Shown here: positions 1-64,000 of the stretch, one piece after another
Layout: each line of letters begins with the position of its first letter
Position numbering within the stretch: position 1 is the first letter of the stretch
IMG/VR virus record: IMGVR_UViG_3300028182_000001
Coordinates: 32,001 to 96,000 of that record
Length of the DNA: 64,000 nt
DNA from: a virus
Reading direction: 5' to 3' (one strand)
Notes under the pieces: model-generated
What the model was told of the DNA's origin: nothing
The model's input: the letters and a program-made list of their open reading frames with translations, nothing else
Databases searched by the model: none
Program-made: the position numbers and the translations under genes

Positions 1-255
1 CAACAAGTGTTAGACGCTCGAATTGATAAGGTTTTAGAAGAGGAAGGTGGCAAAGACCGTAAGGTTGATGACGCTGACCACGCTCGCATCGTAAAAAATG
101 CAGAGTCTCGCTACAAACCAAATCTTGTCGATCCTATTGGTATCCGTAAGGTTATCAATCAGATGGAAGAAGATATCAATTCGTTCGAGTTAGATGTGGA
201 TGCTTCATTATCCGAAATCAACGCTCGTACGGATATCGAGTTCGAAGTCAAATAG
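1..255 (+). CDS. 5'-truncated helical/coiled-coil protein of unknown function (C-terminal part only)
   Basis: Frame is open from base 1 (CAA CAA GTG TTA...) to TAG at 253-255. The C-terminus VDPIGIRKVINQMEEDINSFELDVDASLSEINARTDIEF is amphipathic-helical. The start lies outside the window. Confidence 0.8.
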   Translation, partial: QQVLDARIDKVLEEEGGKDRKVDDADHARIVKNAESRYKPNLVDPIGIRKVINQMEEDINSFELDVDASLSEINARTDIEFEVK

Positions 256-289
256 TAGGTTGACTCCCTCTCTCTGAGAGGGACAAGCC

Positions 290-652
290 TTTGCTAACAC
301 ACCGACACTTACCAACCAAATGCGTCCCTTACTAACGATATAGTGAGAACAAGATACTTTTGACAGATTAGTCAAAACTAAGCGGTAGCCAAATTGGGCT
401 AATACATATATGATAGTACCCCCGAGGAAGCGGGGTACAAACAGGTGTAAGAAGCTCAAAGCTAAGTGTTCAAAGGTTGACAAGTTAAAAGTTCTTATGC
501 GTTCAAAGGTAATAGTTGTACAGGTCAAAGAGGGCAAGATGAGTCTCCAAAAGAGAGACTAGCCCGTAAAGGTCGATAAAATCCACTGTAAAAGGTTTGC
601 GAGAGTTCATTTGTGGTCTCCGTAGGTGCCTAGTGGCTGGTGTGGTGGCAAA
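290..652 (+). ncRNA. Candidate large structured non-coding RNA with internal heptamer-repeat tract
   Basis: TTTGCTAACACACC (290-303) pairs with GGTGTGGTGGCAAA (639-652). Internal hairpins lie at 328-347, 358-377, 386-401, 416-438, 532-565 and 598-624. A 7-nt repeat tract spans 441-533. An intrinsic terminator follows, and there is no credible + strand ORF. Confidence 0.7.
441..533 (+). repeat. Degenerate 7-nt repeat array (AAAGTTC-like; G4 invariant, T6 in all but the last unit)
   Basis: ACAGGTG 441, GAAGCTC 451, AAAGCTA 458, AGTGTTC 465, AAAGGTT 472, CAAGTTA 481, AAAGTTC 488, TGCGTTC 498, AAAGGTA 505, ATAGTTG 512, ACAGGTC 520, AAAGAGG 527. Further copies at 568 and 591. Confidence 0.7.
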
Positions 653-662
653 TAATAGATGT

Positions 663-698
663 AAAAGACTCCTCGTCTCCTTTCGAGGGGTCTTTTTT
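663..698 (+). terminator. Intrinsic terminator
   Basis: AAAAGACTCCTCG-loop-CGAGGGGTCTTTT followed by a T run. Confidence 0.85.
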
Positions 699-710
699 CG
701 TATGTAGAAG

Positions 711-720
711 TCCTATATTA
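711..720 (+). promoter_or_regulatory. Putative late promoter (variant TCCTATATTA)
   Basis: Variant of the TGTTATATTA motif, in intergenic position just after a terminator and before the 755 CDS. Confidence 0.5.
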
Positions 721-754
721 CACTGGTAAGACCAAATGTGAAAGGTGGGACTCT

Positions 755-1594
755 ATGCTACAAGTTAAATCATTTAGTGGAGCAACACATGCAGAACAGA
801 TTCAAAACGCAATCAATGCTGCAAGTGTAAGCACAACAGACAAGACTGTACAACTAGAAGAGTTTAAAGACTACTACATCACTGCACCTATCATCATTAA
901 GAAGAACGTGGAACTACTATTTGGCTATGGTACAAAACTAGTTATTGGTAGTAACGTACGTGTACTAGAATTAGAGACGAACGCATCCGTGACAAATCCG
1001 TACATCGCTATTGACGATCCGTCATTTGATTCTGCGGTCTTCTACTTGGATGGTAAGAATAAGTTTTATAACACATGGAACAGAACATCTATTAAGAACG
1101 GTGTCATCGTTAACTGGGCAGGTTCTTACAAAGGCGTAGGTATCTCATGCTTTGCAGGTGGAACTGGTCACGAAGTATCATTCGTAAACTTCTTCGACAT
1201 CAAGATTAGTGGTCTACGAAGAGGGTTAGAGCTACGAGCAGCTAAACCATATACAGGTATGGCTTGGGTGAATGCGAATAGATTTAAAGACATCTCATTA
1301 GATGATTGTATTGAAATGATTGTAATTGAATCTTCTGAAACGATCCCGAACGAATGTAGTGGAAATATGTTCACTGGACTTCAAATACAACCTTCTGCTA
1401 TGACAACAACAGTACTACGTGTGAACGGGCAACAGAACCGATTCGAGGGTATGCTTTGGGATACTCACTTGATTTCAACTCCTAGTGCATTCGTTCACTT
1501 TACGAATACAAGCTCGTACAACAAGATAGATTTTAACGGATCGGTGCCGACTGCAAAAGTATCCGATGCAGGTGCATTCAATAAAGTACTTTAA
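755..1594 (+). CDS. Right-handed beta-helix (pectate-lyase-like) protein, possible virion-associated carbohydrate-binding protein or depolymerase
   Basis: N-terminal 'AEQIQNAINAA...TVQL...YYITAPIIIKKNVEL' pattern typical of pectate_lyase_3-like beta-helices; Asn/Ile-rich repeats; RBS AAAGGTGG. Confidence 0.6.
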   Translation: MLQVKSFSGATHAEQIQNAINAASVSTTDKTVQLEEFKDYYITAPIIIKKNVELLFGYGTKLVIGSNVRVLELETNASVTNPYIAIDDPSFDSAVFYLDGKNKFYNTWNRTSIKNGVIVNWAGSYKGVGISCFAGGTGHEVSFVNFFDIKISGLRRGLELRAAKPYTGMAWVNANRFKDISLDDCIEMIVIESSETIPNECSGNMFTGLQIQPSAMTTTVLRVNGQQNRFEGMLWDTHLISTPSAFVHFTNTSSYNKIDFNGSVPTAKVSDAGAFNKVL

Positions 1595-1623
1595 GAACTC
1601 CTTAGTGAGTTCTTTTTCTTTTT
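1593..1623 (+). terminator. Intrinsic terminator
   Basis: AAGAACTC-CTTAGT-GAGTTCTT followed by a T run. Confidence 0.8.
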
Positions 1624-1716
1624 GTAACGGTCTCTAGCACGGGTCGTATCTAACTACTGTGATATAATTAAGATACACATTACGTACTCCGTATTCACTA
1701 AATTACTACTATGTAG

Positions 1717-1726
1717 TCTTATATTA
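1717..1726 (+). promoter_or_regulatory. Putative late promoter (TCTTATATTA)
   Basis: One mismatch to TGTTATATTA; upstream of the portal operon. Confidence 0.55.
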
Positions 1727-1737
1727 TATCTAAGGGC

Positions 1738-2046
1738 GTGAGCTATGTGAGTTTATTCAGCAAAGATACGAAATGGAAGAAAGCTAAACAACTTCTGAAC
1801 CACAACTACACATGGTTGGAAGTCATTAGCTACTATAAGTCACTAGGTGGTACCAATGTGTCCGTTTACTCTGTTATCGAAGGTGATAAACGGTTGATTG
1901 TAGATTTAACCGATGATGACCAAGTGCTTCTAGTAAACAAGCATAACGAGTTAGTCAAAGATACTTATGATAACGTATTGAACAGTCGTAAAGTATTTGA
2001 GTACCACGAAGACAACTCACGAAACCCCGTTGAATACAAAACATAA
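1738..2046 (+). CDS. Hypothetical protein upstream of portal
   Basis: 102-aa ORF in operon position; start codon uncertain. Confidence 0.7.
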   Translation: MSYVSLFSKDTKWKKAKQLLNHNYTWLEVISYYKSLGGTNVSVYSVIEGDKRLIVDLTDDDQVLLVNKHNELVKDTYDNVLNSRKVFEYHEDNSRNPVEYKT

Positions 2047-2072
2047 CTTGTAAATAAACTGAGGTGACATGA

Positions 2073-3749
2073 ATGAGTGTATTAGACTGGTTCAATAATC
2101 GAAGTAATGATATGCCACCTGAGAATATCAGAAAGGTAGACGACAACCTTCTACTGGCTATCAAACACTTAGAAGATGAACAGATACAGAAAAGTAAATC
2201 AAGCGGCCAAGGACGGGCTAAGGCATATGAGGAACCTCTTTTAGGTAGTATGTCGATGAACCCTGATTACAAAGAAGCTCCTTCGTCAAGAGGGAATCAT
2301 AACTTACTAGAGACATTGAAGTTATGGTCAAGAAAGAATATTATACTTAACGCAATTATTAATACTCGTGTAAACCAAGTATCGTTATTCTGTACTCCTG
2401 CTAGACATAGTGATAGAGGGATCGGATACGAGGTTCGATTAAAGAACCCGTTAGATAAACCAACTTCACATGACATTGCGAAGATGGAACGTATTGAAGA
2501 CTTCCTGCAACATACAGGTAAGAGTCACGATGATTTCACGAGAGATAATCTCCGAGCATTTGTAAAGAAACTTGTTCGAGATAGATTGGTATATGACAAG
2601 ATTAACTTCGAGCTTATCTACGATACAAAAGGTGAGTTAAACCGATTCAAAGCGGTCGATGCGTCTACTATCTATGTAGCCGTAGATGAGAAAGGTCATG
2701 AACCTAAAGGAAAGAATGTTGCCAAGTACGTACAGATTCTAGAGCGTAGAAAGGTAGCAGAATTTAAAGCAAAAGAAATGGCTTGGGAGGTACACAATCC
2801 GAGAACCGATATTACAGTCGGTCGCTACGGATATTCCGAGTTAGAGGTTGCTATGAACCACTTACAGTACCACGAAAATACAGAGCTATTCAATGCTAGG
2901 TACTTCGCACAAGGTGGTACTACACGAGGTCTATTACATATCAAAACTGGACAAGACCAATCAAACCAAGCGTTACAGGCATTTAGACGTGAATGGACCG
3001 CAATGTTCAGTGGGATCAATGGAGCTTGGAAGATTCCTGTAATCTCTGCCGAGGATGTTAATTTCGTTAACATGACTCAATCATCTAGAGATATGGAATT
3101 TGAGAAGTGGTTGAACTATTTAATTAACGTATGTTGCTCTATCTATGCTATTGACCCATCGGAGATTAACTTCCCTAACCGTGGGGGAGCTACAGGTAGT
3201 AGCGGTAACTCTCTAAACGAAGGTAGCACGAAAGAGAAACATCGTAGCTCTAAAGATAAAGGGTTAGAGCCTTTACTGAAGTTTATCGAAGATGCAATCA
3301 ACAAATATATCGTTGCACAATTTGGGGATCGTTACTTATTTAGTTTCGTTGGTGGGGATGTTCAAACAGAACGTGAGATTATCGAGATACTAGCAGCTAA
3401 AGCAGAAATCGGTCTAACAATTAACGATGTTCGTAATGAACTAGGTTTACCTCCTATCGAAGGTGGAGACATCATTCTAAATGGTGTTCACGTACAACGT
3501 CTAGGTCAAATCATGCAAGAAGAGATGATGAAACAACAAATGGCTATGACACCTAACGGACAAGTTCCAGGTAACAAGAAAGAGCAGACACCGAAGGAAG
3601 AGAAGTCCCAAGCAGAGCAAAAAGGGATGAACGGTAACTCTAGTAATGTTAACGGTAAAGGAACCCACAACAAAGGGGTAGGCAAAGACGGACAGGTTAA
3701 AGGTGCGAAGAATACAAACGCTTCAAAACAAGGCGGTAAAGGTAAATAA
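2073..3749 (+). CDS. Portal protein
   Basis: Phage_portal-like motifs (GYSELE, NARYFAQGGTTRGLL, DMEFEKWLNYLIN, LTINDVRNELGLPPIEGGD); lies before protease and capsid. Confidence 0.93.
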   Translation: MSVLDWFNNRSNDMPPENIRKVDDNLLLAIKHLEDEQIQKSKSSGQGRAKAYEEPLLGSMSMNPDYKEAPSSRGNHNLLETLKLWSRKNIILNAIINTRVNQVSLFCTPARHSDRGIGYEVRLKNPLDKPTSHDIAKMERIEDFLQHTGKSHDDFTRDNLRAFVKKLVRDRLVYDKINFELIYDTKGELNRFKAVDASTIYVAVDEKGHEPKGKNVAKYVQILERRKVAEFKAKEMAWEVHNPRTDITVGRYGYSELEVAMNHLQYHENTELFNARYFAQGGTTRGLLHIKTGQDQSNQALQAFRREWTAMFSGINGAWKIPVISAEDVNFVNMTQSSRDMEFEKWLNYLINVCCSIYAIDPSEINFPNRGGATGSSGNSLNEGSTKEKHRSSKDKGLEPLLKFIEDAINKYIVAQFGDRYLFSFVGGDVQTEREIIEILAAKAEIGLTINDVRNELGLPPIEGGDIILNGVHVQRLGQIMQEEMMKQQMAMTPNGQVPGNKKEQTPKEEKSQAEQKGMNGNSSNVNGKGTHNKGVGKDGQVKGAKNTNASKQGGKGK

Positions 3750-3770
3750 TCCTCAATTAAGTGGTACTTC

Positions 3771-3780
3771 TGTTATATTA
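3771..3780 (+). promoter_or_regulatory. Late promoter TGTTATATTA
   Basis: Exact motif, also found before the capsid gene; followed by a 13-bp leader hairpin at 3794-3825. Confidence 0.75.
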
Positions 3781-3852
3781 ATAGCATCAAAACGTGCTTG
3801 TAAGGTCGGTATACTTTACAGGCGCATACCACTTAGAGGGGAGGATACCTAG

Positions 3853-4656
3853 ATGCAAGCTGTTAACCCCATAACAGGTAAAGTTAATTTATTCGTTCCT
3901 ATCGACATCGAAGAGTCTATCAGTAAGAGTAACGAAGACACAAGTAGTAAATCATGGTGCCTGAGAGGTTACGCTACAACGCCTGACCTTGACTTACAAG
4001 ACGACATTATTGATCCGAGAGGAATTGATATTAGTCATTTCATCACTCATGGGTATCTAAATTACGAACACTTCCAAGGTGAAGAATACAAGGTTGGTGT
4101 TCCTACTGAAGGTACACATGTAGATGATGTTGGTTTATTCGTAGAGGGTAAGCTATACAAAGATAATCCATATGCGAAGAGTATTTGGAATCTAGCTAAC
4201 AGTATTCAAAAATCAGGTATTGATAGAAAGATTGGATTCTCTATCGAAGGTTTTGCTAAATCTAGAGACAAAGCTGATCCACGGATTATTAAAAGTACAT
4301 ATATCACAAATGTGGCGGTTACAACAAGTCCTGCCAACCCGAATGCAGTATGGGATGCTTTCATGAAGAGTTGGCAAGTTGGGTACGCAATTACACCTGA
4401 AGAGAGTGTAGGAGTTGCTGCTATTAGTCCTGATAGTCTAGCACGAAGCTTATACAACTTATCTTGGTCATTGAAAGAAGAAGATGAATCTAAGTTTAAG
4501 GATGTATGGGGAGAAGTTGGTAACTACTTAGATGCAATGGAAAGATACACACCTGAGAGTGCGATCCTATTCTTACAGATTTCAAAAGGATACTCAAGGT
4601 CAGAAGCTAAAGAGAAGTTAGAACAACTATCTCAACAAGCTAAACAAAACATTTAA
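3853..4656 (+). CDS. Prohead (capsid maturation) protease
   Basis: GYATTPDLDLQDD, LNYEH, GFSIEG and VAVTTSPANPNA motifs of HK97/S78-type proteases; lies between portal and capsid. Confidence 0.9.
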   Translation: MQAVNPITGKVNLFVPIDIEESISKSNEDTSSKSWCLRGYATTPDLDLQDDIIDPRGIDISHFITHGYLNYEHFQGEEYKVGVPTEGTHVDDVGLFVEGKLYKDNPYAKSIWNLANSIQKSGIDRKIGFSIEGFAKSRDKADPRIIKSTYITNVAVTTSPANPNAVWDAFMKSWQVGYAITPEESVGVAAISPDSLARSLYNLSWSLKEEDESKFKDVWGEVGNYLDAMERYTPESAILFLQISKGYSRSEAKEKLEQLSQQAKQNI

Positions 4657-4675
4657 ACTGAAGGGAGTTTAACTA

Positions 4676-5527
4676 ATGAGTGCGAAACAAACTTTTGCTA
4701 AATTAACTGAAGACTTGGAACAATTAGAAAAGTCTGACAAAGAAAAAGAGGTTACAATCGAGGAGCCGAAAGCACCTATCGAAGAACCTGAAGTGGTTGA
4801 ACCTGCTAAAGAGGAGCCAGTAGTGGAAGCACCTGTTAAAGAGGAAGAACCAAAAGAGGAGCCAAAGGAAGAACCAAAAGCTGAAGAACCTGTAAAAGAG
4901 GAACCTAAAGCTGAGGAGCCTAAAGAAGAACCAAAGGTTGAGCTAGTAGCAGAGCCTGTAGTAGAGGAGCCAAAAGAGGAGCCAGTTGCGAAATCTGAAG
5001 AAGGTATCGACACAGGTGACATCTTAAAAGCATTCCAAGCGATCCATAAATCGTTAGGTACTTTACCAAGTGAGCTTGCTGAAATTAAGGCATCTCTAGC
5101 TAGTGTTATTGAAGTGGTTAACTCTCTAGTTCAGGAAGAACAAGTTTCTAAATCTGAGCAACCTGCGGAAGAACCTACTACTGAAGAAGCAGAGGTTACT
5201 GAAGTTGAAGAAGAGGTAGCTAAATCTGAACAACCTGTAGAAGAGGAAGAAGAGTTAGAAGGTAAAGCAGTTGAGTTCGTTTCTAAGTCTAATGGTGTTC
5301 CTGAAGTACAAGTTACAGAGGAAGCAGAAGAAGAGGTAGAGGCAGAACCATTCAACCCACAAAACCACGTAGACGAGATTACACGCTATTACGCAGAGAA
5401 GTCTAGCACTCTATCACCAGGGGCTAAAGACAACTTACGTAGTGCCGTTCACCGTATAAAACGTGGACAACCTACTGATAACGATGTAAAACTTGCTGAA
5501 CAAATCGTTAATTTTTACGGAAATTAA
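4676..5527 (+). CDS. Acidic Glu/Pro/Lys-rich protein, probable scaffolding/core protein
   Basis: EEPK low-complexity repeats, several xKS putative cleavage sites, position between protease and capsid. Confidence 0.7.
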   Translation: MSAKQTFAKLTEDLEQLEKSDKEKEVTIEEPKAPIEEPEVVEPAKEEPVVEAPVKEEEPKEEPKEEPKAEEPVKEEPKAEEPKEEPKVELVAEPVVEEPKEEPVAKSEEGIDTGDILKAFQAIHKSLGTLPSELAEIKASLASVIEVVNSLVQEEQVSKSEQPAEEPTTEEAEVTEVEEEVAKSEQPVEEEEELEGKAVEFVSKSNGVPEVQVTEEAEEEVEAEPFNPQNHVDEITRYYAEKSSTLSPGAKDNLRSAVHRIKRGQPTDNDVKLAEQIVNFYGN

Positions 5528-5544
5528 GAAAAGTAAGTATGAAG

Positions 5545-5554
5545 TGTTATATTA
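5545..5554 (+). promoter_or_regulatory. Late promoter TGTTATATTA (capsid)
   Basis: Exact motif ~140 nt upstream of the major capsid start. Confidence 0.8.
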
Positions 5555-5691
5555 ACAACATGAAAGCCGAATAGAGCTTTTAACATAGACGGGTTCCTCC
5601 TCCTAGCCCGTCTGTGTTTATCCTTTTAGGTGGACAAACATAGGTAACTATTAAACTAAAAATAGATAAAACGAGAAAGGAAGATACATAC

Positions 5692-7134
5692 ATGGGTGCT
5701 GAATTAAATAAAGACAAACAAGTACAAGCAGAGCCTGAAGTACGTAAATTACCTCAAGCGGCTGAAGACAAAATTGCAGACTTACAAAAATCGTTTACGA
5801 CAGGAGTAGGCATCACACCTGATACACAGCTTGACGCTGCGGCTTTAAGACGTGAATACCTTGAAGACGAAGTTAAGATGTTAACTTGGGATAACTCAGA
5901 CTTCACGATTTACCCATTAATTGCTAAACAACAAATCTCTAACACAGTTGCAAAGTATGCAGTGTTCAACCAACACGGACGTACAGGGCATAGTCGTTTC
6001 GTTAGTGAGATTGGGGTAGCAAGCATCAACGATCCTAACATCCGTCAAAAGACTGTACAAATGAAGTTCATCTCAGACACTAAGCAACAATCTATCGCTG
6101 CTGGTCTAGTGAACAACATCTCTGACCCTATGACTATCCTTACAGAAGATGCTATCTCTGTAATTGCTAAGTCTATCGAGTGGGCAATTTTTTACGGAGA
6201 TGCGTCTCTATCTGCTGAAACAGATCAACAATCAGGTATCGAGTTCGATGGTTTACACAAACTTATCGACCAAAAAACGAACATCATTGACTTAAAAGGT
6301 CAGTCTCTATCTGAAGCAGTGCTTAACAAAGCGGCTGTAATCGTAGGTAAAGGTTACGGTAAAGCTACAGATGCGTTTATGCCGATTGGGGTGCAAGCAG
6401 AGTTCACGAATAACCTATTAGACCGTCAACGTGTAATTCAACCGTCTAACGCAGGTGGATTCTCAACTGGTTTCACTATCAACCAATTCTTATCAGCTCG
6501 TGGTGCTATCAACTTACACGGTTCTACTATCATGGAGAACGACAACGTATTAGTTGAAAACCGCTTACCGCAAGCAAACGCTCCACTTCCAGTTAAAACA
6601 CTTAAAGCAACTGTTAAAGCTGCTGACAAAGGTGGATTCACAACTGAAGATAAGAGCCTATCGTACAAAGTAGTAGTATTCTCTAACGAAGCTGAGTCTG
6701 TAGCTTCAGATGCTGTAACTGCGGCTCTAACTGATGCAACAAGTTCTGTAACGTTAGAAATCGAGTTACAACCTATCTACCAAGCTCAACCACAATTCGT
6801 AGTAGTTTACCGTCAAGGTGCTCAAACTGGACACTACTTCCAAATTGCACGTATCCCAGTGGCTAAAGCTAGTGACTTAAACGTAATCACATTCGTGGAT
6901 CGTAACGAAATCATCCCTGAAACAACTGATGTATTCGTTGGAGAAATGAACCAAAACGTTCTTAGCTTACTAGAGTTAATGCCAATGATGCGTCTACCAT
7001 TGGCGCAAATGAACGCTACATACACGTTCTCAGTACTATGGTACGGTGCTCTAGCATTATACGCTCCTAAAAAATGGGTACGTATCAAGAACGTTAAATA
7101 CATCCCTGCATTAGCAGCTGATGTGACTCTATAG
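5692..7134 (+). CDS. Major capsid protein precursor
   Basis: LQKSFTTGVGITPDTQLDAAALRREYL and LWYGALALYAPKKWVRIKNV closely resemble SPO1/Twort/A511-type capsid proteins. Confidence 0.96.
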   Translation: MGAELNKDKQVQAEPEVRKLPQAAEDKIADLQKSFTTGVGITPDTQLDAAALRREYLEDEVKMLTWDNSDFTIYPLIAKQQISNTVAKYAVFNQHGRTGHSRFVSEIGVASINDPNIRQKTVQMKFISDTKQQSIAAGLVNNISDPMTILTEDAISVIAKSIEWAIFYGDASLSAETDQQSGIEFDGLHKLIDQKTNIIDLKGQSLSEAVLNKAAVIVGKGYGKATDAFMPIGVQAEFTNNLLDRQRVIQPSNAGGFSTGFTINQFLSARGAINLHGSTIMENDNVLVENRLPQANAPLPVKTLKATVKAADKGGFTTEDKSLSYKVVVFSNEAESVASDAVTAALTDATSSVTLEIELQPIYQAQPQFVVVYRQGAQTGHYFQIARIPVAKASDLNVITFVDRNEIIPETTDVFVGEMNQNVLSLLELMPMMRLPLAQMNATYTFSVLWYGALALYAPKKWVRIKNVKYIPALAADVTL

Positions 7135-7147
7135 TAGTTAGTACTAC

Positions 7148-7171
7148 GAAAACTGAATAGAAAACTGAATA
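7148..7171. repeat. 12-bp perfect tandem duplication GAAAACTGAATA x2
   Basis: 7148-7159 and 7160-7171 are identical. Confidence 0.85.
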
Positions 7172-7204
7172 GGGACAGACGAAAATTCTGTCCCTTTTTA
7201 TTTT
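7171..7204 (+). terminator. Intrinsic terminator after capsid gene
   Basis: AGGGACAGA-loop-TCTGTCCCT followed by a T run. Confidence 0.88.
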
Positions 7205-7224
7205 ATTAGAATAGGAGAGATAGA

Positions 7225-7431
7225 ATGTTAACACATGATTATTTTAAAAACCACAAGGTAGCTACAGTCTACGGAGACATTAACTTCGATGAGAAGGGTG
7301 AGTCAGAAGACTTAACGTTAGAGCAACAAAAAGAGTTCGAATCACACCCAGGATTCAACTTCGTAGAGCCAAAGAAAGAAGTAAAGAAAGCTCCTGCAAA
7401 GGCTAAAGCTACGATTAAAAAAGAAGAATAG
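7225..7431 (+). CDS. Small hypothetical virion-module protein
   Basis: 68 aa, RBS AGGAGA, Lys/Ala-rich tail, directly after capsid. Confidence 0.8.
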   Translation: MLTHDYFKNHKVATVYGDINFDEKGESEDLTLEQQKEFESHPGFNFVEPKKEVKKAPAKAKATIKKEE

Positions 7432-7451
7432 AAAGGTAAAGGTGATTGGGT

Positions 7452-8327
7452 ATGATTAATAACCCATACGAAGGTAATCAGTATCAACACAACAACGAGA
7501 AGCTGATAGACCTTGACAAAGTAGATAGTTATAAACTAGCAGACTATGGTTTAACTGTAGACGCAGTAAAGATTAACCACTTTGGTATTGACGTTACAGA
7601 CCCACGAACTGGTGAATATCTACCTGACGCATTCTATATGGCTAAGATAGAGCAAGCGGTCGCACAGGTAGAGAAGCAGTTAGATATTGTTATCCTTCCT
7701 CGATTCGTAAAAGAACATCATGACTTCCATCGTAATGACTTCGAGAGCTTTATGTTCGTACAAGCTCATCGTAGACCGATCCTACAGATGGAAAAAATCG
7801 TACTAGAATATGGTGGAGGAACAATCTTTAACTACCCTACAAAGTGGTGGAGAGTTAATAAACTTCCTGGGCATATTGAAATGTTACCTACTCTTATGTC
7901 GTCCGATATGGGGCAAGGGTTAAACCTTTCTCACGCTTACTCAGGATACCCGATGATTACAGGTATTCCGAACTTAGCAGGAAACAATAACTACGCTCCT
8001 CAAATGTTCCATGTGGAATATATTGCAGGACTATTACCACCTAAGCGTAGTGGGGTAGCCGAGCCGTGGGAACTACACCCTGACTTATGGACACTAATCA
8101 TTAAGCACGCTCTAAAAGAAGTATTCCAACAGTGGGGCCGCCTAATCATTGGTGCAGGTATTGCGAACATGTCCATCTCTATTGATGGTGTATCGCAAAG
8201 TATTGATACAACTCAGTCTGCTATGTATGGTGGGGCTTCTGCCGATATCCTACAAATCGACCGAGACATCGAGGAACTAACAAAAGGCTTACGAGCTTAC
8301 TACGGAATGAACTTAGGAATTATTTAA
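7452..8327 (+). CDS. Head-tail adaptor/neck protein
   Basis: Post-capsid position; C-terminal GAGIANMSISIDGVSQSIDTTQSAMYGG typical of herellevirus neck proteins. Start is ATG 7452 or TTG 7446. Confidence 0.75.
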   Translation: MINNPYEGNQYQHNNEKLIDLDKVDSYKLADYGLTVDAVKINHFGIDVTDPRTGEYLPDAFYMAKIEQAVAQVEKQLDIVILPRFVKEHHDFHRNDFESFMFVQAHRRPILQMEKIVLEYGGGTIFNYPTKWWRVNKLPGHIEMLPTLMSSDMGQGLNLSHAYSGYPMITGIPNLAGNNNYAPQMFHVEYIAGLLPPKRSGVAEPWELHPDLWTLIIKHALKEVFQQWGRLIIGAGIANMSISIDGVSQSIDTTQSAMYGGASADILQIDRDIEELTKGLRAYYGMNLGII

Positions 8328-8340
8328 GGAGGGATAGACA

Positions 8341-9135
8341 ATGGCAGAGAAACCATCTATGCTCCAAACGATGTCTACGGCCGCGATCCGTACAGAGATG
8401 TTAGACATCCACGTTGACTCTATGTCCCTTCCTGCTCTTTGGGAGAAGTCGTATCTATGCCCTTGCCGAGATAAAGCGACACGACAACCGAACCAATCAT
8501 GTAAGGTATGTCATGGTCGTGGGATTGCATACCTACCTGGAACAAAGATAGGTATTATCGTCCAATCTCAAGAGAAGGGTGTATTCAACGGAGACTTGGG
8601 ATTAATGGACTCAGGAACTGCCATTGGTACTCCTGACCGAGATTACCAAGTAGCTTTCCGAGATAGACTTACGATCCTAGCTCCTGATTCTACTATCTCC
8701 CAATCTTTTATTTTCGATGTAACGTCACGTAGGGTAAAGAACGGATTCTACATGGTATACGATGTCAAGTCTATCGAACTTGTTAGAACGATGGAAGATG
8801 AACTAGTAGAAGGTACAGACTACACGTTTGACCGTGCTAAGAACCTGTTCTACCCTAAGGAACACTTAATGGGACAGAACGTATCTATGAACATTAAAAC
8901 GACTCTACGGTACCTTGTAGCCGACCTATTGAAGGAACATCGTTACGCAAGGGACACAGGTGGAAAGTTACAACGTCTACCACAGAAGCTATTGCTAAAA
9001 CGTGAGGACGTATTCATTGATAAGGAAGCATTCGAAATTGGAGTAGATAATAAAGAGCTTAGTCTAGAGATTGATGCGAAGAGTAAACCGAACCCTGATG
9101 GTCTGAACGGATTCTTTAGGAAGCGTGAAGGCTAA
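8341..9135 (+). CDS. Neck/head-completion protein with Cys motif
   Basis: CPC...CxxCxGxG motif; neck-region synteny. Confidence 0.7.
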   Translation: MAEKPSMLQTMSTAAIRTEMLDIHVDSMSLPALWEKSYLCPCRDKATRQPNQSCKVCHGRGIAYLPGTKIGIIVQSQEKGVFNGDLGLMDSGTAIGTPDRDYQVAFRDRLTILAPDSTISQSFIFDVTSRRVKNGFYMVYDVKSIELVRTMEDELVEGTDYTFDRAKNLFYPKEHLMGQNVSMNIKTTLRYLVADLLKEHRYARDTGGKLQRLPQKLLLKREDVFIDKEAFEIGVDNKELSLEIDAKSKPNPDGLNGFFRKREG

Positions 9136-9764
9136 TGGTTAGGAAGGCAAGACGACCTAGGTTATTTAAGAGTAACAACGCTATCAAAACAGCAATGACT
9201 AACCTAGGTGACAACCTTGCTCAAGACGTGTTAGACACAGGTATGAAAGCAGTTATAGATAGTAAACCGAAAAATGTTTCTGCTAAACGTATGCCGAAGT
9301 ACCTGCAACTAACAGAGGAACGGTTAGAAAAGTTAGAGGTCATCGACCTTAAACCATACTTCGCAAAAAGCTCTAAACGTAAGACAAAGAAAGACGGTGG
9401 ATGGTACTTAACGGTACCGATTAGACGTAAGGCTAGAGGGATGTCTAGACGGATGTATGAACAACTACGTGCAGTCGATATCGGTGATAGTCCTAAACAA
9501 ACAGTTGTATCGGATTATCTATACGACCGCAGAAGACAGTCTGACGCTTCTCTACTGAATTACACACCGAAGTCTAATAACATCACGAAGATGAAATCGG
9601 GAAGTAATAGACACGATTACGTAGCTTTCAGGACAGTCTCGGATAAGTCACCAGCAGGAAGTTGGATCATCAATCGTGACAAGGTTAACAAGGACGATAC
9701 GTCCAAAACATTCATTGCAAACGTTAACCGATTAATGAAGTGGAAGATGAAAAATGGTATGTAG
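9135..9764 (+). CDS. Basic neck/tail-completion protein
   Basis: Lys/Arg-rich, translationally coupled (TAATG), synteny. Confidence 0.65.
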   Translation: MVRKARRPRLFKSNNAIKTAMTNLGDNLAQDVLDTGMKAVIDSKPKNVSAKRMPKYLQLTEERLEKLEVIDLKPYFAKSSKRKTKKDGGWYLTVPIRRKARGMSRRMYEQLRAVDIGDSPKQTVVSDYLYDRRRQSDASLLNYTPKSNNITKMKSGSNRHDYVAFRTVSDKSPAGSWIINRDKVNKDDTSKTFIANVNRLMKWKMKNGM

Positions 9765-9787
9765 AAAGTTAGGAGGTGGACTACAAT

Positions 9788-10645
9788 ATGATGCCTAGTA
9801 TCGACTCTTATTTATATAACGAAATAGAGGAGAAATTAAAAATTTTCCTTACGAACCGTTATATTATAGAGGAAATCTTAAAAGATATACAACCTCGTGT
9901 AGCAAATAACTTCATGAGAACGTATGCAGGGGATGACCCAGTTAGGGAGATTCCGATTGTATATACGATGCCACAAGATAAACAGACACAACAAGGAGCT
10001 ATCTATATCGGTCTACGAGAAGGAGTAGAATCGGACACAAGTATTGGTAATACCGAAGACACTTACTTGTTTAAAGAGGGAGCTTTAATCGAAGACGAGT
10101 CGTTAATCCACGTATCGGATGACAAGACACGACTGTACTTCGAAGTATCGAAACCGATTGGTGAGTTAGAAGTTGTGAGGGGCTTCGAGTTCTCCCGAGA
10201 AGACAACGTTACAGTCGAGGGTAACAGAGTATATTTTGACTACGATCCTGAACTTGCTAATATCCTAGACCCTTTTAAGGTAGTCTACATAGCCACAACA
10301 GGTGAAGAGGTTGGGTTAAAGCAAGGTTTCACTGCTACAGAGCAATATTCGGTGTTAGTTGTATCTACGAACATGGATACAGTAAGGTGCTTAGACATAG
10401 TGATTAAAGCTATCTTAATCCTAATGCGTAGTAACCCTGAAGAGTTAACGAACAACCTTCTACAAAGACTGCAATTCGGTCAGATAGAAGAAGTTAACTT
10501 AGGTAGGGAGAATGGCACTAACCCTGAGATTCTATACGGCAGAGAGACAATTGTAACATACAAAACTTCTTATAACCTAGATGCTCCGCTATTAGACAAG
10601 CTAGAGAAAATCATGGTTAACATGAAGGTAAAAGGAGGGAAATAG
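9788..10645 (+). CDS. Putative tail terminator/completion protein
   Basis: RBS AGGAGGTG at 9771 favours ATG 9788; lies before the sheath gene. Confidence 0.65.
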   Translation: MMPSIDSYLYNEIEEKLKIFLTNRYIIEEILKDIQPRVANNFMRTYAGDDPVREIPIVYTMPQDKQTQQGAIYIGLREGVESDTSIGNTEDTYLFKEGALIEDESLIHVSDDKTRLYFEVSKPIGELEVVRGFEFSREDNVTVEGNRVYFDYDPELANILDPFKVVYIATTGEEVGLKQGFTATEQYSVLVVSTNMDTVRCLDIVIKAILILMRSNPEELTNNLLQRLQFGQIEEVNLGRENGTNPEILYGRETIVTYKTSYNLDAPLLDKLEKIMVNMKVKGGK

Positions 10646-10647
10646 CA

Positions 10648-10863
10648 ATGACTAAGGTTGAAAAAGAGGTTAAAAAAGCAACAGAGGTAGAACCAATTAA
10701 ACCGTATGTGCATGTAGACACATTCCTACAGAGTGCAGTCCCAATGTTTGGTATGAATAGTATGCAAGCAGCAGGATTCAAAGCTCTAATGAATGGTCGC
10801 CACTATCAAACGGACGAGACAGTTTTCCTCAATGAGCTTAAACAATATTTAGGTTTAGAATAA
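10648..10863 (+). CDS. Small hypothetical protein preceding sheath
   Basis: 71 aa, RBS AAGGAGG, operon position. Confidence 0.8.
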   Translation: MTKVEKEVKKATEVEPIKPYVHVDTFLQSAVPMFGMNSMQAAGFKALMNGRHYQTDETVFLNELKQYLGLE

Positions 10864-10892
10864 CGCTAAAATAGAAAGGAAGATAAAACGCT

Positions 10893-12599
10893 ATGGTATC
10901 ATACGGACACGACAGAAAGCGTCCTCACACTGAGATTACTCTTAACGCTAGTGGTCTAGGATCAGCTAACGCAAGAAGTGAAAAACCTCTTGTACTAATC
11001 GGTTCTGCAACTGGTGGACAACCAAAAGTTCCAGTAGAATTAACGAACTTTGCACAGGCTAGAGACTTCTTCCGTGGTGGGGAACTATTAGACGCAATCG
11101 AGATGGCTTGGAACCCATCACCTAATACTCGTGGAGCAGGTAAAATCTACGCTATTCGAGCAGACGATGCAAAACAAGGAACAAAAACAAGCGGAGGATT
11201 AACAGTTACTTCTAAACTTTACGGTGCAGATGCAAACGAAATCCAGTACGCATTAGATGACAATACACTAACGCAATCTAAACGTTTTAGCGTGTACTTC
11301 ACAAAAGAACGTTACGAGCAAGTGTATGACAACATCGGTAACATTTTCTCTATCAAGTACAAAGGGGCACAGGCTTACGCTGGGGTTGAGGTTAAAGTAG
11401 ACGCTACATCTAAACTTGCAACACAGTTGATTTTAAAAGCAGGTGCAGATGCACAGGGTGCTACTGTAGTTCGTACTTATACGTTAGGAACTGGTGTATA
11501 CCAAAATGTTAACGTACTAATCAATGACATTAGTAACCTACCTGACTTTGAAGTAGTTACAAACTCTCTAGGTGGTAACAAAAACGTAGAGACTCAATTC
11601 TTAGACGTACTAACAGAGACTCCTATCAAGGCAACTGCTAAAATGTTAACTGCTATCGGGGCAGACCTAGTTAACCAAACTGACACTGACCCATACGTGA
11701 AGTTATCATACGATCCGAAAACTGCAATCCCTGCTACAATTCCAGTTACAAACTTAGCTGGTGGATCAACAACTGTACCTGGGGAATCTTGGGCAGAGTT
11801 ATTCACGGCAGTAGCAGACCTAGGAGCGTACTACATTGTACCTCTAACTGACAAAGAAGCTATTCACGGTGAACTATCTCAGTTCTTACGTGATGAGTCA
11901 GGCGCAGGAAACCAACTACGAGGATTCGTAGGTGGAGGTCTAAAAGATACATTCGACAAATTGAAAGCTCGTCAAGCAGGATTACGTAACCCTCGTGTTA
12001 GCTTAGTTGGTAACTCAGGAACTCGTAGAATGTCAGACGGTCGAGTATACAACTACCCTGCATACATGGGTGCTGCTCTAATCGGTGGTATCGCAAGTGG
12101 TATCGCAGTAGGGGAACCAGTTACATACAAGAAGTTAAATGTGGAAGCATTAGACATCAAGTTCACTGGCGACCAGTTAGACCAGTTAGACGGAGCAGGA
12201 GTAGTAATGGTAGAGTTCGTTCGTACTCGTGCAAGCTCTTACTTCCGTATCGTAAGTGACCCAACTACTTACAACACTGCTTCAGAGCCTGTACAAAACC
12301 GTGTATCTTTAGGAGAGGTTAGTGACTTCCTAACTACTGAGTTACGTACAATGTTAGACGAACAGTTCATCGGAACTCGTATCCGTAACACGTCTGCATC
12401 TATCATCAAGAACGCAGTTGAGTCTTTCCTAGACAACCAAAAGAATGTAGATGGTCTAATCGTAGACTACAACCCTGACGATGTACAAGTTGTTATCACA
12501 GGTAACTCTGCTCGTATCAACATCACTGTACAACCAGCTCGTGGTCTAGACGACATCACAGTAGGTATCAACTACGTAGACAACAAGATAACTGCTTAA
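10893..12599 (+). CDS. Contractile tail sheath protein
   Basis: 568 aa; RPHTEI, FRGGELLDAIEMAWNP and VSLGEVSDFLTTELRTMLDEQFIG match Twort/SPO1-like sheath. Confidence 0.95.
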   Translation: MVSYGHDRKRPHTEITLNASGLGSANARSEKPLVLIGSATGGQPKVPVELTNFAQARDFFRGGELLDAIEMAWNPSPNTRGAGKIYAIRADDAKQGTKTSGGLTVTSKLYGADANEIQYALDDNTLTQSKRFSVYFTKERYEQVYDNIGNIFSIKYKGAQAYAGVEVKVDATSKLATQLILKAGADAQGATVVRTYTLGTGVYQNVNVLINDISNLPDFEVVTNSLGGNKNVETQFLDVLTETPIKATAKMLTAIGADLVNQTDTDPYVKLSYDPKTAIPATIPVTNLAGGSTTVPGESWAELFTAVADLGAYYIVPLTDKEAIHGELSQFLRDESGAGNQLRGFVGGGLKDTFDKLKARQAGLRNPRVSLVGNSGTRRMSDGRVYNYPAYMGAALIGGIASGIAVGEPVTYKKLNVEALDIKFTGDQLDQLDGAGVVMVEFVRTRASSYFRIVSDPTTYNTASEPVQNRVSLGEVSDFLTTELRTMLDEQFIGTRIRNTSASIIKNAVESFLDNQKNVDGLIVDYNPDDVQVVITGNSARINITVQPARGLDDITVGINYVDNKITA

Positions 12600-12623
12600 T
12601 AGAAGGGGATCGCTCCCCTTCTA
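12600..12623 (+). other. Intergenic stem-loop between sheath and tube (no U tract; stabilising/processing hairpin or weak terminator)
   Basis: TAGAAGGGGA-TCGC-TCCCCTTCTA. Confidence 0.6.
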
Positions 12624-12653
12624 TAAATAATAAAGAACAGGAGTGAACTACAC

Positions 12654-13082
12654 ATGGCATCTGTAACTAACCAAACGGTACAGACTGGTAATACAGTATA
12701 CTTCATGATTAAAAACGTACCGATTGCTCGTGCTCAGTCTATCTCAGCAGAGCGTAGCTTTGGTACAACTGGGGTATACCAAATCGGTTCTATCATGCCA
12801 CAAGAACACGTTTACTTAAAGTACGAAGGTTCTGTAACAGTAGAACGTTTCCGTATGAAGAAAGAGAACTTAGCGACTCTTGGCTTCGCTGCTTTAGGTG
12901 AAGAAGTGCTTCAAATGGACATCCTTGATATCGTGTTGTACGATAACTACACACAAGAAGTTATCATCGCATACCGTGGATGCTCAATTGATACATACAG
13001 TGAAGATGTTAAAGCGAACGAAATCACTTCAGAGAGTGCTCGTTTCTACTTCCTAACATCTGCAAACGTACGAAGCGTATAA
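12654..13082 (+). CDS. Tail tube protein
   Basis: 142 aa; ARAQSISAERSFGTTGVYQIGSIMPQEHVYL; directly after sheath. Confidence 0.93.
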   Translation: MASVTNQTVQTGNTVYFMIKNVPIARAQSISAERSFGTTGVYQIGSIMPQEHVYLKYEGSVTVERFRMKKENLATLGFAALGEEVLQMDILDIVLYDNYTQEVIIAYRGCSIDTYSEDVKANEITSESARFYFLTSANVRSV

Positions 13083-13093
13083 TAGAACGAATG

Positions 13094-13120
13094 AAAGACC
13101 CGAGAGGGTCTTTTTATTTA
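13094..13120 (+). terminator. Intrinsic terminator
   Basis: AAAGACCC-GAGA-GGGTCTTT followed by a T run. Confidence 0.88.
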
Positions 13121-13162
13121 GCTTAAAATCCTATCAATAGTTAGAAGGGAAGGTACCCTGTT

Positions 13163-15496
13163 ATGACATTCCTAGGTGATAAGTTTAGAGACAACATGTA
13201 TATGCATCCTGAAAGAAAGCTAGGGGAGTTAGAGCTAGAGCTTAGACAAACTGGTAAGATGATTAGCGCATTAAAACTGGATAGCCTGTTAAACGTGGAT
13301 ACGGTCGCACCTGGTAATGACGATGTATTAACATACGAAGCAGTATCAGGAAAGTGGAAACCTAAACCACCAACAGGAGGAGGGGCTAATAGCAGTTCTC
13401 CAATCTATCTTGTGGAGTTATCGAAGTGGGGTATCAAGAACAACGGAACGAGTGCAGTCGCAACTACAAAAGGACTAAATGACGCAATGCTATGGGCCGC
13501 ACAGAACGGATACATGGAAGTAGTACTACCAAAAGGTACGTACCTTATTGATAAGGATAGTCAGATAAGACCGCAAAGTTTCCAAGTACTTAACCTAAAC
13601 GGCTCCACTTTACAAAAGGAAACAAACGGATACACAGGATATAGCGTTATCAGCTTCAGAGATAACCAAGTGTACTCAAGAGTTACAAATGGTATTATCA
13701 AAGGTGATAGACTAACACACGACTTCAGTAGCGGTGGTTCTCATGAAGGTGGTTACGGTATTGAGGTAGGTAACTTCTCTCCTCCTGCAAACGGAGGTAA
13801 CAACTGCCGATTCATCTTTATTGACAAACTAGAGATATTCGATTTCACAGGAGACTCTATCACTATCAATAGTTCCTTTGGACAGATTTCACCTGTACCT
13901 ACGGCATTAGCTAGTTCATGGGAGCAGGGAGCTATTAGCGTTACAGACGGTTCCCTAGTAACAACTACATCTAAGATACGTTCTAAATTACAATTTGATA
14001 TGACACAACCTGCTATCGTAAAATACGGATATTTCGGATTATATGGTAATGGTTATGGAGGTTTAGGATCGGACATTACATGCGACTACTACGATGTTAT
14101 TTTCTACAACGCTAGTAATACTTTTGTAGCATCTTCTACAAACGTACAATTCTTTGACGAAGTGGAAGTTCCTACAGGAGCTACGTACGCAAAAGTAGTG
14201 CTACACCAATCTACTGTACCTCTAGCAGCTAACTGTCTTATTAACGTTCGTGTACCTTCTTTCGCACAATATGTATACATTAAGAAGTGTAACCTACACC
14301 ACAACCGTAGACAAGGTGTATCGGTGTGTGGAGGGAAGAACGTACACATAACAGGAAACGTAATTCATCACATCTCAGGAGCAGACCCTCAATCAGGAAT
14401 AGACATCGAGGATGGTTACGACCTTAACCAAATGATATATATTAACAACAACATGTTCTACAAGAACGAGAAGTACAATATTATCGTGGTTAACGGGAAG
14501 AACATCTACATCAACGGAAACACATTACTACCTCCTGTAAACAGTGGTTACGTGAGTCTAGCAGTAAATGGTGGAGCCGACAAAGTAGTTGTAACTGGAA
14601 ATACGATCCGACACAACAAAGTATCGCTATCAGGAGAGACTATATTCGCAAACAACTACGTATACGGAGCACAAGTAGTAACTAACGGAGCTTACGCAAC
14701 GAGACAGATTAAGCTAGTAGGGTGTACATTCCACAACTGTAAATATGTTTCGGATACACCGTTCCCGTATGTTGTAACAGTAGACGATTGCTCATTCCTG
14801 AATGATGCCGATAAGACCAACTCCCTTTCAACTGTCCTGCAATGGACGATAGAGGTAAAGCAAGAGCCACAGACATTCGTAAACTGTACGTTCCAAGGTC
14901 AAGATGTCAACTACCTAACTTACGTGGCTAGTCTTGCAACATTCAAGCAAGGATGGGTATTCCAAAACTGTAGATTTAAGAATACGAAGACTCCTTCTCT
15001 ATTCGCAGGTAAGTACATTAACTGTGAGTTTACAGAGCTAACTACTTCTTTAGGGGTAAGTCGAAACAACGATGGTACTAACTCATTAGAACTAGTAAAC
15101 TGTAAATTCGTATCTACGGATGCAAATAACAGTATGCTTACAGTTAGCTCACTGAAGAACTTCATTATGAAGGACTGTGCAGTGGAGAAGACAAGTGGCT
15201 ATATCTTAACTGTACAGAACGTGAATGACGAAGTAATTATAGTAGACAACGCATTCAAACAAACGAACGATGCACTACCGAGAGCGCTAGTAACTCTTGA
15301 AGCAAGTTTCACAGGATCGTTAGTAAACATAAAAGATAACTACTTCAAAGCAACAAACAACTCACAAGTAGCTATTAACGACCTTACAACAAATACTCCT
15401 GTAGTTGTTATACAGAACAACATCCTGAAGAAAACAACAATCTCAAGTTCAAGTACATTAAAACTAAACAACATTGTGAACGGTGTTTTACAGTAG
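13163..15496 (+). CDS. Large parallel beta-helix protein (tailspike/depolymerase-like)
   Basis: PbH1-like repeats (HHNRRQGVSVCGGKNVHITGNVIHH, GIDIEDG), 'GLNDAMLWAAQNG..VVLPKGTYLI' cap, N-terminal fibre-like linker. Confidence 0.75.
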   Translation: MTFLGDKFRDNMYMHPERKLGELELELRQTGKMISALKLDSLLNVDTVAPGNDDVLTYEAVSGKWKPKPPTGGGANSSSPIYLVELSKWGIKNNGTSAVATTKGLNDAMLWAAQNGYMEVVLPKGTYLIDKDSQIRPQSFQVLNLNGSTLQKETNGYTGYSVISFRDNQVYSRVTNGIIKGDRLTHDFSSGGSHEGGYGIEVGNFSPPANGGNNCRFIFIDKLEIFDFTGDSITINSSFGQISPVPTALASSWEQGAISVTDGSLVTTTSKIRSKLQFDMTQPAIVKYGYFGLYGNGYGGLGSDITCDYYDVIFYNASNTFVASSTNVQFFDEVEVPTGATYAKVVLHQSTVPLAANCLINVRVPSFAQYVYIKKCNLHHNRRQGVSVCGGKNVHITGNVIHHISGADPQSGIDIEDGYDLNQMIYINNNMFYKNEKYNIIVVNGKNIYINGNTLLPPVNSGYVSLAVNGGADKVVVTGNTIRHNKVSLSGETIFANNYVYGAQVVTNGAYATRQIKLVGCTFHNCKYVSDTPFPYVVTVDDCSFLNDADKTNSLSTVLQWTIEVKQEPQTFVNCTFQGQDVNYLTYVASLATFKQGWVFQNCRFKNTKTPSLFAGKYINCEFTELTTSLGVSRNNDGTNSLELVNCKFVSTDANNSMLTVSSLKNFIMKDCAVEKTSGYILTVQNVNDEVIIVDNAFKQTNDALPRALVTLEASFTGSLVNIKDNYFKATNNSQVAINDLTTNTPVVVIQNNILKKTTISSSSTLKLNNIVNGVLQ

Positions 15497-15503
15497 TTAA
15501 AGC

Positions 15504-15534
15504 AGTACCCTCTATCCACTCTGAGGGTACTTTT
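15504..15534 (+). terminator. Intrinsic terminator
   Basis: AGTACCCTC-loop-GAGGGTACT followed by TTT. Confidence 0.8.
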
Positions 15535-15538
15535 CTAT

Positions 15539-15566
15539 TTTACAATCATGTTACAGTTCAGTTACA
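15539..15566 (-). promoter_or_regulatory. Putative WalR (YycF) binding site, three half-sites
   Basis: Minus strand reads TGTAAC-N5-TGTAAC-N5-TGTAAA, matching TGTWAH-N5-TGTWAH. An extended -10 (TGTTACATT, 15590-15598) follows, with a poor -35. Confidence 0.7.
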
Positions 15567-15631
15567 ACGGGGAATTTAGGGTATAAATGTGTTACATTAG
15601 GTACTACACCAAAAAAGAAAGGATGATATGT

Positions 15632-16294
15632 ATGAAGTTGAAAGCATTAATCACAGTAGGTGCTTTGTCGGCAGGTCTTTTCTTGTTTGGACAAGGTACA
15701 GCGTCAGCCAGTGAGGTTGATACGGACAGGAGTATTGTAGACTACCTGTACCACAGTAATGAGGATCATAGCTTTGAGCATCGTAAACAATTGTCAGAAA
15801 CTTACGGTATCGTAGGTTACACGGGCACAGAAGAACAGAACACACGATTACTTACCATGCTTAAAGCGGATAGGGGCGCAGTAACTCCTAAAGAGGGGCA
15901 AACATTAGTGAAAGAATCTACGCAAGCTAATACGAAGCCACAGACCCCTCAGACGAAGCCACAGGAGCAGTCACAACCACAAGGTAGAACTATCACAGTG
16001 GAAGCAACTGCATATACACCACACCCAAGTGAGAATGGTGGTACATACGGTGGACAAGTACTAACGGCTACAGGATTCAACTTGAGTAAGAACCCTAACG
16101 CTCGAATCATCGCAGTAGACCCACGAGTAATTCCATTAGGAACGAAAGTTCATGTCGAAGGATACGGAGAAGCGACTGCGCTAGATACAGGTGGCGCTAT
16201 CAAGGGTAATCGTATTGACGTACTATTACCAACCGACTCACAAGCAAATGCGTGGGGTCGAAAACAAGTGAAAGTTACGATATTAGGTAAGTAA
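15632..16294 (+). CDS. Secreted 3D-domain (YocH-like) cell-wall protein with signal peptide and DUF3597-like N-terminal domain
   Basis: RBS GAAAGGATG favours ATG 15632. Signal peptide MKLKALITVGALSAGLFLFGQGTASA; 3D motifs VEATAY, IIAVDPRVIPLGTKV, ALDTGGAIKGNRIDV. Confidence 0.9.
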   Translation: MKLKALITVGALSAGLFLFGQGTASASEVDTDRSIVDYLYHSNEDHSFEHRKQLSETYGIVGYTGTEEQNTRLLTMLKADRGAVTPKEGQTLVKESTQANTKPQTPQTKPQEQSQPQGRTITVEATAYTPHPSENGGTYGGQVLTATGFNLSKNPNARIIAVDPRVIPLGTKVHVEGYGEATALDTGGAIKGNRIDVLLPTDSQANAWGRKQVKVTILGK

Positions 16295-16302
16295 TCATCG
16301 AG

Positions 16303-16349
16303 TAGACACGGATAATAAAAATTCGTGTCTATTTTTTTTTTTATTTTAT
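16303..16349 (+). terminator. Intrinsic terminator
   Basis: TAGACACGGAT/ATTCGTGTCTA stem followed by a long T run. Confidence 0.85.
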
Positions 16350-16351
16350 TG

Positions 16352-16380
16352 TTGACTATTGGAAAACCTTATAATATACT
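16352..16380 (+). promoter_or_regulatory. Sigma-A-type early promoter
   Basis: TTGACT-N17-TATACT with an AT-rich UP region. Confidence 0.8.
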
Positions 16381-16432
16381 AAGTATAGAAATTAAAAAAC
16401 AAACAAAAAATTAAATATGGGGGTTGTACAAA

Positions 16433-17338
16433 ATGTCAATCGTATTAACAGAAAGAATGGCTATTTTAAAGAAGATGGAGTATCTAGAAAAGGAGAGAGC
16501 TTCACTTCTAGCAAGCTATGATTCTTGTTTGGATCGTTTGAGAGAATTAGACGAGATTGATAGAATGAGTGCAGAAGCAGACCATGTTGCACAAGTAATG
16601 AAACAAGCTTACGCACCTGAACCTGAAAAGGAAGTTATTAAAGAGGTAAAGGTTGAGTATCCGAAGTTCACGAAAGAAGATTTCAAACGAATCGCAGAAC
16701 AGGTTAACTCAATACTTGAGGAGAGGTTAGCAGAACCGAAACCTGAGATTTTAATGGGTAGTGAACAACTTCGAGCTACACTAGCAGACAGAGAAAAAGC
16801 AGAAGACTTAGCTCATATGCTACATATTACTGGTGCAGAAATGAAGATTACAGATGATAGCATTCAAATGGTAAAAGTAGACAACAGTGATATTGTAGCA
16901 GGAGATACTGAACTAGACGACACGCAGGAACAAGAAGGAATTAACTTCCCAGTTCACAGAGAGGGGCAATCTCTCCAAGAATACTTTGAGGAAAACAAAG
17001 AGGTTCTAGCAGAAATGGGAGAAACGGTTGAAGTAAAAGAGGACAAGCCTAAAGAGGAAACTGAGAAAGCTCCTGTAGGTGAAGCTTCTAAACTACTTCA
17101 AATGAAAAAGTCCTTTATGAGAGGTACAACAAACGACAATCGAATCATTGCTCAGTTTGCAAAAACTATTCTAAAAGACTACGGTGTACCTATCAAAGCA
17201 AAAGTATTGCTTCAAAAATTAAGAGATGCAGGAGTTTCGATGAAATCACCATACGAAACATTAGCACAAATAAAGGGATACGAACCTAGTATCCAACGAG
17301 CAGGTCACGGATACTATCAATACGTCCCAACCCGTTAA
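16433..17338 (+). CDS. Hypothetical acidic protein with N-terminal coiled coil and basic C-terminal (possible winged-helix) domain
   Basis: ~301 aa with its own sigma-A promoter and terminator; RBS GGGGG before ATG 16433. Confidence 0.75.
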   Translation: MSIVLTERMAILKKMEYLEKERASLLASYDSCLDRLRELDEIDRMSAEADHVAQVMKQAYAPEPEKEVIKEVKVEYPKFTKEDFKRIAEQVNSILEERLAEPKPEILMGSEQLRATLADREKAEDLAHMLHITGAEMKITDDSIQMVKVDNSDIVAGDTELDDTQEQEGINFPVHREGQSLQEYFEENKEVLAEMGETVEVKEDKPKEETEKAPVGEASKLLQMKKSFMRGTTNDNRIIAQFAKTILKDYGVPIKAKVLLQKLRDAGVSMKSPYETLAQIKGYEPSIQRAGHGYYQYVPTR

Positions 17339-17342
17339 TATA

Positions 17343-17370
17343 AGGCTACCACACCAAGTGGTAGCTTTTT
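17343..17370 (+). terminator. Intrinsic terminator
   Basis: AGGCTACCAC-ACCAA-GTGGTAGCTT followed by TTT. Confidence 0.85.
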
Positions 17371-17403
17371 CTATGCTATAATTAAAATAAGTAGACAAGT
17401 TAC

Positions 17404-17413
17404 TGCTATATTA
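17404..17413 (+). promoter_or_regulatory. Late promoter (TGCTATATTA)
   Basis: One mismatch to consensus; placed to restart late transcription before the chaperone and tape measure genes. Confidence 0.7.
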
Positions 17414-17446
17414 TTAGTGATAAACAAATTTAGGAGGTACATAACA

Positions 17447-17866
17447 ATGGCTGAAGATTTACAGAAAGATATCGTACACTTACAGGAAGCATCGCCTGAG
17501 AGAGTAGAGTTAGAGAAGAAAGCAGAAGAACGACAAGTGGTGGACCGCATCATTCGTGGTGTCAATGACGTATTCGACAAGGACTATGACTTACCTGAAT
17601 ATGGACTGAAGTTCACGATTAAGATTAAGGCACCTAACGCAATTGATACAGGGAAGATACACGCTAGAACGGCTGCTTATCTAAGTGGCATGAATAATTA
17701 TGCGAGTGAGTATATTTACCTTGTATACCAAACGCTATCTGCGATCCGAGTTAATGGTGTAGAGACTCCTGACTTCTTAGCGAAGGACGAAGAAATCTAT
17801 AACCTGGACGTACTATACATAATTGGACGTGATTACACGGACTGGTTAAGTTCCTTTCGAAGATAA
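17447..17866 (+). CDS. Tail assembly chaperone (G-like)
   Basis: RBS AGGAGG before ATG 17447; upstream of tape measure; ends with candidate shift site TCC TTT CGA. Confidence 0.8.
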   Translation: MAEDLQKDIVHLQEASPERVELEKKAEERQVVDRIIRGVNDVFDKDYDLPEYGLKFTIKIKAPNAIDTGKIHARTAAYLSGMNNYASEYIYLVYQTLSAIRVNGVETPDFLAKDEEIYNLDVLYIIGRDYTDWLSSFRR

Positions 17867-18485
17867 GGTAAAGAAATTTGGCGGTCTGAAACAGTTAGCC
17901 CGTACTACATATATGAGAAACCTTTGGGCACTAATGACGAAGTTTAACGTTCTACCTACGAACGAAGATTTCAGAAAATTGTCACATGCCCAAATTGACT
18001 TAATGATTTACTCAATGGAAGAGGATCATAGACAAGCAGAACTTGCTAGAAAAGGTCTTCAAGTTGACTCTGAGCATTACGATAATTCATTCGATGAGGA
18101 AGTATGGAGCAAAGATGTCGGTGACTGGGAAGTTGTCAAAGAAGGTCACGATCCTGATAAGATTGCGAAGCAAGTTGAAGCTCTTACAAGAGCCGAAGAC
18201 CTCAAGAACCTTAGCACGAAATTCGAAGGTCTTGATGAGTACAATGCACATCTTGAAGCAGGAGGTAAGAACGCTAGAGAGACTGCCGTTGAACAAGTCA
18301 TCAATAAAAACATTGCTGAAGCATACGAGAAAGCACAACGTATCGCCAAAGCAGGGAAAAGTACTCTCGTTGATGATGCTTACATTGCAGGGGAATCGGA
18401 GGAGAATACAGACCTCGACAAAGAAGCTATGGACAAAGCTATCAGAATGTTCAATCAAGACGATGACGAGTATACAGAACTATAG
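17856..18485 (+). CDS. Tail assembly chaperone C-terminal extension (GT-like), reached by +1 frameshift
   Basis: +1 frame is open from 17850 to TAG at 18483-18485; no RBS before ATG 17913. Confidence 0.7.
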   Translation, partial: FEDKVKKFGGLKQLARTTYMRNLWALMTKFNVLPTNEDFRKLSHAQIDLMIYSMEEDHRQAELARKGLQVDSEHYDNSFDEEVWSKDVGDWEVVKEGHDPDKIAKQVEALTRAEDLKNLSTKFEGLDEYNAHLEAGGKNARETAVEQVINKNIAEAYEKAQRIAKAGKSTLVDDAYIAGESEENTDLDKEAMDKAIRMFNQDDDEYTEL

Positions 18486-18517
18486 AGGGGGAGAGGGAAA
18501 CCTCTTCTCCTATTTTT
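18486..18517 (+). terminator. Putative terminator/hairpin before tape measure
   Basis: Purine-rich arm, GAAA loop, CCTCTTCTCC arm, then TATTTTT. Confidence 0.55.
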
Positions 18518-18539
18518 AAGAAAAGGGTGGTGAAGGTTA

Positions 18540-21500
18540 ATGGCAGGAAATAAACAAGATTATATTATTGAGTTGGACGCTAAGATAGATGGTGCCGTAG
18601 CTAAGTTAAATAAAATCCGTAAGATGATGGACGATATCGAACGTATTCGTGATAAAGGTGCAGACAATAACTACACTGCAAGCACACAAGATATCAACAA
18701 GAATATGCGTGTCATGAAGTTACTTACACAACAGTATAACCAAGCAAACGAGGAACTTAAAAAGTTACAGAGCCAAATCAATAAAACTCCTAAAGGTGAC
18801 AAACGTAACGAGCAACATAAACGTGTACGTGAGGAGCAGAAAGCGATCCGTAGAGAGTACGATAGTACGTTAGGTAAGTTCCGTGAGATTGCTTCCTTCC
18901 AACAAAAATACTCTAAAAACTTCAACGCTACAGTCGGACAAATCAACCTTCCTACGAAAGACTTCGAGAGAACAAAAGAAGTAATTACACAGATGGTAGA
19001 AGAGTCTAACAAGGCGAAGAATAAGTTAGACGAAGTTGTAATGAAGATTCGTGAAGTAAATAAACTTGACAGACGTTCTGAAAGTCTATCACGTAGAGCA
19101 AGTGCATCTAAGTATATGTCATTCCAACAATCTTCTAACTTCAAGAAGGATCGTAACACAGTAGACGGTTATCATCAAGAGAAAGCAGATAACATTCGTA
19201 GAATGACAGAGATGTCAACTTCTGTAACATCCCTAATGAAACAGATTAAAAAGATTGAAGAGAAACCTCAAGCAACAAAAGCCGAGATGGATCGTAAACT
19301 TGAGATGCAAAGAACTATCGAGTCTATGGACAAAGAGTTCGAATCTCGTACTGAATTAAACCGTGTACTAGAACGTACCATTGCCAACATGGAAAGATAC
19401 AACAGTACAGTACAAGGTGTAACAGTTAAGCCTGAACGTGGAACATTTAAAGGTATGGCTTACGAGCGTGCTCCTGCTATCGGTTTAGCAATCACTGGTG
19501 CCGTGGCCGCTGCTCTAGGAAGTCTGTATCACCAAGGGGCTTCTATCGACAAAGGTATGCGACAAGATGAAATCTCTATCGGTCAACGTATCGGTATGGA
19601 CGGATCGCAGTGGAGAGAGGACATCCGTAACAACGCTCTTAACTCAGGTCTGAAAGATAAACTAGGTATGTCAGGTCAAGAGATGATTGGATTCCAAGAG
19701 AATTATCTATCTAAACGTGGCTTCAGTGGTATGCAAGATATGAATGATGCTATGCAAAACCAAGCTATCTTTAGCCGTGTAAGTGGTATCGGTACAGAAG
19801 ATACGAAGTCATTCTATAACACTGTATACGGTGCTGGTCCTGTTAACGGTAAACAAACGAAGGAAATCCAAAACGCATTCCTTGGGGCTATCAAACGTAG
19901 TGGTATGGAAGGTCGAGAAAAAGACCAACTAAAAGCGTTAGATGGTATCTTATCAGGTATGTCTGATGGTCGTTCTATGACGAACGATGAAATCATGAAC
20001 ACAATGGGTCTACAATCCGCTTTAGCTCAAACTGGAAACCGTTCTCTACAAGGAGAAAAAGGTGGAAAGATGTTACAGAGCTTAGACCAAGGTATTCGTA
20101 ACGGTATTGACAATCCGATGGTACGTATGGTATTCGGTCAAGGTACTAAGTATCAAGGGCTATCAGGTCGTTGGGAGCTTACTAAGCGATTGGAAAAAGG
20201 TATCTCGGATATAGACAACGTTAGAGACATCGCATCATTTGCACAGTCTCAAGGTGCTACAAAAGAGGATCAGAACATGAACTTCCACGCCTTTGCTCGT
20301 AATAGCTTAGGTGCCGACATTACCGCTCAACAAGCCGAAGCATTCATGGACGCTTATCGTAAGGGAGACCTGAATGATAAGAACATCCAAGATATCCTGA
20401 AAGAGGATGCAAGTGTCGGTAATAAAGTTTCTAAAGACAAAATGGAAGAGTACAAAAAGTCCAGTGCGGCTACTAACAACCAAAGCGATGCTACTACAGA
20501 GAAACAGGCCGCAGGTATTTATGATATGGGTGAAGCAGTCCGAAAAGCTAATGGTGCATTAAGTGGGATACACCCTGCCGCTTATGCGGCTATTGCGGCT
20601 CTAGGTGCTCTAACTATAGCATTTGCCGCAGCTGCAACGTCATTCGCAATCTCCTCAGGTGTCCGTTCCCTAGCTTCTAGTTCGTTCGGAGGTAAAGGTA
20701 AACGAGGAGGAAGAGGTGGAGGACGAGGTGGCGGTGGAGGAGGAGTAACCCCTCCTATCGTTGGTGGTGGAAGTGGACGTACTTCTACTGGTGGATCGGG
20801 TAGCGGTCCTGTAGCATGGAGACGAAATGCAACAACACCTGGAGCTTCTTCGGCACCTAAGCAAAACTTCTTTAGCAGAATGTTCGGTGGAGGTTCAGGC
20901 GCTTCCTCAGGTGCAGTTGCAGGTGGTACTGTAGCAGGTGCTTCTAGTGGGGGAGGATTCCTTAAAGGAGCAGGTAAAGTTGCAGGTAAGGCTATGTTAC
21001 CAATAGCGGCCATAATGGGTATTAACGAGATTATGAGCGCACCGAAAGAGAAGAAAGGGGAAACTACTGGTTCAGTTGCAGGAGGTATCCTTGGAGGTAT
21101 CGGTGGAGGTATGGCCGCAGGTGCCCTAGCAGGTTCGGTTGTTCCAGGAGCAGGTAACGTAGTCGGAGCTATCATCGGTGGTGTCGGTGGACTTATTGGT
21201 GGTATCGCAGGTGCTTTCGGTGGAGGAAAAATCGGTAGTTGGTTTGACTCTGATTCCGATAAAGAGAAAAAGAAGAAAGAGGAAGCAAAGGCTAAAGCTA
21301 AAGCGAAGGAAGAAAAGGCTAAGGCAGAAGCTAAAGCGACTAGTTCATCTAGCATCACAGGGTTCGGACAACAAGGCGGTACTGTAGCAGGTTACACTGC
21401 AACTGGTATGGCGATGGGTACAACGGCAGGTGTAATGGCTAGTAACCTTGACCCAGGACTAACTAACCAAGTTGTAACTCCTGAAGTAGGTAACGGTGTC

Positions 21501-22391
21501 AACTCTACAAACACGCAAGTAGATAGAGAGAACACAAACACGAAACAACGTACGGAAGTTACAAAGACTGACAACCTTTCTTACGAGCGTGAGAACCTTA
21601 ACATCTACGAAAGAGCGTTAATGAAAGCAGAACAACTTCTAGCTCAAGCTCGTTCTCAAAACGGTATCTTTGGTAACGGTAATGGTGCAGGAGGTGCTGG
21701 TGGCGCAGGTGGAGGAATGGGAGTTACAGGTGGAGGTAAACTGCAAGTATTATCCGCAGGTCAGAAGTGGCAGAACGCAAGTAACCTGCAACAAAGTGAT
21801 TTAGGATATACTGAAGCTACTCTAACTGCGGCCGACCTAGACAACTGGATTAACTCTAAAGCTCCTGAAGGTTCTATGATGCGTGGAATGGGTGCGACAT
21901 TCCTAAAAGCAGGTCAGGAATACGGGTTAGACCCTCGTTACCTAGTTGCCCACGCTGCCGAAGAGTCTGCATGGGGTACATCACGTATAGCCAAGGATAA
22001 AGGAAACTTCTTCGGGATCGGAGCGTTTGATAACAGCCCGTACTCTAGTGCCTACGAGTTCAAAGACGGTGGAGGTACTGCGGCCGAGAAAGGTATCATG
22101 GGTGGAGCTAAGTGGATTTCTGAGAAGTACTATGGTAAAGGTCGTACAACTCTAGACAAGATGCACCAAGCAGGATACGCAACGAACAGTGACTGGGCTT
22201 CTAACATTGCTTCTATCATGGGTGGAGCACCGAAAGGTACAGGTCAAGCAGTTAACGCCACTATCAACGTAAATGTTAAAGGTGACGAGTCTGTATCTAA
22301 GAAGATTAACAACAGTAGTGAAATGAAAAAAGTCGGCAATAACATTGCAGACATGCTCGGGTTCTACTCTAAAGAGATGGTGATGACGTAA
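18540..22391 (+). CDS. Tape measure protein with C-terminal glucosaminidase (GH73-like) domain
   Basis: 1283 aa; helical N-terminus, Gly/Ala-rich hydrophobic segments, C-terminal FLKAGQEYGLDPRYLVAHAAEESAWGTS..KGNFFGIGAFD..YAT. Confidence 0.9.
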   Translation: MAGNKQDYIIELDAKIDGAVAKLNKIRKMMDDIERIRDKGADNNYTASTQDINKNMRVMKLLTQQYNQANEELKKLQSQINKTPKGDKRNEQHKRVREEQKAIRREYDSTLGKFREIASFQQKYSKNFNATVGQINLPTKDFERTKEVITQMVEESNKAKNKLDEVVMKIREVNKLDRRSESLSRRASASKYMSFQQSSNFKKDRNTVDGYHQEKADNIRRMTEMSTSVTSLMKQIKKIEEKPQATKAEMDRKLEMQRTIESMDKEFESRTELNRVLERTIANMERYNSTVQGVTVKPERGTFKGMAYERAPAIGLAITGAVAAALGSLYHQGASIDKGMRQDEISIGQRIGMDGSQWREDIRNNALNSGLKDKLGMSGQEMIGFQENYLSKRGFSGMQDMNDAMQNQAIFSRVSGIGTEDTKSFYNTVYGAGPVNGKQTKEIQNAFLGAIKRSGMEGREKDQLKALDGILSGMSDGRSMTNDEIMNTMGLQSALAQTGNRSLQGEKGGKMLQSLDQGIRNGIDNPMVRMVFGQGTKYQGLSGRWELTKRLEKGISDIDNVRDIASFAQSQGATKEDQNMNFHAFARNSLGADITAQQAEAFMDAYRKGDLNDKNIQDILKEDASVGNKVSKDKMEEYKKSSAATNNQSDATTEKQAAGIYDMGEAVRKANGALSGIHPAAYAAIAALGALTIAFAAAATSFAISSGVRSLASSSFGGKGKRGGRGGGRGGGGGGVTPPIVGGGSGRTSTGGSGSGPVAWRRNATTPGASSAPKQNFFSRMFGGGSGASSGAVAGGTVAGASSGGGFLKGAGKVAGKAMLPIAAIMGINEIMSAPKEKKGETTGSVAGGILGGIGGGMAAGALAGSVVPGAGNVVGAIIGGVGGLIGGIAGAFGGGKIGSWFDSDSDKEKKKKEEAKAKAKAKEEKAKAEAKATSSSSITGFGQQGGTVAGYTATGMAMGTTAGVMASNLDPGLTNQVVTPEVGNGVNSTNTQVDRENTNTKQRTEVTKTDNLSYERENLNIYERALMKAEQLLAQARSQNGIFGNGNGAGGAGGAGGGMGVTGGGKLQVLSAGQKWQNASNLQQSDLGYTEATLTAADLDNWINSKAPEGSMMRGMGATFLKAGQEYGLDPRYLVAHAAEESAWGTSRIAKDKGNFFGIGAFDNSPYSSAYEFKDGGGTAAEKGIMGGAKWISEKYYGKGRTTLDKMHQAGYATNSDWASNIASIMGGAPKGTGQAVNATINVNVKGDESVSKKINNSSEMKKVGNNIADMLGFYSKEMVMT

Positions 22392-22433
22392 TGTCATCCC
22401 TCTCTTCTTTTTAAATATAAGGAGATGATATAA

Positions 22434-24671
22434 TTGACAACGATTGTTAAACGCTATCCCACATTCGAGATAGAGTTAATCACACAAGACACACCTTATA
22501 TCTTGAAGTACGATACACAGAAACAAATCTCACAGAAGACATTTGAAGAAGCAATTATATCCTTCAGTGTTAAGAATGCTATGGCAGATGATAGTCCTGC
22601 ATTCTCTCTAGTAATCTCTTCTAAAGAGAAGTGGGATAAGATTGTAAATGCGAATGATTTAATCCGTATCAAAGTGTTCCCTGATGTTACAAAGGGTGCT
22701 CCTGATAATCCGTACATCATGGTCGGTATGATTTCCGACATTAAGAAAGAGGGAGAGTACGGTAACGGGACATTATTATACCGTGTAACTGGACAAGCTA
22801 TGACAAAGGCTCTAATCAACTTTGACGTAGGGGTTATCCAAGAAGTAGCGACTATCATTCCTACTATCGGTTGGCTTCCTGATGATGCGGCCAATGGACT
22901 AAAGTTCTCTGCTAACAATGCGGCAGGTATCGGTAACGAACTGATGGAACGATTCATTTATAAGTACGCAGAGTATAAGTTTGCTAACGGTAAAGGACTG
23001 AGAGATTACTTAACTCATAGTTTCTCTAGTTGGACGGAAGATGAAACTCTAGCTGATCCGTCACCATTCATTAACTACCAAGGTAGTTTACGACAATTCT
23101 TAACGGACGTAACGGCAAAACCATTCAACGAACTATTCTTTGAATACACAAAGAATGGACAGTGTGTAGCTCTAATGAGACCGACACCATTCGACCCTGA
23201 TAAATGGGGGCAATTACCTCTGTATCGTTTCACAAGTGATATCGTAGTTCAAGAATCATTCGGTAAAAATGATAATGAAATGTTCTCTGTATTCGTAGTA
23301 CAGGCTCCTAACGTTAACGAGTTCAACAGTATGGACTTAGGTGTATTCCCTAAATTCCATCCTGAGCTAGTTAAACGATATGGCTATAAGCGTTTAGACG
23401 CTCAGAACCGTTATCTACTAACGGCAGGTGTCGCAGGTACCCAACAACCAGGAACGAACGCAGGAACGGGTACAGGGACTACTACACCGTCAGGAAATGG
23501 AACTGGAACAACAAATCCTACACCTGCGGTCCGAACAGAACCTGCAACTGCACAACCTAACTACGAGGAAGTAATTACATTCATTACACAGAATAAACTA
23601 CAAGACCCTGAGATGCTTAGACTTAAAAAGACTGAAGTGTACTCTCAGTTGGTAGGTCAGTTCCCATCAATGGCTCCTAGTCTAGTAAACGGTATTATCG
23701 ACTCATTGAAAGATGGTAAGTTTAGCCGAGAAATCTACACACAACTTGTAACTTCGGCAGGTGGAGGTAACAACGCTGAAGCCGCTAAAGAGAAGGGTGT
23801 AGCCAACGAAAAACTAAACAAGTACACACAAAGACTATTTAACTGGTACTGTGAGAACGCTAACTTCTATGCAGGAGATATTCGTGTATTAGGGAACCCT
23901 GCATATCGTGTGGGATCGCGAGTAATGTACGATGACTTTGAACAGGAGACTGTATGGGAGTTCTATCTAGAGTCTGTACAACATGAATTTAGTTTCCAAG
24001 GTGGCTATACTACTATATTAGGAGTAACAAGAGGTTTACCCGACCAAGGTGCAAAACGATTCAATAACCTATGGGGACAATCACAAGAGTTCAAAGGTGG
24101 ATACTTAGGTGAGAAATCGTTAGAGCAGTTAATCGAAGCAGGTAAAGCTGCTAACCCACCAGGAGGTACAGGTGGAACAGGCGGTACTGGTGGAGGAAAC
24201 TGGGGTGGTGGCTCAGGAAGTGGAGTTGCAATGCAAGCTCTAGCTACTGCACGAGAGATGACTTCTAAACCATCTGTATACGTGTTCGGTGGAGGTCGTT
24301 CAGGTAACAACCCATTCTTAAATTCCCCAATCAAAATTGACTGTTCATCATTCGTATGGTGGTGCTATAACGTACATGGTGTCCAGTTAAAAGGTGGAGC
24401 TACAGGGATGACTACAGACACGATTAAAACCGATCCGAGACTGCAACAAATTAGTGGTCGAGGTTCCGATAAAAAGCAAGCTATGAGTATGATACAGACT
24501 GGTGACATCATCTATTTCGATACGTATAAGCAGGATGGACATGTCGGAATCTATTCAGGTAACGGTAAGTTCATCGGTTCCCAAAGTACCCCAGGTATTC
24601 ATGAAGAGGATTTAAGTACGAGCTATTGGCAAAAAGTTTTTAATGGTCACGTACGTAGGTTTACAGGATAA
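22434..24671 (+). CDS. Baseplate hub/tail lysin with C-terminal NlpC/P60 peptidase
   Basis: YVFGG...DCSSFVWWCY...GDIIYF...GHVGIYSGNGKFI; TTG start with RBS AAGGAG; follows tape measure. Confidence 0.88.
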   Translation: MTTIVKRYPTFEIELITQDTPYILKYDTQKQISQKTFEEAIISFSVKNAMADDSPAFSLVISSKEKWDKIVNANDLIRIKVFPDVTKGAPDNPYIMVGMISDIKKEGEYGNGTLLYRVTGQAMTKALINFDVGVIQEVATIIPTIGWLPDDAANGLKFSANNAAGIGNELMERFIYKYAEYKFANGKGLRDYLTHSFSSWTEDETLADPSPFINYQGSLRQFLTDVTAKPFNELFFEYTKNGQCVALMRPTPFDPDKWGQLPLYRFTSDIVVQESFGKNDNEMFSVFVVQAPNVNEFNSMDLGVFPKFHPELVKRYGYKRLDAQNRYLLTAGVAGTQQPGTNAGTGTGTTTPSGNGTGTTNPTPAVRTEPATAQPNYEEVITFITQNKLQDPEMLRLKKTEVYSQLVGQFPSMAPSLVNGIIDSLKDGKFSREIYTQLVTSAGGGNNAEAAKEKGVANEKLNKYTQRLFNWYCENANFYAGDIRVLGNPAYRVGSRVMYDDFEQETVWEFYLESVQHEFSFQGGYTTILGVTRGLPDQGAKRFNNLWGQSQEFKGGYLGEKSLEQLIEAGKAANPPGGTGGTGGTGGGNWGGGSGSGVAMQALATAREMTSKPSVYVFGGGRSGNNPFLNSPIKIDCSSFVWWCYNVHGVQLKGGATGMTTDTIKTDPRLQQISGRGSDKKQAMSMIQTGDIIYFDTYKQDGHVGIYSGNGKFIGSQSTPGIHEEDLSTSYWQKVFNGHVRRFTG

Positions 24672-24710
24672 AAATGTTATAATATAAAGGAAAGGTGGTA
24701 GAATTATATC

Positions 24711-26747
24711 GTGGAAGATTTTGACTACACACCACTGTCCTCTATGAGGTTTCAGGCTCAACTAGGATCAGAAGTTAAACGTATGTACAAAGAGGGGGAG
24801 AGCGTAATTAAGCTCTCTCTTGCTAGGGTTACAAAAGTTAACTACAAATACAATACAGTCGAAGTTATGACAACATTACATAAAAACTCAACAGCAAAAA
24901 ACCCGAGTGATAACGGAAGATACTCTGCTAGATTACCAGTTGTGTTCGGTGGACAAACACCTGACGGAAAAGTATACGGTTCTAATACAATCGTTACAGT
25001 CGGATCGTTAGTCTTAATTGGGTTCCTAGAAGGTAACAAAGACCACCCGATTGTTCTAAACATCTATGGTGATGCAGACAATCAATCTATGTTAACACGT
25101 ACAACGATGACAGGTGGAGACGAGTCGGACGAAGCAGTACAACGTGAACTATGGCAGTTATTCACTCTATACCCTTCTATGACATATCAGAACATTGATG
25201 GTCGAGGGAATAAAGAAGTAACGTTCTCAGGTAAATCGTTTTTATACATTACAGATACAGACCCTGGAAACGAATACGTTCAAGATGGACAGTTCGATTA
25301 CATGGACTTACCTAGCTCCCGTTATGCGAACGGTGAATTAATCGAACCAGTATCTCCTCAGTCTCCTACTGTATTATACGTCCATCAAGGGGTGTATGAC
25401 AACCACAGAGTTACATTCTTCTTAAAATCGGATGGAACTCTTCGTGTAGGTAGTAGACATAGAAACGGTAAAGGGATTACATACCAAGAAATGAAAACTG
25501 ACGGATCGTTCTCTATTGTGCAGAAGCACGATACAACAGACCCTGAAGAGATTTCTAAAAAGTTTTCTAAGTTTGAAATTTCAGAAAACGGTGACGTTAC
25601 GATCCAATCTATCGACCACAAGTTAAGCATCACAAAAGATGGTGTCTTAATTGACGGGAAACCAATCGGTTCAGGTGGTGGAGGGGGAGACCTTGAAATC
25701 ATTAAAGACCTACAAGAAAAAGTAGAGGGCGTAACCACTCAGGTAACAATGGTAAACGGTAAGCTAGAGTTCAAGATTGATAAGGTTGAAATCGAGATAG
25801 ACTTGGATAGTTTGCGACAAGAGCAAGAGAAGATGCTAGACAGTATTCGTGAGAAGCTAGATGGACTTACTAGTGCTTTAGCAGCTATGAAAGACTATAC
25901 GATTCCTGCATTCGAGGACGGTACCGTTACTACAGATGAGAAGAACAAAGTTAACAGTCTTCTAGCTACTGTAAAAAACGAGAAAGCGAAGCTAGATGAA
26001 AAATATAGTCAAGTTATTTCTGACCCGTTCCTACCAGCTACATATAAAGACTTACTGGGCATAGCAAAAGGTAACTTAGATAGTAGACACCAAGCGCTAT
26101 TAAATACGATAGAGATTGTTATGTTAGATGGGGTTATCACTCCTGATGAACGTATAGCAGTTGCTCAAGCATTCGATGGGTATAACCAGTCTATCGAAGC
26201 AATGGACGTAGCTTTTAAACAAGCAATGGACTCTATCTTAGAAGCTCGTATTAGAGAAGCACAAGAGAATGCTATGAAGTACCGAGATACAGAGATGCGT
26301 AAAATCGGTTCACAGATTACGCAACTAGCAGACTCTATTACGGCTAAGGTAAGCTCGGAACAATTGTCAAAAGAGATAGAAGACGTTCGTTCTGAAATGG
26401 CTACAAAGGAAGAACAGAAAGAAATTAAGGACACATTGGAACAAGCACAGAAGGACATTGACGAAGCCGTAACAAACCTTCCGTATCGAATTGAGTTGGG
26501 TAGCACCAACGGACTTATCTTCAAGAACAATAGTGTCGATACAGTCCTATACGCAAAGGTATACAAAGGTAAAGAGGAAATTACATCGCAGATTGAAAAA
26601 TCACAATTTATTTGGCAACGTGTATCGGAAGAAGGTACAGGTGATGACGAATGGAATGCGGCCCACAGAGGTATAGGTAGTTCCTTTAAGGCTACACAAG
26701 ATGATGTCCCGAAGAGGGCAACATTCTCATGTGACTTGGACATTTAA
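24711..26747 (+). CDS. Baseplate central spike/tail protein with coiled coil and C-terminal Ig-like module
   Basis: OB-fold-like N-terminus (LARVTKVNYKYNTVEV...VGSLVLIGFLEG); synteny after tail lysin; TGTTATAATA at 24675 upstream. Confidence 0.7.
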   Translation: MEDFDYTPLSSMRFQAQLGSEVKRMYKEGESVIKLSLARVTKVNYKYNTVEVMTTLHKNSTAKNPSDNGRYSARLPVVFGGQTPDGKVYGSNTIVTVGSLVLIGFLEGNKDHPIVLNIYGDADNQSMLTRTTMTGGDESDEAVQRELWQLFTLYPSMTYQNIDGRGNKEVTFSGKSFLYITDTDPGNEYVQDGQFDYMDLPSSRYANGELIEPVSPQSPTVLYVHQGVYDNHRVTFFLKSDGTLRVGSRHRNGKGITYQEMKTDGSFSIVQKHDTTDPEEISKKFSKFEISENGDVTIQSIDHKLSITKDGVLIDGKPIGSGGGGGDLEIIKDLQEKVEGVTTQVTMVNGKLEFKIDKVEIEIDLDSLRQEQEKMLDSIREKLDGLTSALAAMKDYTIPAFEDGTVTTDEKNKVNSLLATVKNEKAKLDEKYSQVISDPFLPATYKDLLGIAKGNLDSRHQALLNTIEIVMLDGVITPDERIAVAQAFDGYNQSIEAMDVAFKQAMDSILEARIREAQENAMKYRDTEMRKIGSQITQLADSITAKVSSEQLSKEIEDVRSEMATKEEQKEIKDTLEQAQKDIDEAVTNLPYRIELGSTNGLIFKNNSVDTVLYAKVYKGKEEITSQIEKSQFIWQRVSEEGTGDDEWNAAHRGIGSSFKATQDDVPKRATFSCDLDI

Positions 26748-26767
26748 ACAGGAGAGGGAGAGATTGA

Positions 26768-28177
26768 ATGGTAGTTAGAGCAACAGGTCAGATAACCCTT
26801 ACTGACGTAAACGATGCTAAACAGTTAGTCTTATATTTAAACAGTAATTACAAAACACAGATTTACGATCCAAACGGAGCAACATCATATACACCACACT
26901 TCCCAACTTCTAACCTAGTAATGACTCCTGAGTTATACGTAGCAGGTGGTAATGGTGGTAACATGCTACCATCGGCAGCAATCAAGTCACTATTTTGGTA
27001 TGAAGGTTCCCAAACGGTTACACCTTTAGCCGAGACAGGTTCAGGGACAACACCTAGTGGTTTAACTTACTCACTACCAACAGGGGCAGTAGGGACGACT
27101 GCAAAGCCGTTAACGATTAAGTCTAACCTAGGTTCTTCAACAACTTCACAATTATTTACATGTGTGGTTACATACCTAGACCCTGACTTACAGATGGAAA
27201 CAACGCTAAAAGCTAGTATTGACATCATCAAAATCGTAAACGGTACGGCAGGTTCTAACGGGGTTGACTCTTACTACCTAAACCTTTGGGCACCAGGTGG
27301 AGATGCTATCCGTAACAGTAATGGTAACTTAACATTAAAGGCTGATATGTACAAAGGTGCAGGTGCAGTTACACCTACTGCTTACCAGTGGTATATCCAA
27401 GACCCTACGGCTACAGTCGGTGGAGGAGGAGACGCAGACGGTGGAGCAGGTTGGAGACGTATTAACAACGTTGCAGACCCAACTGCGGCCCCAACGTTAG
27501 CACTAGTTGCTAATGCAAGTTCACAACTAGCACCTGCAACGTACTTCGTTAAGTACACATGGTGTGGGCTATCAGGGGAAACAATCGGATCGGCACAAGC
27601 TCAGTTAGCCGTAACCGCAGGTAACGATTTAAGAGTTACAATCCCTGCTTTCGCAACGAACGTTACAATGGCTAAAGTGTATATCGGTACTGTATCAGGA
27701 ACTCTATTCTACGCAGGAGATATTACAACAAGTGCAGGTAACTTAGTCGTTAAACGTTACGACAACACGGCTGAACCGATTCCAACTTCTTCTAGTACGA
27801 GTATGAACGTGGCACAAATCACGATCCGTAACTGGGCTATCCCAGGTGTTAAAGGATTCAAGTGTGTAACTACTGTAGCAGGTACAAGTACGAAGTTCAC
27901 GGCAGTTATTGTTGTACGTGACTTCCAAGACCCGTTAGTAGTTAACATCATCGGTACAAACGTATTCAAGAACGGACAAGGCTCTCTAACAATGAATGCA
28001 CAATTGATTCAATCGGGTCTAGTAATCTCGAATACAGGTTACACATTCGGATGGTCGTTGTACAAGCCTGATGGTAACTTAATCAAGACGTACCCTGCTG
28101 TAACAGGAGACCAAATTACAGTACCAAGTACAGATGTAGACGCTACGGCTAACTTAGTAGTGGACGCATCTAAGTAG
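26768..28177 (+). CDS. Tail fibre-associated protein with Ig-like modules
   Basis: Thr/Gly-rich beta-strand composition; RATGQITLTDVND N-terminus. Confidence 0.7.
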   Translation: MVVRATGQITLTDVNDAKQLVLYLNSNYKTQIYDPNGATSYTPHFPTSNLVMTPELYVAGGNGGNMLPSAAIKSLFWYEGSQTVTPLAETGSGTTPSGLTYSLPTGAVGTTAKPLTIKSNLGSSTTSQLFTCVVTYLDPDLQMETTLKASIDIIKIVNGTAGSNGVDSYYLNLWAPGGDAIRNSNGNLTLKADMYKGAGAVTPTAYQWYIQDPTATVGGGGDADGGAGWRRINNVADPTAAPTLALVANASSQLAPATYFVKYTWCGLSGETIGSAQAQLAVTAGNDLRVTIPAFATNVTMAKVYIGTVSGTLFYAGDITTSAGNLVVKRYDNTAEPIPTSSSTSMNVAQITIRNWAIPGVKGFKCVTTVAGTSTKFTAVIVVRDFQDPLVVNIIGTNVFKNGQGSLTMNAQLIQSGLVISNTGYTFGWSLYKPDGNLIKTYPAVTGDQITVPSTDVDATANLVVDASK

Positions 28178-28186
28178 TTAAGCTCG

Positions 28187-28196
28187 TATTATATTA
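28187..28196 (+). promoter_or_regulatory. Putative late promoter (TATTATATTA)
   Basis: One mismatch to consensus; intergenic. Confidence 0.55.
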
Positions 28197-28215
28197 TAAT
28201 AGAGATAGGTAAGAC

Positions 28216-28248
28216 AAAGGAACTTAGCGATAAGTTCCTTTTATTTTT
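28216..28248 (+). terminator. Terminator-like hairpin between putative promoter and fibre gene
   Basis: AAAGGAACTTA-GCGA-TAAGTTCCTTT followed by TATTTTT. Confidence 0.75.
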
Positions 28249-28264
28249 AGAAGGATGTGATTAA

Positions 28265-31200
28265 ATGGCAAAGTACAAAGCTACAGGTCAGACGACTATT
28301 TATAATATGAACGATGTACTTGCATCGCTAACTCCACCACCGACACCTACAGAAGGTGCTCTATGGTTGAATGCAAAAGATAATCAATTATATGTTTACA
28401 TAAAAGGTTCTTGGGTAATTTCTGCCGATTACAAAAACTGGGTGAACTCTAAAGGGGATAACCTTGTATCTAACGGTGGAGGTTCTTTAGGAAATAACAC
28501 CAACTTCAGTGTGTTCGAATTTGACGGATCGGACTCTTATTCAGGAGGAGGTTCATTCAAGGATAGTGGGGCCGCAAGTCAGAAACTATCTGATGAGATT
28601 ATCCCTATCGACATGAGTAAAACGTACAAGCTATCTGTGTGGGCTAAAACGAACCCTAACGTAGGAGCTAAATATTACATTGGTGTGTTCGAACATGATA
28701 TGGATGGTCAACCTATTTATGCAGAGCATCATATGTACATTAAGAGTACATTCTCTTCATTAACGCAGGATTTAAAGAACGGGGATACAGTCGTATACCT
28801 AGACAATGTAACAAACTGGTTAAACACTGCGGCCATTCACCAAAGAAAACTAATCTTTTGGGACTACGTAAGTAATACGGGTTACAAATACCAACCATTA
28901 ACTTATTCTCGACACGTATCAATTCAAGACTTGTGGGCAGATGGCTCTATTAACACGACTAACAAAACGATTACATTGAAGGCTCCTTGGAACGGTGGTC
29001 TAGTTAAGTCAGGTACTAAGTTAAGTCAAGGTAGTAGTGGCTCAGGGTTCAAGTACATTGCGGCATCTAACGTAGTCATACCTGGTACTTGGACAAACTA
29101 CTCAGGTACTATCGGTAATTTAGATAACTCAGGAGATGCTGCAACAAATAGTTTCTCATGGGGTACTGCTGGTGTAAAAATCGGGTTCTTAAACAACCGT
29201 GACGTTACAGGAAGTACTGTATGGTACTCTAATATTAGTTTCGGTCTTAACGTTGCAGACCAAGGGCAAGTGGATCAGATTAGCGACTCTCTAGATGCGT
29301 TAGGTAGCGATGGTAAGATTACTCGTTTCGAACGTAGCTTAGTCCGTGGGTATATCGCAGATATTATTGGTAAATTCTTGAATCCTGCCGACTCTATGCC
29401 TACACTATTGGACATTGACAAGGATACATACAACGCAGGTAAACTGTATGCGATCCGTAGAACTGCACGTAAGATTGGGTTAAACCTAGCTACGAGTGCA
29501 AACTACAAACCAATGGGTGATGCGTATTCCGCTTTAGTAACATACTTGTCAGGACTATCTCCTAAACCTTGGGATACTAGCTCGACTGCAAACATCAACA
29601 TCGACAGAACCGTGTGGAACACGAAATGGAATGACTACTACAACCGTTACGCTCTATTCGAAATCGAGGTTCAGGATCGTCAGAAAGAGTACACGGAACA
29701 AAAAGTAGGAGAAATGAAAGACGAGACGATTGCGGCCATTAGTACGGCAGGTAATCACGATACTGTTAACTACACTAACCCTGTAACTGTTAAACCACCT
29801 ATTGCGACTTTGGGACTCCCTGAATTTGAGGGTAATCATACGGATAGTTGGGAATTACCTGGTCAAAACTTAATACCTAAGACAGACACAAAAGTTTACG
29901 GACTAGGTAACTTCATCACTAATGGTAGCCCGTTAAGTATAGACAACACAAAGGTGTACGATGGGAAACCGACAATAAAAATAGACACGACAACGAGTAT
30001 AGGGGGAATTAAATACAACGGTTTCATTCCGTTGAAACCTAACACTACCTATACTTATAGCGTTATGATGAATCCTACGGTTTCTCCTGTGACTAGCAGT
30101 AGTAGCCCTATGCACATGTGGTTAAGTCCAGATGGTATAAACTCAGGTCACTTAGAAACTATCGTAAAATACTCGACAACTATACCTGCAAATACGTGGA
30201 CACAGGTATACTCAACATTCAAAACACCTAATGGTTTACCTGTACTTTATTGGTGTCCATTCATTTACTTCTCAGGTAGCCCTGTAGGTGCTATAGTCAA
30301 TGTCTGTAATTTCAAGTTAGAGTTAGGAGACACTGCGAACTCTTGGGCACCTATGCCTAGCGAAATGTGGGCAGGGTCGGGAAACCGTATCCGTCCTGTA
30401 ACAAACCCGTTATTCACTAGCGGAACAGACCTTACTATTTGGGGTAAATTCTACGGGGATGGGACGAATAATGATAAGTTCTACTGGAACACAAATGGTG
30501 TAGCTATTAAAGAGAAAAAATGGATGGATGTTGCTCTTAATGATAAGCAGAACTGGGCGTTCTCTACCAACGGTCTATCGACTAACGGAGTCAACAGAAT
30601 CCTAAACTCTAGTTGTAACAACATGCAACCTTACATGTTTGACAATTCGAGTACAGGAGGTACAGTAGGTCGAGCTACAACAAGTTACGCAGGAGACTAT
30701 CTTGTGCTAACATCTACAGACGCAAGTGATAGTTTCTACCAAGTCGGTACATACGACATGAATTTACACATGTTCACTGTAGGGCAGACAGTTACATTCT
30801 CAGCAGATGTAAACTGTGAAATTGCAGGAGCGTATATTTCTGTTTGGCATAATGACGGAACAAACTGGATTGAGAACAAAGGGGACGCTAACTCTGTAGG
30901 ATCAGCTAACACATGGCAACGTCTGTATAAGACATTTACGATCCCAAGTAACGCAAAAGGGATGTTCGGACGTATTTACTTCCCTAGAGGTACGGCAGCT
31001 ACAGGTAAGAAAATGAACATCCGTAAACTACAGTTCGAGTCAGGAAGTACTGCAACACCTTGGGTTAACACGAGTCTTGTAAAAGTAACTCGTGTAAGAG
31101 CTGATGGTTTTGCGTATGCCAACGCAAACAGTAATTCACTAACAGTAGTTAAATCTGATGGGACGATATTAGATAAGGACGGGCAACTACACGCAAACAC

Positions 31201-32716
31201 ATACTCAACTAGTGGAACTCTTGATAAAATTTGGCTTTCTATTGACAACAACGATAGTGGTTGGGCTGAAGCGTATAGTCCTAGCAAGGAGGATATTAAT
31301 GCTTACTTCTTAGGTTGGAGAGTATGTAATGGTACCTTCGGAGGTCTGTATCCAGGCTCAGGAACTAAGCAGTGGTACCCAGTGGGAGACAAAGATTTAT
31401 CTCGTGCTACTGTAGCAGGTAACACGGCTCCAACAGAACCATCACCTTCAATCAGTGATAAGTCTATCAACTACTACCAAGTTGTCTACCAACTTGTGGA
31501 CGCAGTTCAGGAGACAGTTGATTTTGATGGTATACTAGAGTTATTGGCAAGTGACAACGTTGTAAGTACATACTTCCCTCAGTGGACTCCACCAATCACA
31601 AAAGGGACTATCAAGTATGGTACGAACTTAGCTACAGTCAACCAAGACACACGTTACATCATCCCGTCTATGGTAAAACGTATCTCTAATGCAGAGCAAA
31701 AGATTACAGATGACTCTATCACGAGTACCGTATTCAACTCAAGAGAATACACTCTAGCTCTGAAGAACAAAGCAAACGCTAGTGACTTAGGGAACCTTGC
31801 TACTAAAGACGAACTAGGGAACGTATCAGGTGCAGTAGATGGTAAGATTAAAGATGCTATGGACAAGCTAGACTTCACTCCGTACGCATTGAAATCTGAG
31901 TTGAAACAAACTGCTACAGACATCACGGCTAAGTTCTCTGCAACAGGCGGTATGAACTTACTTAAAAACTCTATCGGTTACAGTGACCTAGACTTTTGGA
32001 CTTTAACTACTGCTTATAAAGTAGAGACAATTGCAAACTCGGCACTAGACAATCTAGGGTTCGGTAAAGGTTTCTATTTCAAAGCCAATGGTCAAGAAAC
32101 AGGAATCCATCAAGACGTATCGGTTATCCCTGGTCAACCTTACACGTTAGGTTGGTACCTAAATAAGATGACGAAGGGTGCCGATACAAGCTACCGTTTT
32201 TGGATTCAAATTCAGGAGTACAACGGTACAGCTTGGGTTGTTAGTAACGGAAACCAAATAGCGGATAACAGTAATGTAACGACAAATGGTTTCGAAGCCC
32301 GTTATATGACGTTCACTCCTGTTAAAGACAAAGTTAGAATACGCTTTATCGGCTACCCACAAGTAGAAGCAATCGTATCAGGTATCATGCTTAACATCGG
32401 AGACGTTGCCCTACAATGGACTCTAGCTACAGGGGAGCTGTACAATACAAACATCCGTATGAACATTAACGGTATCCGTGTATCACAGATTGATGGTAAC
32501 GGAAGTGAAATTGGGTTCACTCAAATCACACCGTACGAGTTCGCAGGATATTACCAAAATAACGGTACATTCGAGAAAGTATTCTACTTGAATGGTGATG
32601 AAACCGTAACGAAGAAGCTTCGAGCAACAAATGAGATTACACTAGGGAACATCAAAATCCTGTCTATACAGAGTGCGAACTCCACAGGTTGGGCGTTCGT
32701 ACCTAACAACACTTAA
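28265..32716 (+). CDS. Large tail fibre / receptor-binding protein with several carbohydrate-binding-like domains
   Basis: 1483 aa; repeated 'GxNL[IL]...Y[TK]xS...W...F.T.....F..[KQ]LE.G..AT.W' galactose-binding-like modules. Confidence 0.8.
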   Translation: MAKYKATGQTTIYNMNDVLASLTPPPTPTEGALWLNAKDNQLYVYIKGSWVISADYKNWVNSKGDNLVSNGGGSLGNNTNFSVFEFDGSDSYSGGGSFKDSGAASQKLSDEIIPIDMSKTYKLSVWAKTNPNVGAKYYIGVFEHDMDGQPIYAEHHMYIKSTFSSLTQDLKNGDTVVYLDNVTNWLNTAAIHQRKLIFWDYVSNTGYKYQPLTYSRHVSIQDLWADGSINTTNKTITLKAPWNGGLVKSGTKLSQGSSGSGFKYIAASNVVIPGTWTNYSGTIGNLDNSGDAATNSFSWGTAGVKIGFLNNRDVTGSTVWYSNISFGLNVADQGQVDQISDSLDALGSDGKITRFERSLVRGYIADIIGKFLNPADSMPTLLDIDKDTYNAGKLYAIRRTARKIGLNLATSANYKPMGDAYSALVTYLSGLSPKPWDTSSTANINIDRTVWNTKWNDYYNRYALFEIEVQDRQKEYTEQKVGEMKDETIAAISTAGNHDTVNYTNPVTVKPPIATLGLPEFEGNHTDSWELPGQNLIPKTDTKVYGLGNFITNGSPLSIDNTKVYDGKPTIKIDTTTSIGGIKYNGFIPLKPNTTYTYSVMMNPTVSPVTSSSSPMHMWLSPDGINSGHLETIVKYSTTIPANTWTQVYSTFKTPNGLPVLYWCPFIYFSGSPVGAIVNVCNFKLELGDTANSWAPMPSEMWAGSGNRIRPVTNPLFTSGTDLTIWGKFYGDGTNNDKFYWNTNGVAIKEKKWMDVALNDKQNWAFSTNGLSTNGVNRILNSSCNNMQPYMFDNSSTGGTVGRATTSYAGDYLVLTSTDASDSFYQVGTYDMNLHMFTVGQTVTFSADVNCEIAGAYISVWHNDGTNWIENKGDANSVGSANTWQRLYKTFTIPSNAKGMFGRIYFPRGTAATGKKMNIRKLQFESGSTATPWVNTSLVKVTRVRADGFAYANANSNSLTVVKSDGTILDKDGQLHANTYSTSGTLDKIWLSIDNNDSGWAEAYSPSKEDINAYFLGWRVCNGTFGGLYPGSGTKQWYPVGDKDLSRATVAGNTAPTEPSPSISDKSINYYQVVYQLVDAVQETVDFDGILELLASDNVVSTYFPQWTPPITKGTIKYGTNLATVNQDTRYIIPSMVKRISNAEQKITDDSITSTVFNSREYTLALKNKANASDLGNLATKDELGNVSGAVDGKIKDAMDKLDFTPYALKSELKQTATDITAKFSATGGMNLLKNSIGYSDLDFWTLTTAYKVETIANSALDNLGFGKGFYFKANGQETGIHQDVSVIPGQPYTLGWYLNKMTKGADTSYRFWIQIQEYNGTAWVVSNGNQIADNSNVTTNGFEARYMTFTPVKDKVRIRFIGYPQVEAIVSGIMLNIGDVALQWTLATGELYNTNIRMNINGIRVSQIDGNGSEIGFTQITPYEFAGYYQNNGTFEKVFYLNGDETVTKKLRATNEITLGNIKILSIQSANSTGWAFVPNNT

Positions 32717-32737
32717 TAACGAACGGAGGACACATAT

Positions 32738-35425
32738 ATGGCAAGTGGCGGTTTTGACTTATCGACTAGTAATACCTACGTCAAAGGTAGGGTTAACTGG
32801 TCTAGTACGGCAAATACAAATGAAAACTATAGTAATGTGTACGTGGAGATGCGATTCTCCCGTACCAACTCAGGGTATACAACATACGGTAGTGGTACAT
32901 TCGGTATTTACGTAGACGGACAAGCAGTAGAGAATACTACAAGCTTCTCAATTACACAGAACTCTAACACACTAGTTGTAAGTGGTACAGTTCGAGTTAA
33001 CCATAATGCTGACGGTACGAAGAACTTTCGTATCGGGGCTAGTGGTTTCACAAACGTATTCAGTATCAACGAAGGTAGTACAACTGCTTATATGGATAAC
33101 ATCCCACGAGCAAGTACTATCTCGTCTAACGTAAGTTGGACCGCAGGAGTTAACAGTTTACCTGTAACGATTAACAGGGCGTCTAGTGCGTTCATCCATT
33201 ACGTAGAGTTACAAGTTAAGAACCCTATTAACGGATCGTGGGCTATTGTAGCTTCACGTTCTAACGTAGGTGACTCTGTAACATTCGATTTCAGTAAAGA
33301 CGAAATAACAAAGATGTACCAACAAATCGTAGCTTACGAGGAAACCCAAGCATGGATGAAAGTTGAGACATGGAACGGTGGAACATTTGTAGGTCGTAAT
33401 GAAAAGTATGGGACTGTATATGCCGCACCTACGGGAACTGCATCATACAACCAATGGGGTTCATTTGATATCGGTCAGAACATTACAGGTTGGGTTAATA
33501 ACCACATAAACGGATTCACTTACAACCTGACAATGAACTTCGGATCATTCTCACGTACTTGGAATAACGTACCTAAGGACTACACTTTATCGTTCTCTGC
33601 TGCCGAGATACAGACACTGTACGGGCAGACATCAACTGCGAATAGCAAGACAGGTACGATTACATGTCGAACACTCTATAACGGAGTGTACGCAGAGGAT
33701 GGGGCACCAGTAAGTAACGTTACTACATTTACACTAAATGTAAAGAGTAGTGACCCGACTTACGCAGGTGGATTTACATACTTAGATACAAACAGTACAA
33801 CTACAACACTAACAGGTAATAACCAATATATCGTACAAGGTAAATCTAAGTTACAGATTAAGTTACCTGCGGCCAATAAAGCTACGGCTAATAATGGGGC
33901 TACAATGTCTCGTTACGATGTTACAGTCAACGGGGTTACGCAGTCTGTTAACTACGCTACGACAGACCTTACGGTTAACTTTAACGAGGTAAACGCATCG
34001 TCAAATGCTACTGCAACAGTTACGGCAGTAGATAGTCGAGGTAACAAAGCATCTGCATCTTCTGTTATATTAATGCTACCTTATTCACCACCTGTTATTT
34101 CAGCTAGTGCGGATCGCTTAAACAACTTCGAGGACTCAACTACGATTAAGTTAAGTGGTTCAATATCTCCATTGACTATCAGCAGTGCGAATAAGAACTC
34201 ACTGACAGTTGTTAAATTCCAAAGAAGACAGGTAGGTGGTACATACGATAGTCCAGGAACTAACTTTACGATTACTGGGAATCCGAACTTCACTGCGACA
34301 GACGTTAAAGTAAACTTAGCTAATACTCTTGCTTGGGAGATTCTAATTACGGCTACGGACAAAGTAGGTTCTACTGTAACGTTAACACGTACGGTTCCAG
34401 TCGGTACTCCAATCTTCTTCATTGATACAGTGAAGAAAACAGTCGGAGTTAATAAGTTCCCTACTAGTGCGGCCAATGGTCTCGAAATAGCAGGTGACTT
34501 GGACGTTGATGGTATAATTAAAGCGAAAGCAGATCAGTGGATGGGTAATAGTAAAGTAGGGTTAGATATGCGTAACTCTGATATGAAAGGGCTAAACGGT
34601 CTATACTTCAATGACGCATCGGAATCAGGTGACGAAGGAATTAACTTCCTACGTTCAGGTAAAAGTGTAGGCTCTACAAATATAGCAGACTACGATAACT
34701 TCTGTCTCTATGACGGTGCATTTAGAATGAACAACCGAAATCTGTTTTGGCAAGAGGGCGGCCAAGCTTCGAACAACATCCGTTTAGCAGGAGATATGTA
34801 CTCACAAACTACAGGTGGGACTATCTTCGATGTATGGGGTAACATTAAAGGTCAGCCAACAGCAACGTCAATCAATACATGGTCAATCCAGGATGCTGAT
34901 GGACAAATTAGATTCCTCTGTGGTATCGGTAAGGGGGCTACAGCGACTACTGAGATTAGGTCGTATAATAGTGGGGGTATTAAGCTAATACATGACAACT
35001 ATTCAGTTGCTTCTTTTTGGCAACAAGGTGGAGGAAATCAACACATTATGCAACTAGGATCAGGTATACTTCAGTATTATAACAACTGGTTCGAATTTAA
35101 GGGACCTGGTAACTCAGGTTGGGGTAATGTGTATGGTAACTGGGTAGCACCTTCGTCAGAAGCTTATAAAAAAGACATCACTGTATTCGATGATAGTGCG
35201 TTATCTTACATACACTCTGTGAAACCTGTACTATACCAATACAAGGAACAAGACGAATCAGAGCCATATACACTAGGTTTAATTGCAGAGGAGTCTCCTG
35301 CAATCATTCAAGGAGCTAACGGTAAAGGTGTTAACGCCTACTCGATGATAACGTTACTTTGGAAAGCCATGCAAGAGATTGACGGAAAAGTAGAAAACAT
35401 TAACAGAAGAATAACACTAAGATAA
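32738..35425 (+). CDS. Tail fibre/receptor-binding protein (siphovirus DUF859-like N-terminus) with C-terminal intramolecular chaperone (peptidase S74)
   Basis: VNHNADGTK...NIPRAST N-terminal motif; C-terminal SSEAYKKDI...VKPVLYQYK...LGLIAEE...LLWKAMQEI. Confidence 0.82.
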   Translation: MASGGFDLSTSNTYVKGRVNWSSTANTNENYSNVYVEMRFSRTNSGYTTYGSGTFGIYVDGQAVENTTSFSITQNSNTLVVSGTVRVNHNADGTKNFRIGASGFTNVFSINEGSTTAYMDNIPRASTISSNVSWTAGVNSLPVTINRASSAFIHYVELQVKNPINGSWAIVASRSNVGDSVTFDFSKDEITKMYQQIVAYEETQAWMKVETWNGGTFVGRNEKYGTVYAAPTGTASYNQWGSFDIGQNITGWVNNHINGFTYNLTMNFGSFSRTWNNVPKDYTLSFSAAEIQTLYGQTSTANSKTGTITCRTLYNGVYAEDGAPVSNVTTFTLNVKSSDPTYAGGFTYLDTNSTTTTLTGNNQYIVQGKSKLQIKLPAANKATANNGATMSRYDVTVNGVTQSVNYATTDLTVNFNEVNASSNATATVTAVDSRGNKASASSVILMLPYSPPVISASADRLNNFEDSTTIKLSGSISPLTISSANKNSLTVVKFQRRQVGGTYDSPGTNFTITGNPNFTATDVKVNLANTLAWEILITATDKVGSTVTLTRTVPVGTPIFFIDTVKKTVGVNKFPTSAANGLEIAGDLDVDGIIKAKADQWMGNSKVGLDMRNSDMKGLNGLYFNDASESGDEGINFLRSGKSVGSTNIADYDNFCLYDGAFRMNNRNLFWQEGGQASNNIRLAGDMYSQTTGGTIFDVWGNIKGQPTATSINTWSIQDADGQIRFLCGIGKGATATTEIRSYNSGGIKLIHDNYSVASFWQQGGGNQHIMQLGSGILQYYNNWFEFKGPGNSGWGNVYGNWVAPSSEAYKKDITVFDDSALSYIHSVKPVLYQYKEQDESEPYTLGLIAEESPAIIQGANGKGVNAYSMITLLWKAMQEIDGKVENINRRITLR

Positions 35426-35439
35426 GGAGTAAATAACCT

Positions 35440-35955
35440 ATGATATTTGATAACTTACCATTGTACGAGAGAGAACTAATCACAAAAGGTTTCGACAAGA
35501 TGGGGCAAGATTACCAAAACTCACTAATGAATGCTATCTCCCGTAAAACAGGACAAGCATTATGGCAAATCAGACCTGAGGATATCCTGAAGTACCACAA
35601 AGACTTAAAGACATCAATGCACAACGAGTTCTGTGAGTTGGCTATCGCAAGTGGGTTTATCGCTACGAACGGACACAGATACCGTACAAATGCAGACGAC
35701 CAAACGAACTTCCTTGGTAAACTGATTTTCTTAATAATGAAGCCCGAAACTACAGAAGTTGGTTGGAAAGCGGAAGACGTAGGAGACTACGTGATACATA
35801 CAAAAGAAGAGTGGTTACAAGTAGCTCTTGAAGGTTTCGCACATAAAGAGGTGCAACTAACAAAGTTCAACGAGAAGACGAAGACTATCAAAGCTGCTAC
35901 AACGCACGACCAAGTAGTGGCAGTATCTTGGAGTGGAGACGGACCGCACAAATAA
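35440..35955 (+). CDS. Putative tail-fibre assembly protein (DUF4376-like)
   Basis: GF...GHRY....DDQTNF...W......IKAATT..V.AVSW pattern; directly after the fibre gene. Confidence 0.6.
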   Translation: MIFDNLPLYERELITKGFDKMGQDYQNSLMNAISRKTGQALWQIRPEDILKYHKDLKTSMHNEFCELAIASGFIATNGHRYRTNADDQTNFLGKLIFLIMKPETTEVGWKAEDVGDYVIHTKEEWLQVALEGFAHKEVQLTKFNEKTKTIKAATTHDQVVAVSWSGDGPHK

Positions 35956-35976
35956 TAGAAACTAATAGGAGGAAAT

Positions 35977-36171
35977 ATGATGGAACAACAACCACAAGGT
36001 AAACCGATTAATCCGAAACACATCGTCAATGAACAGAAGGTAGTCATCTTCGACCTAATGAATGAGAACATCATGCTTAAAGCGTACGTAGCTCAGTTAG
36101 AAGAGAGTGCGGCTAAACTAGCAGAGGAGCTATCTGAGAGAGATATCGACAACGAACCACGAGAGGACTAA
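35977..36171 (+). CDS. Small coiled-coil hypothetical protein
   Basis: 64 aa, RBS AGGAGG. Confidence 0.75.
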   Translation: MMEQQPQGKPINPKHIVNEQKVVIFDLMNENIMLKAYVAQLEESAAKLAEELSERDIDNEPRED

Positions 36172-36189
36172 ATAAGGGGGGAGTAGACT

Positions 36190-36675
36190 ATGACAAATGA
36201 ACCGATCCAATCGGCAGATGTCATATTCTATAGACCTAAGAGTTTCATAGGCTGGGTGATTAGTAAAGTTACTAACTCACCCTATAGTCATGTTGCCCTT
36301 GCTATCGACTCTAACACATTGATAGAAGCCAACAGGTTCATAAAAACAAGAGTCGTACCTATAGAGTATGACAATAAAATCACACACATTTATCGACTAG
36401 ATAATGTGACACAAGAAGAAAGAGATAGAATCGTATCTATCGCATTAAGTTACGAAGGTACGGACTATGACTACGCTCAAATATTCGAGATGTTTGTACG
36501 GATCGTATTTCGTATTAAACGTACTCTATTTAACAACCAACAGAAACTGACATGTTCTGAGGTAGTGGATAATGCTTTCTACAAAGCAGGAGTTAAACGT
36601 AAAGACCTAGAGTTCTTATACGATATCACCCCTGAAGAGTTATTGCATAAATACTCACTACATAGAGTCCTTTAA
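36190..36675 (+). CDS. Permuted papain-like amidase (YaeF/YiiX, C92 family)
   Basis: His before Cys: SPYSHVALAI...LIEA...YDY...LTCSEVV...ITPEEL. Confidence 0.82.
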   Translation: MTNEPIQSADVIFYRPKSFIGWVISKVTNSPYSHVALAIDSNTLIEANRFIKTRVVPIEYDNKITHIYRLDNVTQEERDRIVSIALSYEGTDYDYAQIFEMFVRIVFRIKRTLFNNQQKLTCSEVVDNAFYKAGVKRKDLEFLYDITPEELLHKYSLHRVL

Positions 36676-36700
36676 GCCGAGGTTTCCCTCGGCTTTTCTT
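36674..36700 (+). terminator. Intrinsic terminator overlapping late promoter
   Basis: AAGCCGAGG-TTTC-CCTCGGCTT followed by TTCTT. Confidence 0.8.
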
Positions 36701-36706
36701 ATATTA
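36697..36706 (+). promoter_or_regulatory. Late promoter (TCTTATATTA) for baseplate operon
   Basis: One mismatch to consensus; ~20 nt before ATG 36727. Confidence 0.65.
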
Positions 36707-36726
36707 TAAAAGAGAGGTGATAATAC

Positions 36727-37554
36727 ATGGGAATGTCAGATGGTAAAACAGTATTAACGAAGATTGCTTTCCAAGTAGGAAACCGATTCTTCCGCTTCGC
36801 TATCAACCCTGAGAACATGACTTTTGCTCGGCCGCACCGTACTACGGCACTTAAAACAAAAAGTAGGATCGTAATTGAGGACTTCCAAAGTGACATACCT
36901 ACTTACACGATTAGTGGTACAACAGGATTCAACCCCACAGGTAAAGCGTCCGACCGAGGAATTGCAAAGATAAAAGAAATGAAATCTTTCTTAGAAGACT
37001 ATGCAGAGACTGGTGGTAACGGTAAGAAATCCGCAGACGATTTTTACTTCCACAACTTTACAAACGATGAGAGCTTTATCGTCCACTTAGCTCCCGAGGG
37101 AGTTACATATACGCAAGACGTGAACGCCCCACTAATGTATCGTTACGAGATTAAATTCGTAGTACTTAGAAAGTCTACCGATCCTGCCGATGACGATGTG
37201 GTGGCACCTGAGATTGGTAATAGGTATCCAACTGTAGGTGGCGGTGGAAGTAGTAGCTCAGGAGGAAATCCTAACCAACGTCCTGACACAGATATAAACA
37301 TTGGTGGTGGGGGTCTTGTATGGAGACCTAGCCCGTTATTCCCTCCACTAGGTGGTAACTCAGGTTCAGGAAACGGAGGTAAGTACGATCCTAGTTCAGG
37401 TAATGACGACATCTACAACAAAGGTGACGGAGGTAACTACGTTCCAGGAACAGGTCGTGACCCAGTTAACCCACAAAGACCTTCAGGTGTATCTTATGAC
37501 TACGGTATGAGTGGACTAGGGTACAACATCGGTTATTACGGAAGGTGGTATTAA
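36727..37554 (+). CDS. Baseplate/tail tube initiator protein
   Basis: FRFAINPEN...TISGTTG motif; Gly-rich C-terminus; synteny. Confidence 0.7.
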   Translation: MGMSDGKTVLTKIAFQVGNRFFRFAINPENMTFARPHRTTALKTKSRIVIEDFQSDIPTYTISGTTGFNPTGKASDRGIAKIKEMKSFLEDYAETGGNGKKSADDFYFHNFTNDESFIVHLAPEGVTYTQDVNAPLMYRYEIKFVVLRKSTDPADDDVVAPEIGNRYPTVGGGGSSSSGGNPNQRPDTDINIGGGGLVWRPSPLFPPLGGNSGSGNGGKYDPSSGNDDIYNKGDGGNYVPGTGRDPVNPQRPSGVSYDYGMSGLGYNIGYYGRWY

Positions 37555-37558
37555 GAAC

Positions 37559-38083
37559 ATGACAATTAGAAAGCCGTTAGACCTTATCAGATTCGTCTCT
37601 AGCGTCCCTGTTCTTCCCGATGGTACTATCCCATTAAACGAGATGGGAACAACGGTACAGTACACGTCTACGCTTTACACACCATCGTTCAGTGTATCAG
37701 CATTAGCAAGACTGACGTTAGAAGATATCCAACGAAATAAAATTGAACTGATTAACGTTCCACTAGACCCGAGAACAATCGTATCTCAAGTTATGAATAG
37801 TGATTTAGCTACGTATAACCCTCGTGTGTACGTTCTAGTGTGTGCCGTAGTGCTAGAGTCTTTTGCCCTTCTATATAACCTAGAGGAGCGTAATACGAAC
37901 ATTCAGTACGTAACAAAGAAAGATATCTTGAAGATGAAACAGAACGTAAACTATATCGCAGACTACTTCGGTACCGAGAGAAAGTACCGTACGATGATTG
38001 AGACATTACGAGATATAGATATTTCAATTGGTTACTTAGAGAACCAAGTAGAGTCGGCTATGAATAAATGGGTGGTGAGATAA
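37559..38083 (+). CDS. Baseplate protein (hypothetical)
   Basis: 174 aa in the baseplate operon. Confidence 0.7.
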   Translation: MTIRKPLDLIRFVSSVPVLPDGTIPLNEMGTTVQYTSTLYTPSFSVSALARLTLEDIQRNKIELINVPLDPRTIVSQVMNSDLATYNPRVYVLVCAVVLESFALLYNLEERNTNIQYVTKKDILKMKQNVNYIADYFGTERKYRTMIETLRDIDISIGYLENQVESAMNKWVVR

Positions 38084-38832
38084 TGGCTAAGTTTAAAAGA
38101 CGTATCATCGCAGAGGGAGATACGATGCAAGCTATAGCTCAACAAGAGTTAGGGGATGTAAGTCGTTGGATAGAGCTAGTAAGATTTAATGATCTACGAC
38201 ACCCGTACATCGTAGACACTGTAGCAGAGAAGTTAACAAACCCAAACCATCTTCTAACTATCGGTGATACTCTACTAATCGAGATGTCGGAAAATTCACA
38301 AAATGAATTAATGAACGCATTGAAACGTACAACAGATTTCGATAAAGAGGAGTTATACGCACTAGCTCTAGGGAAAGATTTAGATGTTCTACCAATCCCT
38401 AAACCGTTCGGTAAAGCAGGTTGGGACTCAGACATTCTTGAAATGAAGGATGACGGACGAGGAGATATCGCTACGATCCGTGGAGTAGAGAACTTAAAAC
38501 AATCTCTATTCATTCGTCTTATCACTCCACTAGGAAGCTACATCGGTTATCCGAGGTACGGTTCTAAAGTCCATGAATACTTAGGACGTAAGAACACAGA
38601 GGAGAATGCTGCTCTACTAGACATTGAAATCGAGAGAACATTACGTACGGATGGTAGAGTACGAACAGTAGAGAAGGTTGGGCACGTTATTGATGGTAAC
38701 TCGTACTCAACTACTTTCAAAGTCTTCTCTATCGCAATGGAAGAAGCATTCCTACTAGCCCTTTCAGGTGAGTTAGGAAAAGAAGGCTCGTTAGTCCTTC
38801 AAGATAACTTCGTAGATAACATGATACGATAA
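38083..38832 (+). CDS. Baseplate wedge / sheath initiator (LysM-like N-terminus, gp25-like C-terminus)
   Basis: EGDTMQAIAQQELGD..RW..L..FN LysM-like segment; GVENLKQSL..RL.TP.GS...P.YGS...DGRV gp25-like segment; coupled start (TAATG). Confidence 0.82.
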   Translation: MAKFKRRIIAEGDTMQAIAQQELGDVSRWIELVRFNDLRHPYIVDTVAEKLTNPNHLLTIGDTLLIEMSENSQNELMNALKRTTDFDKEELYALALGKDLDVLPIPKPFGKAGWDSDILEMKDDGRGDIATIRGVENLKQSLFIRLITPLGSYIGYPRYGSKVHEYLGRKNTEENAALLDIEIERTLRTDGRVRTVEKVGHVIDGNSYSTTFKVFSIAMEEAFLLALSGELGKEGSLVLQDNFVDNMIR

Positions 38833-38845
38833 GGAGGTTTACCCA

Positions 38846-39892
38846 TTGAGATACAAACAAATGACAGAAATCTATGGACGATTAGTAGACCATACGATTA
38901 CAAATACAAATAAGATTAATGACTTCTCTATCGGTAGCGCAATCAGAGCAATCTACGAAGCTACTGCTAGGGAGATTGAGCAGTTATACATCCTAACGGA
39001 AGAGAACATTAGAGAAGCTATTGCAACAGGTGTATACTCTTCATTCGGGTTCCAACGTAAACCTGCACAACGAGCTTACGGTAAAGTGCAGTTGGTCTTC
39101 CACAATGCCGTACAACAGACTTTACCTCTTCCAAGAGGTACAAGGTTCACTTCTAGTTTATCGGACTACACGATGACGTATGAGACGGTAGAAGACTACT
39201 ATATCCCACAAGGTACAGTTACTGCCGAAGTACAAATCTACTGCACGATTACAGGAGAGATTGGTAACGTACCGAACAACGTAATTAACATTATGATGAC
39301 TCCTCTAGCGAACATCAAGACAGTTACGAATGCACAAGCTTTCCAAACAGGTCAAGATGAGGAACCGTTAGAAGAATTAAAGTCTCGTTTCCGTTCTTAC
39401 ATTGAATCTCTAAGCAAAGGAACAATTCCTGCACTAGAGTACGGCACACGTTCCGTAATAGAGATTTCAGGTGTATGGATTGATGAGCAGACAGGTATTG
39501 TTTACGTATACGCACACGACCGCAACGGAGACCTACCTGATGTTGTAAGAGATAAAGTCATCGCTACACTTCAGAACTACCGAGCAGCAGGAATCCCAGT
39601 TGTCGTTCGACCTGTAACACGTAAAGCAGTTAACATTGATGTTACAATAGTACTAACAGATAAGACTGCTATTACAAAGGCACTACAAGATAAGATAGTA
39701 GCCGAGATTTCGAGATACCTTAACAACATGCAGACTTCACAAAGCGTAATCCTATCTGACCTATCTAGTGTTATTAAAGGGATAGATAGACGATTAATCT
39801 ACGACATTACATTTAACGATCCGAAAGCAAATGTAATCGTAGCAGGTAATGAAGTTGTTCGTGCAGGTACAGTTAAGGTTACTCTAACATAG
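38846..39892 (+). CDS. Baseplate J-like wedge protein
   Basis: FGFQRKPAQRAYG, GEIGNVP, TGQDEEPLEELKSR, YRAAGI motifs. Confidence 0.9.
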   Translation: MRYKQMTEIYGRLVDHTITNTNKINDFSIGSAIRAIYEATAREIEQLYILTEENIREAIATGVYSSFGFQRKPAQRAYGKVQLVFHNAVQQTLPLPRGTRFTSSLSDYTMTYETVEDYYIPQGTVTAEVQIYCTITGEIGNVPNNVINIMMTPLANIKTVTNAQAFQTGQDEEPLEELKSRFRSYIESLSKGTIPALEYGTRSVIEISGVWIDEQTGIVYVYAHDRNGDLPDVVRDKVIATLQNYRAAGIPVVVRPVTRKAVNIDVTIVLTDKTAITKALQDKIVAEISRYLNNMQTSQSVILSDLSSVIKGIDRRLIYDITFNDPKANVIVAGNEVVRAGTVKVTLT

Positions 39893-39902
39893 GAGGTACA
39901 TT

Positions 39903-40928
39903 ATGTCATTTCTAAAACATCTACATCCTGGTTGGAAGATAAGCTTACAAGACAAGACAAAGGTGAATGCGGCTATCCTAGATGCGATTGACCAAGAACT
40001 TAAAGTAACAGAGTCCGATATGATTGCGAGTAAGTTCGACTTATCTTTAGAGAGTGCAACGGGGCAATGGTTAGATGAGTACGGAGATGTATTCGGGGTA
40101 GTACGACAGGACAATGAAAATGACACGTCTTATAGAGCACGTATCATCCAGTATATCCTATTAGATAGAGGTACTATCCCTGCTATTAAAAAAGCAATCC
40201 TGGCATTCCTAGGAGACCCGAATACATACGTAAACGTCTACGAACCATTCAATAACATTTTCTTCTTGAACAAGTCGAAGCTAAACAGTAAGGACTGTCT
40301 ACTAGGAGAGTATTACACAAATGCAGTTATTGATATATTCTTCGCAAATACTTTCCCTGTAGCCGTTATTGATATCGTTAAAAAGTTTAAGCCAGCAGGA
40401 GTAACAGTATTTCTAACACGCCAACCAAAAGCGTATAACCCGACTGCACAAGTATTCACAGTGAAGCAAGGAACTGACCCTGTAGCAGAAGCTATGAAGA
40501 TGCAAGCTAATAGGGACAGTACGTACTTGTCAATTGGTGAATCTGCTATAATAGGTTATAAGAGGATTCACAAGATTATGTTAGCAAGACCTCTTAAAGA
40601 TACAGAGAATGTTAACAACCCTCCGTTCCCTGTAGTAATGTATGGGAACAAGCCGTACGTACTAGTTCCTAGAGACAACGCAGTAGCAGAAGGAGCGAAG
40701 TGGTTATACATAAACGTAGCAGTAGAGGACACAGACTTCCAAGATAAGTCGTATTCAAAAACAGGAGTGTACTTTAATCTTGTTCCGAAAGGAAGTAAGA
40801 AAGATACACTACTACCTAGCGAAGTGACTAGCGCAGGTACATCACTAGTTTCAGAGACTAGAACGTCCCAAGGTCGTAAGCTAGGACTAAAAATGGACGA
40901 ACAATTCATGATTCAATTTACAGTATAA
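39903..40928 (+). CDS. Baseplate wedge protein (gpI/gp7-like)
   Basis: LESATGQWLDEYG..FGV.R...END..YR.RI.....RGT..AI; KFKPAGV. Confidence 0.82.
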   Translation: MSFLKHLHPGWKISLQDKTKVNAAILDAIDQELKVTESDMIASKFDLSLESATGQWLDEYGDVFGVVRQDNENDTSYRARIIQYILLDRGTIPAIKKAILAFLGDPNTYVNVYEPFNNIFFLNKSKLNSKDCLLGEYYTNAVIDIFFANTFPVAVIDIVKKFKPAGVTVFLTRQPKAYNPTAQVFTVKQGTDPVAEAMKMQANRDSTYLSIGESAIIGYKRIHKIMLARPLKDTENVNNPPFPVVMYGNKPYVLVPRDNAVAEGAKWLYINVAVEDTDFQDKSYSKTGVYFNLVPKGSKKDTLLPSEVTSAGTSLVSETRTSQGRKLGLKMDEQFMIQFTV

Positions 40929-40942
40929 AGGAGTGAAACGTT

Positions 40943-43900
40943 TTGGCAGATATCATTGATTTAAGCGGTATGCCGTATAATGACCGATTCGATTCTAAGA
41001 AAGGTCGCTCTAAGGCTCTCTTCCGTTCTGACAGACCATTACAACAAGCAGAACTAAATGAGATACAATCTATCGCAGAAGATAACTTAAAACGACTTGG
41101 GGATCGTGTATTCTCTGATGGTAACATTCAGACGGGTATGGCATTCACATTTGACAACGCAGAAACAAAAACAAAGATTACGGTAGAAGATGGTTTGCTT
41201 TATCTAGCAGGAAAGATTCGACCATTCCATAAACAAACAATCCCGTTCACAGGTGTAGGACGAGAAAACATCGGTGTAAAAGTAGTACAGAAAATCGTTA
41301 CATACAATGACGACCCTACACTACTAGACCAAACACAGAACGCACCTAGCTATCTATCTCCTGGTGCAGACCGTTTAGAGGAGCAAGTTGTACTAACGTA
41401 TAACGATGATAGCACAACTATGATTTACCGTTTTGATGATGGTAAGCTATTCATCGAACCGAACCGTCCCGAGTTCTCAGGTATCATCGAAATGATCGCT
41501 CAACGTGACAAAGAGACTTTAGGCTCATATCAAGCAGAAGGTTTCAACATGTGGACAGAGAAAGGTAGAACTCCTGACACGATTGACGCAGTTATTGATG
41601 CAGGTATTGCTTACGTAAATGGCTATCGTATCCACAAGCCTACGGCAACTCGTGTAGCAATCAAAAAGTCTAAAGACTTCCGTACCATCATCCAAGAAGG
41701 AAGCACATACAGTTCTTCAAAAGGTAAGATTACTGTAGGTAGTATCTTCGTAAAACAAGTAAACAATGTCGTAGGGCGTACTGACAGTCCTGCTGGTGGC
41801 GTTCAGCTATCAAAAGGTGTGTTAGATGGTCGAGACCCGTTACCAGCTCAATACACAAACGTAGACGCTTCTAAATTGACTGTGTACGTAGGAGCTAAGG
41901 TGTATGTGCAAGGGAAAGATTACGCACTTGTGCAAGACAGTGGTGTTCAGTACATTGACTGGAAAGGTAATCTTAATGGTGAGGAGCCTACACCAGGAAC
42001 AACTTACTTCTTGACATTCGAGTATGACCGAGTAATGAAAGCAGGTACGGACTACAAGGTTGTTAGTACACCATTAGGTGACACGATTCCTGGTTCAACT
42101 ACTGAAGTAGACTTTAACGTTGCAGGTGGAGTGAAACCGAAAGATAATGGTACGATCCGTGTGGATTACGATTACTACTTATCCCGAGAAGATATCGTGA
42201 CACTAGATGTTACAGGTAACTTTACCGTAGTGGAAGGGCAGCCTGACCGTGAAGGTCTAACAAAGCAACCTGAAAACCGTGACCCATTAACACTGAAAAT
42301 CGGTAACGTACACGTATTCCCATTCTCTGACTTTGCAGAAGCGAAGAACACTGCTGTTATGCGTTTACGTATGGAAGACTTGCAGAGAATGAAAACTCGT
42401 CTAGAGAACGTTGAATACAACCAAGCTATGATACTACTAGAAAAGCAAGCAACGAAAACACAAGACCCGTTAACATTGCGTGGTGTATTCGCAGACCCAT
42501 TCACAGACTTCTCTAAAATGGACTCAGCTATTTCAACTGTAGCCTTCTCGTTCGATGATGCTACTATTACGATCCCAACAAAAACTCCTGATGACCAAAA
42601 GGTTAAACCTAAGTTCATGGAGAACGAGTCCGTAGCAAACTCATGGGGCCGCTTAGTAACTGCACCATTCAAAGAGATTAAGGAGATTAGCCAACCACTA
42701 GCTACAGAAGCATGGAACGTTAACCCGTACATGGTTTATAACAAGCAAGGTGTACTAAAGTTAACTCCTGAAACGGATAACTGGATTGACGAGCAACGTG
42801 TAACATTGTACGAAGAAGACCATGTTACAACGAACCTAAACCGTTGGTGGATGCACCAAGGAGAGGGAGACCCAGGTGGAATCGTTAGTGACTGGAACAA
42901 AGAGTTAATCGACAAGACACAACTTGAGGGTGGCATTCAGTGGAATGAATCTTCTATCGGTTGGAGAGAGAAACAAGAAGGTTCGTTTTGGTCTTCTGCC
43001 CAAACTACTCGTAATGAAGTTATTGAATACATGCGTCAGATTGAAGTCGGATTTAGCGCAACAAACTTGAAGCCGAACGAGAACAACTTGTTCCTAACAT
43101 TCGATGGTAATAGAGTTGCAGTTAAACCTACAGGAGCTACGGCACCAGGTAGTGACGCAGGTACAGTTCGTTCTAACGCACAAGGGGAAGCTACAGGTAC
43201 GTTCATCATCCCTACAGGTGTTAGAACAGGTACACGAGAAGCTACACTACAGAATGCGAATAACCAAGCTACGGCTACATTCACTGCTCAAGGTTCTGCT
43301 AAGATTACGACAGATACGATTACAAGAACTCGTGTAACGTTCAACCTGTACGATCCATTAGCTCAATCGTTTGCATTCCCACAAGCCCGTGTAATCACTA
43401 GCGTAGGAGTTTACTTCGGTTCTAAGTCTACTAAAGATAATATCATCATGCAAGTTCGTGGATTATCTGAAGGTGGTTTACCAAACCGTACGATTTATGC
43501 CGAGCGTGTATTAACTCCTGACAAAGTTATCGTTTCTGCCGATGCTTCTAAGGAAACGAAGATTGCTCTTGACGATCCGTTAATGGTTCAACCAGGGGAA
43601 AGCTACTGTATCGTGTTCATTACGGACAGTGCCGATTACACTATGTGGTGCGCTAAAATGGGACAAAAAACATTAGGTGACAACCCGCAAACTGTAATCT
43701 CTAACCCGTATGTAAACGGTGTGTTATTCAGTTCTTCAAACGCAGTATCTTGGACAGTACACCAAGAAACAGATATGAAGTTTAATATCTACACTGCTGA
43801 GTTCGAAGAAGAAGGTATCATCGAGTTCGATACAATGACGAACATTGACTCTAACGGTATCCTGTTAATGGCTTCTTACTTAACACCTGCTAACACGGGT

Positions 43901-44437
43901 TGTATTTGGGAAGTTAAAGTCGTCAATGCTTCAGATGTTGGAACTGTATCTATTGATAGTGTACCGTGGATGCCATTGGTAAACTACGCAGGTATTGAAA
44001 CACCGTTCGTAGTAGGTCTAGCTAAGTTACGTGCTCGATTCAAGTCGAACCGTTACATCTCTCCAATGCTTGTACTTGATGATTTACTATTCGTAAACTT
44101 CGTTAGTGCAACTAAAGGTGAGTATGTATCTAAGACGGTTGACCAATCAGTAGCTCCATTCAATCAGATTACACTTTCATACGATTCAGCAGCTCCTGCT
44201 GGTACTCGTGTTAAACCTTACTACTCGTTAGACCAAGGGGCAACATGGAAAGAGTTCACAAAGGCTCCAACTACTACGAAGAGATCAGCAGAGTTTACTC
44301 GCTATACTTACGTAGAAAGACAAGCAGGATCAGCAGTAGAGATTTCGATTAAGTATAAACTGGTACTTGAAGGAGATAACCGATTCGTACGTCCGAGAGT
44401 GAGACAGTTAACTGGTATGACTACGGACGCAATCTAA
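40943..44437 (+). CDS. Large baseplate/adsorption protein (DUF4815-like)
   Basis: PYNDRFD...LF...RPLQQAELNEIQS, APSYLSPGADRL, DPLAQSF motifs; TTG start with RBS AAGGAG. Confidence 0.85.
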   Translation: MADIIDLSGMPYNDRFDSKKGRSKALFRSDRPLQQAELNEIQSIAEDNLKRLGDRVFSDGNIQTGMAFTFDNAETKTKITVEDGLLYLAGKIRPFHKQTIPFTGVGRENIGVKVVQKIVTYNDDPTLLDQTQNAPSYLSPGADRLEEQVVLTYNDDSTTMIYRFDDGKLFIEPNRPEFSGIIEMIAQRDKETLGSYQAEGFNMWTEKGRTPDTIDAVIDAGIAYVNGYRIHKPTATRVAIKKSKDFRTIIQEGSTYSSSKGKITVGSIFVKQVNNVVGRTDSPAGGVQLSKGVLDGRDPLPAQYTNVDASKLTVYVGAKVYVQGKDYALVQDSGVQYIDWKGNLNGEEPTPGTTYFLTFEYDRVMKAGTDYKVVSTPLGDTIPGSTTEVDFNVAGGVKPKDNGTIRVDYDYYLSREDIVTLDVTGNFTVVEGQPDREGLTKQPENRDPLTLKIGNVHVFPFSDFAEAKNTAVMRLRMEDLQRMKTRLENVEYNQAMILLEKQATKTQDPLTLRGVFADPFTDFSKMDSAISTVAFSFDDATITIPTKTPDDQKVKPKFMENESVANSWGRLVTAPFKEIKEISQPLATEAWNVNPYMVYNKQGVLKLTPETDNWIDEQRVTLYEEDHVTTNLNRWWMHQGEGDPGGIVSDWNKELIDKTQLEGGIQWNESSIGWREKQEGSFWSSAQTTRNEVIEYMRQIEVGFSATNLKPNENNLFLTFDGNRVAVKPTGATAPGSDAGTVRSNAQGEATGTFIIPTGVRTGTREATLQNANNQATATFTAQGSAKITTDTITRTRVTFNLYDPLAQSFAFPQARVITSVGVYFGSKSTKDNIIMQVRGLSEGGLPNRTIYAERVLTPDKVIVSADASKETKIALDDPLMVQPGESYCIVFITDSADYTMWCAKMGQKTLGDNPQTVISNPYVNGVLFSSSNAVSWTVHQETDMKFNIYTAEFEEEGIIEFDTMTNIDSNGILLMASYLTPANTGCIWEVKVVNASDVGTVSIDSVPWMPLVNYAGIETPFVVGLAKLRARFKSNRYISPMLVLDDLLFVNFVSATKGEYVSKTVDQSVAPFNQITLSYDSAAPAGTRVKPYYSLDQGATWKEFTKAPTTTKRSAEFTRYTYVERQAGSAVEISIKYKLVLEGDNRFVRPRVRQLTGMTTDAI

Positions 44438-44449
44438 GGAGGGAAATAT

Positions 44450-44641
44450 ATGCCAACAGAACATCGTTGTCCAAACTCAGGGGCGTTAGTATTCGTCCCT
44501 ACTTCCTCTGAAAAATCTACAATCCAAATTGCTAGGGAGTTTAAATCTAGTAAAGCGGAACTTGATAAGAAGCTTGAAGATGTGGATAAGTTAAAAGAGG
44601 AACTACTGGTTTTGATTGCTAAAGCTAAAGAAGAAAAATAG
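44450..44641 (+). CDS. Small coiled-coil protein ending the structural module
   Basis: 63 aa, RBS AAGGAGG. Confidence 0.8.
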   Translation: MPTEHRCPNSGALVFVPTSSEKSTIQIAREFKSSKAELDKKLEDVDKLKEELLVLIAKAKEEK

Positions 44642-44645
44642 ACAT

Positions 44646-44680
44646 AAAAAAAAGAAGAGGTGTTGATAGCACCTCTTTTT
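44646..44680. terminator. Bidirectional intrinsic terminator
   Basis: A8 run, AAGAGGTGTT-GAT-AGCACCTCTT stem-loop, T run. Confidence 0.82.
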
Positions 44681-44764
44681 AATTTGCCCTTATTTAATAT
44701 GTGAGTCCGTATTTGGGAAATGGAAGATAATAAGGACGGTTGTGTGAATTGTGGATGCAATCAC
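44646..44764 (-). ncRNA. Candidate minus-strand small RNA with C/U-rich loop
   Basis: Minus-strand promoter TTGACA(44800-44795)-N18-TATACT(44776-44771), hairpin at 44705-44737 with loop AUCUUCCAUUUCCCA, terminator at 44646-44677. Confidence 0.55.
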
Positions 44765-44770
44765 AAGTAA

Positions 44771-44800
44771 AGTATACTTGAGCAATGGACAACTTGTCAA
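44771..44800 (-). promoter_or_regulatory. Minus-strand sigma-A promoter
   Basis: TTGACA-N18-TATACT. Confidence 0.65.
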
Positions 44801-44819
44801 CCACTTTTGTATATAGTTA

Positions 44820-45068
44820 TTTTTGACATATTTTAAACCGTTGTAAATAAAGGATTCTTGACTAAATAGTACACTTTTTTGTCCTATTTAAATTTTAACC
44901 TGATACGTATATTATTATTTAAATATATTTAATTAACACTAATATATAATATAAATAATAATTAATTATATATATATATACAGACCAGTTATAAATTAAA
45001 TGTGACTATATTCAAGTTGGAAAGTATGATAATCCCTTACGTATCAAGGGTTTAAAATATGACAGAAA
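44820..45068. other. Putative replication origin: AT-rich core flanked by inverted repeats
   Basis: CATATTTTAAACC (44827-44839) and GGTTTAAAATATG (45049-45061) are perfect cores of longer imperfect arms. They flank an almost pure A/T tract at ~44909-44979, between the structural and replication modules. Confidence 0.6.
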
Positions 45069-45092
45069 TTTAAAATAAGGTGGTGTATTCAA

Positions 45093-45121
45093 TTGCTCAC
45101 ACTGTAGTCTTATGGTAAAAT
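45093..45121 (+). promoter_or_regulatory. Sigma-A-type promoter
   Basis: TTGCTC-N17-TAAAAT with extended TG. Confidence 0.55.
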
Positions 45122-45160
45122 AGAGACATGGATATAAACTAAATCTCAAGGAGGAATATT

Positions 45161-45445
45161 ATGGATTTAAAAGGTGGGCTTAATATGTACACTTTCTTTG
45201 TCGCAGGTGAAGGACTATATAAACAAACTAGGTATGGTTCAGATGAGTCTCCATTAGGACGTAAAGTAAAATACCTTAACAGAGGTGGATGGGACGGAGA
45301 TACTGAGAGAGCTAACCAATACTTTAGCGAAGGTGAGATTTTAACAGTTAAAGAGATTTACGTTGGACGCTCAAGTTCCGAAGTAGAATTTACGGAACAT
45401 CCAGGTAAAAAGTTTAATACAGTAATGTTTGAAGATATCAAATAA
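45161..45445 (+). CDS. Hypothetical protein
   Basis: 94 aa, RBS AAGGAGG. Confidence 0.75.
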   Translation: MDLKGGLNMYTFFVAGEGLYKQTRYGSDESPLGRKVKYLNRGGWDGDTERANQYFSEGEILTVKEIYVGRSSSEVEFTEHPGKKFNTVMFEDIK

Positions 45446-45466
45446 CGAAAGGATGTAATTGAATAC

Positions 45467-47239
45467 ATGAAAGTTACAGTAGACATTATGTACACGAGTG
45501 TTGACTTTGCTGGTGACACCCTTTTACAAGAAAAGGTTCACGACATGATGCACTTAGCGATGGGGGTTAAAGAAGAAGGTGCGTTCCATTCCCGAGCATA
45601 CAAGTCAGGTCACTGGGATGGGATAACTGATTTCTACGACAAGAAAGAGGACAAGTTCCATACAGGGTTACTACCTCAATTCCTTGACGGTATGAGAGCA
45701 TTGAAGAATCAATATACGAACCTCGCATACGAGATTGATGACATAAGACCTCCTCAATTGATGCACCACGACAGTATGGATGAGAAGATTGTACTGGGCA
45801 ACGGTGATAAAGACCCTATTACTCTACGTGAATATCAATACAATGCAGTAAAGAAAGCATTAGAGTCTCAAGTACAAATTCTGAATCTTGCGACAAATGC
45901 AGGTAAAACGGAATGTGCTTCAGGGATTATGCAACAATTGCTACCACACATCAAACGTGGAGAACGTATTGCATTCTTCTGTAACTCACGAGAGATTTTC
46001 CACCAAGGTTCTGAACGTGTAAGTAAACGTTTGAATCTACGAGAGAAGGATATCGGTAAGATTGGTGACGGTAAATTCGACATCAAGAACAAGAAAGTCG
46101 TATTCGTAATGGTACCGACATTAGCAAGTGCATTGAAAGACCCGAAAAAGGGACTAAGCTTTACACCGAAGGAACGAGTCGTGAAGTTCATCGCAGAAGA
46201 GATTGTTCCGAAATTCAAAAACACTGCTAACACGAGACACCTAATGCGTAACTTTATCAAGAACTGTACACTGGATACACGAGTATGGAAGGACGCAGAG
46301 GAGCAGCTAATGTACATTGCGTACGATAACAAGTTCACTGATAAGTCTGCCCAAATGCAGTTGAATAAATACATAGTCGAGTTCGACAAAATCATGCAGA
46401 AGAAGAACAAGAAGAAGTACACGAAGTACAAAGAAGTTGAAGAGTTCATGGATTCCGTTCGAGTAGCGATCCAAGACGAAGCGCACGAAATCAATGGTGC
46501 CACTATATTCGACACTATATCTCGATTACCGAATGCACAGTACCGTATTGCATTAACAGGTACAGTAGACCAAAAGAATAAAATGCTTTGGCAACGTATG
46601 CAGTGTGTTTACGGTAACGACTTATTCAAGGTATCGAACGATTACTTAATCGAGCAGGGTGTATCGTCTCGACCAGTCATTCGTTTGTTCCCGATTAAGG
46701 AGCCGAGAGGTATTGAATTAGCAGATACATACTTAGAAGCGTACAAGCTAGGTATTGCCGAGAACGATTATCGTAATACAGTCATTGCGAAATGTGCTAG
46801 TTGGTACGTGAAGAACAAACCAGGTGGGGTACTAATATCTGTAAACCACATCGAACATGGTCTCAGAGTACAACAGATTTTGAAAGAGCAGTTCGAACTA
46901 GAAAGCGACTTTACAAACGGTAGTTTACATATGGATGACCGAAACGAATACTTACGAAGATTTAGTACAGGTGAATCAAAGATATTAATTGCTTCTAGTA
47001 TCCTTGACCAAGGGGTAGACATTCAGTCTATCGGAATGCTCCTTATGTCGGGGGGAGGTAAAAGCTTACGTGTAAACTTACAACGGATCGGTCGTGGATT
47101 ACGTCTAAACGGTATAGACGGTAATACAGTGCAGGTGTTCGATTTCTTCGACATGACACACAAGTACCTGTTAGAGCACAGTAAGGAACGATTAAAGATT
47201 TACAAAAACGAGAATTTTGACGTTCGGGTTATGGAATAG
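45467..47239 (+). CDS. Superfamily 2 DNA helicase (UvsW-like)
   Basis: LREYQ (Q motif), ATNAGKT (I), QDEAH (II), LTGT (III), ILDQGVDI (V), QRIGRGLR (VI). Confidence 0.93.
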   Translation: MKVTVDIMYTSVDFAGDTLLQEKVHDMMHLAMGVKEEGAFHSRAYKSGHWDGITDFYDKKEDKFHTGLLPQFLDGMRALKNQYTNLAYEIDDIRPPQLMHHDSMDEKIVLGNGDKDPITLREYQYNAVKKALESQVQILNLATNAGKTECASGIMQQLLPHIKRGERIAFFCNSREIFHQGSERVSKRLNLREKDIGKIGDGKFDIKNKKVVFVMVPTLASALKDPKKGLSFTPKERVVKFIAEEIVPKFKNTANTRHLMRNFIKNCTLDTRVWKDAEEQLMYIAYDNKFTDKSAQMQLNKYIVEFDKIMQKKNKKKYTKYKEVEEFMDSVRVAIQDEAHEINGATIFDTISRLPNAQYRIALTGTVDQKNKMLWQRMQCVYGNDLFKVSNDYLIEQGVSSRPVIRLFPIKEPRGIELADTYLEAYKLGIAENDYRNTVIAKCASWYVKNKPGGVLISVNHIEHGLRVQQILKEQFELESDFTNGSLHMDDRNEYLRRFSTGESKILIASSILDQGVDIQSIGMLLMSGGGKSLRVNLQRIGRGLRLNGIDGNTVQVFDFFDMTHKYLLEHSKERLKIYKNENFDVRVME

Positions 47240-47249
47240 AATTTAGATA

Positions 47250-47277
47250 TTGAAATCGTTATAGTATGTGTTATACT
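47250..47277 (+). promoter_or_regulatory. Sigma-A-type promoter
   Basis: TTGAAA-N16-TATACT with extended TG. Confidence 0.6.
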
Positions 47278-47317
47278 GTAGTTACAAAGCAAGCGCAATA
47301 CACAAGGAGGAGAACCA

Positions 47318-48991
47318 ATGGAGTGCGGAGTTTACTTAGAATCGTCAGTAGTGGGTATCAAGCCTAGAGTACTAGATTTTCTAACAAAGTTAGTTGATAA
47401 AGCAAAACAGGTGAGTGATTATGCTATCTCATTCACAAAGAAAGAACTGTCTAGTGATATGGGACAGGACATACGAACAACTCATCGTTACTTACAGGAG
47501 TTGGAAAGTAAAAAAATTATCGAGTTAAAAGCGAAGAGAGGACGTGGGGGTGGAACAGTAATCATGTTCAACCCTGCTCTTATTCGTTTTGAAACATCGG
47601 ACAAAGCACTCATCAATTCAGAGGAGCGTGTAACCATTGAAGATGTTTTAGAAGAGAAGCTGCCGAAAAAGCAGAAGGAACCAAAAGAGAAAAAACGTAA
47701 TCGTAGAACAAAGCAACAACTATTCGAAGCGCAACTTCTACGTTCCGAGAAACAAAAGAATCTTGATGAGGTAAACGATAAGTTAGAGGACATGGGTAAT
47801 CACCCAAACTGGGAGTTGTTCCAAGGTACAGATAACCCAGTTGGTAACTACCGTACATACTTAATCACTCGTTTATACAATCGTTATGCAGTGCTATTTA
47901 CAGATAAGCACAACTTTAATATTGCAAACGGATTAGAAGAAGGGAATGCAGTTCCTACAGTAAGCAGTGGGTACGATGTATTACCTGAACGATTCTTCGG
48001 ATCGTCACGTTGGCAACAATTTGAAAAGTTCCGTGAGTTCTGCGAAGAAGGGGACATCGACCCTGCCGTATACTTATCTGCACAGTTCAACCGTTCTATC
48101 TTCGACAGCTCTCGTAAAGGGAACAAGAAGATGCTACCATTCACGAACGCATTAATGGGTGATACTTCTTACGATGTGTACAAGCAATACTGCTCATACC
48201 AAAAATCGTACAGTGGCTCATTCAAAGTATATCATGAGTACAAAGCGAAGTTTATGAATGACTTTGTAGTTGTAGCTATCCGTGATGCTTACGAGCACGC
48301 TGAAAAAGGAACAGGTTTACTGCAATACGGTACATCAATTAAAGAGTTCTTACGTGGAGACTTCGCAGATGACAGAGCAGATGCTTTAGTTGATTTCTAC
48401 GATATGACTAGTGAGAATCTTGTAAACAAGAAAGTATCGTTTAAAACTCGTAACACGATTAAGAAGTTCCTTGTGTTACAGTCATTAATGCAACTAGAAG
48501 GGGAGCAAGTACTTCCTCGTTATGTAATCCTTGGTTCTGAAATGGCACAAATTGCGTTAGCATCTGTTAACGACCCGTCTAAGAGCAGAGAACAAGTTCG
48601 TGAAATTAGAGAGTTCATCTTAGGTGCTCTTGTAATGCCAAATGCTACAAAAGAAAACCAAAAGAAACTTGGGTTAGACCTATACTACGAGATGGTTGCC
48701 CTCCACGAAACTCGAAACGTATTACAACTGATTGCAGAAAGAAAAGGATTGGCGTTGACATTAGCCGACCTTCGTGAAGCATTCGTTGAGTACGGTAAAG
48801 AGAAGATTCCAGTAGACGATTTCTCAATGTTAGACATTACACAAGTTGTAAGTTTCATCAATAAGGAACAATCTTATCAAGACGTAGTAGACCACAAGGA
48901 AATTACGTCTAATAAAGATTGGGAGTTAGTAGGTAGCGTACAACCGAAAGCAGATATGGATAACTTGATTGCTAACTTCTTCGGATCGTAA
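47318..48991 (+). CDS. Winged-HTH protein, putative replication initiator/origin-binding protein
   Basis: N-terminal FTKKELSSDMGQDIRTTHRYLQELESKKIIELKAKRGRGGGT wHTH; lies between two helicases. Confidence 0.7.
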   Translation: MECGVYLESSVVGIKPRVLDFLTKLVDKAKQVSDYAISFTKKELSSDMGQDIRTTHRYLQELESKKIIELKAKRGRGGGTVIMFNPALIRFETSDKALINSEERVTIEDVLEEKLPKKQKEPKEKKRNRRTKQQLFEAQLLRSEKQKNLDEVNDKLEDMGNHPNWELFQGTDNPVGNYRTYLITRLYNRYAVLFTDKHNFNIANGLEEGNAVPTVSSGYDVLPERFFGSSRWQQFEKFREFCEEGDIDPAVYLSAQFNRSIFDSSRKGNKKMLPFTNALMGDTSYDVYKQYCSYQKSYSGSFKVYHEYKAKFMNDFVVVAIRDAYEHAEKGTGLLQYGTSIKEFLRGDFADDRADALVDFYDMTSENLVNKKVSFKTRNTIKKFLVLQSLMQLEGEQVLPRYVILGSEMAQIALASVNDPSKSREQVREIREFILGALVMPNATKENQKKLGLDLYYEMVALHETRNVLQLIAERKGLALTLADLREAFVEYGKEKIPVDDFSMLDITQVVSFINKEQSYQDVVDHKEITSNKDWELVGSVQPKADMDNLIANFFGS

Positions 48992-49009
48992 GAAGAAGTT
49001 ACAGTCTTG

Positions 49010-49038
49010 TTTACAAAGTAGGACAAGCGTGATATACT
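49010..49038 (+). promoter_or_regulatory. Sigma-A-type promoter
   Basis: TTTACA-N17-TATACT with extended TG. Confidence 0.7.
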
Positions 49039-49069
49039 ACTTCACGAAGACAATAAGGAGGAGAAAGCG

Positions 49070-49303
49070 ATGAGTAGAAAGCAATCTTACAAAGGGCCGC
49101 AGTACAAGAAAAGACAGAGAGAGAAACTAGCTAATGAACTAGAGTTAGCTATCAAAAGAGTTTTAAACCAATTCGACATAGAAGATGTAAAAGAGGAAAA
49201 GCCTGAGTCTGAATGGACTATCCTTGACCACTACATAGCTGAATACGAAAAACAACAGTACGAGATGAAAGTAAATAGAACTTTGTGGGACATGAGGGGG
49301 TAG
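49070..49303 (+). CDS. Hypothetical protein
   Basis: 77 aa, RBS AAGGAGG. Confidence 0.75.
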   Translation: MSRKQSYKGPQYKKRQREKLANELELAIKRVLNQFDIEDVKEEKPESEWTILDHYIAEYEKQQYEMKVNRTLWDMRG

Positions 49304-49309
49304 TGGAAA

Positions 49310-50773
49310 ATGGAATCACCGATTATGACTCAAATATTACGTAAGGCAATCGAGAACCCAATCTTTGCGAAAGAGGTTCTTGCGGTGGCTCCCTTGACAG
49401 TGTTCGAGGGTTCACCTGCCTATACCGAGTTAGCTAGTATTGTTAAACGGTATTACCAAACGAACAACAAGCCTTTAACAGAAGATGCGTTACTTACATT
49501 GACGGAAGAGAAACTGGACCGCATGAAAAAGGACGCACTGACACAACAAGATTATTTTGGTAAGGTTCACTACTTATACGAGGTTCGTAACAGTGGGGAC
49601 AATGAAGTTATAGATGAGAAGATTGAAGAGTACGTACGTCAGAAGATGTCGATTGACCTTCTAACTAAGGCCGCAACGAACTTGAAGAATAAAGAGTTCC
49701 TAGAGAAGTTACCTGATGAATTTAAAAAGATTTTGATGCTAAACATTTCAGGTAAACGTAATGAAATCATCAACGTATTAGATGATGCAGAATATAAGCG
49801 TACATCATTAAGCACGTTATTCCAAAACATGATTCCAACTGGCTTTAAAGATATTGACCATCTAAACGGTGGTGGATTAGCCAAAGGGGAGTTAGGTTTA
49901 ATCGTAGCTGCTTCAGGTACAGGTAAAACATTAATCCTTACCAACCTAGCTACAAACTATACGAAGAATGGTTACAACGTATTGTTCATTGCATTAGAGG
50001 AATTAGAAAACCGAATGATTCTAAAGTTCGAACAATCGTTACTACGACAAAACAAAAGTACGATCCTTACAGGTAGTGTACTTAATAATGAGCAGTTCGA
50101 TAAGAGACAAGCTTTCATTCAACAACACCGTAAGCATTTCGGTAACTTGTACTTCGCTCGTTACTCTCCGCAAGCAGTTACACCTGCTAAGATTGAGCAG
50201 TTAATTTCTGACTTAATGATCCGTGAAGGAGTCCAAGTAGACGCAGTTGTTGTCGATTACCCTGAGTTACTTCGTAATCCACGTAGTTCAGGTAATGAAG
50301 CAGATGATGGTGGTAAACTATTTGAAGAGATGAGACGTATTGCCCAAGATTATAACGTGGTAATGTGGACGGCCGCACAGATGAACCGTACTGCATATTC
50401 TGCTTTAGTTCGTACTGCCGAGCACATGGAAGGTTCTCACCGTAAGAAGAATGCGGCCGAGCTTGTATTAACAGTTAACCAAACTCCTGAAGAGTATCAA
50501 GCAGGGTTCATTCGTCTATATGCGGATAAAGTACGTAACCCTCCTGAAGGACAGTATAATAGAATGCTAGGTTTCAAGGTTGTAGGTAGTGCCCAAACCG
50601 TACGAGACTTTGAAAGTGAGCAGGAGCGCAAGGAACATCAATATGTACTGGAAGCTGCCGATGAAGCACGAGAAGCAATGTTCAAGTCAAAGCGTAGGGA
50701 TGGTAAGGACAATACACCTAAGATTGACTACGCAGGTGAAATAAACCAAGCCTTACATAGTATGAGGGGGTAA
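49310..50773 (+). CDS. DnaB-like replicative helicase (SF4)
   Basis: IPTGF..ID.LNGGGLAKGEL, AASGTGKT, FIALEE, VVVDYPELL, WTAAQMNR. Confidence 0.93.
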   Translation: MESPIMTQILRKAIENPIFAKEVLAVAPLTVFEGSPAYTELASIVKRYYQTNNKPLTEDALLTLTEEKLDRMKKDALTQQDYFGKVHYLYEVRNSGDNEVIDEKIEEYVRQKMSIDLLTKAATNLKNKEFLEKLPDEFKKILMLNISGKRNEIINVLDDAEYKRTSLSTLFQNMIPTGFKDIDHLNGGGLAKGELGLIVAASGTGKTLILTNLATNYTKNGYNVLFIALEELENRMILKFEQSLLRQNKSTILTGSVLNNEQFDKRQAFIQQHRKHFGNLYFARYSPQAVTPAKIEQLISDLMIREGVQVDAVVVDYPELLRNPRSSGNEADDGGKLFEEMRRIAQDYNVVMWTAAQMNRTAYSALVRTAEHMEGSHRKKNAAELVLTVNQTPEEYQAGFIRLYADKVRNPPEGQYNRMLGFKVVGSAQTVRDFESEQERKEHQYVLEAADEAREAMFKSKRRDGKDNTPKIDYAGEINQALHSMRG

Positions 50774-50777
50774 GTGA

Positions 50778-51131
50778 ATGGACAATATAGCTATTGTAGT
50801 GGGTCACATATGGGACGATTACAAGATTGGTAAAGGTATAGAAATCATTTCAACGGCTAATGACGACTACTTAGGTACCGACATCTTTTGTGATATGGAG
50901 AATGCGTTACTGGATAACATTAACACAAACGGTGAAGAGGACTTCGACTTCATTGCAATTGTCAGAGCCAAACATGTTAAAAGCGAAGGTGGTTGGTGGG
51001 GTACCGAAGAGTGGGAATCCGAGTACGAAGTCCTACAGATTGACGATGACAACCTCCAAGAAGCAATCGACATCTACAACAAAGAGAAACGTGAAGAACC
51101 GACAATGGGGGACTTTAAACATGAATCCTAA
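50778..51131 (+). CDS. Acidic hypothetical protein
   Basis: 117 aa, RBS GAGGGG; overlaps the next start. Confidence 0.7.
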   Translation: MDNIAIVVGHIWDDYKIGKGIEIISTANDDYLGTDIFCDMENALLDNINTNGEEDFDFIAIVRAKHVKSEGGWWGTEEWESEYEVLQIDDDNLQEAIDIYNKEKREEPTMGDFKHES

Positions 51132-52209
51132 AAAGAAGTATGTTGTTTTCGGAGATTATCATTTACATAACTTCGCAGATTATGCGAAACCAATGACTGC
51201 GACATTGTACGGACAGGAATTAGAAGTTACGGATCGTTTAGTGGCTCACGTCCAAACGATAGACAAGCTATTTGAAATTGCTCATGAAAACGATGCAGAT
51301 GTAATATTCGTAGGGGACTTCTTCCACTCCCGTTACAGTATCCCAACCTTGGTATTTAACCTAGGGTTCGATGCTATTTACGAGAACATGCAGAAGTATC
51401 CGAATATGAATATGTACATGATTGTAGGGAACCATGACCAAAAGGACAACTCACGATTCCCTGTACATAGTTTACGATCCTTTAGAACGATTGATAGAGT
51501 ACATGTACTAGACGACTTCTACCCAGTGGATGTTGGCTCTTGTGTACTATACCCTGTGTCTTACTCCGACGATGTAGCTTATCTGAAACAACGTATTGTA
51601 GACTTTGCTCAAGATGCAGAACTGATGGACAAGCCGACTCTACTACTAGGTCACATCGGGATAGACGGTAGTGAGACAGGTAGATACAGCCACCGATTAG
51701 AAGGGGCATTTAAGGTAGGGGATTTATTCCCTCATATCTTTACATATGGTTTATTCGGTCACTATCATAAGTGGCAGTTCCTTGGTGGTACCGACAATAT
51801 GCTTTATACAGGAAATACAATCCAAACCAGTTTCTCCGATGAGGGACAAGATAAAGGTGTATGGCTTGTAGATGTGGAGAACATCGGTAGGCCGCAGTTC
51901 ATTCCGATACAGAATAAAAAGTTCATTACACTAACAACGATTCCTGACAATGCACAAGAGATTATCGACAATAACTACGTACGTTTTGTCGTTCCTCAAT
52001 CAGTAGCTACAGAGATAGAAGTGTTCAAGGAGAGCACAGACAACATCCGAGTAGAGGTGCAAAAGGAGTACAAATCAGAGCTACGTATTGACATCGAAGT
52101 AGGATCGGACGAGAACACAATCGTGGAGACATACACGAAAAAGATGTATCCACATGTGACAGCTATAGCACTGGATATACTAAAAGAAGCCAAGCTTCGA
52201 CAAGCATAA
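51121..52209 (+). CDS. SbcD/Mre11-like metallophosphoesterase nuclease
   Basis: GDYHLH, VGDFFH, VGNHD, LGH, GHYH motifs; start ATG 51121 after GGGGGA. Confidence 0.92.
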   Translation: MNPKKKYVVFGDYHLHNFADYAKPMTATLYGQELEVTDRLVAHVQTIDKLFEIAHENDADVIFVGDFFHSRYSIPTLVFNLGFDAIYENMQKYPNMNMYMIVGNHDQKDNSRFPVHSLRSFRTIDRVHVLDDFYPVDVGSCVLYPVSYSDDVAYLKQRIVDFAQDAELMDKPTLLLGHIGIDGSETGRYSHRLEGAFKVGDLFPHIFTYGLFGHYHKWQFLGGTDNMLYTGNTIQTSFSDEGQDKGVWLVDVENIGRPQFIPIQNKKFITLTTIPDNAQEIIDNNYVRFVVPQSVATEIEVFKESTDNIRVEVQKEYKSELRIDIEVGSDENTIVETYTKKMYPHVTAIALDILKEAKLRQA

Positions 52210-52215
52210 ACCATG

Positions 52216-52244
52216 AGGGTTAGGTCTACGGACTAACCCTTTTT
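52216..52244 (+). terminator. Intrinsic terminator
   Basis: AGGGTTAG...CTAACCCT followed by TTTT. Confidence 0.8.
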
Positions 52245-52248
52245 GTCG

Positions 52249-52277
52249 TTGACATAACACGCTCTAAATGATACAAT
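52249..52277 (+). promoter_or_regulatory. Sigma-A promoter
   Basis: TTGACA-N17-TACAAT with extended TG. Confidence 0.85.
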
Positions 52278-52317
52278 GAGGTTACAGAAAGGTATACACT
52301 AAGAAGGGAGAAGAAAT

Positions 52318-54210
52318 ATGCAGTGGGATACATTAATCGTGAAAAACTTCCTAGCCATTAACGAAGCTAGGGTGCAGTTGCATAACCAAGGGTTAGTCCT
52401 GATTGACGGTATTAACAAGAGCGATCCGAAGTTTAAAAGTAATGGTGCAGGTAAAAGTACGTTAATTCCTGATGCTTTATCATACGCTCTATACGATATC
52501 ACAACTAAAGGGGATAAAGCAGACGATGTTATAAACAACAAAGTAGGTAAGAATACAGAGGTAATTCTTATTGGCCGCAAGGGTGAAGATACATACAGAA
52601 TTGAACGTTACAGAAAACATACGAAACATAAGAACAAGGTAAAGCTATTCCGAAACGATACGGAGATTACGGGTAAGTCGGCAAGTGTGACAAACAAGTT
52701 AATCGAAGAACTAATCGGGGTAGAGTATAACACATTCATTAACAGTATCTTGTTTGCACAGAAATCGGACGGACTCGGATCGTTCGCAGTACTGCCTGAT
52801 TCACGTAAGAAAGAAATTCTCGATAGTCTACTAAACTTAGATATTTATTCGTTAGCACAAGAGATTGCAAAAGAACGAGTAAAGAGTAAGGAACGTGAGA
52901 TGGATGAGAAGAGACGTGAAGGGGACAAGCTCGAATGGGAGTTAAGCCAAGTCGATGTACTAGAAGAACAAGAGAAAGCGCAGTATGAAAATACTCGTAA
53001 CCTGATTAGACAGGAGCAACAAAATTTAGCTGATACAGTGAAGCAGTTAAACGACTATCCTGCTAAGTTCTTCCCAGTTGTGGACAAGTGCCGAGAAGAA
53101 GTGGTAAGGCTTACGAAGGAACGAGAAGAGATGAACACAGTCAATATCTCGGAGTATCAGAATGACGTAAACCAAAAACAACAACTTGTAATGGCTACGA
53201 AAGCTGAGATTAATAGATTGGTGAAAGAGAAGGCAAGTATCGTTACGAACTACAAAAAAGTAGAGATGAGCAAGACTTGCCCAGTATGTGGTAGTGAGAT
53301 GGACAGCACACATCGTGAACAGGAATTAAACTCACTAAAGGATCAGCTACGCCAAGTACTTATCTCAGCTCAATCATTGGAGCCAATCCTACAACAACAT
53401 GAAACAGAGTACCAAGCATCGTACGAAGTGTTCTCGCAACATAAGGACATACAGAACCGAGCGATGGAAGAGTACCGTAACATCTCAGTTCAGATTCAGA
53501 AGAACGAGCAAGCGGTCCAACATTACGAAACAAACCTGAAAGCACTCAAGGATAAAGTACAACACATCAACACAACGTTAAAGAAGCTTATGAGTATCCC
53601 TGAGCCACAGAAAAAAGATTCCAATAGAGAAGCTATCAAAGAAAAGATAACGGCTCACAAACACTCTCTCGTGGCTTTAGAGAAAGAGAAGCAGACGTTA
53701 GAAGACGCAGTTAAGGTTTACTCGAATGAAGGAGTTAAATCTCACGTACTCGACCTTATCACACCATTCCTTAACGAACAAGGAAATACATATCTTGCTA
53801 AACTAGCAGGAAGTAACATGGAGCTAAACTTTAGTACACGTACACCGAAGAAAGATGGTGGGTACTCAGAAAAGTTTGATGTGCAGTTAATCAACCGAGC
53901 AGGTGGAGACAAGTACAAGTCTAACTCAGGTGGAGAACGTAAACGAGCAGACTTAGCTATCTCTCTAGCATTACAAGATTTAGTACTAGGTAGCACGAAC
54001 TTAATCGTATACGATGAGGTATTCGATGCACTGGACGAGGTAGGCGTAGAAAACGTGGTGGCGTTATTAAAAGAACGAGTAAAAACCATCGGTTCAATAT
54101 TCGTAATAACACACAACCAACACTTTAGTAATCTATTTGAAAAACGAATTACAATTGTAAAAGATACGAACGGTATCTCAACATTAAAAGAAGGGGAAGG
54201 AAAATCATGA
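52318..54210 (+). CDS. SbcC/Rad50-like ATPase
   Basis: SNGAGKST Walker A, CPVCG zinc hook, SGGE signature, VYDEVFDALD Walker B/D-loop, ITH. Confidence 0.95.
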   Translation: MQWDTLIVKNFLAINEARVQLHNQGLVLIDGINKSDPKFKSNGAGKSTLIPDALSYALYDITTKGDKADDVINNKVGKNTEVILIGRKGEDTYRIERYRKHTKHKNKVKLFRNDTEITGKSASVTNKLIEELIGVEYNTFINSILFAQKSDGLGSFAVLPDSRKKEILDSLLNLDIYSLAQEIAKERVKSKEREMDEKRREGDKLEWELSQVDVLEEQEKAQYENTRNLIRQEQQNLADTVKQLNDYPAKFFPVVDKCREEVVRLTKEREEMNTVNISEYQNDVNQKQQLVMATKAEINRLVKEKASIVTNYKKVEMSKTCPVCGSEMDSTHREQELNSLKDQLRQVLISAQSLEPILQQHETEYQASYEVFSQHKDIQNRAMEEYRNISVQIQKNEQAVQHYETNLKALKDKVQHINTTLKKLMSIPEPQKKDSNREAIKEKITAHKHSLVALEKEKQTLEDAVKVYSNEGVKSHVLDLITPFLNEQGNTYLAKLAGSNMELNFSTRTPKKDGGYSEKFDVQLINRAGGDKYKSNSGGERKRADLAISLALQDLVLGSTNLIVYDEVFDALDEVGVENVVALLKERVKTIGSIFVITHNQHFSNLFEKRITIVKDTNGISTLKEGEGKS

Positions 54211-54779
54211 AACTAATTAATATTTCAGAAAAGGAGATTCTGTTAGAACTGAAAACAACAGACAAGAAGCTAGAAGAAATTTGTCTGCCCAAAGAGAACA
54301 TTCATTTTTGGTATCCGTTTAACATCAATTTCTATTACAAGCATTCAAGCGCAAAGGGGTATATGTACTTAGTCCAGGATAAGCATTATGAAGGAACAAA
54401 CCATTATGATACTACGATCCTGAAACGTACAAAGAAGTTAATGAAGCACGAAGGTGTACCGTTAAACTTACCAGTGTACGAAAGAAATACATACATCATG
54501 AGTAAAGCATTTGAGTTAGGTATTCCAACGATTGCACAGAGTTACACAAGTGAAAGTGTCCAACACGGCTTCGACACGTTAGCTGCTATTATGGGTGATT
54601 TACAAAGTGAGATTGAAGAACGGTATGTGGAAGCATCGGGTAAATCTCAACCACCTATAAATACAGAGAAGTGGGACAAGGAGATGTATAAGCACGCTAC
54701 AGAAGAAGAATTATCTGAACTTCAAGAGTACGGTGAAATGTACACGATGTTATCTATTATGAGAAAATTATCTCAATAA
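54207..54779 (+). CDS. Hypothetical protein
   Basis: 190 aa; ATGA overlap with the SbcC-like gene. Confidence 0.8.
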   Translation: MKLINISEKEILLELKTTDKKLEEICLPKENIHFWYPFNINFYYKHSSAKGYMYLVQDKHYEGTNHYDTTILKRTKKLMKHEGVPLNLPVYERNTYIMSKAFELGIPTIAQSYTSESVQHGFDTLAAIMGDLQSEIEERYVEASGKSQPPINTEKWDKEMYKHATEEELSELQEYGEMYTMLSIMRKLSQ

Positions 54780-54791
54780 GGAGAAGGTACT

Positions 54792-55865
54792 ATGTTTATA
54801 GACTTACTAGAAGAGGAATTAGGTGAATCTAAGCCAGCAGGTAACGAGACAAGGTTTAATTGTCCATTCTGCTCAAATACAAAACATAAACTCTACGTGG
54901 AGAACGCAGACCTAGGGCGTTGGATATGCTTTAAATGTTCCAAGTCAGGAAACCCTGTATCATTCGTTATGGCATATTACCACGTAGACTTTGAAGAAGC
55001 CAAGGAAATTCTACTAACCTACGATTACGATGTAGAAGAGTTCAAGAAACAACGAACATCCTTCTCAGGTTACGGAGCAGGAGGACTCACGGAGGAGGAG
55101 AGACTGCTCTTATACATCACACGAGGAGGAGAACCGTTAGAGGAGGAGGTTAAGATTACATATACGTGTCCAAGACCTCCAACGAACTGTAAATCACTAA
55201 TGGAGAACTTCAATAATCCTGAAGCATTTATATTCTTCCAGTACCTACAAGGTCGTGGTGTAACACTCGAACATATTAGAGACCACAATATATCATATGT
55301 TACGTACGGAGAAGTAGAACTAGTGGATGGACGAAAGATGAACTTAATCAATCATCTCGTGTTCTTTACATTCGATGAGAACGGATACCCTGTATATTGG
55401 AATACTCGTAGCATAGACCCGAATCCGTTTATTAAATCATTCAATGCTCCTGCAAAGACGACAGAATATTCTAAAAATAATACGGTTTTCAATCTAAACA
55501 GAGCACGGTTTTATGATAAAATAGTAGTTACTGAGGGTGTATTTAACGCACTGACTGTAGGGTATCATGGAGTCGCAACCTTCGGTAAGAAGGTTACAGA
55601 GGAACAGGTTAAGATGATGTTAGATGCCACAGAACAGTTTAAAACCCCAATATATTTGTTCCTAGATAAAGATGCCTGGAAAGAGATGATACAGTCTGCT
55701 CATACGATCCACCGTATTGATCCTACTAGACCAGTGTACTACGTAAACAGTCCAACGGATGAGGATGCGAATGACATTGGTACAGAGAGATGTTATGAAT
55801 GGATTTCAAATGCGTTCTTAGCAGATGCTCAAGGAGACTTACAGTTACAATTACTTAATATGTAG
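54792..55865 (+). CDS. DNA primase (Zn finger + TOPRIM)
   Basis: CPFC...CFKC zinc domain, VVTEGVFNAL, FLDKDA, DEDAND. Confidence 0.92.
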   Translation: MFIDLLEEELGESKPAGNETRFNCPFCSNTKHKLYVENADLGRWICFKCSKSGNPVSFVMAYYHVDFEEAKEILLTYDYDVEEFKKQRTSFSGYGAGGLTEEERLLLYITRGGEPLEEEVKITYTCPRPPTNCKSLMENFNNPEAFIFFQYLQGRGVTLEHIRDHNISYVTYGEVELVDGRKMNLINHLVFFTFDENGYPVYWNTRSIDPNPFIKSFNAPAKTTEYSKNNTVFNLNRARFYDKIVVTEGVFNALTVGYHGVATFGKKVTEEQVKMMLDATEQFKTPIYLFLDKDAWKEMIQSAHTIHRIDPTRPVYYVNSPTDEDANDIGTERCYEWISNAFLADAQGDLQLQLLNM

Positions 55866-55877
55866 GAGGGTTTGCTA

Positions 55878-56024
55878 GTGGTGAATCTACGAGCACGAGA
55901 CTTTTACAAGAGAGAAAACTATGAAACGTTTTGGCGCTTCTTATTGGGGATGGTTATATGTACGTTCATACTGTTTCCGATAGCGTTCTTTCTTAAATTG
56001 GTTGACAAAATAACTGGTAACTAA
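55878..56024 (+). CDS. Small single-pass membrane protein (48 aa; not in ORF track)
   Basis: RBS AGGAGG 55864-55869, GTG start, MVNLRARDFYKRENYETFWRFLLGMVICTFILFPIAFFLKLVDKITGN, TAA 56022-56024. Confidence 0.7.
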   Translation: MVNLRARDFYKRENYETFWRFLLGMVICTFILFPIAFFLKLVDKITGN

Positions 56025-56038
56025 GAGGAGGAGAACAA

Positions 56039-56311
56039 GTGAAACACAAATTTAAAATGTACGATTGGGACGAAGGTTGTTACTATATCATTCCGAAAGA
56101 AAATATTGTAGACGCAATACACTACGCTTGGAATTACGAGTTCGATGTCTACGACAGAGAATCAGGGGAGTTAATCTTCTCAGGACAAGAAGACGATGAC
56201 TTCAATTCAGAGATGCTAGAACCTTACGGGGTACGAGTTATTGAAACTGAGAAGCATCGCTGCTTGCAAACTATCGAGACAGGTGAAATTCACTTAGCAG
56301 AGTGGCAATAA
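56039..56311 (+). CDS. Acidic hypothetical protein
   Basis: 90 aa, RBS GAGGAGG. Confidence 0.78.
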   Translation: MKHKFKMYDWDEGCYYIIPKENIVDAIHYAWNYEFDVYDRESGELIFSGQEDDDFNSEMLEPYGVRVIETEKHRCLQTIETGEIHLAEWQ

Positions 56312-56314
56312 TGA

Positions 56315-56343
56315 TTGACAGTAACTATTCTGTATGCTAGAAT
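56315..56343 (+). promoter_or_regulatory. Sigma-A promoter
   Basis: TTGACA-N17-TAGAAT with extended TG. Confidence 0.85.
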
Positions 56344-56380
56344 ACTAGTTAGAAGTTAAGATATTAGGAGGAATAAATAA

Positions 56381-57193
56381 ATGGATACGTTGAAACCAGT
56401 AGAAGAATTGGAAGTATTATATATTGCACCACCAGGATTCGAACCTGAGAATGCTCACGGAGACGACTTCTGTGAAGATATCCGAGCATTAGAGGGCCGC
56501 TTAGTACCACAAGGTACATTTAAGTCGGTATTAGTACCGACAGGACTAAAGACTGCTTTTGCAACATCACACGGTATGAAGTTGAATACACGCAGTGGTT
56601 CAGGGTACCATACACCTCTTATCCTTTCAAACTCAACAGGTATTATCGAAGGATCGTATCGTGGTTATGTGGGAGTTATATTACGTAACACGTACCAAGA
56701 TAACTCGGTGGTAGACTTCGTATTCACAACAAAAGGTGAACGAGTTCCGTTATCTGAAGTACCTGAATCGGTATTAAAGAACGCTCGTGATTTCTATGAA
56801 GAAGATACAGTAAACTTAGGATACGATAAACCGAAGACAATGGAAGACTACGAAATCGAATTTGAAGCATGGGAAAGACGTTGGCATGGTGTTGATATCC
56901 ACGGGGCTATCTCAGGTATCTCAGCTAAGTTACAACGTGGAGAGATGTTAACAAAAGAAGAAGCAGACCTGTGGACAGATAGAAATGCTCCTCAACCTGC
57001 AATTCAACATCGCTTATTCGTAGACTTAGTTCCACGAGGAACTATCTACGTACAAGAGGGAGAGCGTATCGCTCAGATTCACTTCCAACCACGAGTAAAA
57101 CCAATTTGGAATAAATCTGAAGATGGTACACTACCTGATAGTGTTCGAGGAGAAGGCGGCTACGGTTCTACTGGTACTCACGAAAAGGAGTGA
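56381..57193 (+). CDS. dut: Trimeric dUTPase with large internal insertion
   Basis: VPTGL, RSG (II), GIIEGSYRG (III), GERIAQ (IV), RGEGGYGSTG (V). Confidence 0.88.
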   Translation: MDTLKPVEELEVLYIAPPGFEPENAHGDDFCEDIRALEGRLVPQGTFKSVLVPTGLKTAFATSHGMKLNTRSGSGYHTPLILSNSTGIIEGSYRGYVGVILRNTYQDNSVVDFVFTTKGERVPLSEVPESVLKNARDFYEEDTVNLGYDKPKTMEDYEIEFEAWERRWHGVDIHGAISGISAKLQRGEMLTKEEADLWTDRNAPQPAIQHRLFVDLVPRGTIYVQEGERIAQIHFQPRVKPIWNKSEDGTLPDSVRGEGGYGSTGTHEKE

Positions 57194-57198
57194 AGTAA

Positions 57199-57531
57199 AT
57201 GAGCCACACACCTAATAAGGTATTAGAGTATATAGAAGACATCATACATCTCAAGCGTAACCACGATGGACAAGGCTTACTAGCCCTTCAACGGGAAGGG
57301 AAAGAAAAGCAAGTATCGTTAGAAGAAGTGGGTTTTGCATTCATATCTGTTATGGATGACTTTACCCACTATGTTGATGCTTCCCAAGGATTAATGGAGA
57401 TGCGCTTTAAAGCGCTCGTAGACTCTCTAGACGAGGAGACGAAGGCTGAGGTACTCCAACAGTTCGAAGAAGCAGGAGACGACCTATTAAACACTATAAA
57501 GGAGACTGAAGAACATGGCGAAGGAAACTAA
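57199..57531 (+). CDS. Hypothetical protein
   Basis: 110 aa, RBS AAGGAG. Confidence 0.75.
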   Translation: MSHTPNKVLEYIEDIIHLKRNHDGQGLLALQREGKEKQVSLEEVGFAFISVMDDFTHYVDASQGLMEMRFKALVDSLDEETKAEVLQQFEEAGDDLLNTIKETEEHGEGN

Positions 57532-57901
57532 AGCAGTAGCATTAACATTAACAGATGAGGAGTTAGAGCTTTATGCTAACTACGTATTCTCAGGTAAAGT
57601 AGAAAAAGAAGAAGATGAGAAAGTAATCGAGGAATTACAACAACGTTCTGTTACATTAGGTGATGCGACTAATATTGCAAAAATGTTAGCAACACAGGTA
57701 GCACAACAACTAACTCACCAAATGGTAAACATCATGGAACGAGTACAAATTCAAGAAATCGTTCTTGAGAAGTTAGGCGCAAACGGTAAAACGAAAAAAG
57801 ACGCAAAAGTTAAATACAAGAAGCAGATCGAAGAACAGAAAGAGAAGCTTATCAAGTTACAGTCTGAAATGGCTGAAACATTAGAGAAAGAAGAAGAGTA
57901 A
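57515..57901 (+). CDS. Hypothetical coiled-coil protein
   Basis: 128 aa, RBS AAGGAG; overlaps the previous gene. Confidence 0.75.
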   Translation: MAKETKAVALTLTDEELELYANYVFSGKVEKEEDEKVIEELQQRSVTLGDATNIAKMLATQVAQQLTHQMVNIMERVQIQEIVLEKLGANGKTKKDAKVKYKKQIEEQKEKLIKLQSEMAETLEKEEE

Positions 57902-58164
57902 TGACTAGGTATCGGAAGAAGCCTGTTATCGTTGAAGCGGTCCAGTGGTTTGAAGGGATGCAAGTTGACGGAGTTATGGACAAGGCAATGCTATCAGAGG
58001 TTTGGTTGGACAAGACCTCCTCTGATGGACGATACGTTATTCCAACATTAGAGGGTTACATGACAGTTAGTAACGGTGATTACATTGTTACAGGTACGAA
58101 GAATGAAAAGTATCCAGTTAAACCCGACATCTTTGAAGAAATCTACGAAAGGGTTGAGGATTAA
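57901..58164 (+). CDS. Conserved phage protein (YRKKPV...TLEG...GDYI...YPVKPDIF family)
   Basis: Recognisable widespread phage motif; translationally coupled. Confidence 0.8.
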   Translation: MTRYRKKPVIVEAVQWFEGMQVDGVMDKAMLSEVWLDKTSSDGRYVIPTLEGYMTVSNGDYIVTGTKNEKYPVKPDIFEEIYERVED

Positions 58165-58733
58165 TGGCATCAACTGGTAGAGGTAGTAAAACAAAAGGGT
58201 CAGGCTACGAGTTAAAAACAGCCAAGACTCTAGCAGCTTGGAGTGGGGAACAGGTACACAGGGTTCCTCAATCAGGTGCAGGAGGACATACATGGGGTAG
58301 CGATAGCCGTATGAACGGTGACATTGTATTCCCTGTAGGAAGTAAAAATCCTTTTGTATACGAATGCAAGAAGCGTGAAGGATGGGAAATGCACCACTTA
58401 CTCCTAGGGATCGGTCAAATTAAAGTATGGTGGGAACAAGTTGTTACAGATGCTCGAAGAATGAAAGAGCACGGTATGGCTCCTTGTCTCATCTTCTCTA
58501 GGAACCGTGATAAGGACTACGTGTTAATTCCTTATATTCCTGAAGTATTTAATACTCTATTAATAAATAAACACCCAGTATCGTTACAACGAGTACGTTA
58601 CGATGACCTCCGTGGAGAAGAACAAAACTTTGATACGATTCTAACTACGTTAGACGGATTCACTTCTTTTGCTCCTCAGGAATTATTCGCACTGTATCAA
58701 GGTATGAACTGGGATATACATAATGCAAGTTAA
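58164..58733 (+). CDS. Holliday junction resolvase (PD-(D/E)xK, Hjc-like)
   Basis: SKTKGSGYE...RVPQSGA...GDI...YECKK. Confidence 0.82.
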   Translation: MASTGRGSKTKGSGYELKTAKTLAAWSGEQVHRVPQSGAGGHTWGSDSRMNGDIVFPVGSKNPFVYECKKREGWEMHHLLLGIGQIKVWWEQVVTDARRMKEHGMAPCLIFSRNRDKDYVLIPYIPEVFNTLLINKHPVSLQRVRYDDLRGEEQNFDTILTTLDGFTSFAPQELFALYQGMNWDIHNAS

Positions 58734-58764
58734 TACGTAAGTTTGAAAGGGGCAGACATAGAAA

Positions 58765-61104
58765 ATGGCAGATGTACAAATTATTAACCGAGGTAATATC
58801 ATTGAGTTCTACGATCCGAAGAAGGTAGAGAGCTATCTTCGCAGGTACACTCCCGAAGGAGTAAACGTTAATAGCATTGTAGGAAGTGTAACAGAGTTCG
58901 TAGAGTTAGAGGAAAACGTAACGAGCCTGAAAATCCAACAAGAACTATACTCTATCGCAGAGGGTTTAATCTCCGTACGTGAATCGTATTGGCAGGACGT
59001 AGCAGGATGTATTAAAGCAGACATCCTACGCAAAGAGGTATACAACAACCGTGGCTTTGAGAAAGGTTTAAAACGAGTACTAGAGCTAGGTTACGAAGGA
59101 GAACAATATACAAACTTCTTCGATAAATACTCTGACGAAGAAATTGCAGAGTTAGAGAAACATATTAACGAAGATAATGACTATTTCGTTAACCATGTAG
59201 GTGTACATATTGCTTATGACCGTTACACAACTTCAGTACCTGTTAAGAAAGAACATAACGGTAAAGAAATCACTGTAGGCGTTAAGAAGGTTGAAACTCT
59301 TCAAGAGCGTTACATGGTTGTCTCGATGTTCCTACACCAAAATGAAACAAAGGATCGTATTGCAAAAGTTATTAAAGGTTATAATCTTACAGGTGCTACA
59401 GACTTCACACCTGCAACACCGACCTTCATGAATAGCGGCCGACCGAATGGTAACTTATCATCTTGTTTCGTTGGTATGACTAATGACTCATTAGACGATA
59501 TCTACCGTGAAGCAGACCAATTTGCAAAGGTTTCTAAAAATGCAGGTGGTTACGGATTATACTTCGGTAAAGTTCGTTCATTAGGTTCTAGTATTCGTAA
59601 GAAGCCAGGTCTAAGTTCAGGTGCAGTACCATTCATGAAACTATTTGATGTAACCGCAGGTACAGTAGACCAGCAGTCAAAACGTCCAGGAGCAGTTACA
59701 ATCACATTAGACGTATGGCACCGTGATATTAGTACGTTCCTAAAAACACCTTTAGATAACACAATCCTAGAGAAGCAAATGCATAAAATCTTCCTAGCAG
59801 TATCTATTCCTGACTTATTCTTCCGTACGTTACAGAAGAACGAAGAGTGGTACCAGTTCGATCCGAAAGAAGTACAAGACATCATGGGATGGGGCTTAGA
59901 GGACAGTTACGATGAGAGAGAAGATGGTGGAACTTTCTCAGAACGCTATAAGCAATGTGTACAAGCATACAAAGCAGGTCACTTACAATTAGTAAACGTT
60001 ACAAACCCACTTACGATCCTAGCAGAGATTAACAAAACACGTATTGAAAAAGGACATCCGTTCCTATTCTTCCGTGACGCAGTTAACCGTGATAATGCGA
60101 ACGGTGGTATGATTTATTGCTCTAACTTATGTACGGAAATTGCAATCCCAATGTCAACTCCTACAATCGTTACAGAGGTTGTTAAGAAAGACGGAGAAGA
60201 CATCATGGTTCAGTACACAAGACCAGGAGATATCCCGACTTGTAACTTATCTTCTACTAACCTTAGCAAACTAGCGAAGGTACGTATCGCAGGTGGAGAT
60301 TGGAAAGCATACCTAGCAGACCTTATTCCAGTTCAGTACCGTATGTTAGCTAACGTAGTATTACTAAACGAGCAGGACGAAATGCCACAAACGAAGATTA
60401 GTTCTCTTCGTAAGCGTGAAGTAGGATTAGGTACGATGGGTCTAGCTCACGCACTAGCAATCTCTCACATTGCTATCGACAGTGAAAAAGCTCTCGAATG
60501 GCAAAATGAAGTATTCGAAGAAATTGCTTACCAAACAATTAAAGCAAGTATGGAACTAGCGAAAGAAACTGGTGACATTGCTCCTCATTTCCCTAAAACG
60601 AAATGGGCAGACGGTAGCTATATTGAAGGTAAGTTTAAAGCACACAGTGAAGATAAAGAACGTTGGGAAGAGTTAAAGCAAGATATCATTAAATACGGAC
60701 TGTATTCTACAATCCATATGGCTACGGCACCAACTGAAACTATCTCTTACATTGCTAATACAACGGCAGGTTCTGATCCTATCTACGGTAAAGAGTTTAC
60801 GTTAGAAAAAGCAGGAATCAAAACGAACATGGTGGCTCCTGGAATCGGTATGGATAACATCTTCTACTACAAAGATGCGTTCATCATCAAGAAGGGTATG
60901 TTCCTAAAAGGTGTTGGTATTCGTCAACGTTGGATTGACCAGTCTATCTCAACTAACCTATACTACATCAAGGATAACCTACAAGCATTCGATATGATTC
61001 AAGATTATATCACTGCTTGGAAAGAGGGAGCTAAAACAATCTACTACCACCGTTCACAAACAAACAAAGCTTACGAGCTTGCTTGTGAAAGTTGCGCAGG
61101 ATAA
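58765..61104 (+). CDS. nrdA: Class I ribonucleotide reductase alpha subunit
   Basis: TPATPTFMNSG, LSSCF, SNLCTEI, TCNLSS, APT, KTIYY, C-terminal CESC; subclass (Ia/Ib) not determinable by eye. Confidence 0.93.
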   Translation: MADVQIINRGNIIEFYDPKKVESYLRRYTPEGVNVNSIVGSVTEFVELEENVTSLKIQQELYSIAEGLISVRESYWQDVAGCIKADILRKEVYNNRGFEKGLKRVLELGYEGEQYTNFFDKYSDEEIAELEKHINEDNDYFVNHVGVHIAYDRYTTSVPVKKEHNGKEITVGVKKVETLQERYMVVSMFLHQNETKDRIAKVIKGYNLTGATDFTPATPTFMNSGRPNGNLSSCFVGMTNDSLDDIYREADQFAKVSKNAGGYGLYFGKVRSLGSSIRKKPGLSSGAVPFMKLFDVTAGTVDQQSKRPGAVTITLDVWHRDISTFLKTPLDNTILEKQMHKIFLAVSIPDLFFRTLQKNEEWYQFDPKEVQDIMGWGLEDSYDEREDGGTFSERYKQCVQAYKAGHLQLVNVTNPLTILAEINKTRIEKGHPFLFFRDAVNRDNANGGMIYCSNLCTEIAIPMSTPTIVTEVVKKDGEDIMVQYTRPGDIPTCNLSSTNLSKLAKVRIAGGDWKAYLADLIPVQYRMLANVVLLNEQDEMPQTKISSLRKREVGLGTMGLAHALAISHIAIDSEKALEWQNEVFEEIAYQTIKASMELAKETGDIAPHFPKTKWADGSYIEGKFKAHSEDKERWEELKQDIIKYGLYSTIHMATAPTETISYIANTTAGSDPIYGKEFTLEKAGIKTNMVAPGIGMDNIFYYKDAFIIKKGMFLKGVGIRQRWIDQSISTNLYYIKDNLQAFDMIQDYITAWKEGAKTIYYHRSQTNKAYELACESCAG

Positions 61105-61292
61105 TGAAAGCTATTAAAAAGGAAGACATGCTCCGCATCATTGCACATAACTTTGATGACGGAGAAGTCATCTTTAAAGATAGCAGTAGACTGGAACAGA
61201 TGTGGGAGCAGCTTGGGGACGATTGGTACATAGTTGATGGTCGATGGCAATTAACCAAAAAGAACGAGAAGTTAAACCCACAAAATAAATAA
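61104..61292 (+). CDS. Small hypothetical protein between RNR subunits
   Basis: ATG coupled to the nrdA stop (TAATG); 62 aa. Confidence 0.6.
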   Translation: MKAIKKEDMLRIIAHNFDDGEVIFKDSSRLEQMWEQLGDDWYIVDGRWQLTKKNEKLNPQNK

Positions 61293-61310
61293 GAAACACC
61301 TTGTACAGAC

Positions 61311-61339
61311 TTGCTTATAAAGTGAGTCTGTATTATACT
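61311..61339 (+). promoter_or_regulatory. Sigma-A-type promoter overlapped by an inverted repeat
   Basis: TTGCTT-N17-TATACT; dyad TACAGACTTGCTT/AAGTGAGTCTGTA at 61304-61332. Confidence 0.6.
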
Positions 61340-61374
61340 ATAACTGTGACTATATACATAAAGGAGCTAGAACC

Positions 61375-62505
61375 ATGACAGTAGAAAACAGAAAGAAAAT
61401 TAAATTATTACAACCAAAACAAAGTATGTTATATCCTAGTAAAATCTTAGCGAATGACGGAGTTAATAGTCTGAACTGGAATGATATTCGTTTCCCTCAG
61501 TTCCACACATTCTATGACAAAATGTTGGCTAATTTTTGGCGTGCAGAATCAGTTAAAATGAGCAAGGACGACCTTGACTATAAATCAGCACCTGAGAAAA
61601 TTCGTAAAGCTTATAACTTAGGACTGGGTAACTTAACGGCAATTGACGTTGTACAGACCCGTATGGCAAACATTCTATCGTTAGCTATCACAGACCCTTC
61701 TATTAGCGCTTGTTACGCAGTAGCAGGACAACAAGAAGCAGTACATACCCAATCTTACTCGTACGCTTTACTGGACAAGCTAGACAAAGCAGAACAGAAC
61801 CGTGTACTACGAGAAGCAGTTGCCGATCCTGTAGCACAAGAACGTAATAGTTTAGTAATCGCAGTCCTAGAAGAGATGGAAGATGCTTATAAGCTCTATA
61901 CGTTCAACGAGATTACGGCTCAAGAGTTCTCTAAATACTTAGCACGAGGGCTAGTAGCGATGTCAGTACTAGAAGGAGTAAACTTCTACTCTACGTTTAT
62001 GATGTTCTACTATATCCAACATCGTTATAGTATCCTAGATGGTACAGTAAGTATCATTCGTTACATCCATAAAGACGAGTTCCAACATACTTATCTGAAT
62101 GGTCATACACACCGTGCTCTATTAACGGACTACAAGATGACTGAAGAGGAAGAAGCAGAACACATTGAGTGGGCTACTAACTTCATTAAAGAGAACGTTA
62201 AACGTGAGATTAACTACGGAATTGATTTATTCACTACAATTAACGTACGTCCTTCTGAAATTGAAACATATATTACTTGGTTAGGTAATGTACGTGCTCA
62301 ATCACTAGGTCTACCGTTACCGTTCCCTGATGAGAAGTTCGCTGCTAATGAGAATCCGATCCCTTGGATGAAAGCATTTGATGATAGCCGTTTAGACGCA
62401 GGACAGAAGCAGGACTTCTTCGAGAAGACTGTAACTCAATACGAGCAATCAACAGCTGAGAACACAGAGATGAACCTAGCAGATTTATCTAAACTTCAGT
62501 TCTAA
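61375..62505 (+). CDS. nrdB: Class I ribonucleotide reductase beta subunit
   Basis: Ferritin-like ligands D (TAIDVVQ), ExxH plus radical Tyr (QEAVHTQSY), E (LEGVNFY), DExxH (KDEFQH); DFFE tail. Confidence 0.93.
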   Translation: MTVENRKKIKLLQPKQSMLYPSKILANDGVNSLNWNDIRFPQFHTFYDKMLANFWRAESVKMSKDDLDYKSAPEKIRKAYNLGLGNLTAIDVVQTRMANILSLAITDPSISACYAVAGQQEAVHTQSYSYALLDKLDKAEQNRVLREAVADPVAQERNSLVIAVLEEMEDAYKLYTFNEITAQEFSKYLARGLVAMSVLEGVNFYSTFMMFYYIQHRYSILDGTVSIIRYIHKDEFQHTYLNGHTHRALLTDYKMTEEEEAEHIEWATNFIKENVKREINYGIDLFTTINVRPSEIETYITWLGNVRAQSLGLPLPFPDEKFAANENPIPWMKAFDDSRLDAGQKQDFFEKTVTQYEQSTAENTEMNLADLSKLQF

Positions 62506-62510
62506 ATTAG

Positions 62511-62541
62511 AGAAGAGGAAAATTCCTCTTCTTTTTTTTTT
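62511..62541 (+). terminator. Intrinsic terminator
   Basis: AGAAGAGGA-AAAT-TCCTCTTCT followed by a T run. Confidence 0.88.
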
Positions 62542-62551
62542 GTATAAGTTG

Positions 62552-62580
62552 TTGACTTATAGGAAACAATGATATAAGAT
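62552..62580 (+). promoter_or_regulatory. Sigma-A promoter
   Basis: TTGACT-N17-TAAGAT. Confidence 0.72.
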
Positions 62581-62604
62581 AACGTTAACGATATAAGAGA
62601 GGGC

Positions 62605-63261
62605 GTGTTGATGATGAAACATGATATTGAGAAGTATGACAGAATAACGGTAACACAAGAAGACGTGGAGCGTTTATTTGCTTGGAGAGATAAGAACAAA
62701 GAGTTAGTTCGAAACTTTAGTCCAGTATTGGAAGAAGGTGTTATCATAAACTCTGTAACACCACTTGTAAGGTACGTGTTCAAGAAAGAGGGGGATAGAT
62801 ACCTATATAGTATCATTAACAAGTCCGATGACGTAGTATTGCACGCATTAATATGGGATTATACTACAGGTGAAGGTGTAACTGCCCACACAATACTGGA
62901 TAACAGTCAAGCAAAAGACTACAACGAAACACTTATCTCCTTACATGCATCTTTAATGGCATACATGGAGCACTACCAAGATAACGAAGAGTATGTACGC
63001 AGACAGACGAACTCCGTTGTGGTAGGTCATAAGAAGCATAAGAAGTCCAAAAAGAAAACACCGATTAAGATACGTAGGAAGGTTTACTCACTTACAATTA
63101 CAGAGGAGAGCTTAAACGAAGTTACACGATCCTACGAACGCCAAATTGATAAATGGACTGTAAGAGGTCATTGGAGAAAAACAAAGAATGGTCAAGTATG
63201 GATTAAACCTCATGTCAGAGGAGAAGGGAAAGAAGTTACACCAAAAGAATATAAGTTGTAA
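62605..63261 (+). CDS. Hypothetical protein with basic C-terminal WxVRGHWR...WIKPHxRG motif
   Basis: 218 aa, own promoter; start is TTG 62608 or a nearby ATG/GTG. Confidence 0.8.
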   Translation: MLMMKHDIEKYDRITVTQEDVERLFAWRDKNKELVRNFSPVLEEGVIINSVTPLVRYVFKKEGDRYLYSIINKSDDVVLHALIWDYTTGEGVTAHTILDNSQAKDYNETLISLHASLMAYMEHYQDNEEYVRRQTNSVVVGHKKHKKSKKKTPIKIRRKVYSLTITEESLNEVTRSYERQIDKWTVRGHWRKTKNGQVWIKPHVRGEGKEVTPKEYKL

Positions 63262-63269
63262 AAAAGTTG

Positions 63270-63299
63270 TTGACTAAAAGACAACCTACATGCTATAGT
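63270..63299 (+). promoter_or_regulatory. Sigma-A promoter
   Basis: TTGACT-N18-TATAGT with extended TG. Confidence 0.7.
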
Positions 63300-63323
63300 A
63301 AGTACAGAAGTTAAGAAAAGGAG

Positions 63324-63557
63324 ATGTTACAAATGAAAATAAACGAAACAGTTTATGTGAATGGTAACTTAGAGTACGCATCTGAGGATGGTGCAATCTA
63401 CGTAGTTATTGAACACGGTACAGGAGACATAATAGGTTTGGAGTATAATGACGCTACTGTCCACACTCTATACTCATTCATGTCAAAAGTAAAGTCTGCG
63501 TACAATAGACGTGCAACAAAACAAGCATTAGAAAATATATCAATAGGAGGAGAGTAA
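63324..63557 (+). CDS. Hypothetical protein
   Basis: 77 aa, RBS AAAGGAG. Confidence 0.75.
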   Translation: MLQMKINETVYVNGNLEYASEDGAIYVVIEHGTGDIIGLEYNDATVHTLYSFMSKVKSAYNRRATKQALENISIGGE

Positions 63558-63558
63558 C

Positions 63559-63837
63559 ATGAGATACACGTTAAAGAAAGCTTTAGTTGCTAGTAGAACT
63601 TCAAGTAGTGGACGAGTTGGTACTCCGATTCTAGGGTACTCTTTGCTAGATAGCGAAACAGGAGAAGTGAGTATCTATAGTAAATATGACGCTTACCGAT
63701 TCGTAAAGTACCACAAAGCTACAAACTGCGAAGCAAAGACACGTACGATGGTGGTAGACGGGGAAAGTGAAACAATCTATTACTTAAAACCAAATGACGG
63801 AACAAAAATGAACGAATATCTATTATCAGTAGAATAG
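63559..63837 (+). CDS. Hypothetical protein
   Basis: 92 aa, RBS AGGAGG. Confidence 0.75.
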   Translation: MRYTLKKALVASRTSSSGRVGTPILGYSLLDSETGEVSIYSKYDAYRFVKYHKATNCEAKTRTMVVDGESETIYYLKPNDGTKMNEYLLSVE

Positions 63838-63849
63838 GAGGAGAATAAT

Positions 63850-64000
63850 ATGGCTAAAAGACGTTGGAGTTGTGAAAATTGTGGGTACAACGAGATAGTT
63901 GATGCTCACGCAACATTTGTATTATGTCCTGAGTGCGACTCAATAAGATTCGACCACGGTAGTATCATCGAAGATTACGATAATCTAGCCGATCCTAACA
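63850..64000 (+). CDS. 3'-truncated zinc-ribbon protein
   Basis: RBS AGGAGG, ATG 63850; MAKRRWSCENCG...LCPECDS (two CxxC); runs off the window end. Confidence 0.75.
   Translation, partial: MAKRRWSCENCGYNEIVDAHATFVLCPECDSIRFDHGSIIEDYDNLADPN

Follow-up and report, generated by a model that had tools for sequence, protein, structure and literature searches.

The stretch of DNA analysed here (the window, 64,000 nt, one strand) covers bases 32001-96000 of a complete 158,403-bp phage genome with direct terminal repeats. In the region of interest the genome is 84-91% identical to Bacillus cereus-group Caeruleovirus phages (Bcp1, BM15/Hobo, Kioshi, JBP901) of the Herelleviridae. The local order is an array of at least nine tRNA genes, a gene for a 221-aa protein that starts 8 nt after tRNA-Met, about 440 nt without a gene, a ‘tail spike’ gene, and then a small protein, portal and protease. 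The gene-free stretch holds a structured non-coding RNA followed by a terminator. The parts (window coordinates) are as follows.

1-255 (+): 3′ end of the 221-aa protein gene, with the stop codon at 253-255 (whole gene at 1090-1755 in L001, the phage sequence that holds it whole); PHROG 1491, predicted helical homodimer with a distant DIP1984-like fold
265-283 (+): hairpin H0 just after the stop codon, without a U-tract; possibly a processing or pause site
289-655 (+): the whole structured RNA, about 367 nt
290-303 (+): 5′ strand of P1, the closing helix, pairing with 639-652
306-312 (+): 5′ strand of P2, pairing with 622-628
315-322 (+): 5′ strand of P3, pairing with 608-617, the loop of stem Pb, which makes a pseudoknot
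323-347 (+): H-type pseudoknot; S1 is 323-325 with 335-337 and S2 is 328-334 with 341-347
358-438 (+): three variable hairpins (358-377, 386-401, 416-438)
441-582 (+): A-rich 7-nt-periodic repeat tract (unit about NUCARNG), interrupted by hairpin 532-565
583-655 (+): knotted 3′ domain; Pa is 583-587 with 632-636, Pc is 593-595 with 629-631 and Pb is 601-604 with 617-620; it also holds the 3′ strands of P3, P2 and P1
663-698 (+): intrinsic terminator that ends the probable gene-plus-RNA transcription unit

An RNA structure at this place, carrying a heptamer array, had been proposed in an earlier note from the sequence alone, and we confirm that observation. The gap after the stop codon, hairpin 265-283, closing helix 290-303 with 639-652, hairpins 328-347, 358-377, 386-401, 416-438 and 532-565, and the terminator are present as described. 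One detail was not confirmed: the note extended the closing helix by pairing 304-309 with 632-637, whereas covariation replaces this extension by P2, P3 and Pa. The hairpin listed at 598-624 is a short stem (601-604 with 617-620) whose loop forms P3.

Conservation and folding of the RNA

As RNA, the + strand of 256-700 folds at −140 kcal/mol (z-score −5.2; 0 of 100 shuffles fold as well), while the − strand gives a z-score of −2.6. The stretch is conserved in 29 phage records, at 84-91% identity in Caeruleovirus and about 72% in Tsarbombavirus. The downstream ‘tail spike’ gene (755-1594) is a presence/absence cassette: it is missing in Xoo-sp15, CM1, Thurquoise, Deep Blue and BCP78, where the non-coding stretch stays attached to the upstream gene and is followed by the small portal-associated gene. 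The Xoo-sp15 record (MN364664, ‘Xanthomonas phage Xoo-sp15’, UNVERIFIED_ORG) is 90-98% identical to the Bacillus Caeruleovirus of the window in this region, so its host label looks wrong.

We aligned 20 phages and found invariant blocks separated by hairpins whose sequence and length change while pairing is kept. RNAalifold found 71 pairs, 10 of them with double compensatory changes among these closely related phages, including pairs in the closing rod (C-G to U-A in P1, C-G to A-U in P2 and A-U to G-C in P3); many G-U pairs make sense only on the + strand. Compensatory changes occur in every helix. H0 is kept by compensatory changes in Caeruleovirus and Tsarbombavirus only, and is absent in other clades. 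The three variable hairpins are absent or replaced in the shorter bacterial forms, while the 3′ domain is nearly invariant among the phages. ORFs in the gap differ in strand, place and length among the 20 phages, including the small ORFs annotated in the Kioshi and BC-VP records, and indels are not multiples of three.

The fold was then examined in 62 diverse, non-redundant RNAs of the family. For the three 3′ domain helices, 83% of cells are paired against 62% when shuffled, and covariation is 0.53 against 0.17 shuffled (0 of 500 shuffles reach it) and 0.09-0.16 when partners are slid; Pa is 98% paired, with four of its five pairs covarying. The H-type pseudoknot has covariation 0.40 against 0.15 shuffled (0 of 500), even though about a third of the rows are misregistered by MAFFT. 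P1 has wholly different sequences in different clades yet stays complementary: cognate strands fold at −24.8 kcal/mol against −16.7 kcal/mol for non-cognate strands, and the cognate partner ranks in the top five in 57 of 62 cases. For P2 and P3 the same comparison discriminates only weakly (median rank 16-18 of 61), because these strands are short and conserved; their support rests on collinear, clade-specific complementary pairs and on the phage alignment. Outside the phages, P2, P3 and S1 have only moderate statistical support. Folding z-scores of the isolated 3′ domain were uninformative, as it depends on long-range partners. Since the 3′ strand of P3 is the loop of Pb, and the 3′ strand of P2 lies inside Pa and Pc, the core contains at least three pseudoknots.

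The repeat tract is periodic across the family. Base identity autocorrelates at lag 7 (0.42) and lag 14 (0.41), against 0.29 for shuffled sequences. Sites of the core motif are spaced exactly 7 nt apart 200 times and 14 nt apart 58 times, with 4-13 sites per RNA. Heptamer sequences differ between clades, with only about four positions kept. The tract is 38% A and folds no better than shuffled sequence (z-score −0.6), which is consistent with a single strand and is what a phased binding platform would look like.

Linkage of gene and RNA in phages and Bacillota

The 221-aa protein matches PHROG 1491 over its full length (E 3.4e-80; label ‘tail fiber protein’), but no Pfam, NCBIfam or PADLOC family, and has over 100 clusters of relatives of about 205-215 aa. 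The earlier note had named the absence of a conserved structured region behind homologous genes as grounds for refutation; we looked in both directions and the linkage held. In all six distant homologue loci fetched (35-53% identity; four phage-like contigs behind tRNA arrays, a Symbiobacteriaceae and a Bacillus pumilus chromosome), the gene is followed by a 370-740 nt gene-free gap. A profile of the phage RNA hit four of these gaps end to end (E 1e-28 to 1e-38) and the B. pumilus gap in part. A scan of one genome per species found 104 further loci in Bacillus (pumilus group, paralicheniformis, haynesii), Brevibacillus, Paenibacillus, Lysinibacillus, Solibacillus, Exiguobacterium, Clostridium, Roseburia and others.

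Iterated nhmmer then found the RNA after the gene in 84 of 87 loci, and all 85 homology hits lie on the gene's strand; one metagenome-assembled contig (L085) has two tandem copies of the RNA (2227-2409 and 2570-2775) after a single protein gene. The RNA ends 260-310 nt after the stop codon in bacteria and 365-416 nt after it in most phages. The iterated profile could drift, although the position, the strand, an independent model and the visible motifs all agree. This independent covariance model, R1, built from the 3′ domain alone, gave exactly one hit in the phage, in each of four whole bacterial genomes, and in each of 17 of 91 genomes of the family. In 19 of 20 whole-genome hits the protein gene lies directly upstream on the same strand. 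The exception (L145, a Bacillus pumilus-group genome, 1440-1606) is a locus where a deletion removed the gene and the 5′ half of the RNA, leaving the 3′ half next to the amino-acid permease gene.

By tblastn, the protein was found in 742 phage records, including T5-like phages (the T5.085 homologue) and Vibrio, Pseudomonas, Klebsiella, Erwinia, Lactococcus and Aeromonas phages. In four of these that we fetched (from T5-like, Vibrio, Pseudomonas and Klebsiella phages), the gene again precedes a 360-830 nt gap that holds the RNA. The T5-type element is at least 90% conserved in 432 of 440 matching records; of the 30 rows listed, 25 show no annotated feature over it, 2 show hypothetical proteins and 3 belong to records without annotation. 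In T5 relatives the module lies a few genes from the Rad anti-retron locus (PMC10644984). The tRNA region of T5 is known to tolerate deletions. In some phages (L130:2841-2913, and downstream of the RNA in loci L039 and L044) a tRNA gene, instead of a terminator, starts within about 10 nt of the RNA's 3′ end; RNase P cleavage could then define that end. IMG/VR scans by protein and by a 25-nt conserved pattern added only the same phages.

In bacteria, sigma-A-type promoters stand before the genes, the RNA begins within a few nucleotides of the stop codon, and no terminator lies between gene and RNA, so the two are probably co-transcribed. Bacterial neighbours are ordinary and differ between genera: homologues sit singly beside metabolic genes, far from any phage genes, while phage copies lie in early tRNA regions. 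These contexts argue against a tail-fibre role and for an autonomous module. Of 23 soil metatranscriptome runs that hold the stretch, contigs of four cover the whole 16-kb phage region at flat depth; these show neither a discrete RNA nor even transcription as opposed to carried-over DNA, and we do not use them as evidence.

An AlphaFold (AF2) model of the protein is confident (pLDDT 91.6), with long helices and a small sheet formed by the N-terminal strand, a hairpin and the C-terminal strand. The best match is PDB 3KDQ, the uncharacterised DIP1984 protein: it is the top hit by sequence profile against PDB (E 0.006), by Foldseek and by VIA-align (Z 9.9, rmsd 6.9, 150 of 152 residues aligned; next entry at 8.1). 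For helical folds this level is suggestive, not proof. A two-copy model supports, but does not show, a symmetric homodimer: the score is 0.71 against a best control of 0.00, a mark reached by 20 of 30 solved homo-pairs and 1 of 23 single chains; the runs share at least 97% of contacts and partner pLDDT is at least 88. The alignment used was our own, and the distant relative 3KDQ is solved as a multi-chain crystal, so likeness may contribute. No recognised RNA-binding domain was found in the protein, and its ESM Atlas neighbours are all ‘hypothetical protein’.

Interpretation of the module

The analysis itself establishes that the RNA fold is under selection, that the tract has a 7-nt phase, and that gene and RNA are inherited together across phages of Gram-positive and Gram-negative hosts and across Bacillota chromosomes. 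The rest is inference, which we hold with moderate confidence, slightly better than even. In this view the gene and the RNA form one two-part module, in which the RNA is transcribed as a 3′ extension of the gene up to the terminator and is the protein's dedicated partner. The core, its ends locked by P1-P3 and pseudoknots, would form a stable body, and the single-stranded tract of about 8-12 seven-base units would be a loading platform on which several protein dimers bind side by side, probably as they are made from the same transcript, giving a discrete ribonucleoprotein. Expression of a discrete RNA and protein-RNA contact are both inferred here without direct evidence. The position in early tRNA and anti-defence regions of phages suggests action on host RNA, translation or immunity rather than a virion part, and hints at a role in host takeover but proves nothing. 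Against this reading, the RNA is more elaborate than a protein landing pad needs and may have an activity of its own, and the heptamers could equally reflect RNA-RNA or other contacts.

The earlier note's interpretation is therefore supported only in part. Its claims of an undescribed structured RNA, of probable co-transcription and of linkage to the upstream gene hold, and its suggestion of a distant DIP1984/DUF6847 relationship has weak but consistent support. The module, which the note took for a phage system, is not phage-specific. Processing of the RNA out of the mRNA, binding to the protein and a toxin-antitoxin-like or anti-defence role, as the note proposed, remain hypotheses.

Among other explanations, a purely cis-acting 3′ UTR that only stabilises, localises or autoregulates the upstream mRNA is possible but unlikely. 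Tight linkage alone would fit it, the element always lies in cis, directly after the stop codon and before the terminator, and the one locus that lost the gene also lost half of the RNA. However, among the phages the 3′ domain is nearly invariant while the protein is about 52% identical, three or more pseudoknots plus a 7-nt array is far more than known bacterial 3′ stabilisers need, and one contig has two tandem RNA copies after one gene. We give a little less weight to a toxin-antitoxin-like or defence/counter-defence pair, in which the RNA would hold a harmful or effector protein in check by a type III-like logic and phages would carry a copy to subvert or mimic the host system. The module is self-contained, occurs in varied contexts in both phages and hosts, is patchy among genomes (17 of 91 family genomes), and in T5 lies near the Rad locus; yet there is no PADLOC match, the RNA lies downstream rather than upstream behind a terminator, the repeat unit is 7 nt and not about 36 nt, no nuclease fold appears in the predicted protein model, and the gene is kept at one locus across Bacillus pumilus-group species beside ordinary metabolic genes.

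Equally doubtful is that the RNA is the active part, as a ribozyme or an RNA-only assembly like ROOL and GOLLD, with the protein only a chaperone or cofactor. The ornate pseudoknotted core with invariant unpaired nucleotides speaks for it, as does the location in phage tRNA arrays, reported for ROOL and GOLLD (PMC9241854, PMC12286853); against it, none of 4227 Rfam models matched, and among the 20 whole-genome hits the only one without the gene was the deletion remnant. None of these three alternatives is excluded. A DNA site (palindrome, origin, packaging site or promoter array) or a small protein-coding gene is very unlikely and is contradicted by the data: the region stands just upstream of the structural gene block and carries annotated small ORFs in two records, but the pairing is strand-specific with G-U pairs, the homology hits lie on the gene's strand, the ORFs are not conserved in frame, strand or length, and the element occurs in bacterial chromosomes.

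If the favoured reading is right, a complex RNA fold with a dedicated protein partner has gone unannotated in a textbook phage lineage, in Bacillus cereus-group phages considered for biocontrol, and in common Bacillota such as the Bacillus pumilus group, Lysinibacillus, Brevibacillus, Paenibacillus, Exiguobacterium and clostridia. It would add a new class to the short list of large bacterial non-coding RNAs, with the linked protein and tractable hosts as an obvious handle for experiments, correct a propagated ‘tail fiber protein’ annotation and give a concrete candidate function for the gene-poor tRNA regions of large phages. A bolder and rather unlikely possibility is that DIP1984-like helical proteins and their downstream pseudoknotted RNAs form an ancient, previously unseen class of bacterial and phage ribonucleoproteins, in which an RNA with a 7-nt register templates a protein oligomer of defined length, deployed by large lytic phages (T5-like, Bastille-like and others) from their tRNA operons to act on host RNA metabolism, translation or immunity.

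Comparison with known systems

A cmscan search with Rfam 15 models (including RNase P, ROOL, GOLLD, OLE, 6S, group I/II introns and HEARO) found nothing in the RNA of the window, of 7 distant loci and of 8 further loci, the only hit being a terminator-like SpF11 match at E 0.24. Retron RNA and ToxI likewise gave no model match. Literature searches on T5.085, DIP1984, DUF6847 and phage structured RNAs found no description of the module. We also tested lnc001 and lnc002, published abundant RNAs beside the tRNA genes of Staphylococcus phage K (PMC9241854; L125:1595-2230 and L126:1180-2333), as possible homologues; there was no nhmmer or tblastn similarity, and phage K lacks the protein there. Herelleviridae therefore carry at least two unrelated tRNA-adjacent large RNAs.

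By architecture the module recalls tmRNA with SmpB (the smpB-ssrA gene pair): a small protein gene is followed by a roughly 260-420 nt RNA whose ends pair into a long rod, with an H-type pseudoknot right after the rod's 5′ strand, then a single-stranded tract, then further pseudoknots before the 3′ strand. However, there is no tRNA-like domain, T-arm, CCA end or conserved tag reading frame; ARAGORN found 9 tRNAs but no tmRNA in L001, no Rfam tmRNA model hit the window RNA at E up to 1, and the predicted protein is helical and not an SmpB barrel. By presumed mechanism the closest analogue is the CsrB/RsmZ-type sponge RNAs with the CsrA dimer, where an RNA of about 350 nt displays many copies of a short motif that could bind several copies of a dimeric protein. 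Here the motif is a 7-nt-periodic unit (about NUCARNG) in a tract with no excess structure, not GGA in hairpin loops, the RNA is encoded in cis behind its presumed partner's gene and has a large knotted core, and the protein is unrelated to CsrA; a sponge-like working model is not excluded by this.

OLE RNA with OapA/B/C, and the ROOL and GOLLD RNAs, are likewise large, ornate bacterial or phage non-coding RNAs of unknown or poorly known function; OLE has dedicated protein partners, and ROOL and GOLLD lie near tRNA genes in phages. The present RNA has no homology to their Rfam models, is smaller, and has a strict one-to-one gene linkage that ROOL and GOLLD lack. The module meets the defining features of none of tmRNA-SmpB, the Csr-type sponges, OLE, ROOL and GOLLD. 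Type III toxin-antitoxin systems (ToxIN and relatives) also pair a protein gene with a repetitive non-coding RNA in both bacteria and phages. There, tandem repeats of about 34-45 nt lie upstream of the toxin gene and are separated from it by a terminator; here the order is reversed, no terminator lies between gene and RNA in bacteria, the period is 7 nt and the RNA has a complex non-repetitive core. Searches for a ToxN/AbiQ-type endoribonuclease gave no PADLOC or Pfam match, and the protein model is an all-helical fold.

The predicted fold of the window protein is shared with the DIP1984 (DUF6847) protein 3KDQ at the suggestive level given above. The window protein is about 50 residues longer and gives no hit to Pfam DUF6847; only 4 of 39 family members give weak hits (best E 0.018), below the gathering threshold. 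DUF6847 genes in sampled Bacillota genomes (loci L152-L164) are also followed by a conserved gene-free element of about 200 nt, without Rfam match, that has an invariant G-rich 3′ block and a pseudoknot-like motif resembling the one in the window RNA family. The downstream elements of the two families are not alignable apart from that motif, the alignment of the DUF6847 elements was too poor to assess covariation, and the DUF6847 element has no obvious heptamer tract. Still, the presence of such elements behind both genes suggests a wider protein-RNA superfamily.

Follow-up and report, generated by a model that had tools for sequence, protein, structure and literature searches.

The phage DNA analyzed here raises the question why GGCC, GGWCC and GATC occur in it almost only as parts of a few longer, asymmetric words. 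The window, i.e. the whole stretch of 64,000 nt that was analyzed, is a portion of the 158 kb genome of a Caeruleovirus (Herelleviridae, Bastillevirinae), a virulent myovirus of the Bacillus cereus group; the phages Deep Blue, Bcp1 and Thurquoise show 85% nucleotide identity to it. According to a preliminary description of the window, every GGCC lies within GGCCGC/GCGGCC, most GGWCC are GGACCGC/GCGGTCC with exceptions at 19836 and 35102, most GATC belong to GATCC/GGATC, and CCGG and GGATCC are very rare or absent. Counting bears this out: 29 of 29 GGCC, 9 of 11 GGWCC (both exceptions as listed) and 96 of 102 GATC (76 CGATCC/GGATCG and 20 GGATCA/TGATCC) follow the rule, the five GATC exceptions listed earlier are among the six counted, and neither CCGG nor GGATCC occurs in the 64-kb window, where CGCG is found twice. 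The coordinates quoted earlier are all correct, being motif starts. The sites referred to below are:

2203..2208: GCGGCC, one of the 29 of 29 GGCC within GGCCGC/GCGGCC
8379..8389: GGCCGCGATCC, GGCCGC adjoining CGATCC, both protecting words together
2995..3001, plus strand: GGACCGC, a GGWCC within GACCGC
20803..20809, minus strand: GCGGTCC, the GGACCGC word on the opposite strand
19836..19840: GGTCC lacking the GC flank (context GCTGGTCC), an exception
35102..35106: GGACC lacking the GC flank, an exception
6223..6226: unprotected GATC (AGATCA), one of the six exceptions
34532, 38191, 41494, 44283 and 57826: the remaining five GATC exceptions
129..63996: 96 GGATCR/YGATCC sites forming an array (47 facing one way, 49 the opposite), with a mean gap of 672 bp (CV 0.64)
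63990: start of the final CGATCC in the window, with its GATC at 63991 (entry 63991..63996)

A Markov model of maximal order agrees with the earlier reading of these counts, as in the window GATC (102 vs 259 expected), CCGG (0 vs 73) and GGATCC (0 vs 23) are depleted, and GCGGCC (29 vs 10) and CGATCC (76 vs 37) are enriched. Over the whole genome, 72 of 72 GGCC lie in GGCCGC, 20 of 26 GGWCC in the protecting word and 268 of 292 GATC in GGATCR. In synonymous-codon shuffles of the whole genome only ~10% of GGCC fall into GGCCGC by chance, and the observed 72/72 is impossible by chance; GATC would be expected ~535 times, and all NGATCN classes other than GGATCR are reduced 9–70-fold. Many 6-bp palindromes, TGATCA and RGATCY are purged separately.

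The preliminary description had also predicted methyltransferases outside the window, and the rest of the genome does hold two C5-cytosine methyltransferase genes downstream, the first beginning 2,626 bp beyond the end of the window (window coordinates 66626-68315, were the window extended):

Genome 98626-99648: MT-II, C5-cytosine methyltransferase of 340 aa
Genome 99650-100315: MT-I, C5-cytosine methyltransferase of 221 aa

In a profile search PF00145 matches at genome 98638-99624 and 99665-100030; N6/N4, D12 or Dam methylases, MutH and TGT were not found in the genome. MT-II matches the full-length Pfam model (motifs FAGYG, FPC, ENV, QRRKR and GNS). Its best solved full-length relative covering both recognition loops is M.HhaI (GCGC to G(m5C)GC; PDB 10mh, others; E=2e-30), with QxxR, TL and GGG..KTG.Y conserved; in contrast to the M.HhaI target, GCGC (92 sites in the phage) is depleted without context effect and not rescued, and the putative word GRCCGC shares only the C-G-C part with it. 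The PF00145 match of MT-I covers the N-terminal half of the Pfam model, and the AlphaFold model of the protein (pLDDT 80) gives a Foldseek probability of 1.0 to DNMT3, M.HaeIII and M.HhaI. MT-I carries PDC and ENP where the canonical motifs are PC and ENV, an observation that counts against the methylase explanation developed below. MT-I belongs to a highly conserved prophage family (70–85% identity across Firmicutes), of which other carriers have GATC in any context; a GGATCR specificity would therefore have to be special to the Caeruleovirus version, which likewise counts against the explanation.

Both genes are present in 6/6 Caeruleovirus genomes (the window phage and five sisters; several tests used five of these), as an inserted cassette with an HU-like gene on one side and the DNA polymerase gene on the other. 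In these six genomes 72/72, 52/52, 59/59, 51/51, 69/69 and 62/62 GGCC lie within GGCCGC, and ~90% of GATC are GGATCR. Six relatives outside the genus, Bastille, Phrodo, BCP12, Nigalana, SWEP1 and TsarBomba (four genera), gave no PF00145 match. The five methylase-less relatives counted contain neither GGCC nor GCGGCC; GATC numbers 0, 1 and 0 in three of the four genera, and CGATCC is missing from three genera. These relatives have removed GGCC completely, and most of them GATC and GGWCC as well; their lack of GCGGCC means that this word is not intrinsically safe. Among the genomes compared, the conditional pattern is confined to the clade carrying the cassette. Since MT-I and MT-II always co-occur, presence and absence cannot assign either enzyme to one word. 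Deep Blue has a third methylase, and its sole deviant k-mer is CCWGG (142 vs 74–85), which looks like a natural experiment in support of phage methylases as the cause.

The asymmetric, conditional words proposed earlier stand, but their exact form, CCGC and GGATC, appears to need refining to GRCCGC and GGATCR. Among the 16 NNCCGC words GGCCGC and GACCGC alone exceed the outgroups and all others are depleted; CCGC in other contexts is depleted 2–10x, and genome-wide GGTCCGC is found 0–1 times and GGCCCGC never. The absence of GGATCC and GGATCT reflects the separate purge of RGATCY, which is also present in the methylase-less Tsarbombavirus. Ten of the 14 GGWCC exceptions in five genomes are GGWCCAGC. 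All five genomes retain GGCCGC, GGATCA and GACCGC at 14–18% of positions, compared with 4–12% for control 6-mers, which is about the expectation with two of six positions locked. A codon shuffle barred from creating avoided words yields 69–80 GGCCGC (72 observed), so that tolerance alone suffices for the abundance of this word.

We consider it probable (about 0.78), from sequence comparison, that GGCC, GGWCC and GATC survive inside asymmetric words marked by the two predicted phage methylases. The hosts heavily restrict GGCC, GGWCC, GATC, RGATCY, CCGG, CGCG and many 6-bp palindromes. Each enzyme would methylate one ~6-bp asymmetric word, most likely GRC(m5C)GC for MT-II with its M.HhaI-like recognition loops and, by elimination, GGATCR for MT-I with its minimal recognition domain. 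A palindromic target overlapping such a word would receive m5C on one strand, which is the state of host DNA just after replication. Because cognate restriction enzymes must spare hemimethylated DNA, the only forms left to GGCC, GGWCC and GATC would be GGCCGC, GGACCGC and GGATCR, respectively; GGATCY would remain forbidden as a separate RGATCY-type enzyme escapes the blocking. That the first C of CCGC is the methylated base was an assumption of the preliminary description, whereas the HhaI-like recognition domain of MT-II suggests that the second C, the cytosine of the CpG, is the one modified. Methylation there would give GGC(m5C) in GGCC, which does not block HaeIII and counts against the explanation. 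The B. cereus enzyme M.BceSII makes GGWC(m5C) (PMC3526280), its target being the second C of CCGC in GGACCGC. Overall the earlier interpretation is partly supported, and its core, that palindromes are purged save under a modified word, finds strong support in comparative genomics; the view of GGATCR as merely tolerated does not hold.

Other origins of the pattern have far lower probabilities. That amino-acid and codon usage generated it as a side effect has a negligible chance: Ala-Ala is encoded at 50 of the 72 GGCCGC sites and its codon-pair choice is strongly funnelled, but the shuffles above, which preserve protein and codon usage, place GATC in all contexts as well as giving the ~10% share, and GGATCR occurs on both strands, in each of the three reading frames and, at background share, between genes; this candidate was rejected. 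It is very improbable that phage methylation plays no part and the surviving contexts mirror flank preferences of host enzymes or a union of degenerate sites. The separate purging of RGATCY, TGATCA and 6-bp palindromes does mean that part of the GATC pattern stems from longer sites. However, relatives that have no methylase but share the host group are devoid of GCGGCC and, in three genera, of CGATCC, so these words are not intrinsically uncuttable; the GGCC rule depends on 8 bp, with two particular bases required on a single side, which no palindromic set fits, and pattern and cassette co-occur perfectly. Somewhat less remote, though still unlikely, is a real protecting modification from a source other than MT-I and MT-II, such as a methylase of the host or a different modification of the phage DNA. 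The noncanonical catalytic motifs of MT-I favor it, as does the DNA of the phage Bc431v3, whose poor cutting by A/T-only and other enzymes hints at further modification (PMC3601020) and whose HindIII/AccI resistance exceeds what m5C at GRCCGC and GGATCR can explain. Against it, other methylase families and TGT were not found in the genome, and a host methylase is unable to explain a pattern fixed in one genus across strains and continents and absent in sister genera.

Protection by the phage methylases fails to account for two features: GGATCR is enriched and regularly spaced, and Tsarbombavirus, which has no methylase, carries a regular GATCA array. Statistically, GGATCR is more than tolerated, being enriched, position-conserved and evenly spaced, and together with the Tsarbombavirus array this points to a candidate function at the level of the duplex. 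We therefore tentatively entertain, at somewhat less than even odds, that the array consists of positively selected sites read as duplex by a putative phage or host factor, e.g. as sites where a DNA-binding protein docks or as self marks halting a translocating nuclease, with phage methylation merely keeping the GATC cores safe from restriction. This would complement methylase protection for GGCC and GGWCC and compete with it for the GATC half. GGATCR is 1.5–2.3x commoner than in the constrained codon-shuffle null; GGATCG occurs 185 times (59 in free, 74–90 in constrained shuffles) and GGATCGT 103 times (20–39 in shuffles), but GGATCA alone is not enriched (83 vs 85–104). GGATCG stands 3–6x above every non-GATC single-mutant neighbour and at 30% of positions is shared by all five genomes (controls 4–12%). 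The spacing CV of GGATCR is 0.66–0.70 in six genomes, compared with 0.99±0.06 for random placement and 0.89–1.00 for the constrained shuffle, independent of orientation and gene boundaries, and among ~830–880 k-mers the lowest CVs belong to GATC-containing words. The tail of the gap distribution has a tau of ~350 bp, whereas the neutral density is ~1 per 900 bp; this decay is too fast for repulsion alone, which would decay slower. New sites arise within gaps: for those unique to the window phage genome the median distance to the closest older site is 526 bp (198 bp for random positions, p=4e-6). Statistically, selection additionally holds GGATCR at ~1 site per 590 bp, filling gaps and eliminating sites that lie too near one another. 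Methylase-less Tsarbombavirus has evenly spaced GATCA (CV 0.64 in BCP12, 0.66 in TsarBomba), and only 19% of GATC cores are common to both genera, under the 4-mer average of 32%, i.e. the sites are not shared. On the other side, no reader protein was found among the genes that Caeruleovirus and Tsarbombavirus share and GATC-free genera lack (these genes have no assigned function), the null model may overlook some constraint, and the five or six Caeruleovirus genomes are of common ancestry rather than independent replicates.

Restriction-site avoidance is exemplified by the loss of GGCC in the B. subtilis phages SPO1 and phi29. The methylase-less Bastillevirinae resemble these in fully losing short palindromes recognised by host enzymes; in Caeruleovirus, by contrast, avoidance is context-dependent and sites return only within one longer word. 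Also among the systems closest to the proposed one are the orphan anti-restriction C5-methyltransferases of SPbeta, phi3T, SPR and H2 and of the B. cereus ATCC 10987 prophage (M.BceSV, targets GGCC, GCNGC, CCGG and GGNCC; PMC3526280), which are likewise phage-encoded, lack a partner nuclease, make m5C and protect against GGCC-type host enzymes; MT-II, however, shares only ~33% identity with the SPbeta/SPR enzymes, in an alignment covering part of the protein. These multispecific enzymes methylate the palindromes themselves, so that site avoidance is unneeded, whereas Caeruleovirus would combine purging with conditional, hemimethylated protection by longer asymmetric words. HIP1 (GCGATCGC), a highly iterated cyanobacterial palindrome with orphan GATC and CGATCG methylases (PMC4390886), is similarly a GATC-containing methylase word far commoner than expected, genome-wide and within genes; unlike this palindrome of cellular genomes, GGATCR is asymmetric, resides in a phage, is just 1.5–2.3x enriched and has an equivalent array in a sister genus without detected methylase. 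The proposed overlap protection also compares with strand-specific pairs such as M1/M2.BceSIII, B. cereus having asymmetric systems in which each strand has its own methylase (PMC3526280). The principle that a methyl group from a different overlapping word stops cutting is that of dcm/CpG methylation vs AvaII and Sau96I, familiar either from complete R-M systems or as a nuisance in the laboratory; here it would act genome-wide in a phage. To our knowledge, blocking by overlapping methylation has not been described as a force shaping a whole phage genome, and the searched literature contained neither this nor a description of the pattern. For Bc431v3, which has two C5-methylases, the paper on this phage states only that their effect is not known (PMC3601020). 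Words as narrow as GRCCGC and GGATCR would leave few m5C in the phage DNA, which would matter in any host that possesses m5C-dependent type IV nucleases; at least three nucleases dependent on m5C occur in B. anthracis (PMC4722110).

A recount of the window reproduced every coordinate quoted in the preliminary description and the counts behind it: GGCC occurs only within GGCCGC/GCGGCC (29/29), GGWCC (W = A/T) mostly as GGACCGC/GCGGTCC (9/11) and GATC mostly as GATCC/GGATC (96/102; 76 CGATCC/GGATCG and 20 GGATCA/TGATCC). CCGG and GGATCC, described as very rare or absent, have no copies (0 and 0), and CGCG has two. Under a maximal-order Markov model, GATC, CCGG, CGCG and GGACC rank with the words most depleted in the window, and GATCC, GCCGC, CGATCC, GCGGCC and GACCGC with those most enriched. 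For the whole genome, GGCC lies in GGCCGC at 72 of 72 sites, GGWCC has the protecting context at 20 of 26, and GATC reads GGATCR (R = A/G) at 268 of 292. Shuffling synonymous codons, with all proteins and codon usage preserved, gives an expectation of ~535 GATC sites spread over all ten flank classes, and GGCC then lands in GGCCGC in only ~10% of cases; the context pattern is therefore real and no coding artefact. The GGATCR sites occupy three frames, two strands and intergenic DNA at their background share. Thus the restriction of GGCC, GGWCC and GATC to a few contexts is confirmed. As a side observation, 10 of the 14 GGWCC sites without a GC flank in five genomes (exceptions that include window positions 19836 and 35102) read GGWCCAGC/GCTGGWCC, and GGWCCAGC may likewise be protective, if less strongly.

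The window is the stretch 32001-96000 of its source genome (158,403 bp, with direct terminal repeats). This genome has a nucleotide identity of ~85% to the Bacillus phages Deep Blue, Bcp1, Thurquoise and JBP901, which places it in Caeruleovirus (Herelleviridae, Bastillevirinae) as a phage of the Bacillus cereus group. The genes of the window are nearly all structural or replication genes on the plus strand. The methyltransferases that had been predicted to lie outside the window are indeed found there: a PF00145 search of the genome returned two adjacent genes, starting 2,626 bp past the window end and flanked on one side by an HU-like DNA-binding gene, on the other by the DNA polymerase gene:

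Genome 98626-99648: MT-II, 340 aa
Genome 99650-100315: MT-I, 221 aa

MT-II scores 176 bits against PF00145 (cut-off 22; model positions 2-324 of 324) and 166 bits against TIGR00675 (cut-off 100.65). Its translation, aligned with M.HhaI, contains ELFAGYG, SFPCTDIS, MENVDN, PQRRKR and AGNSI for the C5 motifs I (FxGxG), IV (PC), VI (ENV), VIII (QxRxR) and X (GN), and by these motifs it is a complete C5-cytosine methyltransferase with the full canonical set. MT-II is confined to Caeruleovirus; no close homologue, named or characterised, was found, the next homologue being 46% identical and itself unnamed. A possible occurrence of the MT-II and MT-I pair outside the genus, in a Mammaliicoccus prophage, was rejected, as the upstream methylase there is only 29% identical to MT-II. 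MT-I matches PF00145 over the N-terminal half only (33.8 bits, cut-off 22; model positions 1-113), and a sequence search of the PDB gave no match. Its AF2 model (pLDDT 80, pTM 0.82) superposes on DNMT3A/B, M.HaeIII and M.HhaI (Foldseek probability 1.00, TM ~0.5), so that the modelled protein is a methylase fold, C-terminal half included, with a minimal recognition domain. Where the canonical PC and ENV are expected, MT-I has SPDC and ENPRGG, which together with a Cys/His cluster are invariant across 16 homologues. It belongs to a very large and unusually well conserved family of ~210-aa prophage enzymes of Firmicutes that are 70-85% identical and are carried by Bacillus, Enterococcus, Mammaliicoccus and Oceanobacillus prophages; the family cluster (C-x5-CH plus C-x-H) looks like a zinc site, and the Caeruleovirus versions contain a short insertion, ALPNGGK.

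The gene pair (hereafter the cassette) is adjoined by no restriction nuclease, its neighbours being the HU-like gene, small ORFs and the DNA polymerase gene; in BCP8-2 and Z3 an HNH homing-type gene is inserted between MT-II and MT-I. Searches of the genome for N6/N4, D12 and Dam methylases, MutH and the TGT family found nothing. Other genes of interest, on further genome stretches (L084, L086 and L087), are:

L084, 9631-10866 (minus strand) and L086, 290-1075 (plus strand): RtcB RNA ligase and RlaP-type nucleotidyltransferase, just upstream of the methylase region
L087, 6005-6775 (plus strand): 256-aa protein with an AP2 DNA-binding domain, among the compared genomes only in Caeruleovirus

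The RtcB ligase is likewise found only in Caeruleovirus among the compared genomes; with the RlaP-type gene it suggests an RNA-repair module, perhaps directed against tRNA-cleaving defences. A second 256-aa ORF lies near the AP2-domain gene, and the two are probably homing-endonuclease-like genes.

Both methylases are present in all five Caeruleovirus genomes that we added (Deep Blue, Bcp1, BCP8-2, Z3 and Hobo), where GGCC lies in GGCCGC at 52/52, 59/59, 51/51, 69/69 and 62/62 sites and ~90% of GATC reads GGATCR. No match to PF00145 was obtained in Bastille, Phrodo, SWEP1, Nigalana, BCP12 and TsarBomba, which represent four other genera. In the five of these six relatives covered by the word counts (all except SWEP1), GGCC is at 0 in 5/5 and GGWCC at 0 in 4/5; Bastille, Phrodo and Nigalana have 0, 1 and 0 GATC. 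Loss of the core in these relatives always goes with absence of GCGGCC and CGATCC; therefore the surviving words are not intrinsically safe, and they are tolerated only in the cassette-bearing clade. Presence of the cassette thus correlates with tolerance of host restriction targets (six genomes with it vs those without). The cassette is an insertion, since in BCP12 the polymerase gene directly adjoins the HU-like gene. Deep Blue carries an additional methylase:

Blue_147 (Deep Blue stretch L003, 1717-2976): third C5-methylase, 419 aa, upstream of MT-II

The sole deviant k-mer of this phage is CCWGG, with 142 copies vs 74-85 in its sisters (~1.7x), a natural experiment that points the same way as the methylase reading. 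A different third methylase (~330 aa) in Bcp1, Hobo and Z3 is accompanied by no detectable k-mer effect. Identifying the MT-I word through other carriers of its family failed: a faecal phage (MT835521), the PinkBerry phage and the Mammaliicoccus and Oceanobacillus prophages contain GATC in any context, and the conditional signature was not seen in them; their hosts differ, hence this comparison is uninformative.

The preliminary description had proposed CCGC and GGATC as the modified words. The idea of asymmetric protecting words holds, but plain CCGC does not: among the 16 NNCCGC words, only GGCCGC (51-72 vs 0) and GACCGC (34-42 vs 16-20) exceed the outgroup counts, the other 14 being depleted 2-10x. 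GGTCCGC occurs 0-1 times and GGCCCGC is essentially missing. By these counts GRCCGC would be the protecting word. Two classes of GATC are allowed in the whole genome, GGATCG (185) and GGATCA (83), a ratio of 2.2:1 that runs contrary to composition. GGATCT and GGATCC are missing, probably because RGATCY (Y = C/T) is purged on its own account; indeed, Tsarbombavirus tolerates GATC, yet has zero RGATCY and zero TGATCA. No conditional context was found for CCWGG. GCWGC is reduced to ~100 per Caeruleovirus genome vs 183-295 in relatives, and its survivors favour AGCWGC/GCWGCT, although the preference is weak (AGCWGC in 70-83% of sites vs 61-72% in outgroups). The Ala-Ala pair GCA-GCA falls from 37-67 to 5-14, with GCG-GCC and GCC-GCA used instead. 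The genome would thus be a read-out of two methylase specificities, GRCCGC and GGATCR, of which GGATCR is provisionally assigned to MT-I by elimination only.

The alignment of MT-II with M.HhaI spans both recognition loops, with QxxR, TL and GGG..KTG.Y conserved. The target of M.HhaI is a C followed by GC, and the likeness of the loops suggests that MT-II methylates GRC(m5C)GC, likewise a C followed by GC. The GGWCC system of B. cereus ATCC 10987 methylates GGWC(m5C) (PMC3526280), and the predicted MT-II target in GGACCGC, the outer C of GGACC, is the same base. Methylation of the first C, as the preliminary description had it, was an assumption and is possibly wrong. Where an asymmetric word overlaps a palindrome, only one of the two strands of the palindrome would receive a methyl group. 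Replication leaves host DNA hemimethylated, and cognate restriction enzymes must spare hemimethylated sites; a hemimethylated palindrome in the phage would be spared by the same enzymes. In B. anthracis there are at least three m5C-dependent nucleases (PMC4722110), and narrow words would limit the number of m5C, which would be of consequence where such nucleases are present. Purging of sites combined with a narrow, hemimethylating enzyme may be a trade-off in the face of the m5C-dependent nucleases found in the B. cereus group. The genome paper on Bc431v3 notes two methylase genes and states their effect on digestibility to be unknown; in spite of numerous sites, the DNA of this phage was reportedly left uncut by HindIII and AccI, and DraI, SspI, EcoRI and NdeI cut it poorly (PMC3601020). 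m5C at GRCCGC/GGATCR cannot account for these digestion data, and there may be further DNA modification in the genus.

The two words differ in how they are maintained, as seen in a codon-swap Monte Carlo that forbids increases in avoided words and keeps proteins and codon usage. GGCCGC (72 observed vs 69-80) is not over-represented under this constrained null, so its surplus over simple expectation arises as Ala-Ala and similar codon pairs are channelled into the small number of words still permitted; the spacing of GRCCGC is random (CV ~1). GGATCR, in contrast, is enriched (268 vs 159-180), above all as GGATCG (185 vs 74-85) and GGATCGT (103 vs ~30), and at 30% of its positions GGATCG is shared by all five genomes (4-12% for controls). 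The GGATCR sites are also evenly spaced, with a CV of 0.66-0.70 across six genomes and of 0.64 for the window, against 0.99±0.06 for random placement and 0.89-1.00 for the constrained null, and among ~830-880 k-mers the lowest values belong to GATC-containing words. Both short gaps (<150 bp; 116 vs 319) and long gaps (>1300 bp; 63 vs 140) are deficient, and the regularity is independent of orientation and gene boundaries.

Several simple explanations of this spacing fail. Repulsion alone, as by a two-site nuclease, would leave the sites less dense and let the gap tail decay more slowly than is seen: the tail decays with tau ~350 bp, faster than neutral density permits. GGATCR sites unique to this genome fall into gaps, at a median of 526 bp from the nearest older site vs 198 bp for random positions (p=4e-6). 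A reading as primase sites is rejected because the sites are most regular when the two orientations are taken together, either strand alone being less even, and because the regularity is lost once one set is shifted at random. One site per gene, or a fixed position within genes, is rejected as well. HIP1-like iterated methylase words share the over-representation; those arrays, however, are of a palindromic word, whereas GGATCR is asymmetric and GGATCC is at 0. Retention from an ancestor shared with Tsarbombavirus does not account for the sites, as only 19% of GATC cores are common to the two genera, below the average 4-mer, and the arrays therefore arose separately.

The k-mer with the most even spacing in BCP12 and TsarBomba is GATCA/TGATC (CV 0.64 and 0.66), which is more regular than random GATC subsets (0/2000) at a neutral count. 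As this even array exists in the methylase-less Tsarbombavirus, protection by MT-I is not the whole story for GATC. A function at the duplex level seems to hold the sites at roughly one per 600-750 bp. We tentatively propose that both genera maintain an even lattice of GATC words (GGATCR or VGATCA) at this density, independent of strand and genes, under selection for the filling of gaps and against close pairs; that a putative duplex-level factor reads it; and that the methylase was recruited so that the lattice can exist in GATC-restricting hosts. We put the probability of this proposal at roughly one in three. Candidate readers would be a docking protein, or a translocating nuclease against which the lattice is a self mark. 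Among the genes common to both array-bearing genera, the search for a reader returned only unknowns, a DUF444 sporulation-type protein and an RlaP-type nucleotidyltransferase.

Other words are scarce as well. The window has zero copies of CTGCAG, ATCGAT, GCTAGC, CTTAAG, GAGCTC, GAATTC, GTGCAC, CACGTG, CGATCG and GGATCC, and the 4-mers CAGC/GCTG, CCAG/CTGG and AGGC/GCCT are about halved. Four asymmetric 5-mers are nearly eliminated genome-wide in Caeruleovirus and Tsarbombavirus: CCAGA/TCTGG (one copy in the window where 45 are expected; genomes with 0-3 copies, as against ~290 for Bastille, Phrodo and Nigalana), CGACG/CGTCG (~3 vs 75-93), GAGGC/GCCTC (~2 vs 107-124) and CGCCG/CGGCG (1-5 vs 46-51). 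In this respect the words resemble avoided targets of type IIS/III-like host enzymes; CCAGC is also missing from BCP12. Window positions 20000-29000 are present almost complete in 24 soil metatranscriptome runs (2018-2019, from as many studies) as assembled contigs, in which nicks and methylation are not visible; the phage or a near-identical one is therefore widespread or abundant in those soils.

Taken together, the main idea of the preliminary reading and its prediction of methylases stand, its motifs are refined and its account of GATC is incomplete. The case combines phage orphan methylases with site avoidance and adds an evenly spaced array. Our literature search turned up neither a paper that connects Caeruleovirus with methyltransferases nor a description of conditional site avoidance; the Bc431v3 authors had left the role of both genes open in 2013. 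Specificities for m5C are hard to obtain by SMRT sequencing, and here the genome itself would give them. They point to a mixed anti-restriction strategy in which everything is purged save what a narrow, asymmetric, hemimethylating enzyme would cover. Biocontrol and work on B. anthracis are potential uses of Deep Blue, Bcp1 and their relatives, whose host range and DNA handling would depend on this protection. The GGATCR and GATCA arrays offer a cultured, tractable case of genome-wide word lattices and, if the proposal is true, the lattice would be the phage counterpart of the iterated methylase words of cyanobacteria.

Follow-up and report, generated by a model that had tools for sequence, protein, structure and literature searches.

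What is a run of seven-nucleotide units doing in a gap between phage genes, and what, if anything, reads it? The run lies near the start of the window analysed here, a 64,000-nt stretch of DNA (positions 32,001 to 96,000 of IMG/VR record IMGVR_UViG_3300028182_000001) to which all coordinates below refer. The record is a complete virus of 158,403 bp with direct terminal repeats, whose closest DNA relatives are Hobo/BM15 and Bcp1 (~90% identity). The source phage is a Bacillus cereus-group myophage (Herelleviridae/Bastillevirinae). An initial annotation placed the repeats inside a candidate ncRNA and proposed that each heptamer serves one subunit of an oligomeric ring or filament, probably made by the protein encoded upstream, with a sponge for a host RNA-binding protein as the alternative.

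The repeats occupy an ORF-poor gap of 499 nt (256-754), bordered on the left by a gene for a 209-aa protein (stop at 255) and on the right by a 279-aa 'tail spike' gene (755-1594), which is followed by a 102-aa gene and then the portal gene. Eleven tRNA genes lie immediately 5' of the 209-aa gene, with 44 nt between the end of the last tRNA and the start of the gene. The RNA is probably transcribed from the + strand as part of this tRNA operon, and the intrinsic terminator listed in Table 1 is probably the 3' end of the primary transcript; a scan of window positions 1-2200 for sigma-70-like promoters gave no score above chance. The hairpin just past the stop codon, whose stem is retained in the aligned relatives despite altered sequence, is probably a processing or stability element and not a terminator. 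This stretch is present in 24 soil metatranscriptome runs, as assembled contigs only; in four of these runs, the per-contig depth was flat, with no transcript ends visible.

Table 1. Positions of the predicted RNA elements and of the flanking features in the window.
Feature	Coordinates	Strand	Remarks
Gene for the 209-aa protein, 3' end (last 84 codons)	1..255	+	Full 209-aa gene: G000:C1:31626-32255
Hairpin just past the stop codon	265..283	+	6-bp stem, 7-nt loop, without U-tract; from sequence
P1 (closing helix), 5' strand	290..304	+	Inner end 5'-CG kept family-wide
P2 and P3, 5' strands	307..322	+	P2 307-312 pairs with 622-627; P3 315-322 pairs with 608-617
Hairpin H1	328..347	+	7 bp, conserved
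Variable domain	357..438	+	H2 (357-377), H3 (386-401), H4 (416-438); pairing kept
Heptad-repeat tract, ~12 units	449..538	+	From sequence, periodicity and comparison
Hairpin H5 with closing pairs	532..565	+	542-547/555-560, closed by GGGC/GCCC (532-535/562-565); variable in relatives
Family-wide motif UCGAUAAAAUCC	573..588	+	Runs into PK 5' strand CCACUG (583-588)
P3, P2 and PK, 3' strands	608..636	+	P3 608-617; P2 622-627; PK UAGUGG 631-636
P1, 3' strand	638..652	+	Starts UG; conserved GGC before
Intrinsic terminator	667..698	+	9-bp GC-rich stem and six-T run

We aligned the gap from 19 phages of Caeruleovirus and Tsarbombavirus. The alignment consists of near-invariant blocks broken by hairpins that vary in sequence and length while their pairing is kept. 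The helices in Table 1 come from RNAalifold and from a pair count on 18 of the sequences across 290-652, in which 94% of the paired cells could pair, compared with 34-45% when the partner strands were slid. Double changes occurred in 14 pairs, a count reached by none of 500 shuffles; they include alignment columns 19/359 and 31/343 in P2/P3 and four pairs in H2, within a variable domain whose mean identity is 0.49. The PK helix crosses P2 and P3, which makes the predicted fold a pseudoknot, and because several G-U pairs are invariant, the structure is valid only for RNA of the + strand. The covariation and the G-U pairs, workable on the + strand only, bear out the earlier suspicion of an ncRNA around the tract and define a predicted pseudoknotted RNA of ~365 nt, spanning window positions 290-652 on the + strand.

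This RNA matches no catalogued family. At the gathering score, the window had no Rfam match. When positions 200-800 were searched at E values up to 10, only SpF11 (27 bits vs a threshold of 54) and one 9-bit match appeared; SpF11 was rejected, since this sub-threshold match is only to the 667-698 terminator hairpin. In 58 related loci (18 searched at E up to 0.5 and 40 at the gathering score), the RNA itself was never matched, and the matches that did appear were to flanking tRNAs, skipping-rope, RAGATH-36 and BsrG. No family in Rfam 15, which includes ROOL, GOLLD, RAGATH-27, tmRNA, RNase P, 6S and Y RNA, matched.

Within the window, the tract is read here in a register in which most units begin with T. 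Units start at 449, 456, 463, 470, 477, 485, 492, 503, 510, 517, 525 and 532, those at 477 and 517 being 8-mers, and a 4-nt insert (GCGT, 499-502) interrupts the tract between the units at 492 and 503. From 449 onward the units are AAGAAGC, TCAAAGC, TAAGTGT, TCAAAGG, TTGACAAG, TTAAAAG and TTCTTAT; those after the insert are TCAAAGG, TAATAGT, TGTACAGG, TCAAAGA and GGGCAAG, which ends at 538. The strong units read UCAAAG or UUAAAAG, and the special unit UUCUUAU (492-498) is common to many clades. Beyond 451-533, the array adds no more than two degenerate units before the conserved motif at 573-584. All 14 heptamers quoted in the initial annotation were found at the positions it gave, with G invariant at its unit position 4 and T at position 6 in 13 of the 14, a constancy that is partly by construction because the phase was reset three times (gaps of 2, 3 and 1 nt). 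Its isolated units at 441, 568 and 591 are not in one register with the array.

The period is blurred in the window itself, owing to the jitter of its units (two 8-mers and the 4-nt insert). Autocorrelation, the check proposed for the repeats, reached only z 1.5-2.5 at lag 7 and was strongest at lag 15 (z 3.2), followed by lags 23-24 (z 3.1), with troughs at lags 4, 11-13, 19-20 and 26-28; over 441-540, the family-wise p was ~0.02, and over the two other ranges examined it was 0.07-0.10. Fourier power at a period of 7-7.5 was not significant in the window (z 0.3), and the best period was 8.0. The spacing of motifs gave a sharper signal. G-N-T motifs number 16 vs 8.6 expected (p 0.001, in a post hoc motif test), and six G-N-T pairs lie exactly 7 nt apart, when 0.46 ± 0.68 are expected (~13-fold; 0 of 2000 shuffles). 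Taken by itself, the window gives mixed statistics. The irregular spacing of the window counts against a docking track of the kind considered later.

The decisive support for a 7-nt period is comparative. At the equivalent place in related loci, 24 of 37 distinct RNAs had a significant periodicity of 7-7.5 nt (z 2.5-10), and chained motifs in the relatives are spaced by 7 nt in 87 cases, by 8 nt in 20 and by 6 nt in 11. One strictly regular member (L040) carries seven contiguous T-Y-A-A-type units followed by UCUUAUG. The sequence of the unit is specific to the clade and the period is kept: units are YUUAAUG in a Clostridial clade, NNGCAAC in a GC-rich clade, UAGUUAC in L101, and UUAACGG and UCAACGU in L068. 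When relatives were searched by nhmmer with a profile of the Bacillus RNAs, matches to distant members fell mainly in the tract.

The tract is conserved without pairing. Among the Bacillus clade, tract sequences are on average 0.82 identical in pairwise comparison, and 56 of the 90 columns do not vary, compared with identities of 0.87-0.92 in the structural core and 0.49 in the variable hairpins. RNAalifold found no covarying helix within the tract, which is open except for a 4-bp mini-hairpin, and the tract folded alone was no more stable than shuffles (z +0.53). In 30 of the 37 RNAs, bases of the tract are predicted to be unpaired with a slightly higher probability than those outside it (p 4e-5). 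These patterns indicate that selection acts on the primary sequence and register of the tract and not on pairing, the signature of a contact surface for another partner. A 50-aa ORF (410-562) covers the tract and is annotated in one relative, Kioshi; it was rejected as a coding sequence, being broken after 9-26 codons in most relatives.

Homologues of the 209-aa protein occur in 738 phage records (tblastn), including T5-like Salmonella and Escherichia phages (as T5.085), Bacillus phage G, Lysinibacillus phage LC76P1, and phages of Vibrio, Pseudomonas, Klebsiella, Erwinia and Lactococcus. Nineteen Bacillus phages carry the RNA 3' of the protein gene, and so do T5, phage G and LC76P1; the T5 copy lies at about 43,130-43,490 of AY543070, on the minus strand. 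In T5, phage G and LC76P1, the gene is followed by a gap of 440-520 nt that shares with the window a long closing helix, a YUNAAG-type run, UUCUUAU and UCGAUAAAAUCC. P1 was seen in ~55 of 82 downstream stretches (79 viral-contig loci together with T5, phage G and LC76P1) using a simple detector, so that the roughly one third of viral-contig loci that it missed either lack the RNA or have a variant P1. Bacterial assemblies contain the RNA in 11 of 14 loci, and their carriers include Clostridia MAGs, the Clostridium mediterraneense chromosome, Sarcina, a Rossellomorea megaplasmid and a Sericytochromatia MAG.

Across this family, the architecture is kept while the sequence drifts. P1, of 12-21 bp, spans 255-430 nt; each clade has a wholly different P1 sequence, yet on the inside the helix always ends in 5'-CG opposite UG-3'. 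At least 12 sequence versions of the PK helix (AAAU-CCNNNN with NNNNGG-CUG) were seen, with strands a fixed 45-50 nt apart, except in one GC-rich clade, where the distance is 72-73 nt. Of 37 distinct RNAs, 36 have a P2-like helix of 7 bp or more; each case is individually weak, but 11 reach p ≤0.05 vs ~2 expected. The window shows every feature of the family, having P1 with the inner CG/UG, PK, the tract at 449-538 and a position immediately after the protein gene. Most loci have tRNA genes on the flanks of the module, the RNA is retained where the downstream gene differs or is missing, and in two members (L088 and L120) the variable domain contains a permuted tRNA-like insert with a sub-threshold match to YrlA. 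The link between RNA and upstream protein gene extends across very distant phages and is near-obligate; gene adjacency alone is no proof of physical association. A literature search found no paper describing the RNA, the protein or the pair.

The protein, a T5.085 homologue, falls in PHROG 1491, which the database labels 'tail fiber'. An AlphaFold2 model built on 41 diverse sequences (pLDDT 90) is a compact bundle of long helices with a small four-stranded sheet. The one fold match that stands out, 3KDQ, is a protein of Corynebacterium diphtheriae that is itself uncharacterised (Z 11.4, rmsd 7.1 over 151 residues; Foldseek E = 0.002); F-BAR-like folds at Z ~7 were set aside, as such values are within noise for helical models. 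Sequence and structure searches offered little else: Pfam had no significant match (DUF7867 and C2c1 WED-II were insignificant), a sequence search of the PDB gave nothing below E 0.01, the ESM Atlas contained only unnamed viral clusters, and BFVD only uncharacterised phage proteins. No RNA-binding domain was recognisable in the protein. T5.085 is listed as PHROG 1491 and 'Not Fit' in a CRISPRi-ART screen (PMC11879866, supplementary files 8 and 16), a score which means that the gene is dispensable in T5 on the laboratory host. Such a result is in keeping with an accessory role and at odds with the 'tail fiber' label. We reject that label on the basis of the helical-bundle model, the lack of fibre-like matches, this score and the placement of the gene in tRNA islands.

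Self-association of the protein is supported by prediction. Of possible assemblies, we modeled the symmetric dimer, which scored 0.71, compared with 0.30 for the best of three controls. That mark was reached by 20 of 30 proteins with solved structures that pair two copies of one chain vs 1 of 23 solved single chains, counts that hold only roughly because the alignment was one of our own making. The homodimer runs agreed in at least 99% of contacts, with a partner pLDDT of at least 91. The predicted interface runs along the long helices and includes the most conserved residues (76-79 and 160-171). That these residues fall in the predicted interface and not on an obvious basic surface argues against docking of the RNA, and proteins of the family are mildly acidic (median pI 5.7, net charge ~−2), which is unusual for an RNA-coating protein and would count against a simple RNA-coating model. 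In the leaders of the protein genes, unlike in control leaders, identity is in excess at lags 7-8 and 13-14 (z 2.4-3.4), and in several of them (for example T5, L100, L108 and Hobo) three to four heptad-like units stand just before the ribosome-binding site, a weak hint of autoregulation by the protein.

We propose, with a probability of about one half, that the heptads form a periodic docking track for the protein encoded upstream, by binding steps that we infer as follows. The structured core, made up of P1, P2 and P3 together with the PK knot, would hold out the unpaired tract as a periodic track, along which dimers of the protein would bind in a 7-nt (or 14-15-nt) register to yield a ribonucleoprotein of defined size. 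In the source phage, units alternate between strong (UCAAAG) and weak, and this alternation, together with the lag-15 signal, would suit one dimer per two units. The protein may also sense the similar units in its own mRNA leader, and the role of the particle would be accessory, tied to the phage tRNA island and not to virion structure. Of the initial interpretation, the ncRNA, the unpaired conserved tract, the coupling to the upstream gene and the predicted self-association of its product have found support; the comparisons with TRAP and with type III systems, discussed at the end, have not.

The surroundings of the module lend themselves to a different explanation, in which the RNA is a sponge or decoy directed at tRNAs, its heptads capturing tRNA loops or baiting a tRNA-acting host factor such as an anticodon nuclease, and the neighbouring protein is a chaperone or effector and not the reader of the repeats. 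The module lies inside or next to tRNA arrays at almost every locus, a 7-nt unit has the length of an anticodon loop or T-loop, and in the source phage GUCAAAG, UUCAAAG and CUCAAAG complement 6-7 nt of the anticodon loop (CUUUGAC) of its own tRNA-Gln(UUG). The tRNA-like inserts in L088 and L120 point the same way, and a gene that T5 can spare on its laboratory host is what one expects of counter-defence. However, the Clostridial YUUAAUG and the NNGCAAC of the GC-rich clade cannot be placed in a canonical anticodon loop (U33, purine 37), whatever the register, and the heptamers have no stems and hence do not mimic a stem-loop. We consider this explanation unlikely. Mimicry of the T-loop, whose heptamer UUCAAAN resembles, was rejected, as the units of other clades do not fit. 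A bolder variant would make the pair an undescribed, very widespread phage ribonucleoprotein machine acting on tRNAs, in which a row of 7-nt sites, set out by the knotted core, engages tRNA loops or tRNA-targeting host nucleases; we regard it as a speculative prospect, with the odds well against it. If true, the particle would protect, sort or sequester tRNAs, as a new class of counter-defence or translation-control particle common to T5-like coliphages, Bacillus myophages, jumbo phage G and Clostridia prophages.

Tertiary contacts, too, conserve sequence in the absence of Watson-Crick covariation, and the heptads might join RNA to RNA, within or between molecules, in a homo-oligomer like the ROOL and GOLLD nanocages, with the protein as an accessory. 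The core is large and pseudoknotted, and the niche is the same, ROOL and GOLLD being found in phages and prophages 'often near tRNA islands' (PMC12286853). Yet those RNAs have no dedicated protein gene, whereas the coupling here is near-obligate; a heptamer that changes from clade to clade at a constant period would point to a co-evolving reader; and neither sequence nor model comparison shows any similarity to ROOL or GOLLD. An RNA-only architecture seems to us quite improbable. The host-protein sponge of the initial annotation may still apply, but not with a lineage-specific host factor, because the family spans Gram-positive and Gram-negative hosts. One version would be a clade-specific sponge in Bacillus-cereus-group phages, where a NAG-N4 register titrates the HutP antiterminator: HutP recognises UAG-N4-UAG-N4-UAG, with a period of 7, in two XAG-rich sites (PMC2425495), and NAG stands at the same place in 9 of 11 phased units in the register of the initial annotation. 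But three intact NAG units never occur in one uninterrupted register (runs are of two at most), the family reaches phages of E. coli, Vibrio and Pseudomonas, hosts without HutP and heptamers without AG, and the RNA travels with a protein gene of its own. Titration of HutP seems very improbable. Least probable of all, and largely refuted, is that the tract is no RNA feature but a chance A-rich run, a set of DNA iterons (origin or packaging), the 410-562 ORF or a cis leader of the tail-spike gene. The annotation of that ORF in Kioshi and the insignificant Fourier signal of the window would be in its favour. Against it, the ORF soon breaks in most relatives, both covariation and G-U pairs are specific to one strand, conservation of the tract, at a constant position in the fold, reaches from Bacillus phages as far as T5, and the RNA persists without the tail-spike gene, from which a terminator separates it.

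A module that extends from Bacillus phages to coliphage T5, with neither its RNA nor its protein matching a catalogued family, points to overlooked phage biology. ROOL and GOLLD had already shown that large RNAs of obscure role are hidden in phage tRNA islands; the distinctive features here are a dedicated protein partner and a regular single-stranded heptad array, the latter a direct experimental handle. T5 carries the module and can do without it, which opens the question to study in a standard laboratory system. The analysis also corrects a mis-annotation, since many of the 738 matching phage records name the gene 'tail fiber protein'.

How does the module compare with known systems? TRAP binds single-stranded RNA at 11 spaced GAG/UAG triplets in the trp leader, one repeat per subunit. 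Its period is 5-6 nt, it is a beta-sandwich 11-mer ring and its target is a cis-regulatory leader without an RNA scaffold, whereas the period here is 7-8 nt and the partner is helical, with no relation to TRAP in sequence or fold. With neither TRAP-like triplet spacing nor an MtrB-like ring protein at this locus, the comparison drawn in the initial annotation is reduced to an analogy. The same is true of its comparison with type III antitoxins. ToxI is a tandem array of identical 36-nt units 5' of the toxin gene and is cut by the toxin. The likeness to ToxI/ToxN is that of a repeat-bearing, phage-related RNA beside a small protein gene, but the units here are degenerate, 7 nt long instead of ~34-36 nt, and set inside a single folded RNA 3' of the gene, and the protein has no ToxN-like fold match.

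ROOL and GOLLD are large phage and prophage RNAs found near tRNA islands that work without protein, with tRNAs sometimes inside the linkers of GOLLD (PMC12286853). Like them, the RNA described here is large, pseudoknotted and situated beside tRNA islands, and some members have tRNA-like elements in the variable region. ROOL and GOLLD, however, are RNA-only cages of ~580 to >800 nt without a heptad array, compared with ~260-400 nt and a dedicated protein gene here, and no Rfam model of either matches this RNA.

A parallel for the tract is the hut terminator RNA that HutP reads in Bacillus subtilis, which is unpaired and presents UAG-N4 every 7 nt in two blocks (PMC2425495). Both RNAs are unpaired, with a short purine motif in each 7 nt, and in the HutP case the reader is an oligomer of identical subunits. 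HutP, however, is an alpha/beta hexamer that needs histidine and Mg2+, whereas the protein here is unrelated, helical and a predicted dimer; HutP was absent among its fold matches, just as Pfam gave no significant match. The hut RNA has 3+3 repeats in a cis-acting mRNA leader, compared with ~12 units in a free-standing, knotted RNA of 365 nt, and across the present family the motif is not fixed to NAG. Neither the window nor the AG-less clades contain a HutP-type site, that is, three NAG at exactly 4-nt spacing, twice. In our assessment, the module lies outside the known kinds of system, while the periodic single-stranded array that binds protein is itself a known principle, established by HutP and TRAP.

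The tail-spike gene downstream of the pseudoknotted RNA (window 755-1594) looks, from sequence comparison, like a cassette. It is absent from the phages CM1, Thurquoise, Deep Blue, BCP78 and Xoo-sp15, and in relatives that lack it the terminator of the RNA abuts an extended -10 promoter-like sequence, TGTGATATAAT, which in the window precedes the 102-aa gene that follows the tail-spike gene. The record of one of these phages, 'Xanthomonas phage Xoo-sp15' (MN364664.1), carries the flag UNVERIFIED_ORG and is ~90% identical to Bacillus Caeruleovirus phages over the module locus; its host assignment is probably wrong.

At the other end of the RNA, a conserved GC-rich hairpin that lacks a U-tract lies between the partner protein gene (the PHROG 1491 gene directly upstream) and P1, the closing helix of the RNA, and may mark a processing site that splits the mRNA from the RNA. 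Separately, in one soil metatranscriptome run (X8), a contig over window 115-1063 had ~2x the depth of neighbouring contigs; this is a contig depth, which cannot rank expression and serves as a pointer only.

Features adjoining the RNA or the partner protein gene, in the window and in related viral loci (L numbers, own coordinates)
Feature	Location	Position in module
GC-rich hairpin, no U-tract	window 265-283	just past stop codon of partner protein gene, 6 nt 5' of P1
Extended -10 promoter-like sequence TGTGATATAAT	window ~1665 (region 1655-1685)	before 102-aa gene; same sequence as in relatives without tail-spike gene
Skipping-rope RNA	L076:2125-2202	between partner protein gene and RNA
Skipping-rope RNA	L073 and L070:1151-1238	5' of partner protein gene
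RAGATH-36	L092:2562-2710	immediately 3' of RNA

Other structured RNAs were also seen in or next to the module in related loci. Orphan phage RNA motifs adjoin it in four of them (table). In two distant members (L088:2187-2300 and L120), the variable 5' domain of the RNA holds an apparent circularly permuted tRNA-like insert, with the T-arm first and the acceptor/D-arm after it; the L088 insert matched YrlA (36.7 bits) and tRNA (28.4 bits), both below threshold. The same viral contig has a tmRNA-like gene (L088:1034-1441) immediately 5' of the partner protein gene, scoring 45.1 bits against RF00023 (gathering score 47; E 1e-14).

Heptad-like units were found in the leader of the partner protein gene as well. 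Phage Hobo has three of them (TTTAAAA, TTGATAA and TTTAATA; L001:2395-2415) abutting the Shine-Dalgarno sequence; in the genome that the window comes from, the equivalent position is ~60 nt 5' of the start of this gene and falls outside the window. Similar heptad-like runs occur in the leaders of this gene in three other related loci (L100, L108 and L123) and in T5.

Follow-up and report, generated by a model that had tools for sequence, protein, structure and literature searches.

Loops of the UCCC type are regarded as a hallmark of base-pairing small RNAs (sRNAs) in Firmicutes (PMC12282133). Stranded RNA-seq of phage K detected the small non-coding RNAs snc001-007, which so far are without an assigned function (PMC9241854), and abundant long non-coding RNAs were described in the same study and in PMC7698491; one of them, lnc001, carries its own early promoter (PMC9241854). 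The candidate non-coding RNA loci of the Listeria phage CKA15 have promoter sequences but lack canonical terminators and UCCC motifs (PMC12282133). The literature within reach held no paper describing the unit reported here and none on sRNAs or transcriptomes of the Bastillevirinae; the sole Bastillevirinae transcript study found is about introns. The B. cereus-group myophages Bcp1, Deep Blue, JBP901 and BCP8-2 have been studied for biocontrol.

The window analysed here is a stretch of 64,000 nucleotides from the 158-kb genome of a Bacillus cereus-group myophage, Caeruleovirus-like within the Herelleviridae. A leftward unit running from a promoter to a terminator sits between the tail and the replication genes (minus strand, 44800-44646) and is unannotated in the deposited relatives examined, one dubious CDS excepted. 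The best reading of the unit is the one suggested by the initial annotation, a stand-alone minus-strand sRNA unit, non-coding and with promoter-critical positions and stems preserved in two genera. The unit is probably transcribed as a discrete RNA, and its product is rather likely to be functional as RNA. The full proposition, a real conserved sRNA gene of the B. cereus-group phages of Caeruleovirus and Tsarbombavirus whose product works as RNA, has about an even chance of being correct.

Anatomy of the leftward unit

The features of the locus, in window coordinates, are as follows.

44771-44800, minus strand: sigma-A-type promoter, -35 TTGACA (44800-44795), 18-nt spacer, -10 TATACT (44776-44771), 11/12 consensus match
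44646-44764, minus strand: predicted non-coding transcript of ~119 nt, start placed ~7 nt past the -10 box and end placed in the U tract
44744-44764, minus strand: 5' hairpin module (GUGAUUG...CAAUUCAC), mosaic and the hypervariable part of the RNA, from pairwise identity among relatives
44686-44737, minus strand: stem-loop P2, GUCCUUAUU (44737-44729) with AAUAAGGGC (44694-44686) and a 34-nt loop, in the minimum-free-energy and centroid folds
44715-44728, minus strand: unpaired pyrimidine-rich stretch AUCUUCCAUUUCCC of the P2 loop with UUUCC(C)A as its core, from the predicted fold and conservation
44646-44677, minus strand: intrinsic terminator, bidirectional, AAGAGGUG-N7-CACCUCUU and then C+U8, from the sequence; the hairpin itself spans 44677-44655
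44819-45077, no strand assigned: AT-rich quasi-palindromic element immediately upstream of the promoter, with arms CATATTTTAAACC / GGTTTAAAATATG, TGTCCTATTTAAAT-like repeats and a (TA)n core, from its inverted match to itself
45093-45121, plus strand: candidate divergent replication-module promoter, TTGCTC-N17-TGgTAAAAT with an extended -10, ahead of a 94-aa ORF and the helicase gene

The TTGACA-N18-TATACT promoter lies where it had first been placed (minus strand, 44800-44771) and, at 11/12, is the top-scoring sigma-A match in the interval from 40 to 50 kb. Matches of at least 11/12 number 9 genome-wide compared with 6.8 +/- 2.9 in shuffles, so that by its score the promoter does not exceed chance. 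The unit is credible not because of this score but because it is conserved across relatives and because its promoter belongs to the GTTGACw family of the phage, with which it has the extended GTTGAC -35 and the TATACT(AAG) -10 in common. Of the family matches of at least 10/12, 33 of 72 fall in the intergenic 9.6% of the genome, mostly 30-130 nt before genes. A consensus-like sigma-A promoter of this family would imply early expression, and the two sigma-70-family proteins encoded by the phage fit an SPO1-like cascade with sigma-A promoters early.

The earlier description of ~120 nt followed by a terminator with a U8 tail is borne out. The predicted transcript of ~119 nt ends in a terminator-like hairpin, at the DNA level AAGAGGTG-N7-CACCTCTT and then C+T8 (44677-44646, minus strand), in which a GC-rich stem of 8 bp is followed by C+U8 in the RNA. 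Read on the plus strand, this hairpin together with UUUUUAAUUU also closes the tail operon, 14 nt beyond the stop of a 63-aa ORF; the U tract of this bidirectional terminator is better on the minus than on the plus strand. The 63-aa ORF is convergent to the sRNA and co-transcribed with a tail gene, and its product is hydrophilic and coiled-coil-like and belongs to phrog_1074, a PHROG without an assigned function. The neighbouring ORFs on both sides of the unit belong to families without known function. Judged from the sequence, the unit appears to carry both its own promoter and its own terminator for a discrete short transcript, as a stand-alone sRNA gene should.

The ~119-nt transcript folds with -25.4 kcal/mol (z = -5.8 compared with shuffles) and is predicted to consist of three parts, the variable 5' hairpin module, the long-range stem P2 around the pyrimidine-rich loop, and the terminator hairpin. 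The hairpin initially claimed at 44737-44705 (GUCC/GGAC, 4 bp) is not part of the minimum-free-energy fold, and P2 is supported instead; among relatives, the GUCC/GGAC hairpin is broken in Xoo-sp15 (GCCC), and BC-T25 is without any GGAC partner. The Rfam 15 covariance models, which include RsaE/RoxS and other families, gave no match at the gathering score in the window, and at E values up to 10 gave only spurious matches driven by the terminator.

The stretch is contained in 24 soil metatranscriptome runs, 4 of which were examined, all as Logan contigs that carry no strand, end or expression information. In run X1, contigs of 12-17 kb with even depth run from the tail gene across the intergenic region into the helicase gene, for which DNA carry-over is a possible source. 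The run of lowest depth has gaps across the stretch and is uninformative in either direction.

Conservation and coding potential among relatives

Each of the 14 Caeruleovirus relatives examined retains the unit, as do 8 Tsarbombavirus-type loci, with predicted transcript lengths of 106-170 nt. Comparison of these 22 relatives showed that the -35 TTGACA is unchanged in every one, that the 17/18-nt promoter spacing is kept, and that the -10 box occurs as six hexamers (TATACT, TACACT, TATAAT, TAAGAT, TAAACT, TACAAT), all of which keep T-A-N3-T. The terminator is conserved in all relatives, its stem being invariant in Caeruleovirus and GAGGUAC/GUACCUC in the BCP78 group. In more distant Bastillevirinae (helicase at most 70% identical), neither a covariance-model match with E < 1 nor a corresponding minus-strand promoter/terminator unit was found. 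A plasmid search for the unit gave zero matches, and the extra matches of an IMG/VR pattern scan are copies of phages already examined and one short contig.

Pairwise identity is 0.90-0.91 in the 3' half of the transcript and 0.89 in the promoter, as against 0.77 at synonymous-type sites. This conservation is not specific to the RNA, because the entire intergenic region is unusually conserved (0.90-0.96). Every pair of P2 is intact in 11 distinct Caeruleovirus sequences, pair 2 being U.G, U-A or C-G; since the plus strand would have a mismatch, A x C, in place of the U.G pair, the helix is specific to the minus strand. In PBC6 and L052, P2 reads CCCUAC/GUAGGG, with two pairs altered on both sides. 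However, such two-sided changes come only from by-eye comparison with Tsarbombavirus-type variants; within Caeruleovirus the changes are one-sided despite 100% pairing, and the shuffle controls are non-significant. A covariance model of the 3' half detects BCP78 (E 9e-7) and TsarBomba (E 2e-4).

The loop presents a single UUUCC(C)A motif, which the predicted fold leaves unpaired and most relatives keep. It occurs as CCAUUUCCC in 12 of the 14 Caeruleovirus sequences and as CCAUUCCCU in Deep Blue and Thurquoise, while the Tsarbombavirus versions are mostly UUUUCCA or CUUUCCA; PBC6 and L052 lack the motif.

The claimed absence of an RBS-led ORF holds when relatives are compared: no conserved ORF or Shine-Dalgarno (SD) sequence is present in the transcript, the ORFs vary in frame and length, and the sequences differ by indels of 1, 3 and 4 nt. 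A small-protein reading was rejected, as the candidate leaderless 24-codon GUG ORF of the window is not retained in relatives.

Proposed pairing of the loop with ribosome-binding sites

As we picture it, the host sigma-A RNA polymerase would initiate early at the GTTGACw-family promoter, transcribe ~119 nt leftward and end at the bidirectional terminator common to the tail operon. The resulting RNA would combine the exchangeable 5' hairpin module, the conserved P2 presenting the UUUCC(C)A loop and the terminator hairpin. As the first-choice mechanism, the C/U-rich loop would pair in trans with purine-rich SD regions, in the manner of the UCCC or C-rich loops of Firmicute sRNAs; the targets would not be specifically capsid or sheath, and host mRNAs may be among them. 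That the RNA is a trans regulator occluding the SD is a tentative proposal, with the balance against it.

The initial annotation had gone further and proposed that the loop of an early sRNA blocks premature translation of capsid and sheath by pairing of UUAUCUUCC-A-UUUC (44730-44717) with GAAAGGAAGAUA(A) at their ribosome-binding sites (RBSs; 5675-5686 and 10874-10886). The literal complementarity stands. The sheath RBS pairs over 13 bp with one bulge at -14.1 kcal/mol and the capsid RBS over 12 bp at -13.3 kcal/mol, and both duplexes cover the SD. However, the pairing is not above background. In an approximate IntaRNA-like scoring over 228 self-called phage start regions, the sheath ranked 37th and the capsid 119th when accessibility was considered, so that neither is an outlier, and with the loop alone they ranked 52nd and 70th. 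GAAAGGAWGAT recurs as an RBS type, being present at 7 gene starts, and part of the proposed seed falls within the P2 stem. Comparison of relatives showed no covariation of loop and RBS: the capsid and sheath RBSs are invariant in five relatives, whereas the RNA segment is altered by 3-4-nt indels and substitutions. The UUAUCUUCC part in particular is not conserved and is replaced by UUAUCUCC, UUAUCACC or UUAUACUCC. With the loops of DeepBlue, Xoo-sp15, PK16, BC-T25 and PBC6, capsid and sheath fall to ranks 129-226 of 228; with the Hobo loop, in which the segment is unchanged, the sheath ranks 45 and the capsid 58. A failure of the two genes to rank above background targets is what the initial annotation itself had taken to speak against repression of their translation, which is thus left unsupported and is highly improbable.

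The best phage start region is that of a 118-aa gene at genome position 26914, with a hybrid energy of -38.5 kcal/mol. One of 70 dinucleotide shuffles reaches the same score, and the pairing requires opening of P2. In addition, the AUAAGGAC variant of Hobo interrupts the 9-bp core of this pairing, and the target is without a compensating change. The 118-aa gene is a weak lead as an sRNA target. Among the 228 phage start regions, no convincing SD pairing was found that is both above background and conserved. A genome-contig search with a 779-aa protein (window 58765-61101), aimed at the host genome, gave no match.

Rival readings and relation to known systems

The AT-rich element next to the unit offers a different role for the promoter. 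It lies at the head of the replication module, has iteron-like TGTCCTATTTAAAT repeats, inverted arms and an AT core, and occurs in three copies per genome, the other two at genome positions 28377-28566 with 28716-28846 and 141866-142010. It is also matched at the corresponding sites in five relatives, and its pairwise identity of 0.92-0.94 exceeds that of coding positions 1+2. This architecture makes the three-copy element a candidate replication origin or promoter hub. A distance of 19 nt separates the start of the sRNA promoter from the element's left arm, and next to each copy a sigma-A promoter fires outward (at genome positions 28312 on the minus strand, 76800 on the minus strand for the sRNA, and 142045 on the plus strand). 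On the other side of the element, the candidate divergent promoter has a weak -35 (3/6) in a region 0.96 identical among relatives. It is conceivable that the act of transcription matters rather than the RNA, either because negative supercoiling in the wake of the polymerase helps the element to melt or because the promoter is simply the leftward half of a divergent pair, with the terminator only protecting the convergent tail operon; the freely evolving 5' half of the transcript would agree with this. However, the 3' half appears to keep its stem by compensatory changes, with a minus-strand polarity conferred by the U.G pair. The outward promoters at 28312 and 142045 drive ordinary protein genes, so that a special origin role is not needed, and the element is a putative origin by its architecture. 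An R-loop primer is excluded, as the promoter faces away from the AT-rich core, which the RNA does not cross, its end lying 170 nt to the left. Transcription for its own sake is an unlikely explanation. It is less likely still that there is no functional unit, the DNA being conserved for protein sites in the element or for the plus-strand terminator and the promoter hexamers being silent or irrelevant. The chance-level promoter score and the conservation of the whole intergenic region would be expected in that case, but the retention of TTGACA and T-A-N3-T through six -10 variants, the preserved 17/18-nt spacing, the apparent compensatory changes in the stems and a U tract that is better on the minus than on the plus strand would not.

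The remaining readings accept the RNA and differ in what it does. The convergent units end at one bidirectional terminator and their 3' ends have ~35-40 nt of perfect complementarity, so the sRNA might form a duplex with the 3' end of the tail-operon mRNA, leading to cleavage, loss of the protective hairpin and damping of leaky early tail expression. This cis-antisense role is improbable: the overlap is the terminator alone, far below that of known pairs, both partners are in stable hairpins, and the conserved P2 loop is left unexplained. Bidirectional terminators between convergent genes are common and do not require regulation. The last reading starts from the 5' module, whose mean pairwise identity is 0.47, whereas third codon positions in the neighbouring ORF reach 0.77. 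Within Caeruleovirus the module drops to 0.29-0.45 where the flanking ORF has 0.87, forming a hypervariable island in an intergenic region whose identity is otherwise 0.90-0.96. The two genera have at least three module types in common, yet close relatives differ in their type; equal types in both genera are 0.67-0.70 identical, near the cross-genus 0.72 of the flanking ORF. The hairpins of relatives show the compensatory swaps CUCUAU/AUAGAG to CUCUAC/GUAGAG and CUAC/GUAG to CUAU/AUAG. These features could reflect a protein-binding, decoy or anti-defence RNA, in which an exchangeable 5' specificity module under diversifying selection or swapped between phages is joined to a constant 3' scaffold. 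Specifically, the module might be a recombination-exchanged cassette tuned to host strains on the P2 and terminator scaffold, expressed within the first minutes after infection and acting as a decoy for RNA-guided or RNA-sensing defence or as a host-specific regulator. Both the general and the specific form of this idea are quite unlikely, as relaxed constraint with recombination would yield the same pattern, Rfam similarity and ToxI- or CRISPR-type repeats are absent, and no partner protein is evident. The preferred reading, an sRNA gene, has weaknesses of its own. The chance-level promoter score, the loss of the loop motif in PBC6 and L052, and the one-sided changes with non-significant shuffle controls within Caeruleovirus all count against it, and its 5' domain is the most variable part, which is not what a function driven by a conserved seed would usually give.

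Should the RNA be confirmed, it would represent an sRNA family of virulent Gram-positive phages defined comparatively, by promoter, structure and terminator over two genera, and its mosaic 5' domain on a constant 3' scaffold would make a tractable system for early sRNA use by lytic phages. The analysis also corrects the attractive but unsupported idea that an RNA switch controls the capsid and sheath RBSs. For the replication origins or promoter hubs of such phages, which have yet to be mapped, the three-copy AT-rich element is a concrete candidate.

Transcription that activates origins is known from gidA and mioC at E. coli oriC, from pR at the lambda ori and from the R-loop transcripts of T4 origins. 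As with gidA, a strong promoter here lies beside an AT-rich, repeat-flanked element and fires away from it, at the head of the replication genes. However, the phage RNA stays outside the AT-rich core and has a conserved structure, and the origin role of the element is putative. The Bacillus 3'-overlapping pairs SR4/bsrG and RatA/txpA act by a duplex of the 3' end with the mRNA, and they resemble the phage locus in having a convergent small RNA and mRNA with common 3' ends. In the phage, the overlap consists of the terminator alone and the neighbour is no small hydrophobic toxin; because the 63-aa phrog_1074 protein is hydrophilic, an antisense reading of the type I toxin-antitoxin kind was rejected.

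Other parallels lie with small non-coding RNAs. RsaE/RoxS, LhrC and other Rsa RNAs are, like the phage unit, ~100-150 nt long and have a promoter of the sigma-A type and an intrinsic terminator; they also have a pyrimidine-rich motif (UUUCCC), placed in a loop of the phage RNA by the predicted fold, that could mask G-rich SD sequences, although the negative Rfam search indicates no homology in sequence or structure. The C-rich sRNAs of Firmicutes have several C runs, whereas the phage unit has one, which its PBC6 and L052 variants have lost, and it comes from a virulent phage. The snc001-007 RNAs of phage K and the CKA15 loci are likewise short, non-coding and from Herelleviridae, and they belong to different subfamilies and lie at other genome positions. 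Those loci rest on expression data and the Bacillus phage unit on comparative sequence evidence. The CKA15 candidates are without a canonical terminator and UCCC, whereas the Bacillus phage unit has both.

Setting, promoter and terminator of the unit

The virus record (158,403 bp, with direct terminal repeats), of which bases 32001-96000 form the window, is closest to Bacillus cereus-group myophages of the genus Caeruleovirus (Herelleviridae, Bastillevirinae). These deposited relatives, which include Hobo/BM15, Bcp1, Kioshi, JBP901, Deep Blue, Thurquoise, PK16 and BCP8-2, are 82-89% identical over the window region. Almost all genes of the window are oriented rightward. The unit, a minus-strand promoter-to-terminator stretch (44800-44646) predicted to encode a small RNA, sits within a 520-bp intergenic region between the end of the tail module and the start of the replication module; the neighbouring 63-aa and 94-aa ORFs are members of phage protein families of unknown function.

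Features of the unit and its neighbours (window positions; those of the whole record are marked "genome" in the text)
40943-44437, adsorption or tail protein of 1164 aa, left of the unit, tail module
44450-44641, 63-aa ORF, left of the unit, end of the tail module
44677-44646, minus strand, terminator hairpin AAGAGGUG-N7-CACCUCUU, then C and U8
44737-44729 with 44694-44686, minus strand, stem of P2, the predicted long-range stem-loop (GUCCUUAUU with AAUAAGGGC, enclosing a 34-nt loop)
44764-44744, minus strand, predicted 5' hairpin
44800-44771, minus strand, sigma-A-like promoter TTGACA-N18-TATACT, score 11/12, top site in 40-50 kb
45161-45445, 94-aa ORF, right of the unit, start of the replication module
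45467-47239, helicase gene, right of the unit, replication module

The minus-strand sigma-A promoter and the terminator with a U8 tail described in the initial annotation were both recovered. Read rightward, the terminator hairpin precedes UUUUUAAUUU, and the tail operon ends there, 14 nt past the stop of the 63-aa ORF. Thus, the terminator is bidirectional. The promoter score by itself is no evidence, with 9 sites of at least 11/12 in the genome vs. 6.8 +/- 2.9 in block shuffles; the unit exceeds chance because of the comparison with relatives. The promoter bears the extended GTTGAC -35 of a phage promoter family, whose TATACTAAG -10 context is present in the relatives' versions. Among the family sites scoring at least 10/12, 33 of 72 are intergenic, though intergenic DNA makes up 9.6% of the genome, and most of those sites lie 30-130 nt upstream of a same-strand gene.

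This near-identical sigma-A promoter family (TTTAAAATGTTGTTGACTTTAAGACAACAA...TAnAnT) occurs genome-wide, for example at genome 2419, 3693, 4602, 5861, 14694(-), 28312(-), 48352, 95270, 142045 and 143166. An inverted repeat (TTGTTGAC / GACAACAA) made up of the -35 box and the spacer looks like a built-in operator of the early promoters. A palindromic 18-mer, AAGTAAATTTACTTGACA, is found eight times in both orientations within ~5.5 kb near the left terminal repeat (genome 1694-7196), some copies being without a downstream gene.

Conservation and fold of the predicted RNA

The intergenic region was aligned from 15 relatives, and seven further Tsarbombavirus-type loci were added (BCP78, TsarBomba, MarvelLand, McCartney, PBC6, QCM8 and one metagenomic contig). 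The TTGACA -35 is identical in every relative compared. Six versions of the -10 hexamer occur (TATACT, TACACT, TATAAT, TAAGAT, TAAACT, TACAAT), each retaining T-A-N3-T, the positions most important for recognition of sigma-70-type promoters, and the spacing is 17 or 18 nt throughout. The stretch is unannotated in every deposited relative examined, except for one dubious CDS in BC-VP. Consistent with the earlier reading that no RBS-led ORF fits inside, the unit has no conserved ORF or Shine-Dalgarno sequence across the relatives compared, and indels of 1, 3 and 4 nt are present. Neither Bastillevirinae with a helicase at most 70% identical nor a plasmid search yielded the unit.

Mean pairwise identity of segments among Caeruleovirus sequences
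Remaining intergenic region, 0.92-0.96
63-aa ORF, codon positions 1+2, 0.92
Terminator, linker and P2 3' arm, 0.90-0.91
Promoter of the unit, 0.89
P2 loop, 0.81
63-aa ORF, codon position 3, 0.77
5' domain of the RNA, 0.47

The 5' domain falls into distinct module types that cross both genera. Its identity between Xoo-sp15 and BC-T25 (0.67) and between JBP901 and MarvelLand (0.70) is about what the flanking ORF shows between genera (0.72), whereas close relatives with unlike modules are 0.29-0.45 identical there vs. 0.87 in the flanking ORF. Judged from these segment rates and module identities, the predicted RNA is a mosaic 5' domain on a constant 3' scaffold.

The predicted 119-nt RNA (44764-44646) folds at -25.4 kcal/mol (z = -5.8 vs. 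dinucleotide shuffles) into the 5' hairpin, P2 and the terminator. This fold differs from that of the initial annotation, whose GUCC/GGAC hairpin would need the GUCC that P2 occupies, is broken in Xoo-sp15 (GCCC) and is without its GGAC partner in BC-T25. P2 pairs completely in 11 of 11 distinct Caeruleovirus sequences, with U.G, U-A or C-G as pair 2; the U.G form points to a minus-strand RNA, as its plus-strand counterpart would be a mismatched A x C. Within Caeruleovirus, P2 has no both-sided changes and shuffle controls were not significant, so that covariation there is only suggestive. Across genera, P2 is CCCUAC/GUAGGG in PBC6 and L052, with two pairs altered on both sides. The 5' hairpin shows swaps from CUCUAU/AUAGAG to CUCUAC/GUAGAG and from CUAC/GUAG to CUAU/AUAG, and a covariance model of the 3' half matches BCP78 (E 9e-7) and TsarBomba (E 2e-4). 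The P2-internal motif UUUCC(C)A is retained in most versions; CCAUUUCCC is present in 12 of 14 Caeruleovirus sequences and CCAUUCCCU in Deep Blue and Thurquoise, while PBC6 and L052 have a short loop in place of the motif. By this comparative evidence, the unit is very probably a real, conserved small RNA gene of phages in Caeruleovirus and Tsarbombavirus, one that had not been described before.

The phage is contained in 24 soil 'metatranscriptome' libraries (2018-2019), with 61-100% of sampled words of window 40000-50000. The four libraries examined are contigs without strand, end or level information; the unit's stretch is spanned in run X1 at even depth by contigs 12-17 kb long. The examined runs hold more than one strain variant, with ~2.5% differences on some contigs. 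The number of libraries, the variants and the even-depth contigs of up to 17 kb suggest either carried-over DNA or a soil phage that is active and widespread. Related strains in two of the soil runs carry 24 other letters instead of 262 bp (window 49045-49308); as the replacement takes out a 77-aa ORF (49070-49303), a small gene is polymorphic for presence or absence.

Capsid and sheath start regions as proposed targets

The initial annotation had the RNA segment 44730-44717 pairing with the RBSs of capsid (5675-5686) and sheath (10874-10886), blocking premature translation. The literal match is present, but it does not stand above background and failed every test run. When the start regions of 228 called genes were scored by hybridization energy and accessibility, with our own approximation of IntaRNA, sheath ranked 37 and capsid 119; at the most favourable setting (P2 loop alone, hybrid energy only) they ranked 52nd and 70th. 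The GAAAGGAAGATA common to both is not special, its RBS type GAAAGGAWGAT being present at seven gene starts. Nor do loop and RBS covary: across five relatives the capsid and sheath RBS regions stay the same, whereas the RNA segment becomes UUAUCUCC, UUAUCACC or UUAUACUCC. With the loops of DeepBlue, Xoo-sp15, PK16, BC-T25 and PBC6, capsid and sheath drop to ranks 129-226 of 228; in Hobo, where the segment is unchanged, they rank 58 and 45. Capsid and sheath do not rank above background targets, an outcome that the initial annotation itself named as refuting its model; a switch acting specifically on these two genes lacks support and is highly improbable.

The short leaders of capsid (window 5656-5691) and sheath (10866-10892) are nearly identical, CTAAAA(A)TAGA...GAAAGGAAGATA, and do not change in five relatives; they may reflect a consensus of late promoters or of leaders and not an sRNA target. 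The best phage candidate target overall, a 118-aa gene at genome 26914, is a weak lead only: its predicted pairing is equalled by 1 of 70 shuffles, needs P2 opened and is uncompensated in Hobo.

The adjacent AT-rich element and possible modes of action

An AT-rich quasi-palindrome (44819-45077) has its left arm 19 nt from the start of the unit's promoter and is one of three copies per genome; the others lie at genome 28377-28566 (partial copy 28716-28846) and 141866-142010. The element has a TGTCATATTTTAAACCCTTGATACRTAAGGGAT arm and repeats resembling TGTCCTATTTAAAT, is matched in five relatives at corresponding places and, at an identity of 0.92-0.94, is conserved above coding DNA. B. megaterium phage Goe8 and phage f2b1 likewise have matches to parts of it. 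Downstream of AT-rich copy A, just left of the window, lies an array of 20 tRNA genes (genome 29138-31581), one with an odd 4-base anticodon call. An outward-firing sigma-A promoter flanks each AT-rich copy. Those of the other two copies drive ordinary protein genes, while the unit's copy leads rightward to the replication genes and leftward to the predicted small RNA. Together the copies are candidates for origins or promoter hubs.

The preferred mechanism, put forward tentatively, is that the RNA would be made early and act in trans; with similar reserve, its pyrimidine-rich P2 loop might pair with purine-rich start regions, possibly of host mRNAs. Transcription-coupled action at the AT-rich element, as origin or promoter hub, which corresponds to the alternative given in the initial annotation, is less probable. 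It is kept alive by the adjoining promoter and by the three copies, each beside an outward-firing sigma-A promoter, but would not account for the 3' half of the RNA, which is structured and conserved. A decoy or anti-defence RNA would have an exchangeable 5' module, here joined to a constant 3' scaffold, and is unlikely. Slightly more doubtful still are antisense control of the tail operon via the 3' overlap, at the terminator that both transcripts would share, and, equally, a unit without function, whose uninformative promoter score stands beside a -35 and a P2 stem maintained among relatives.

The early timing assumed in the preferred, trans-acting mechanism has a parallel in SPO1. Two adjacent genes at genome 132400-134000, with open frames of 264 and 253 aa, encode sigma-70-family proteins (regions 2 and 4) and fit an SPO1-like transcription cascade, and the sigma-A-type promoters would therefore presumably be the early class of this phage, as in SPO1. 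A literature search found no report on sRNAs of Bastillevirinae. In Listeria phage CKA15, candidate ncRNA loci were proposed, with the remark that terminators and UCCC motifs are missing from them (PMC12282133). A related Kayvirus study described two long non-coding RNAs of high abundance (PMC7698491), and stranded RNA-seq of phage K gave non-coding RNAs, both small and long, of unknown function (PMC9241854).
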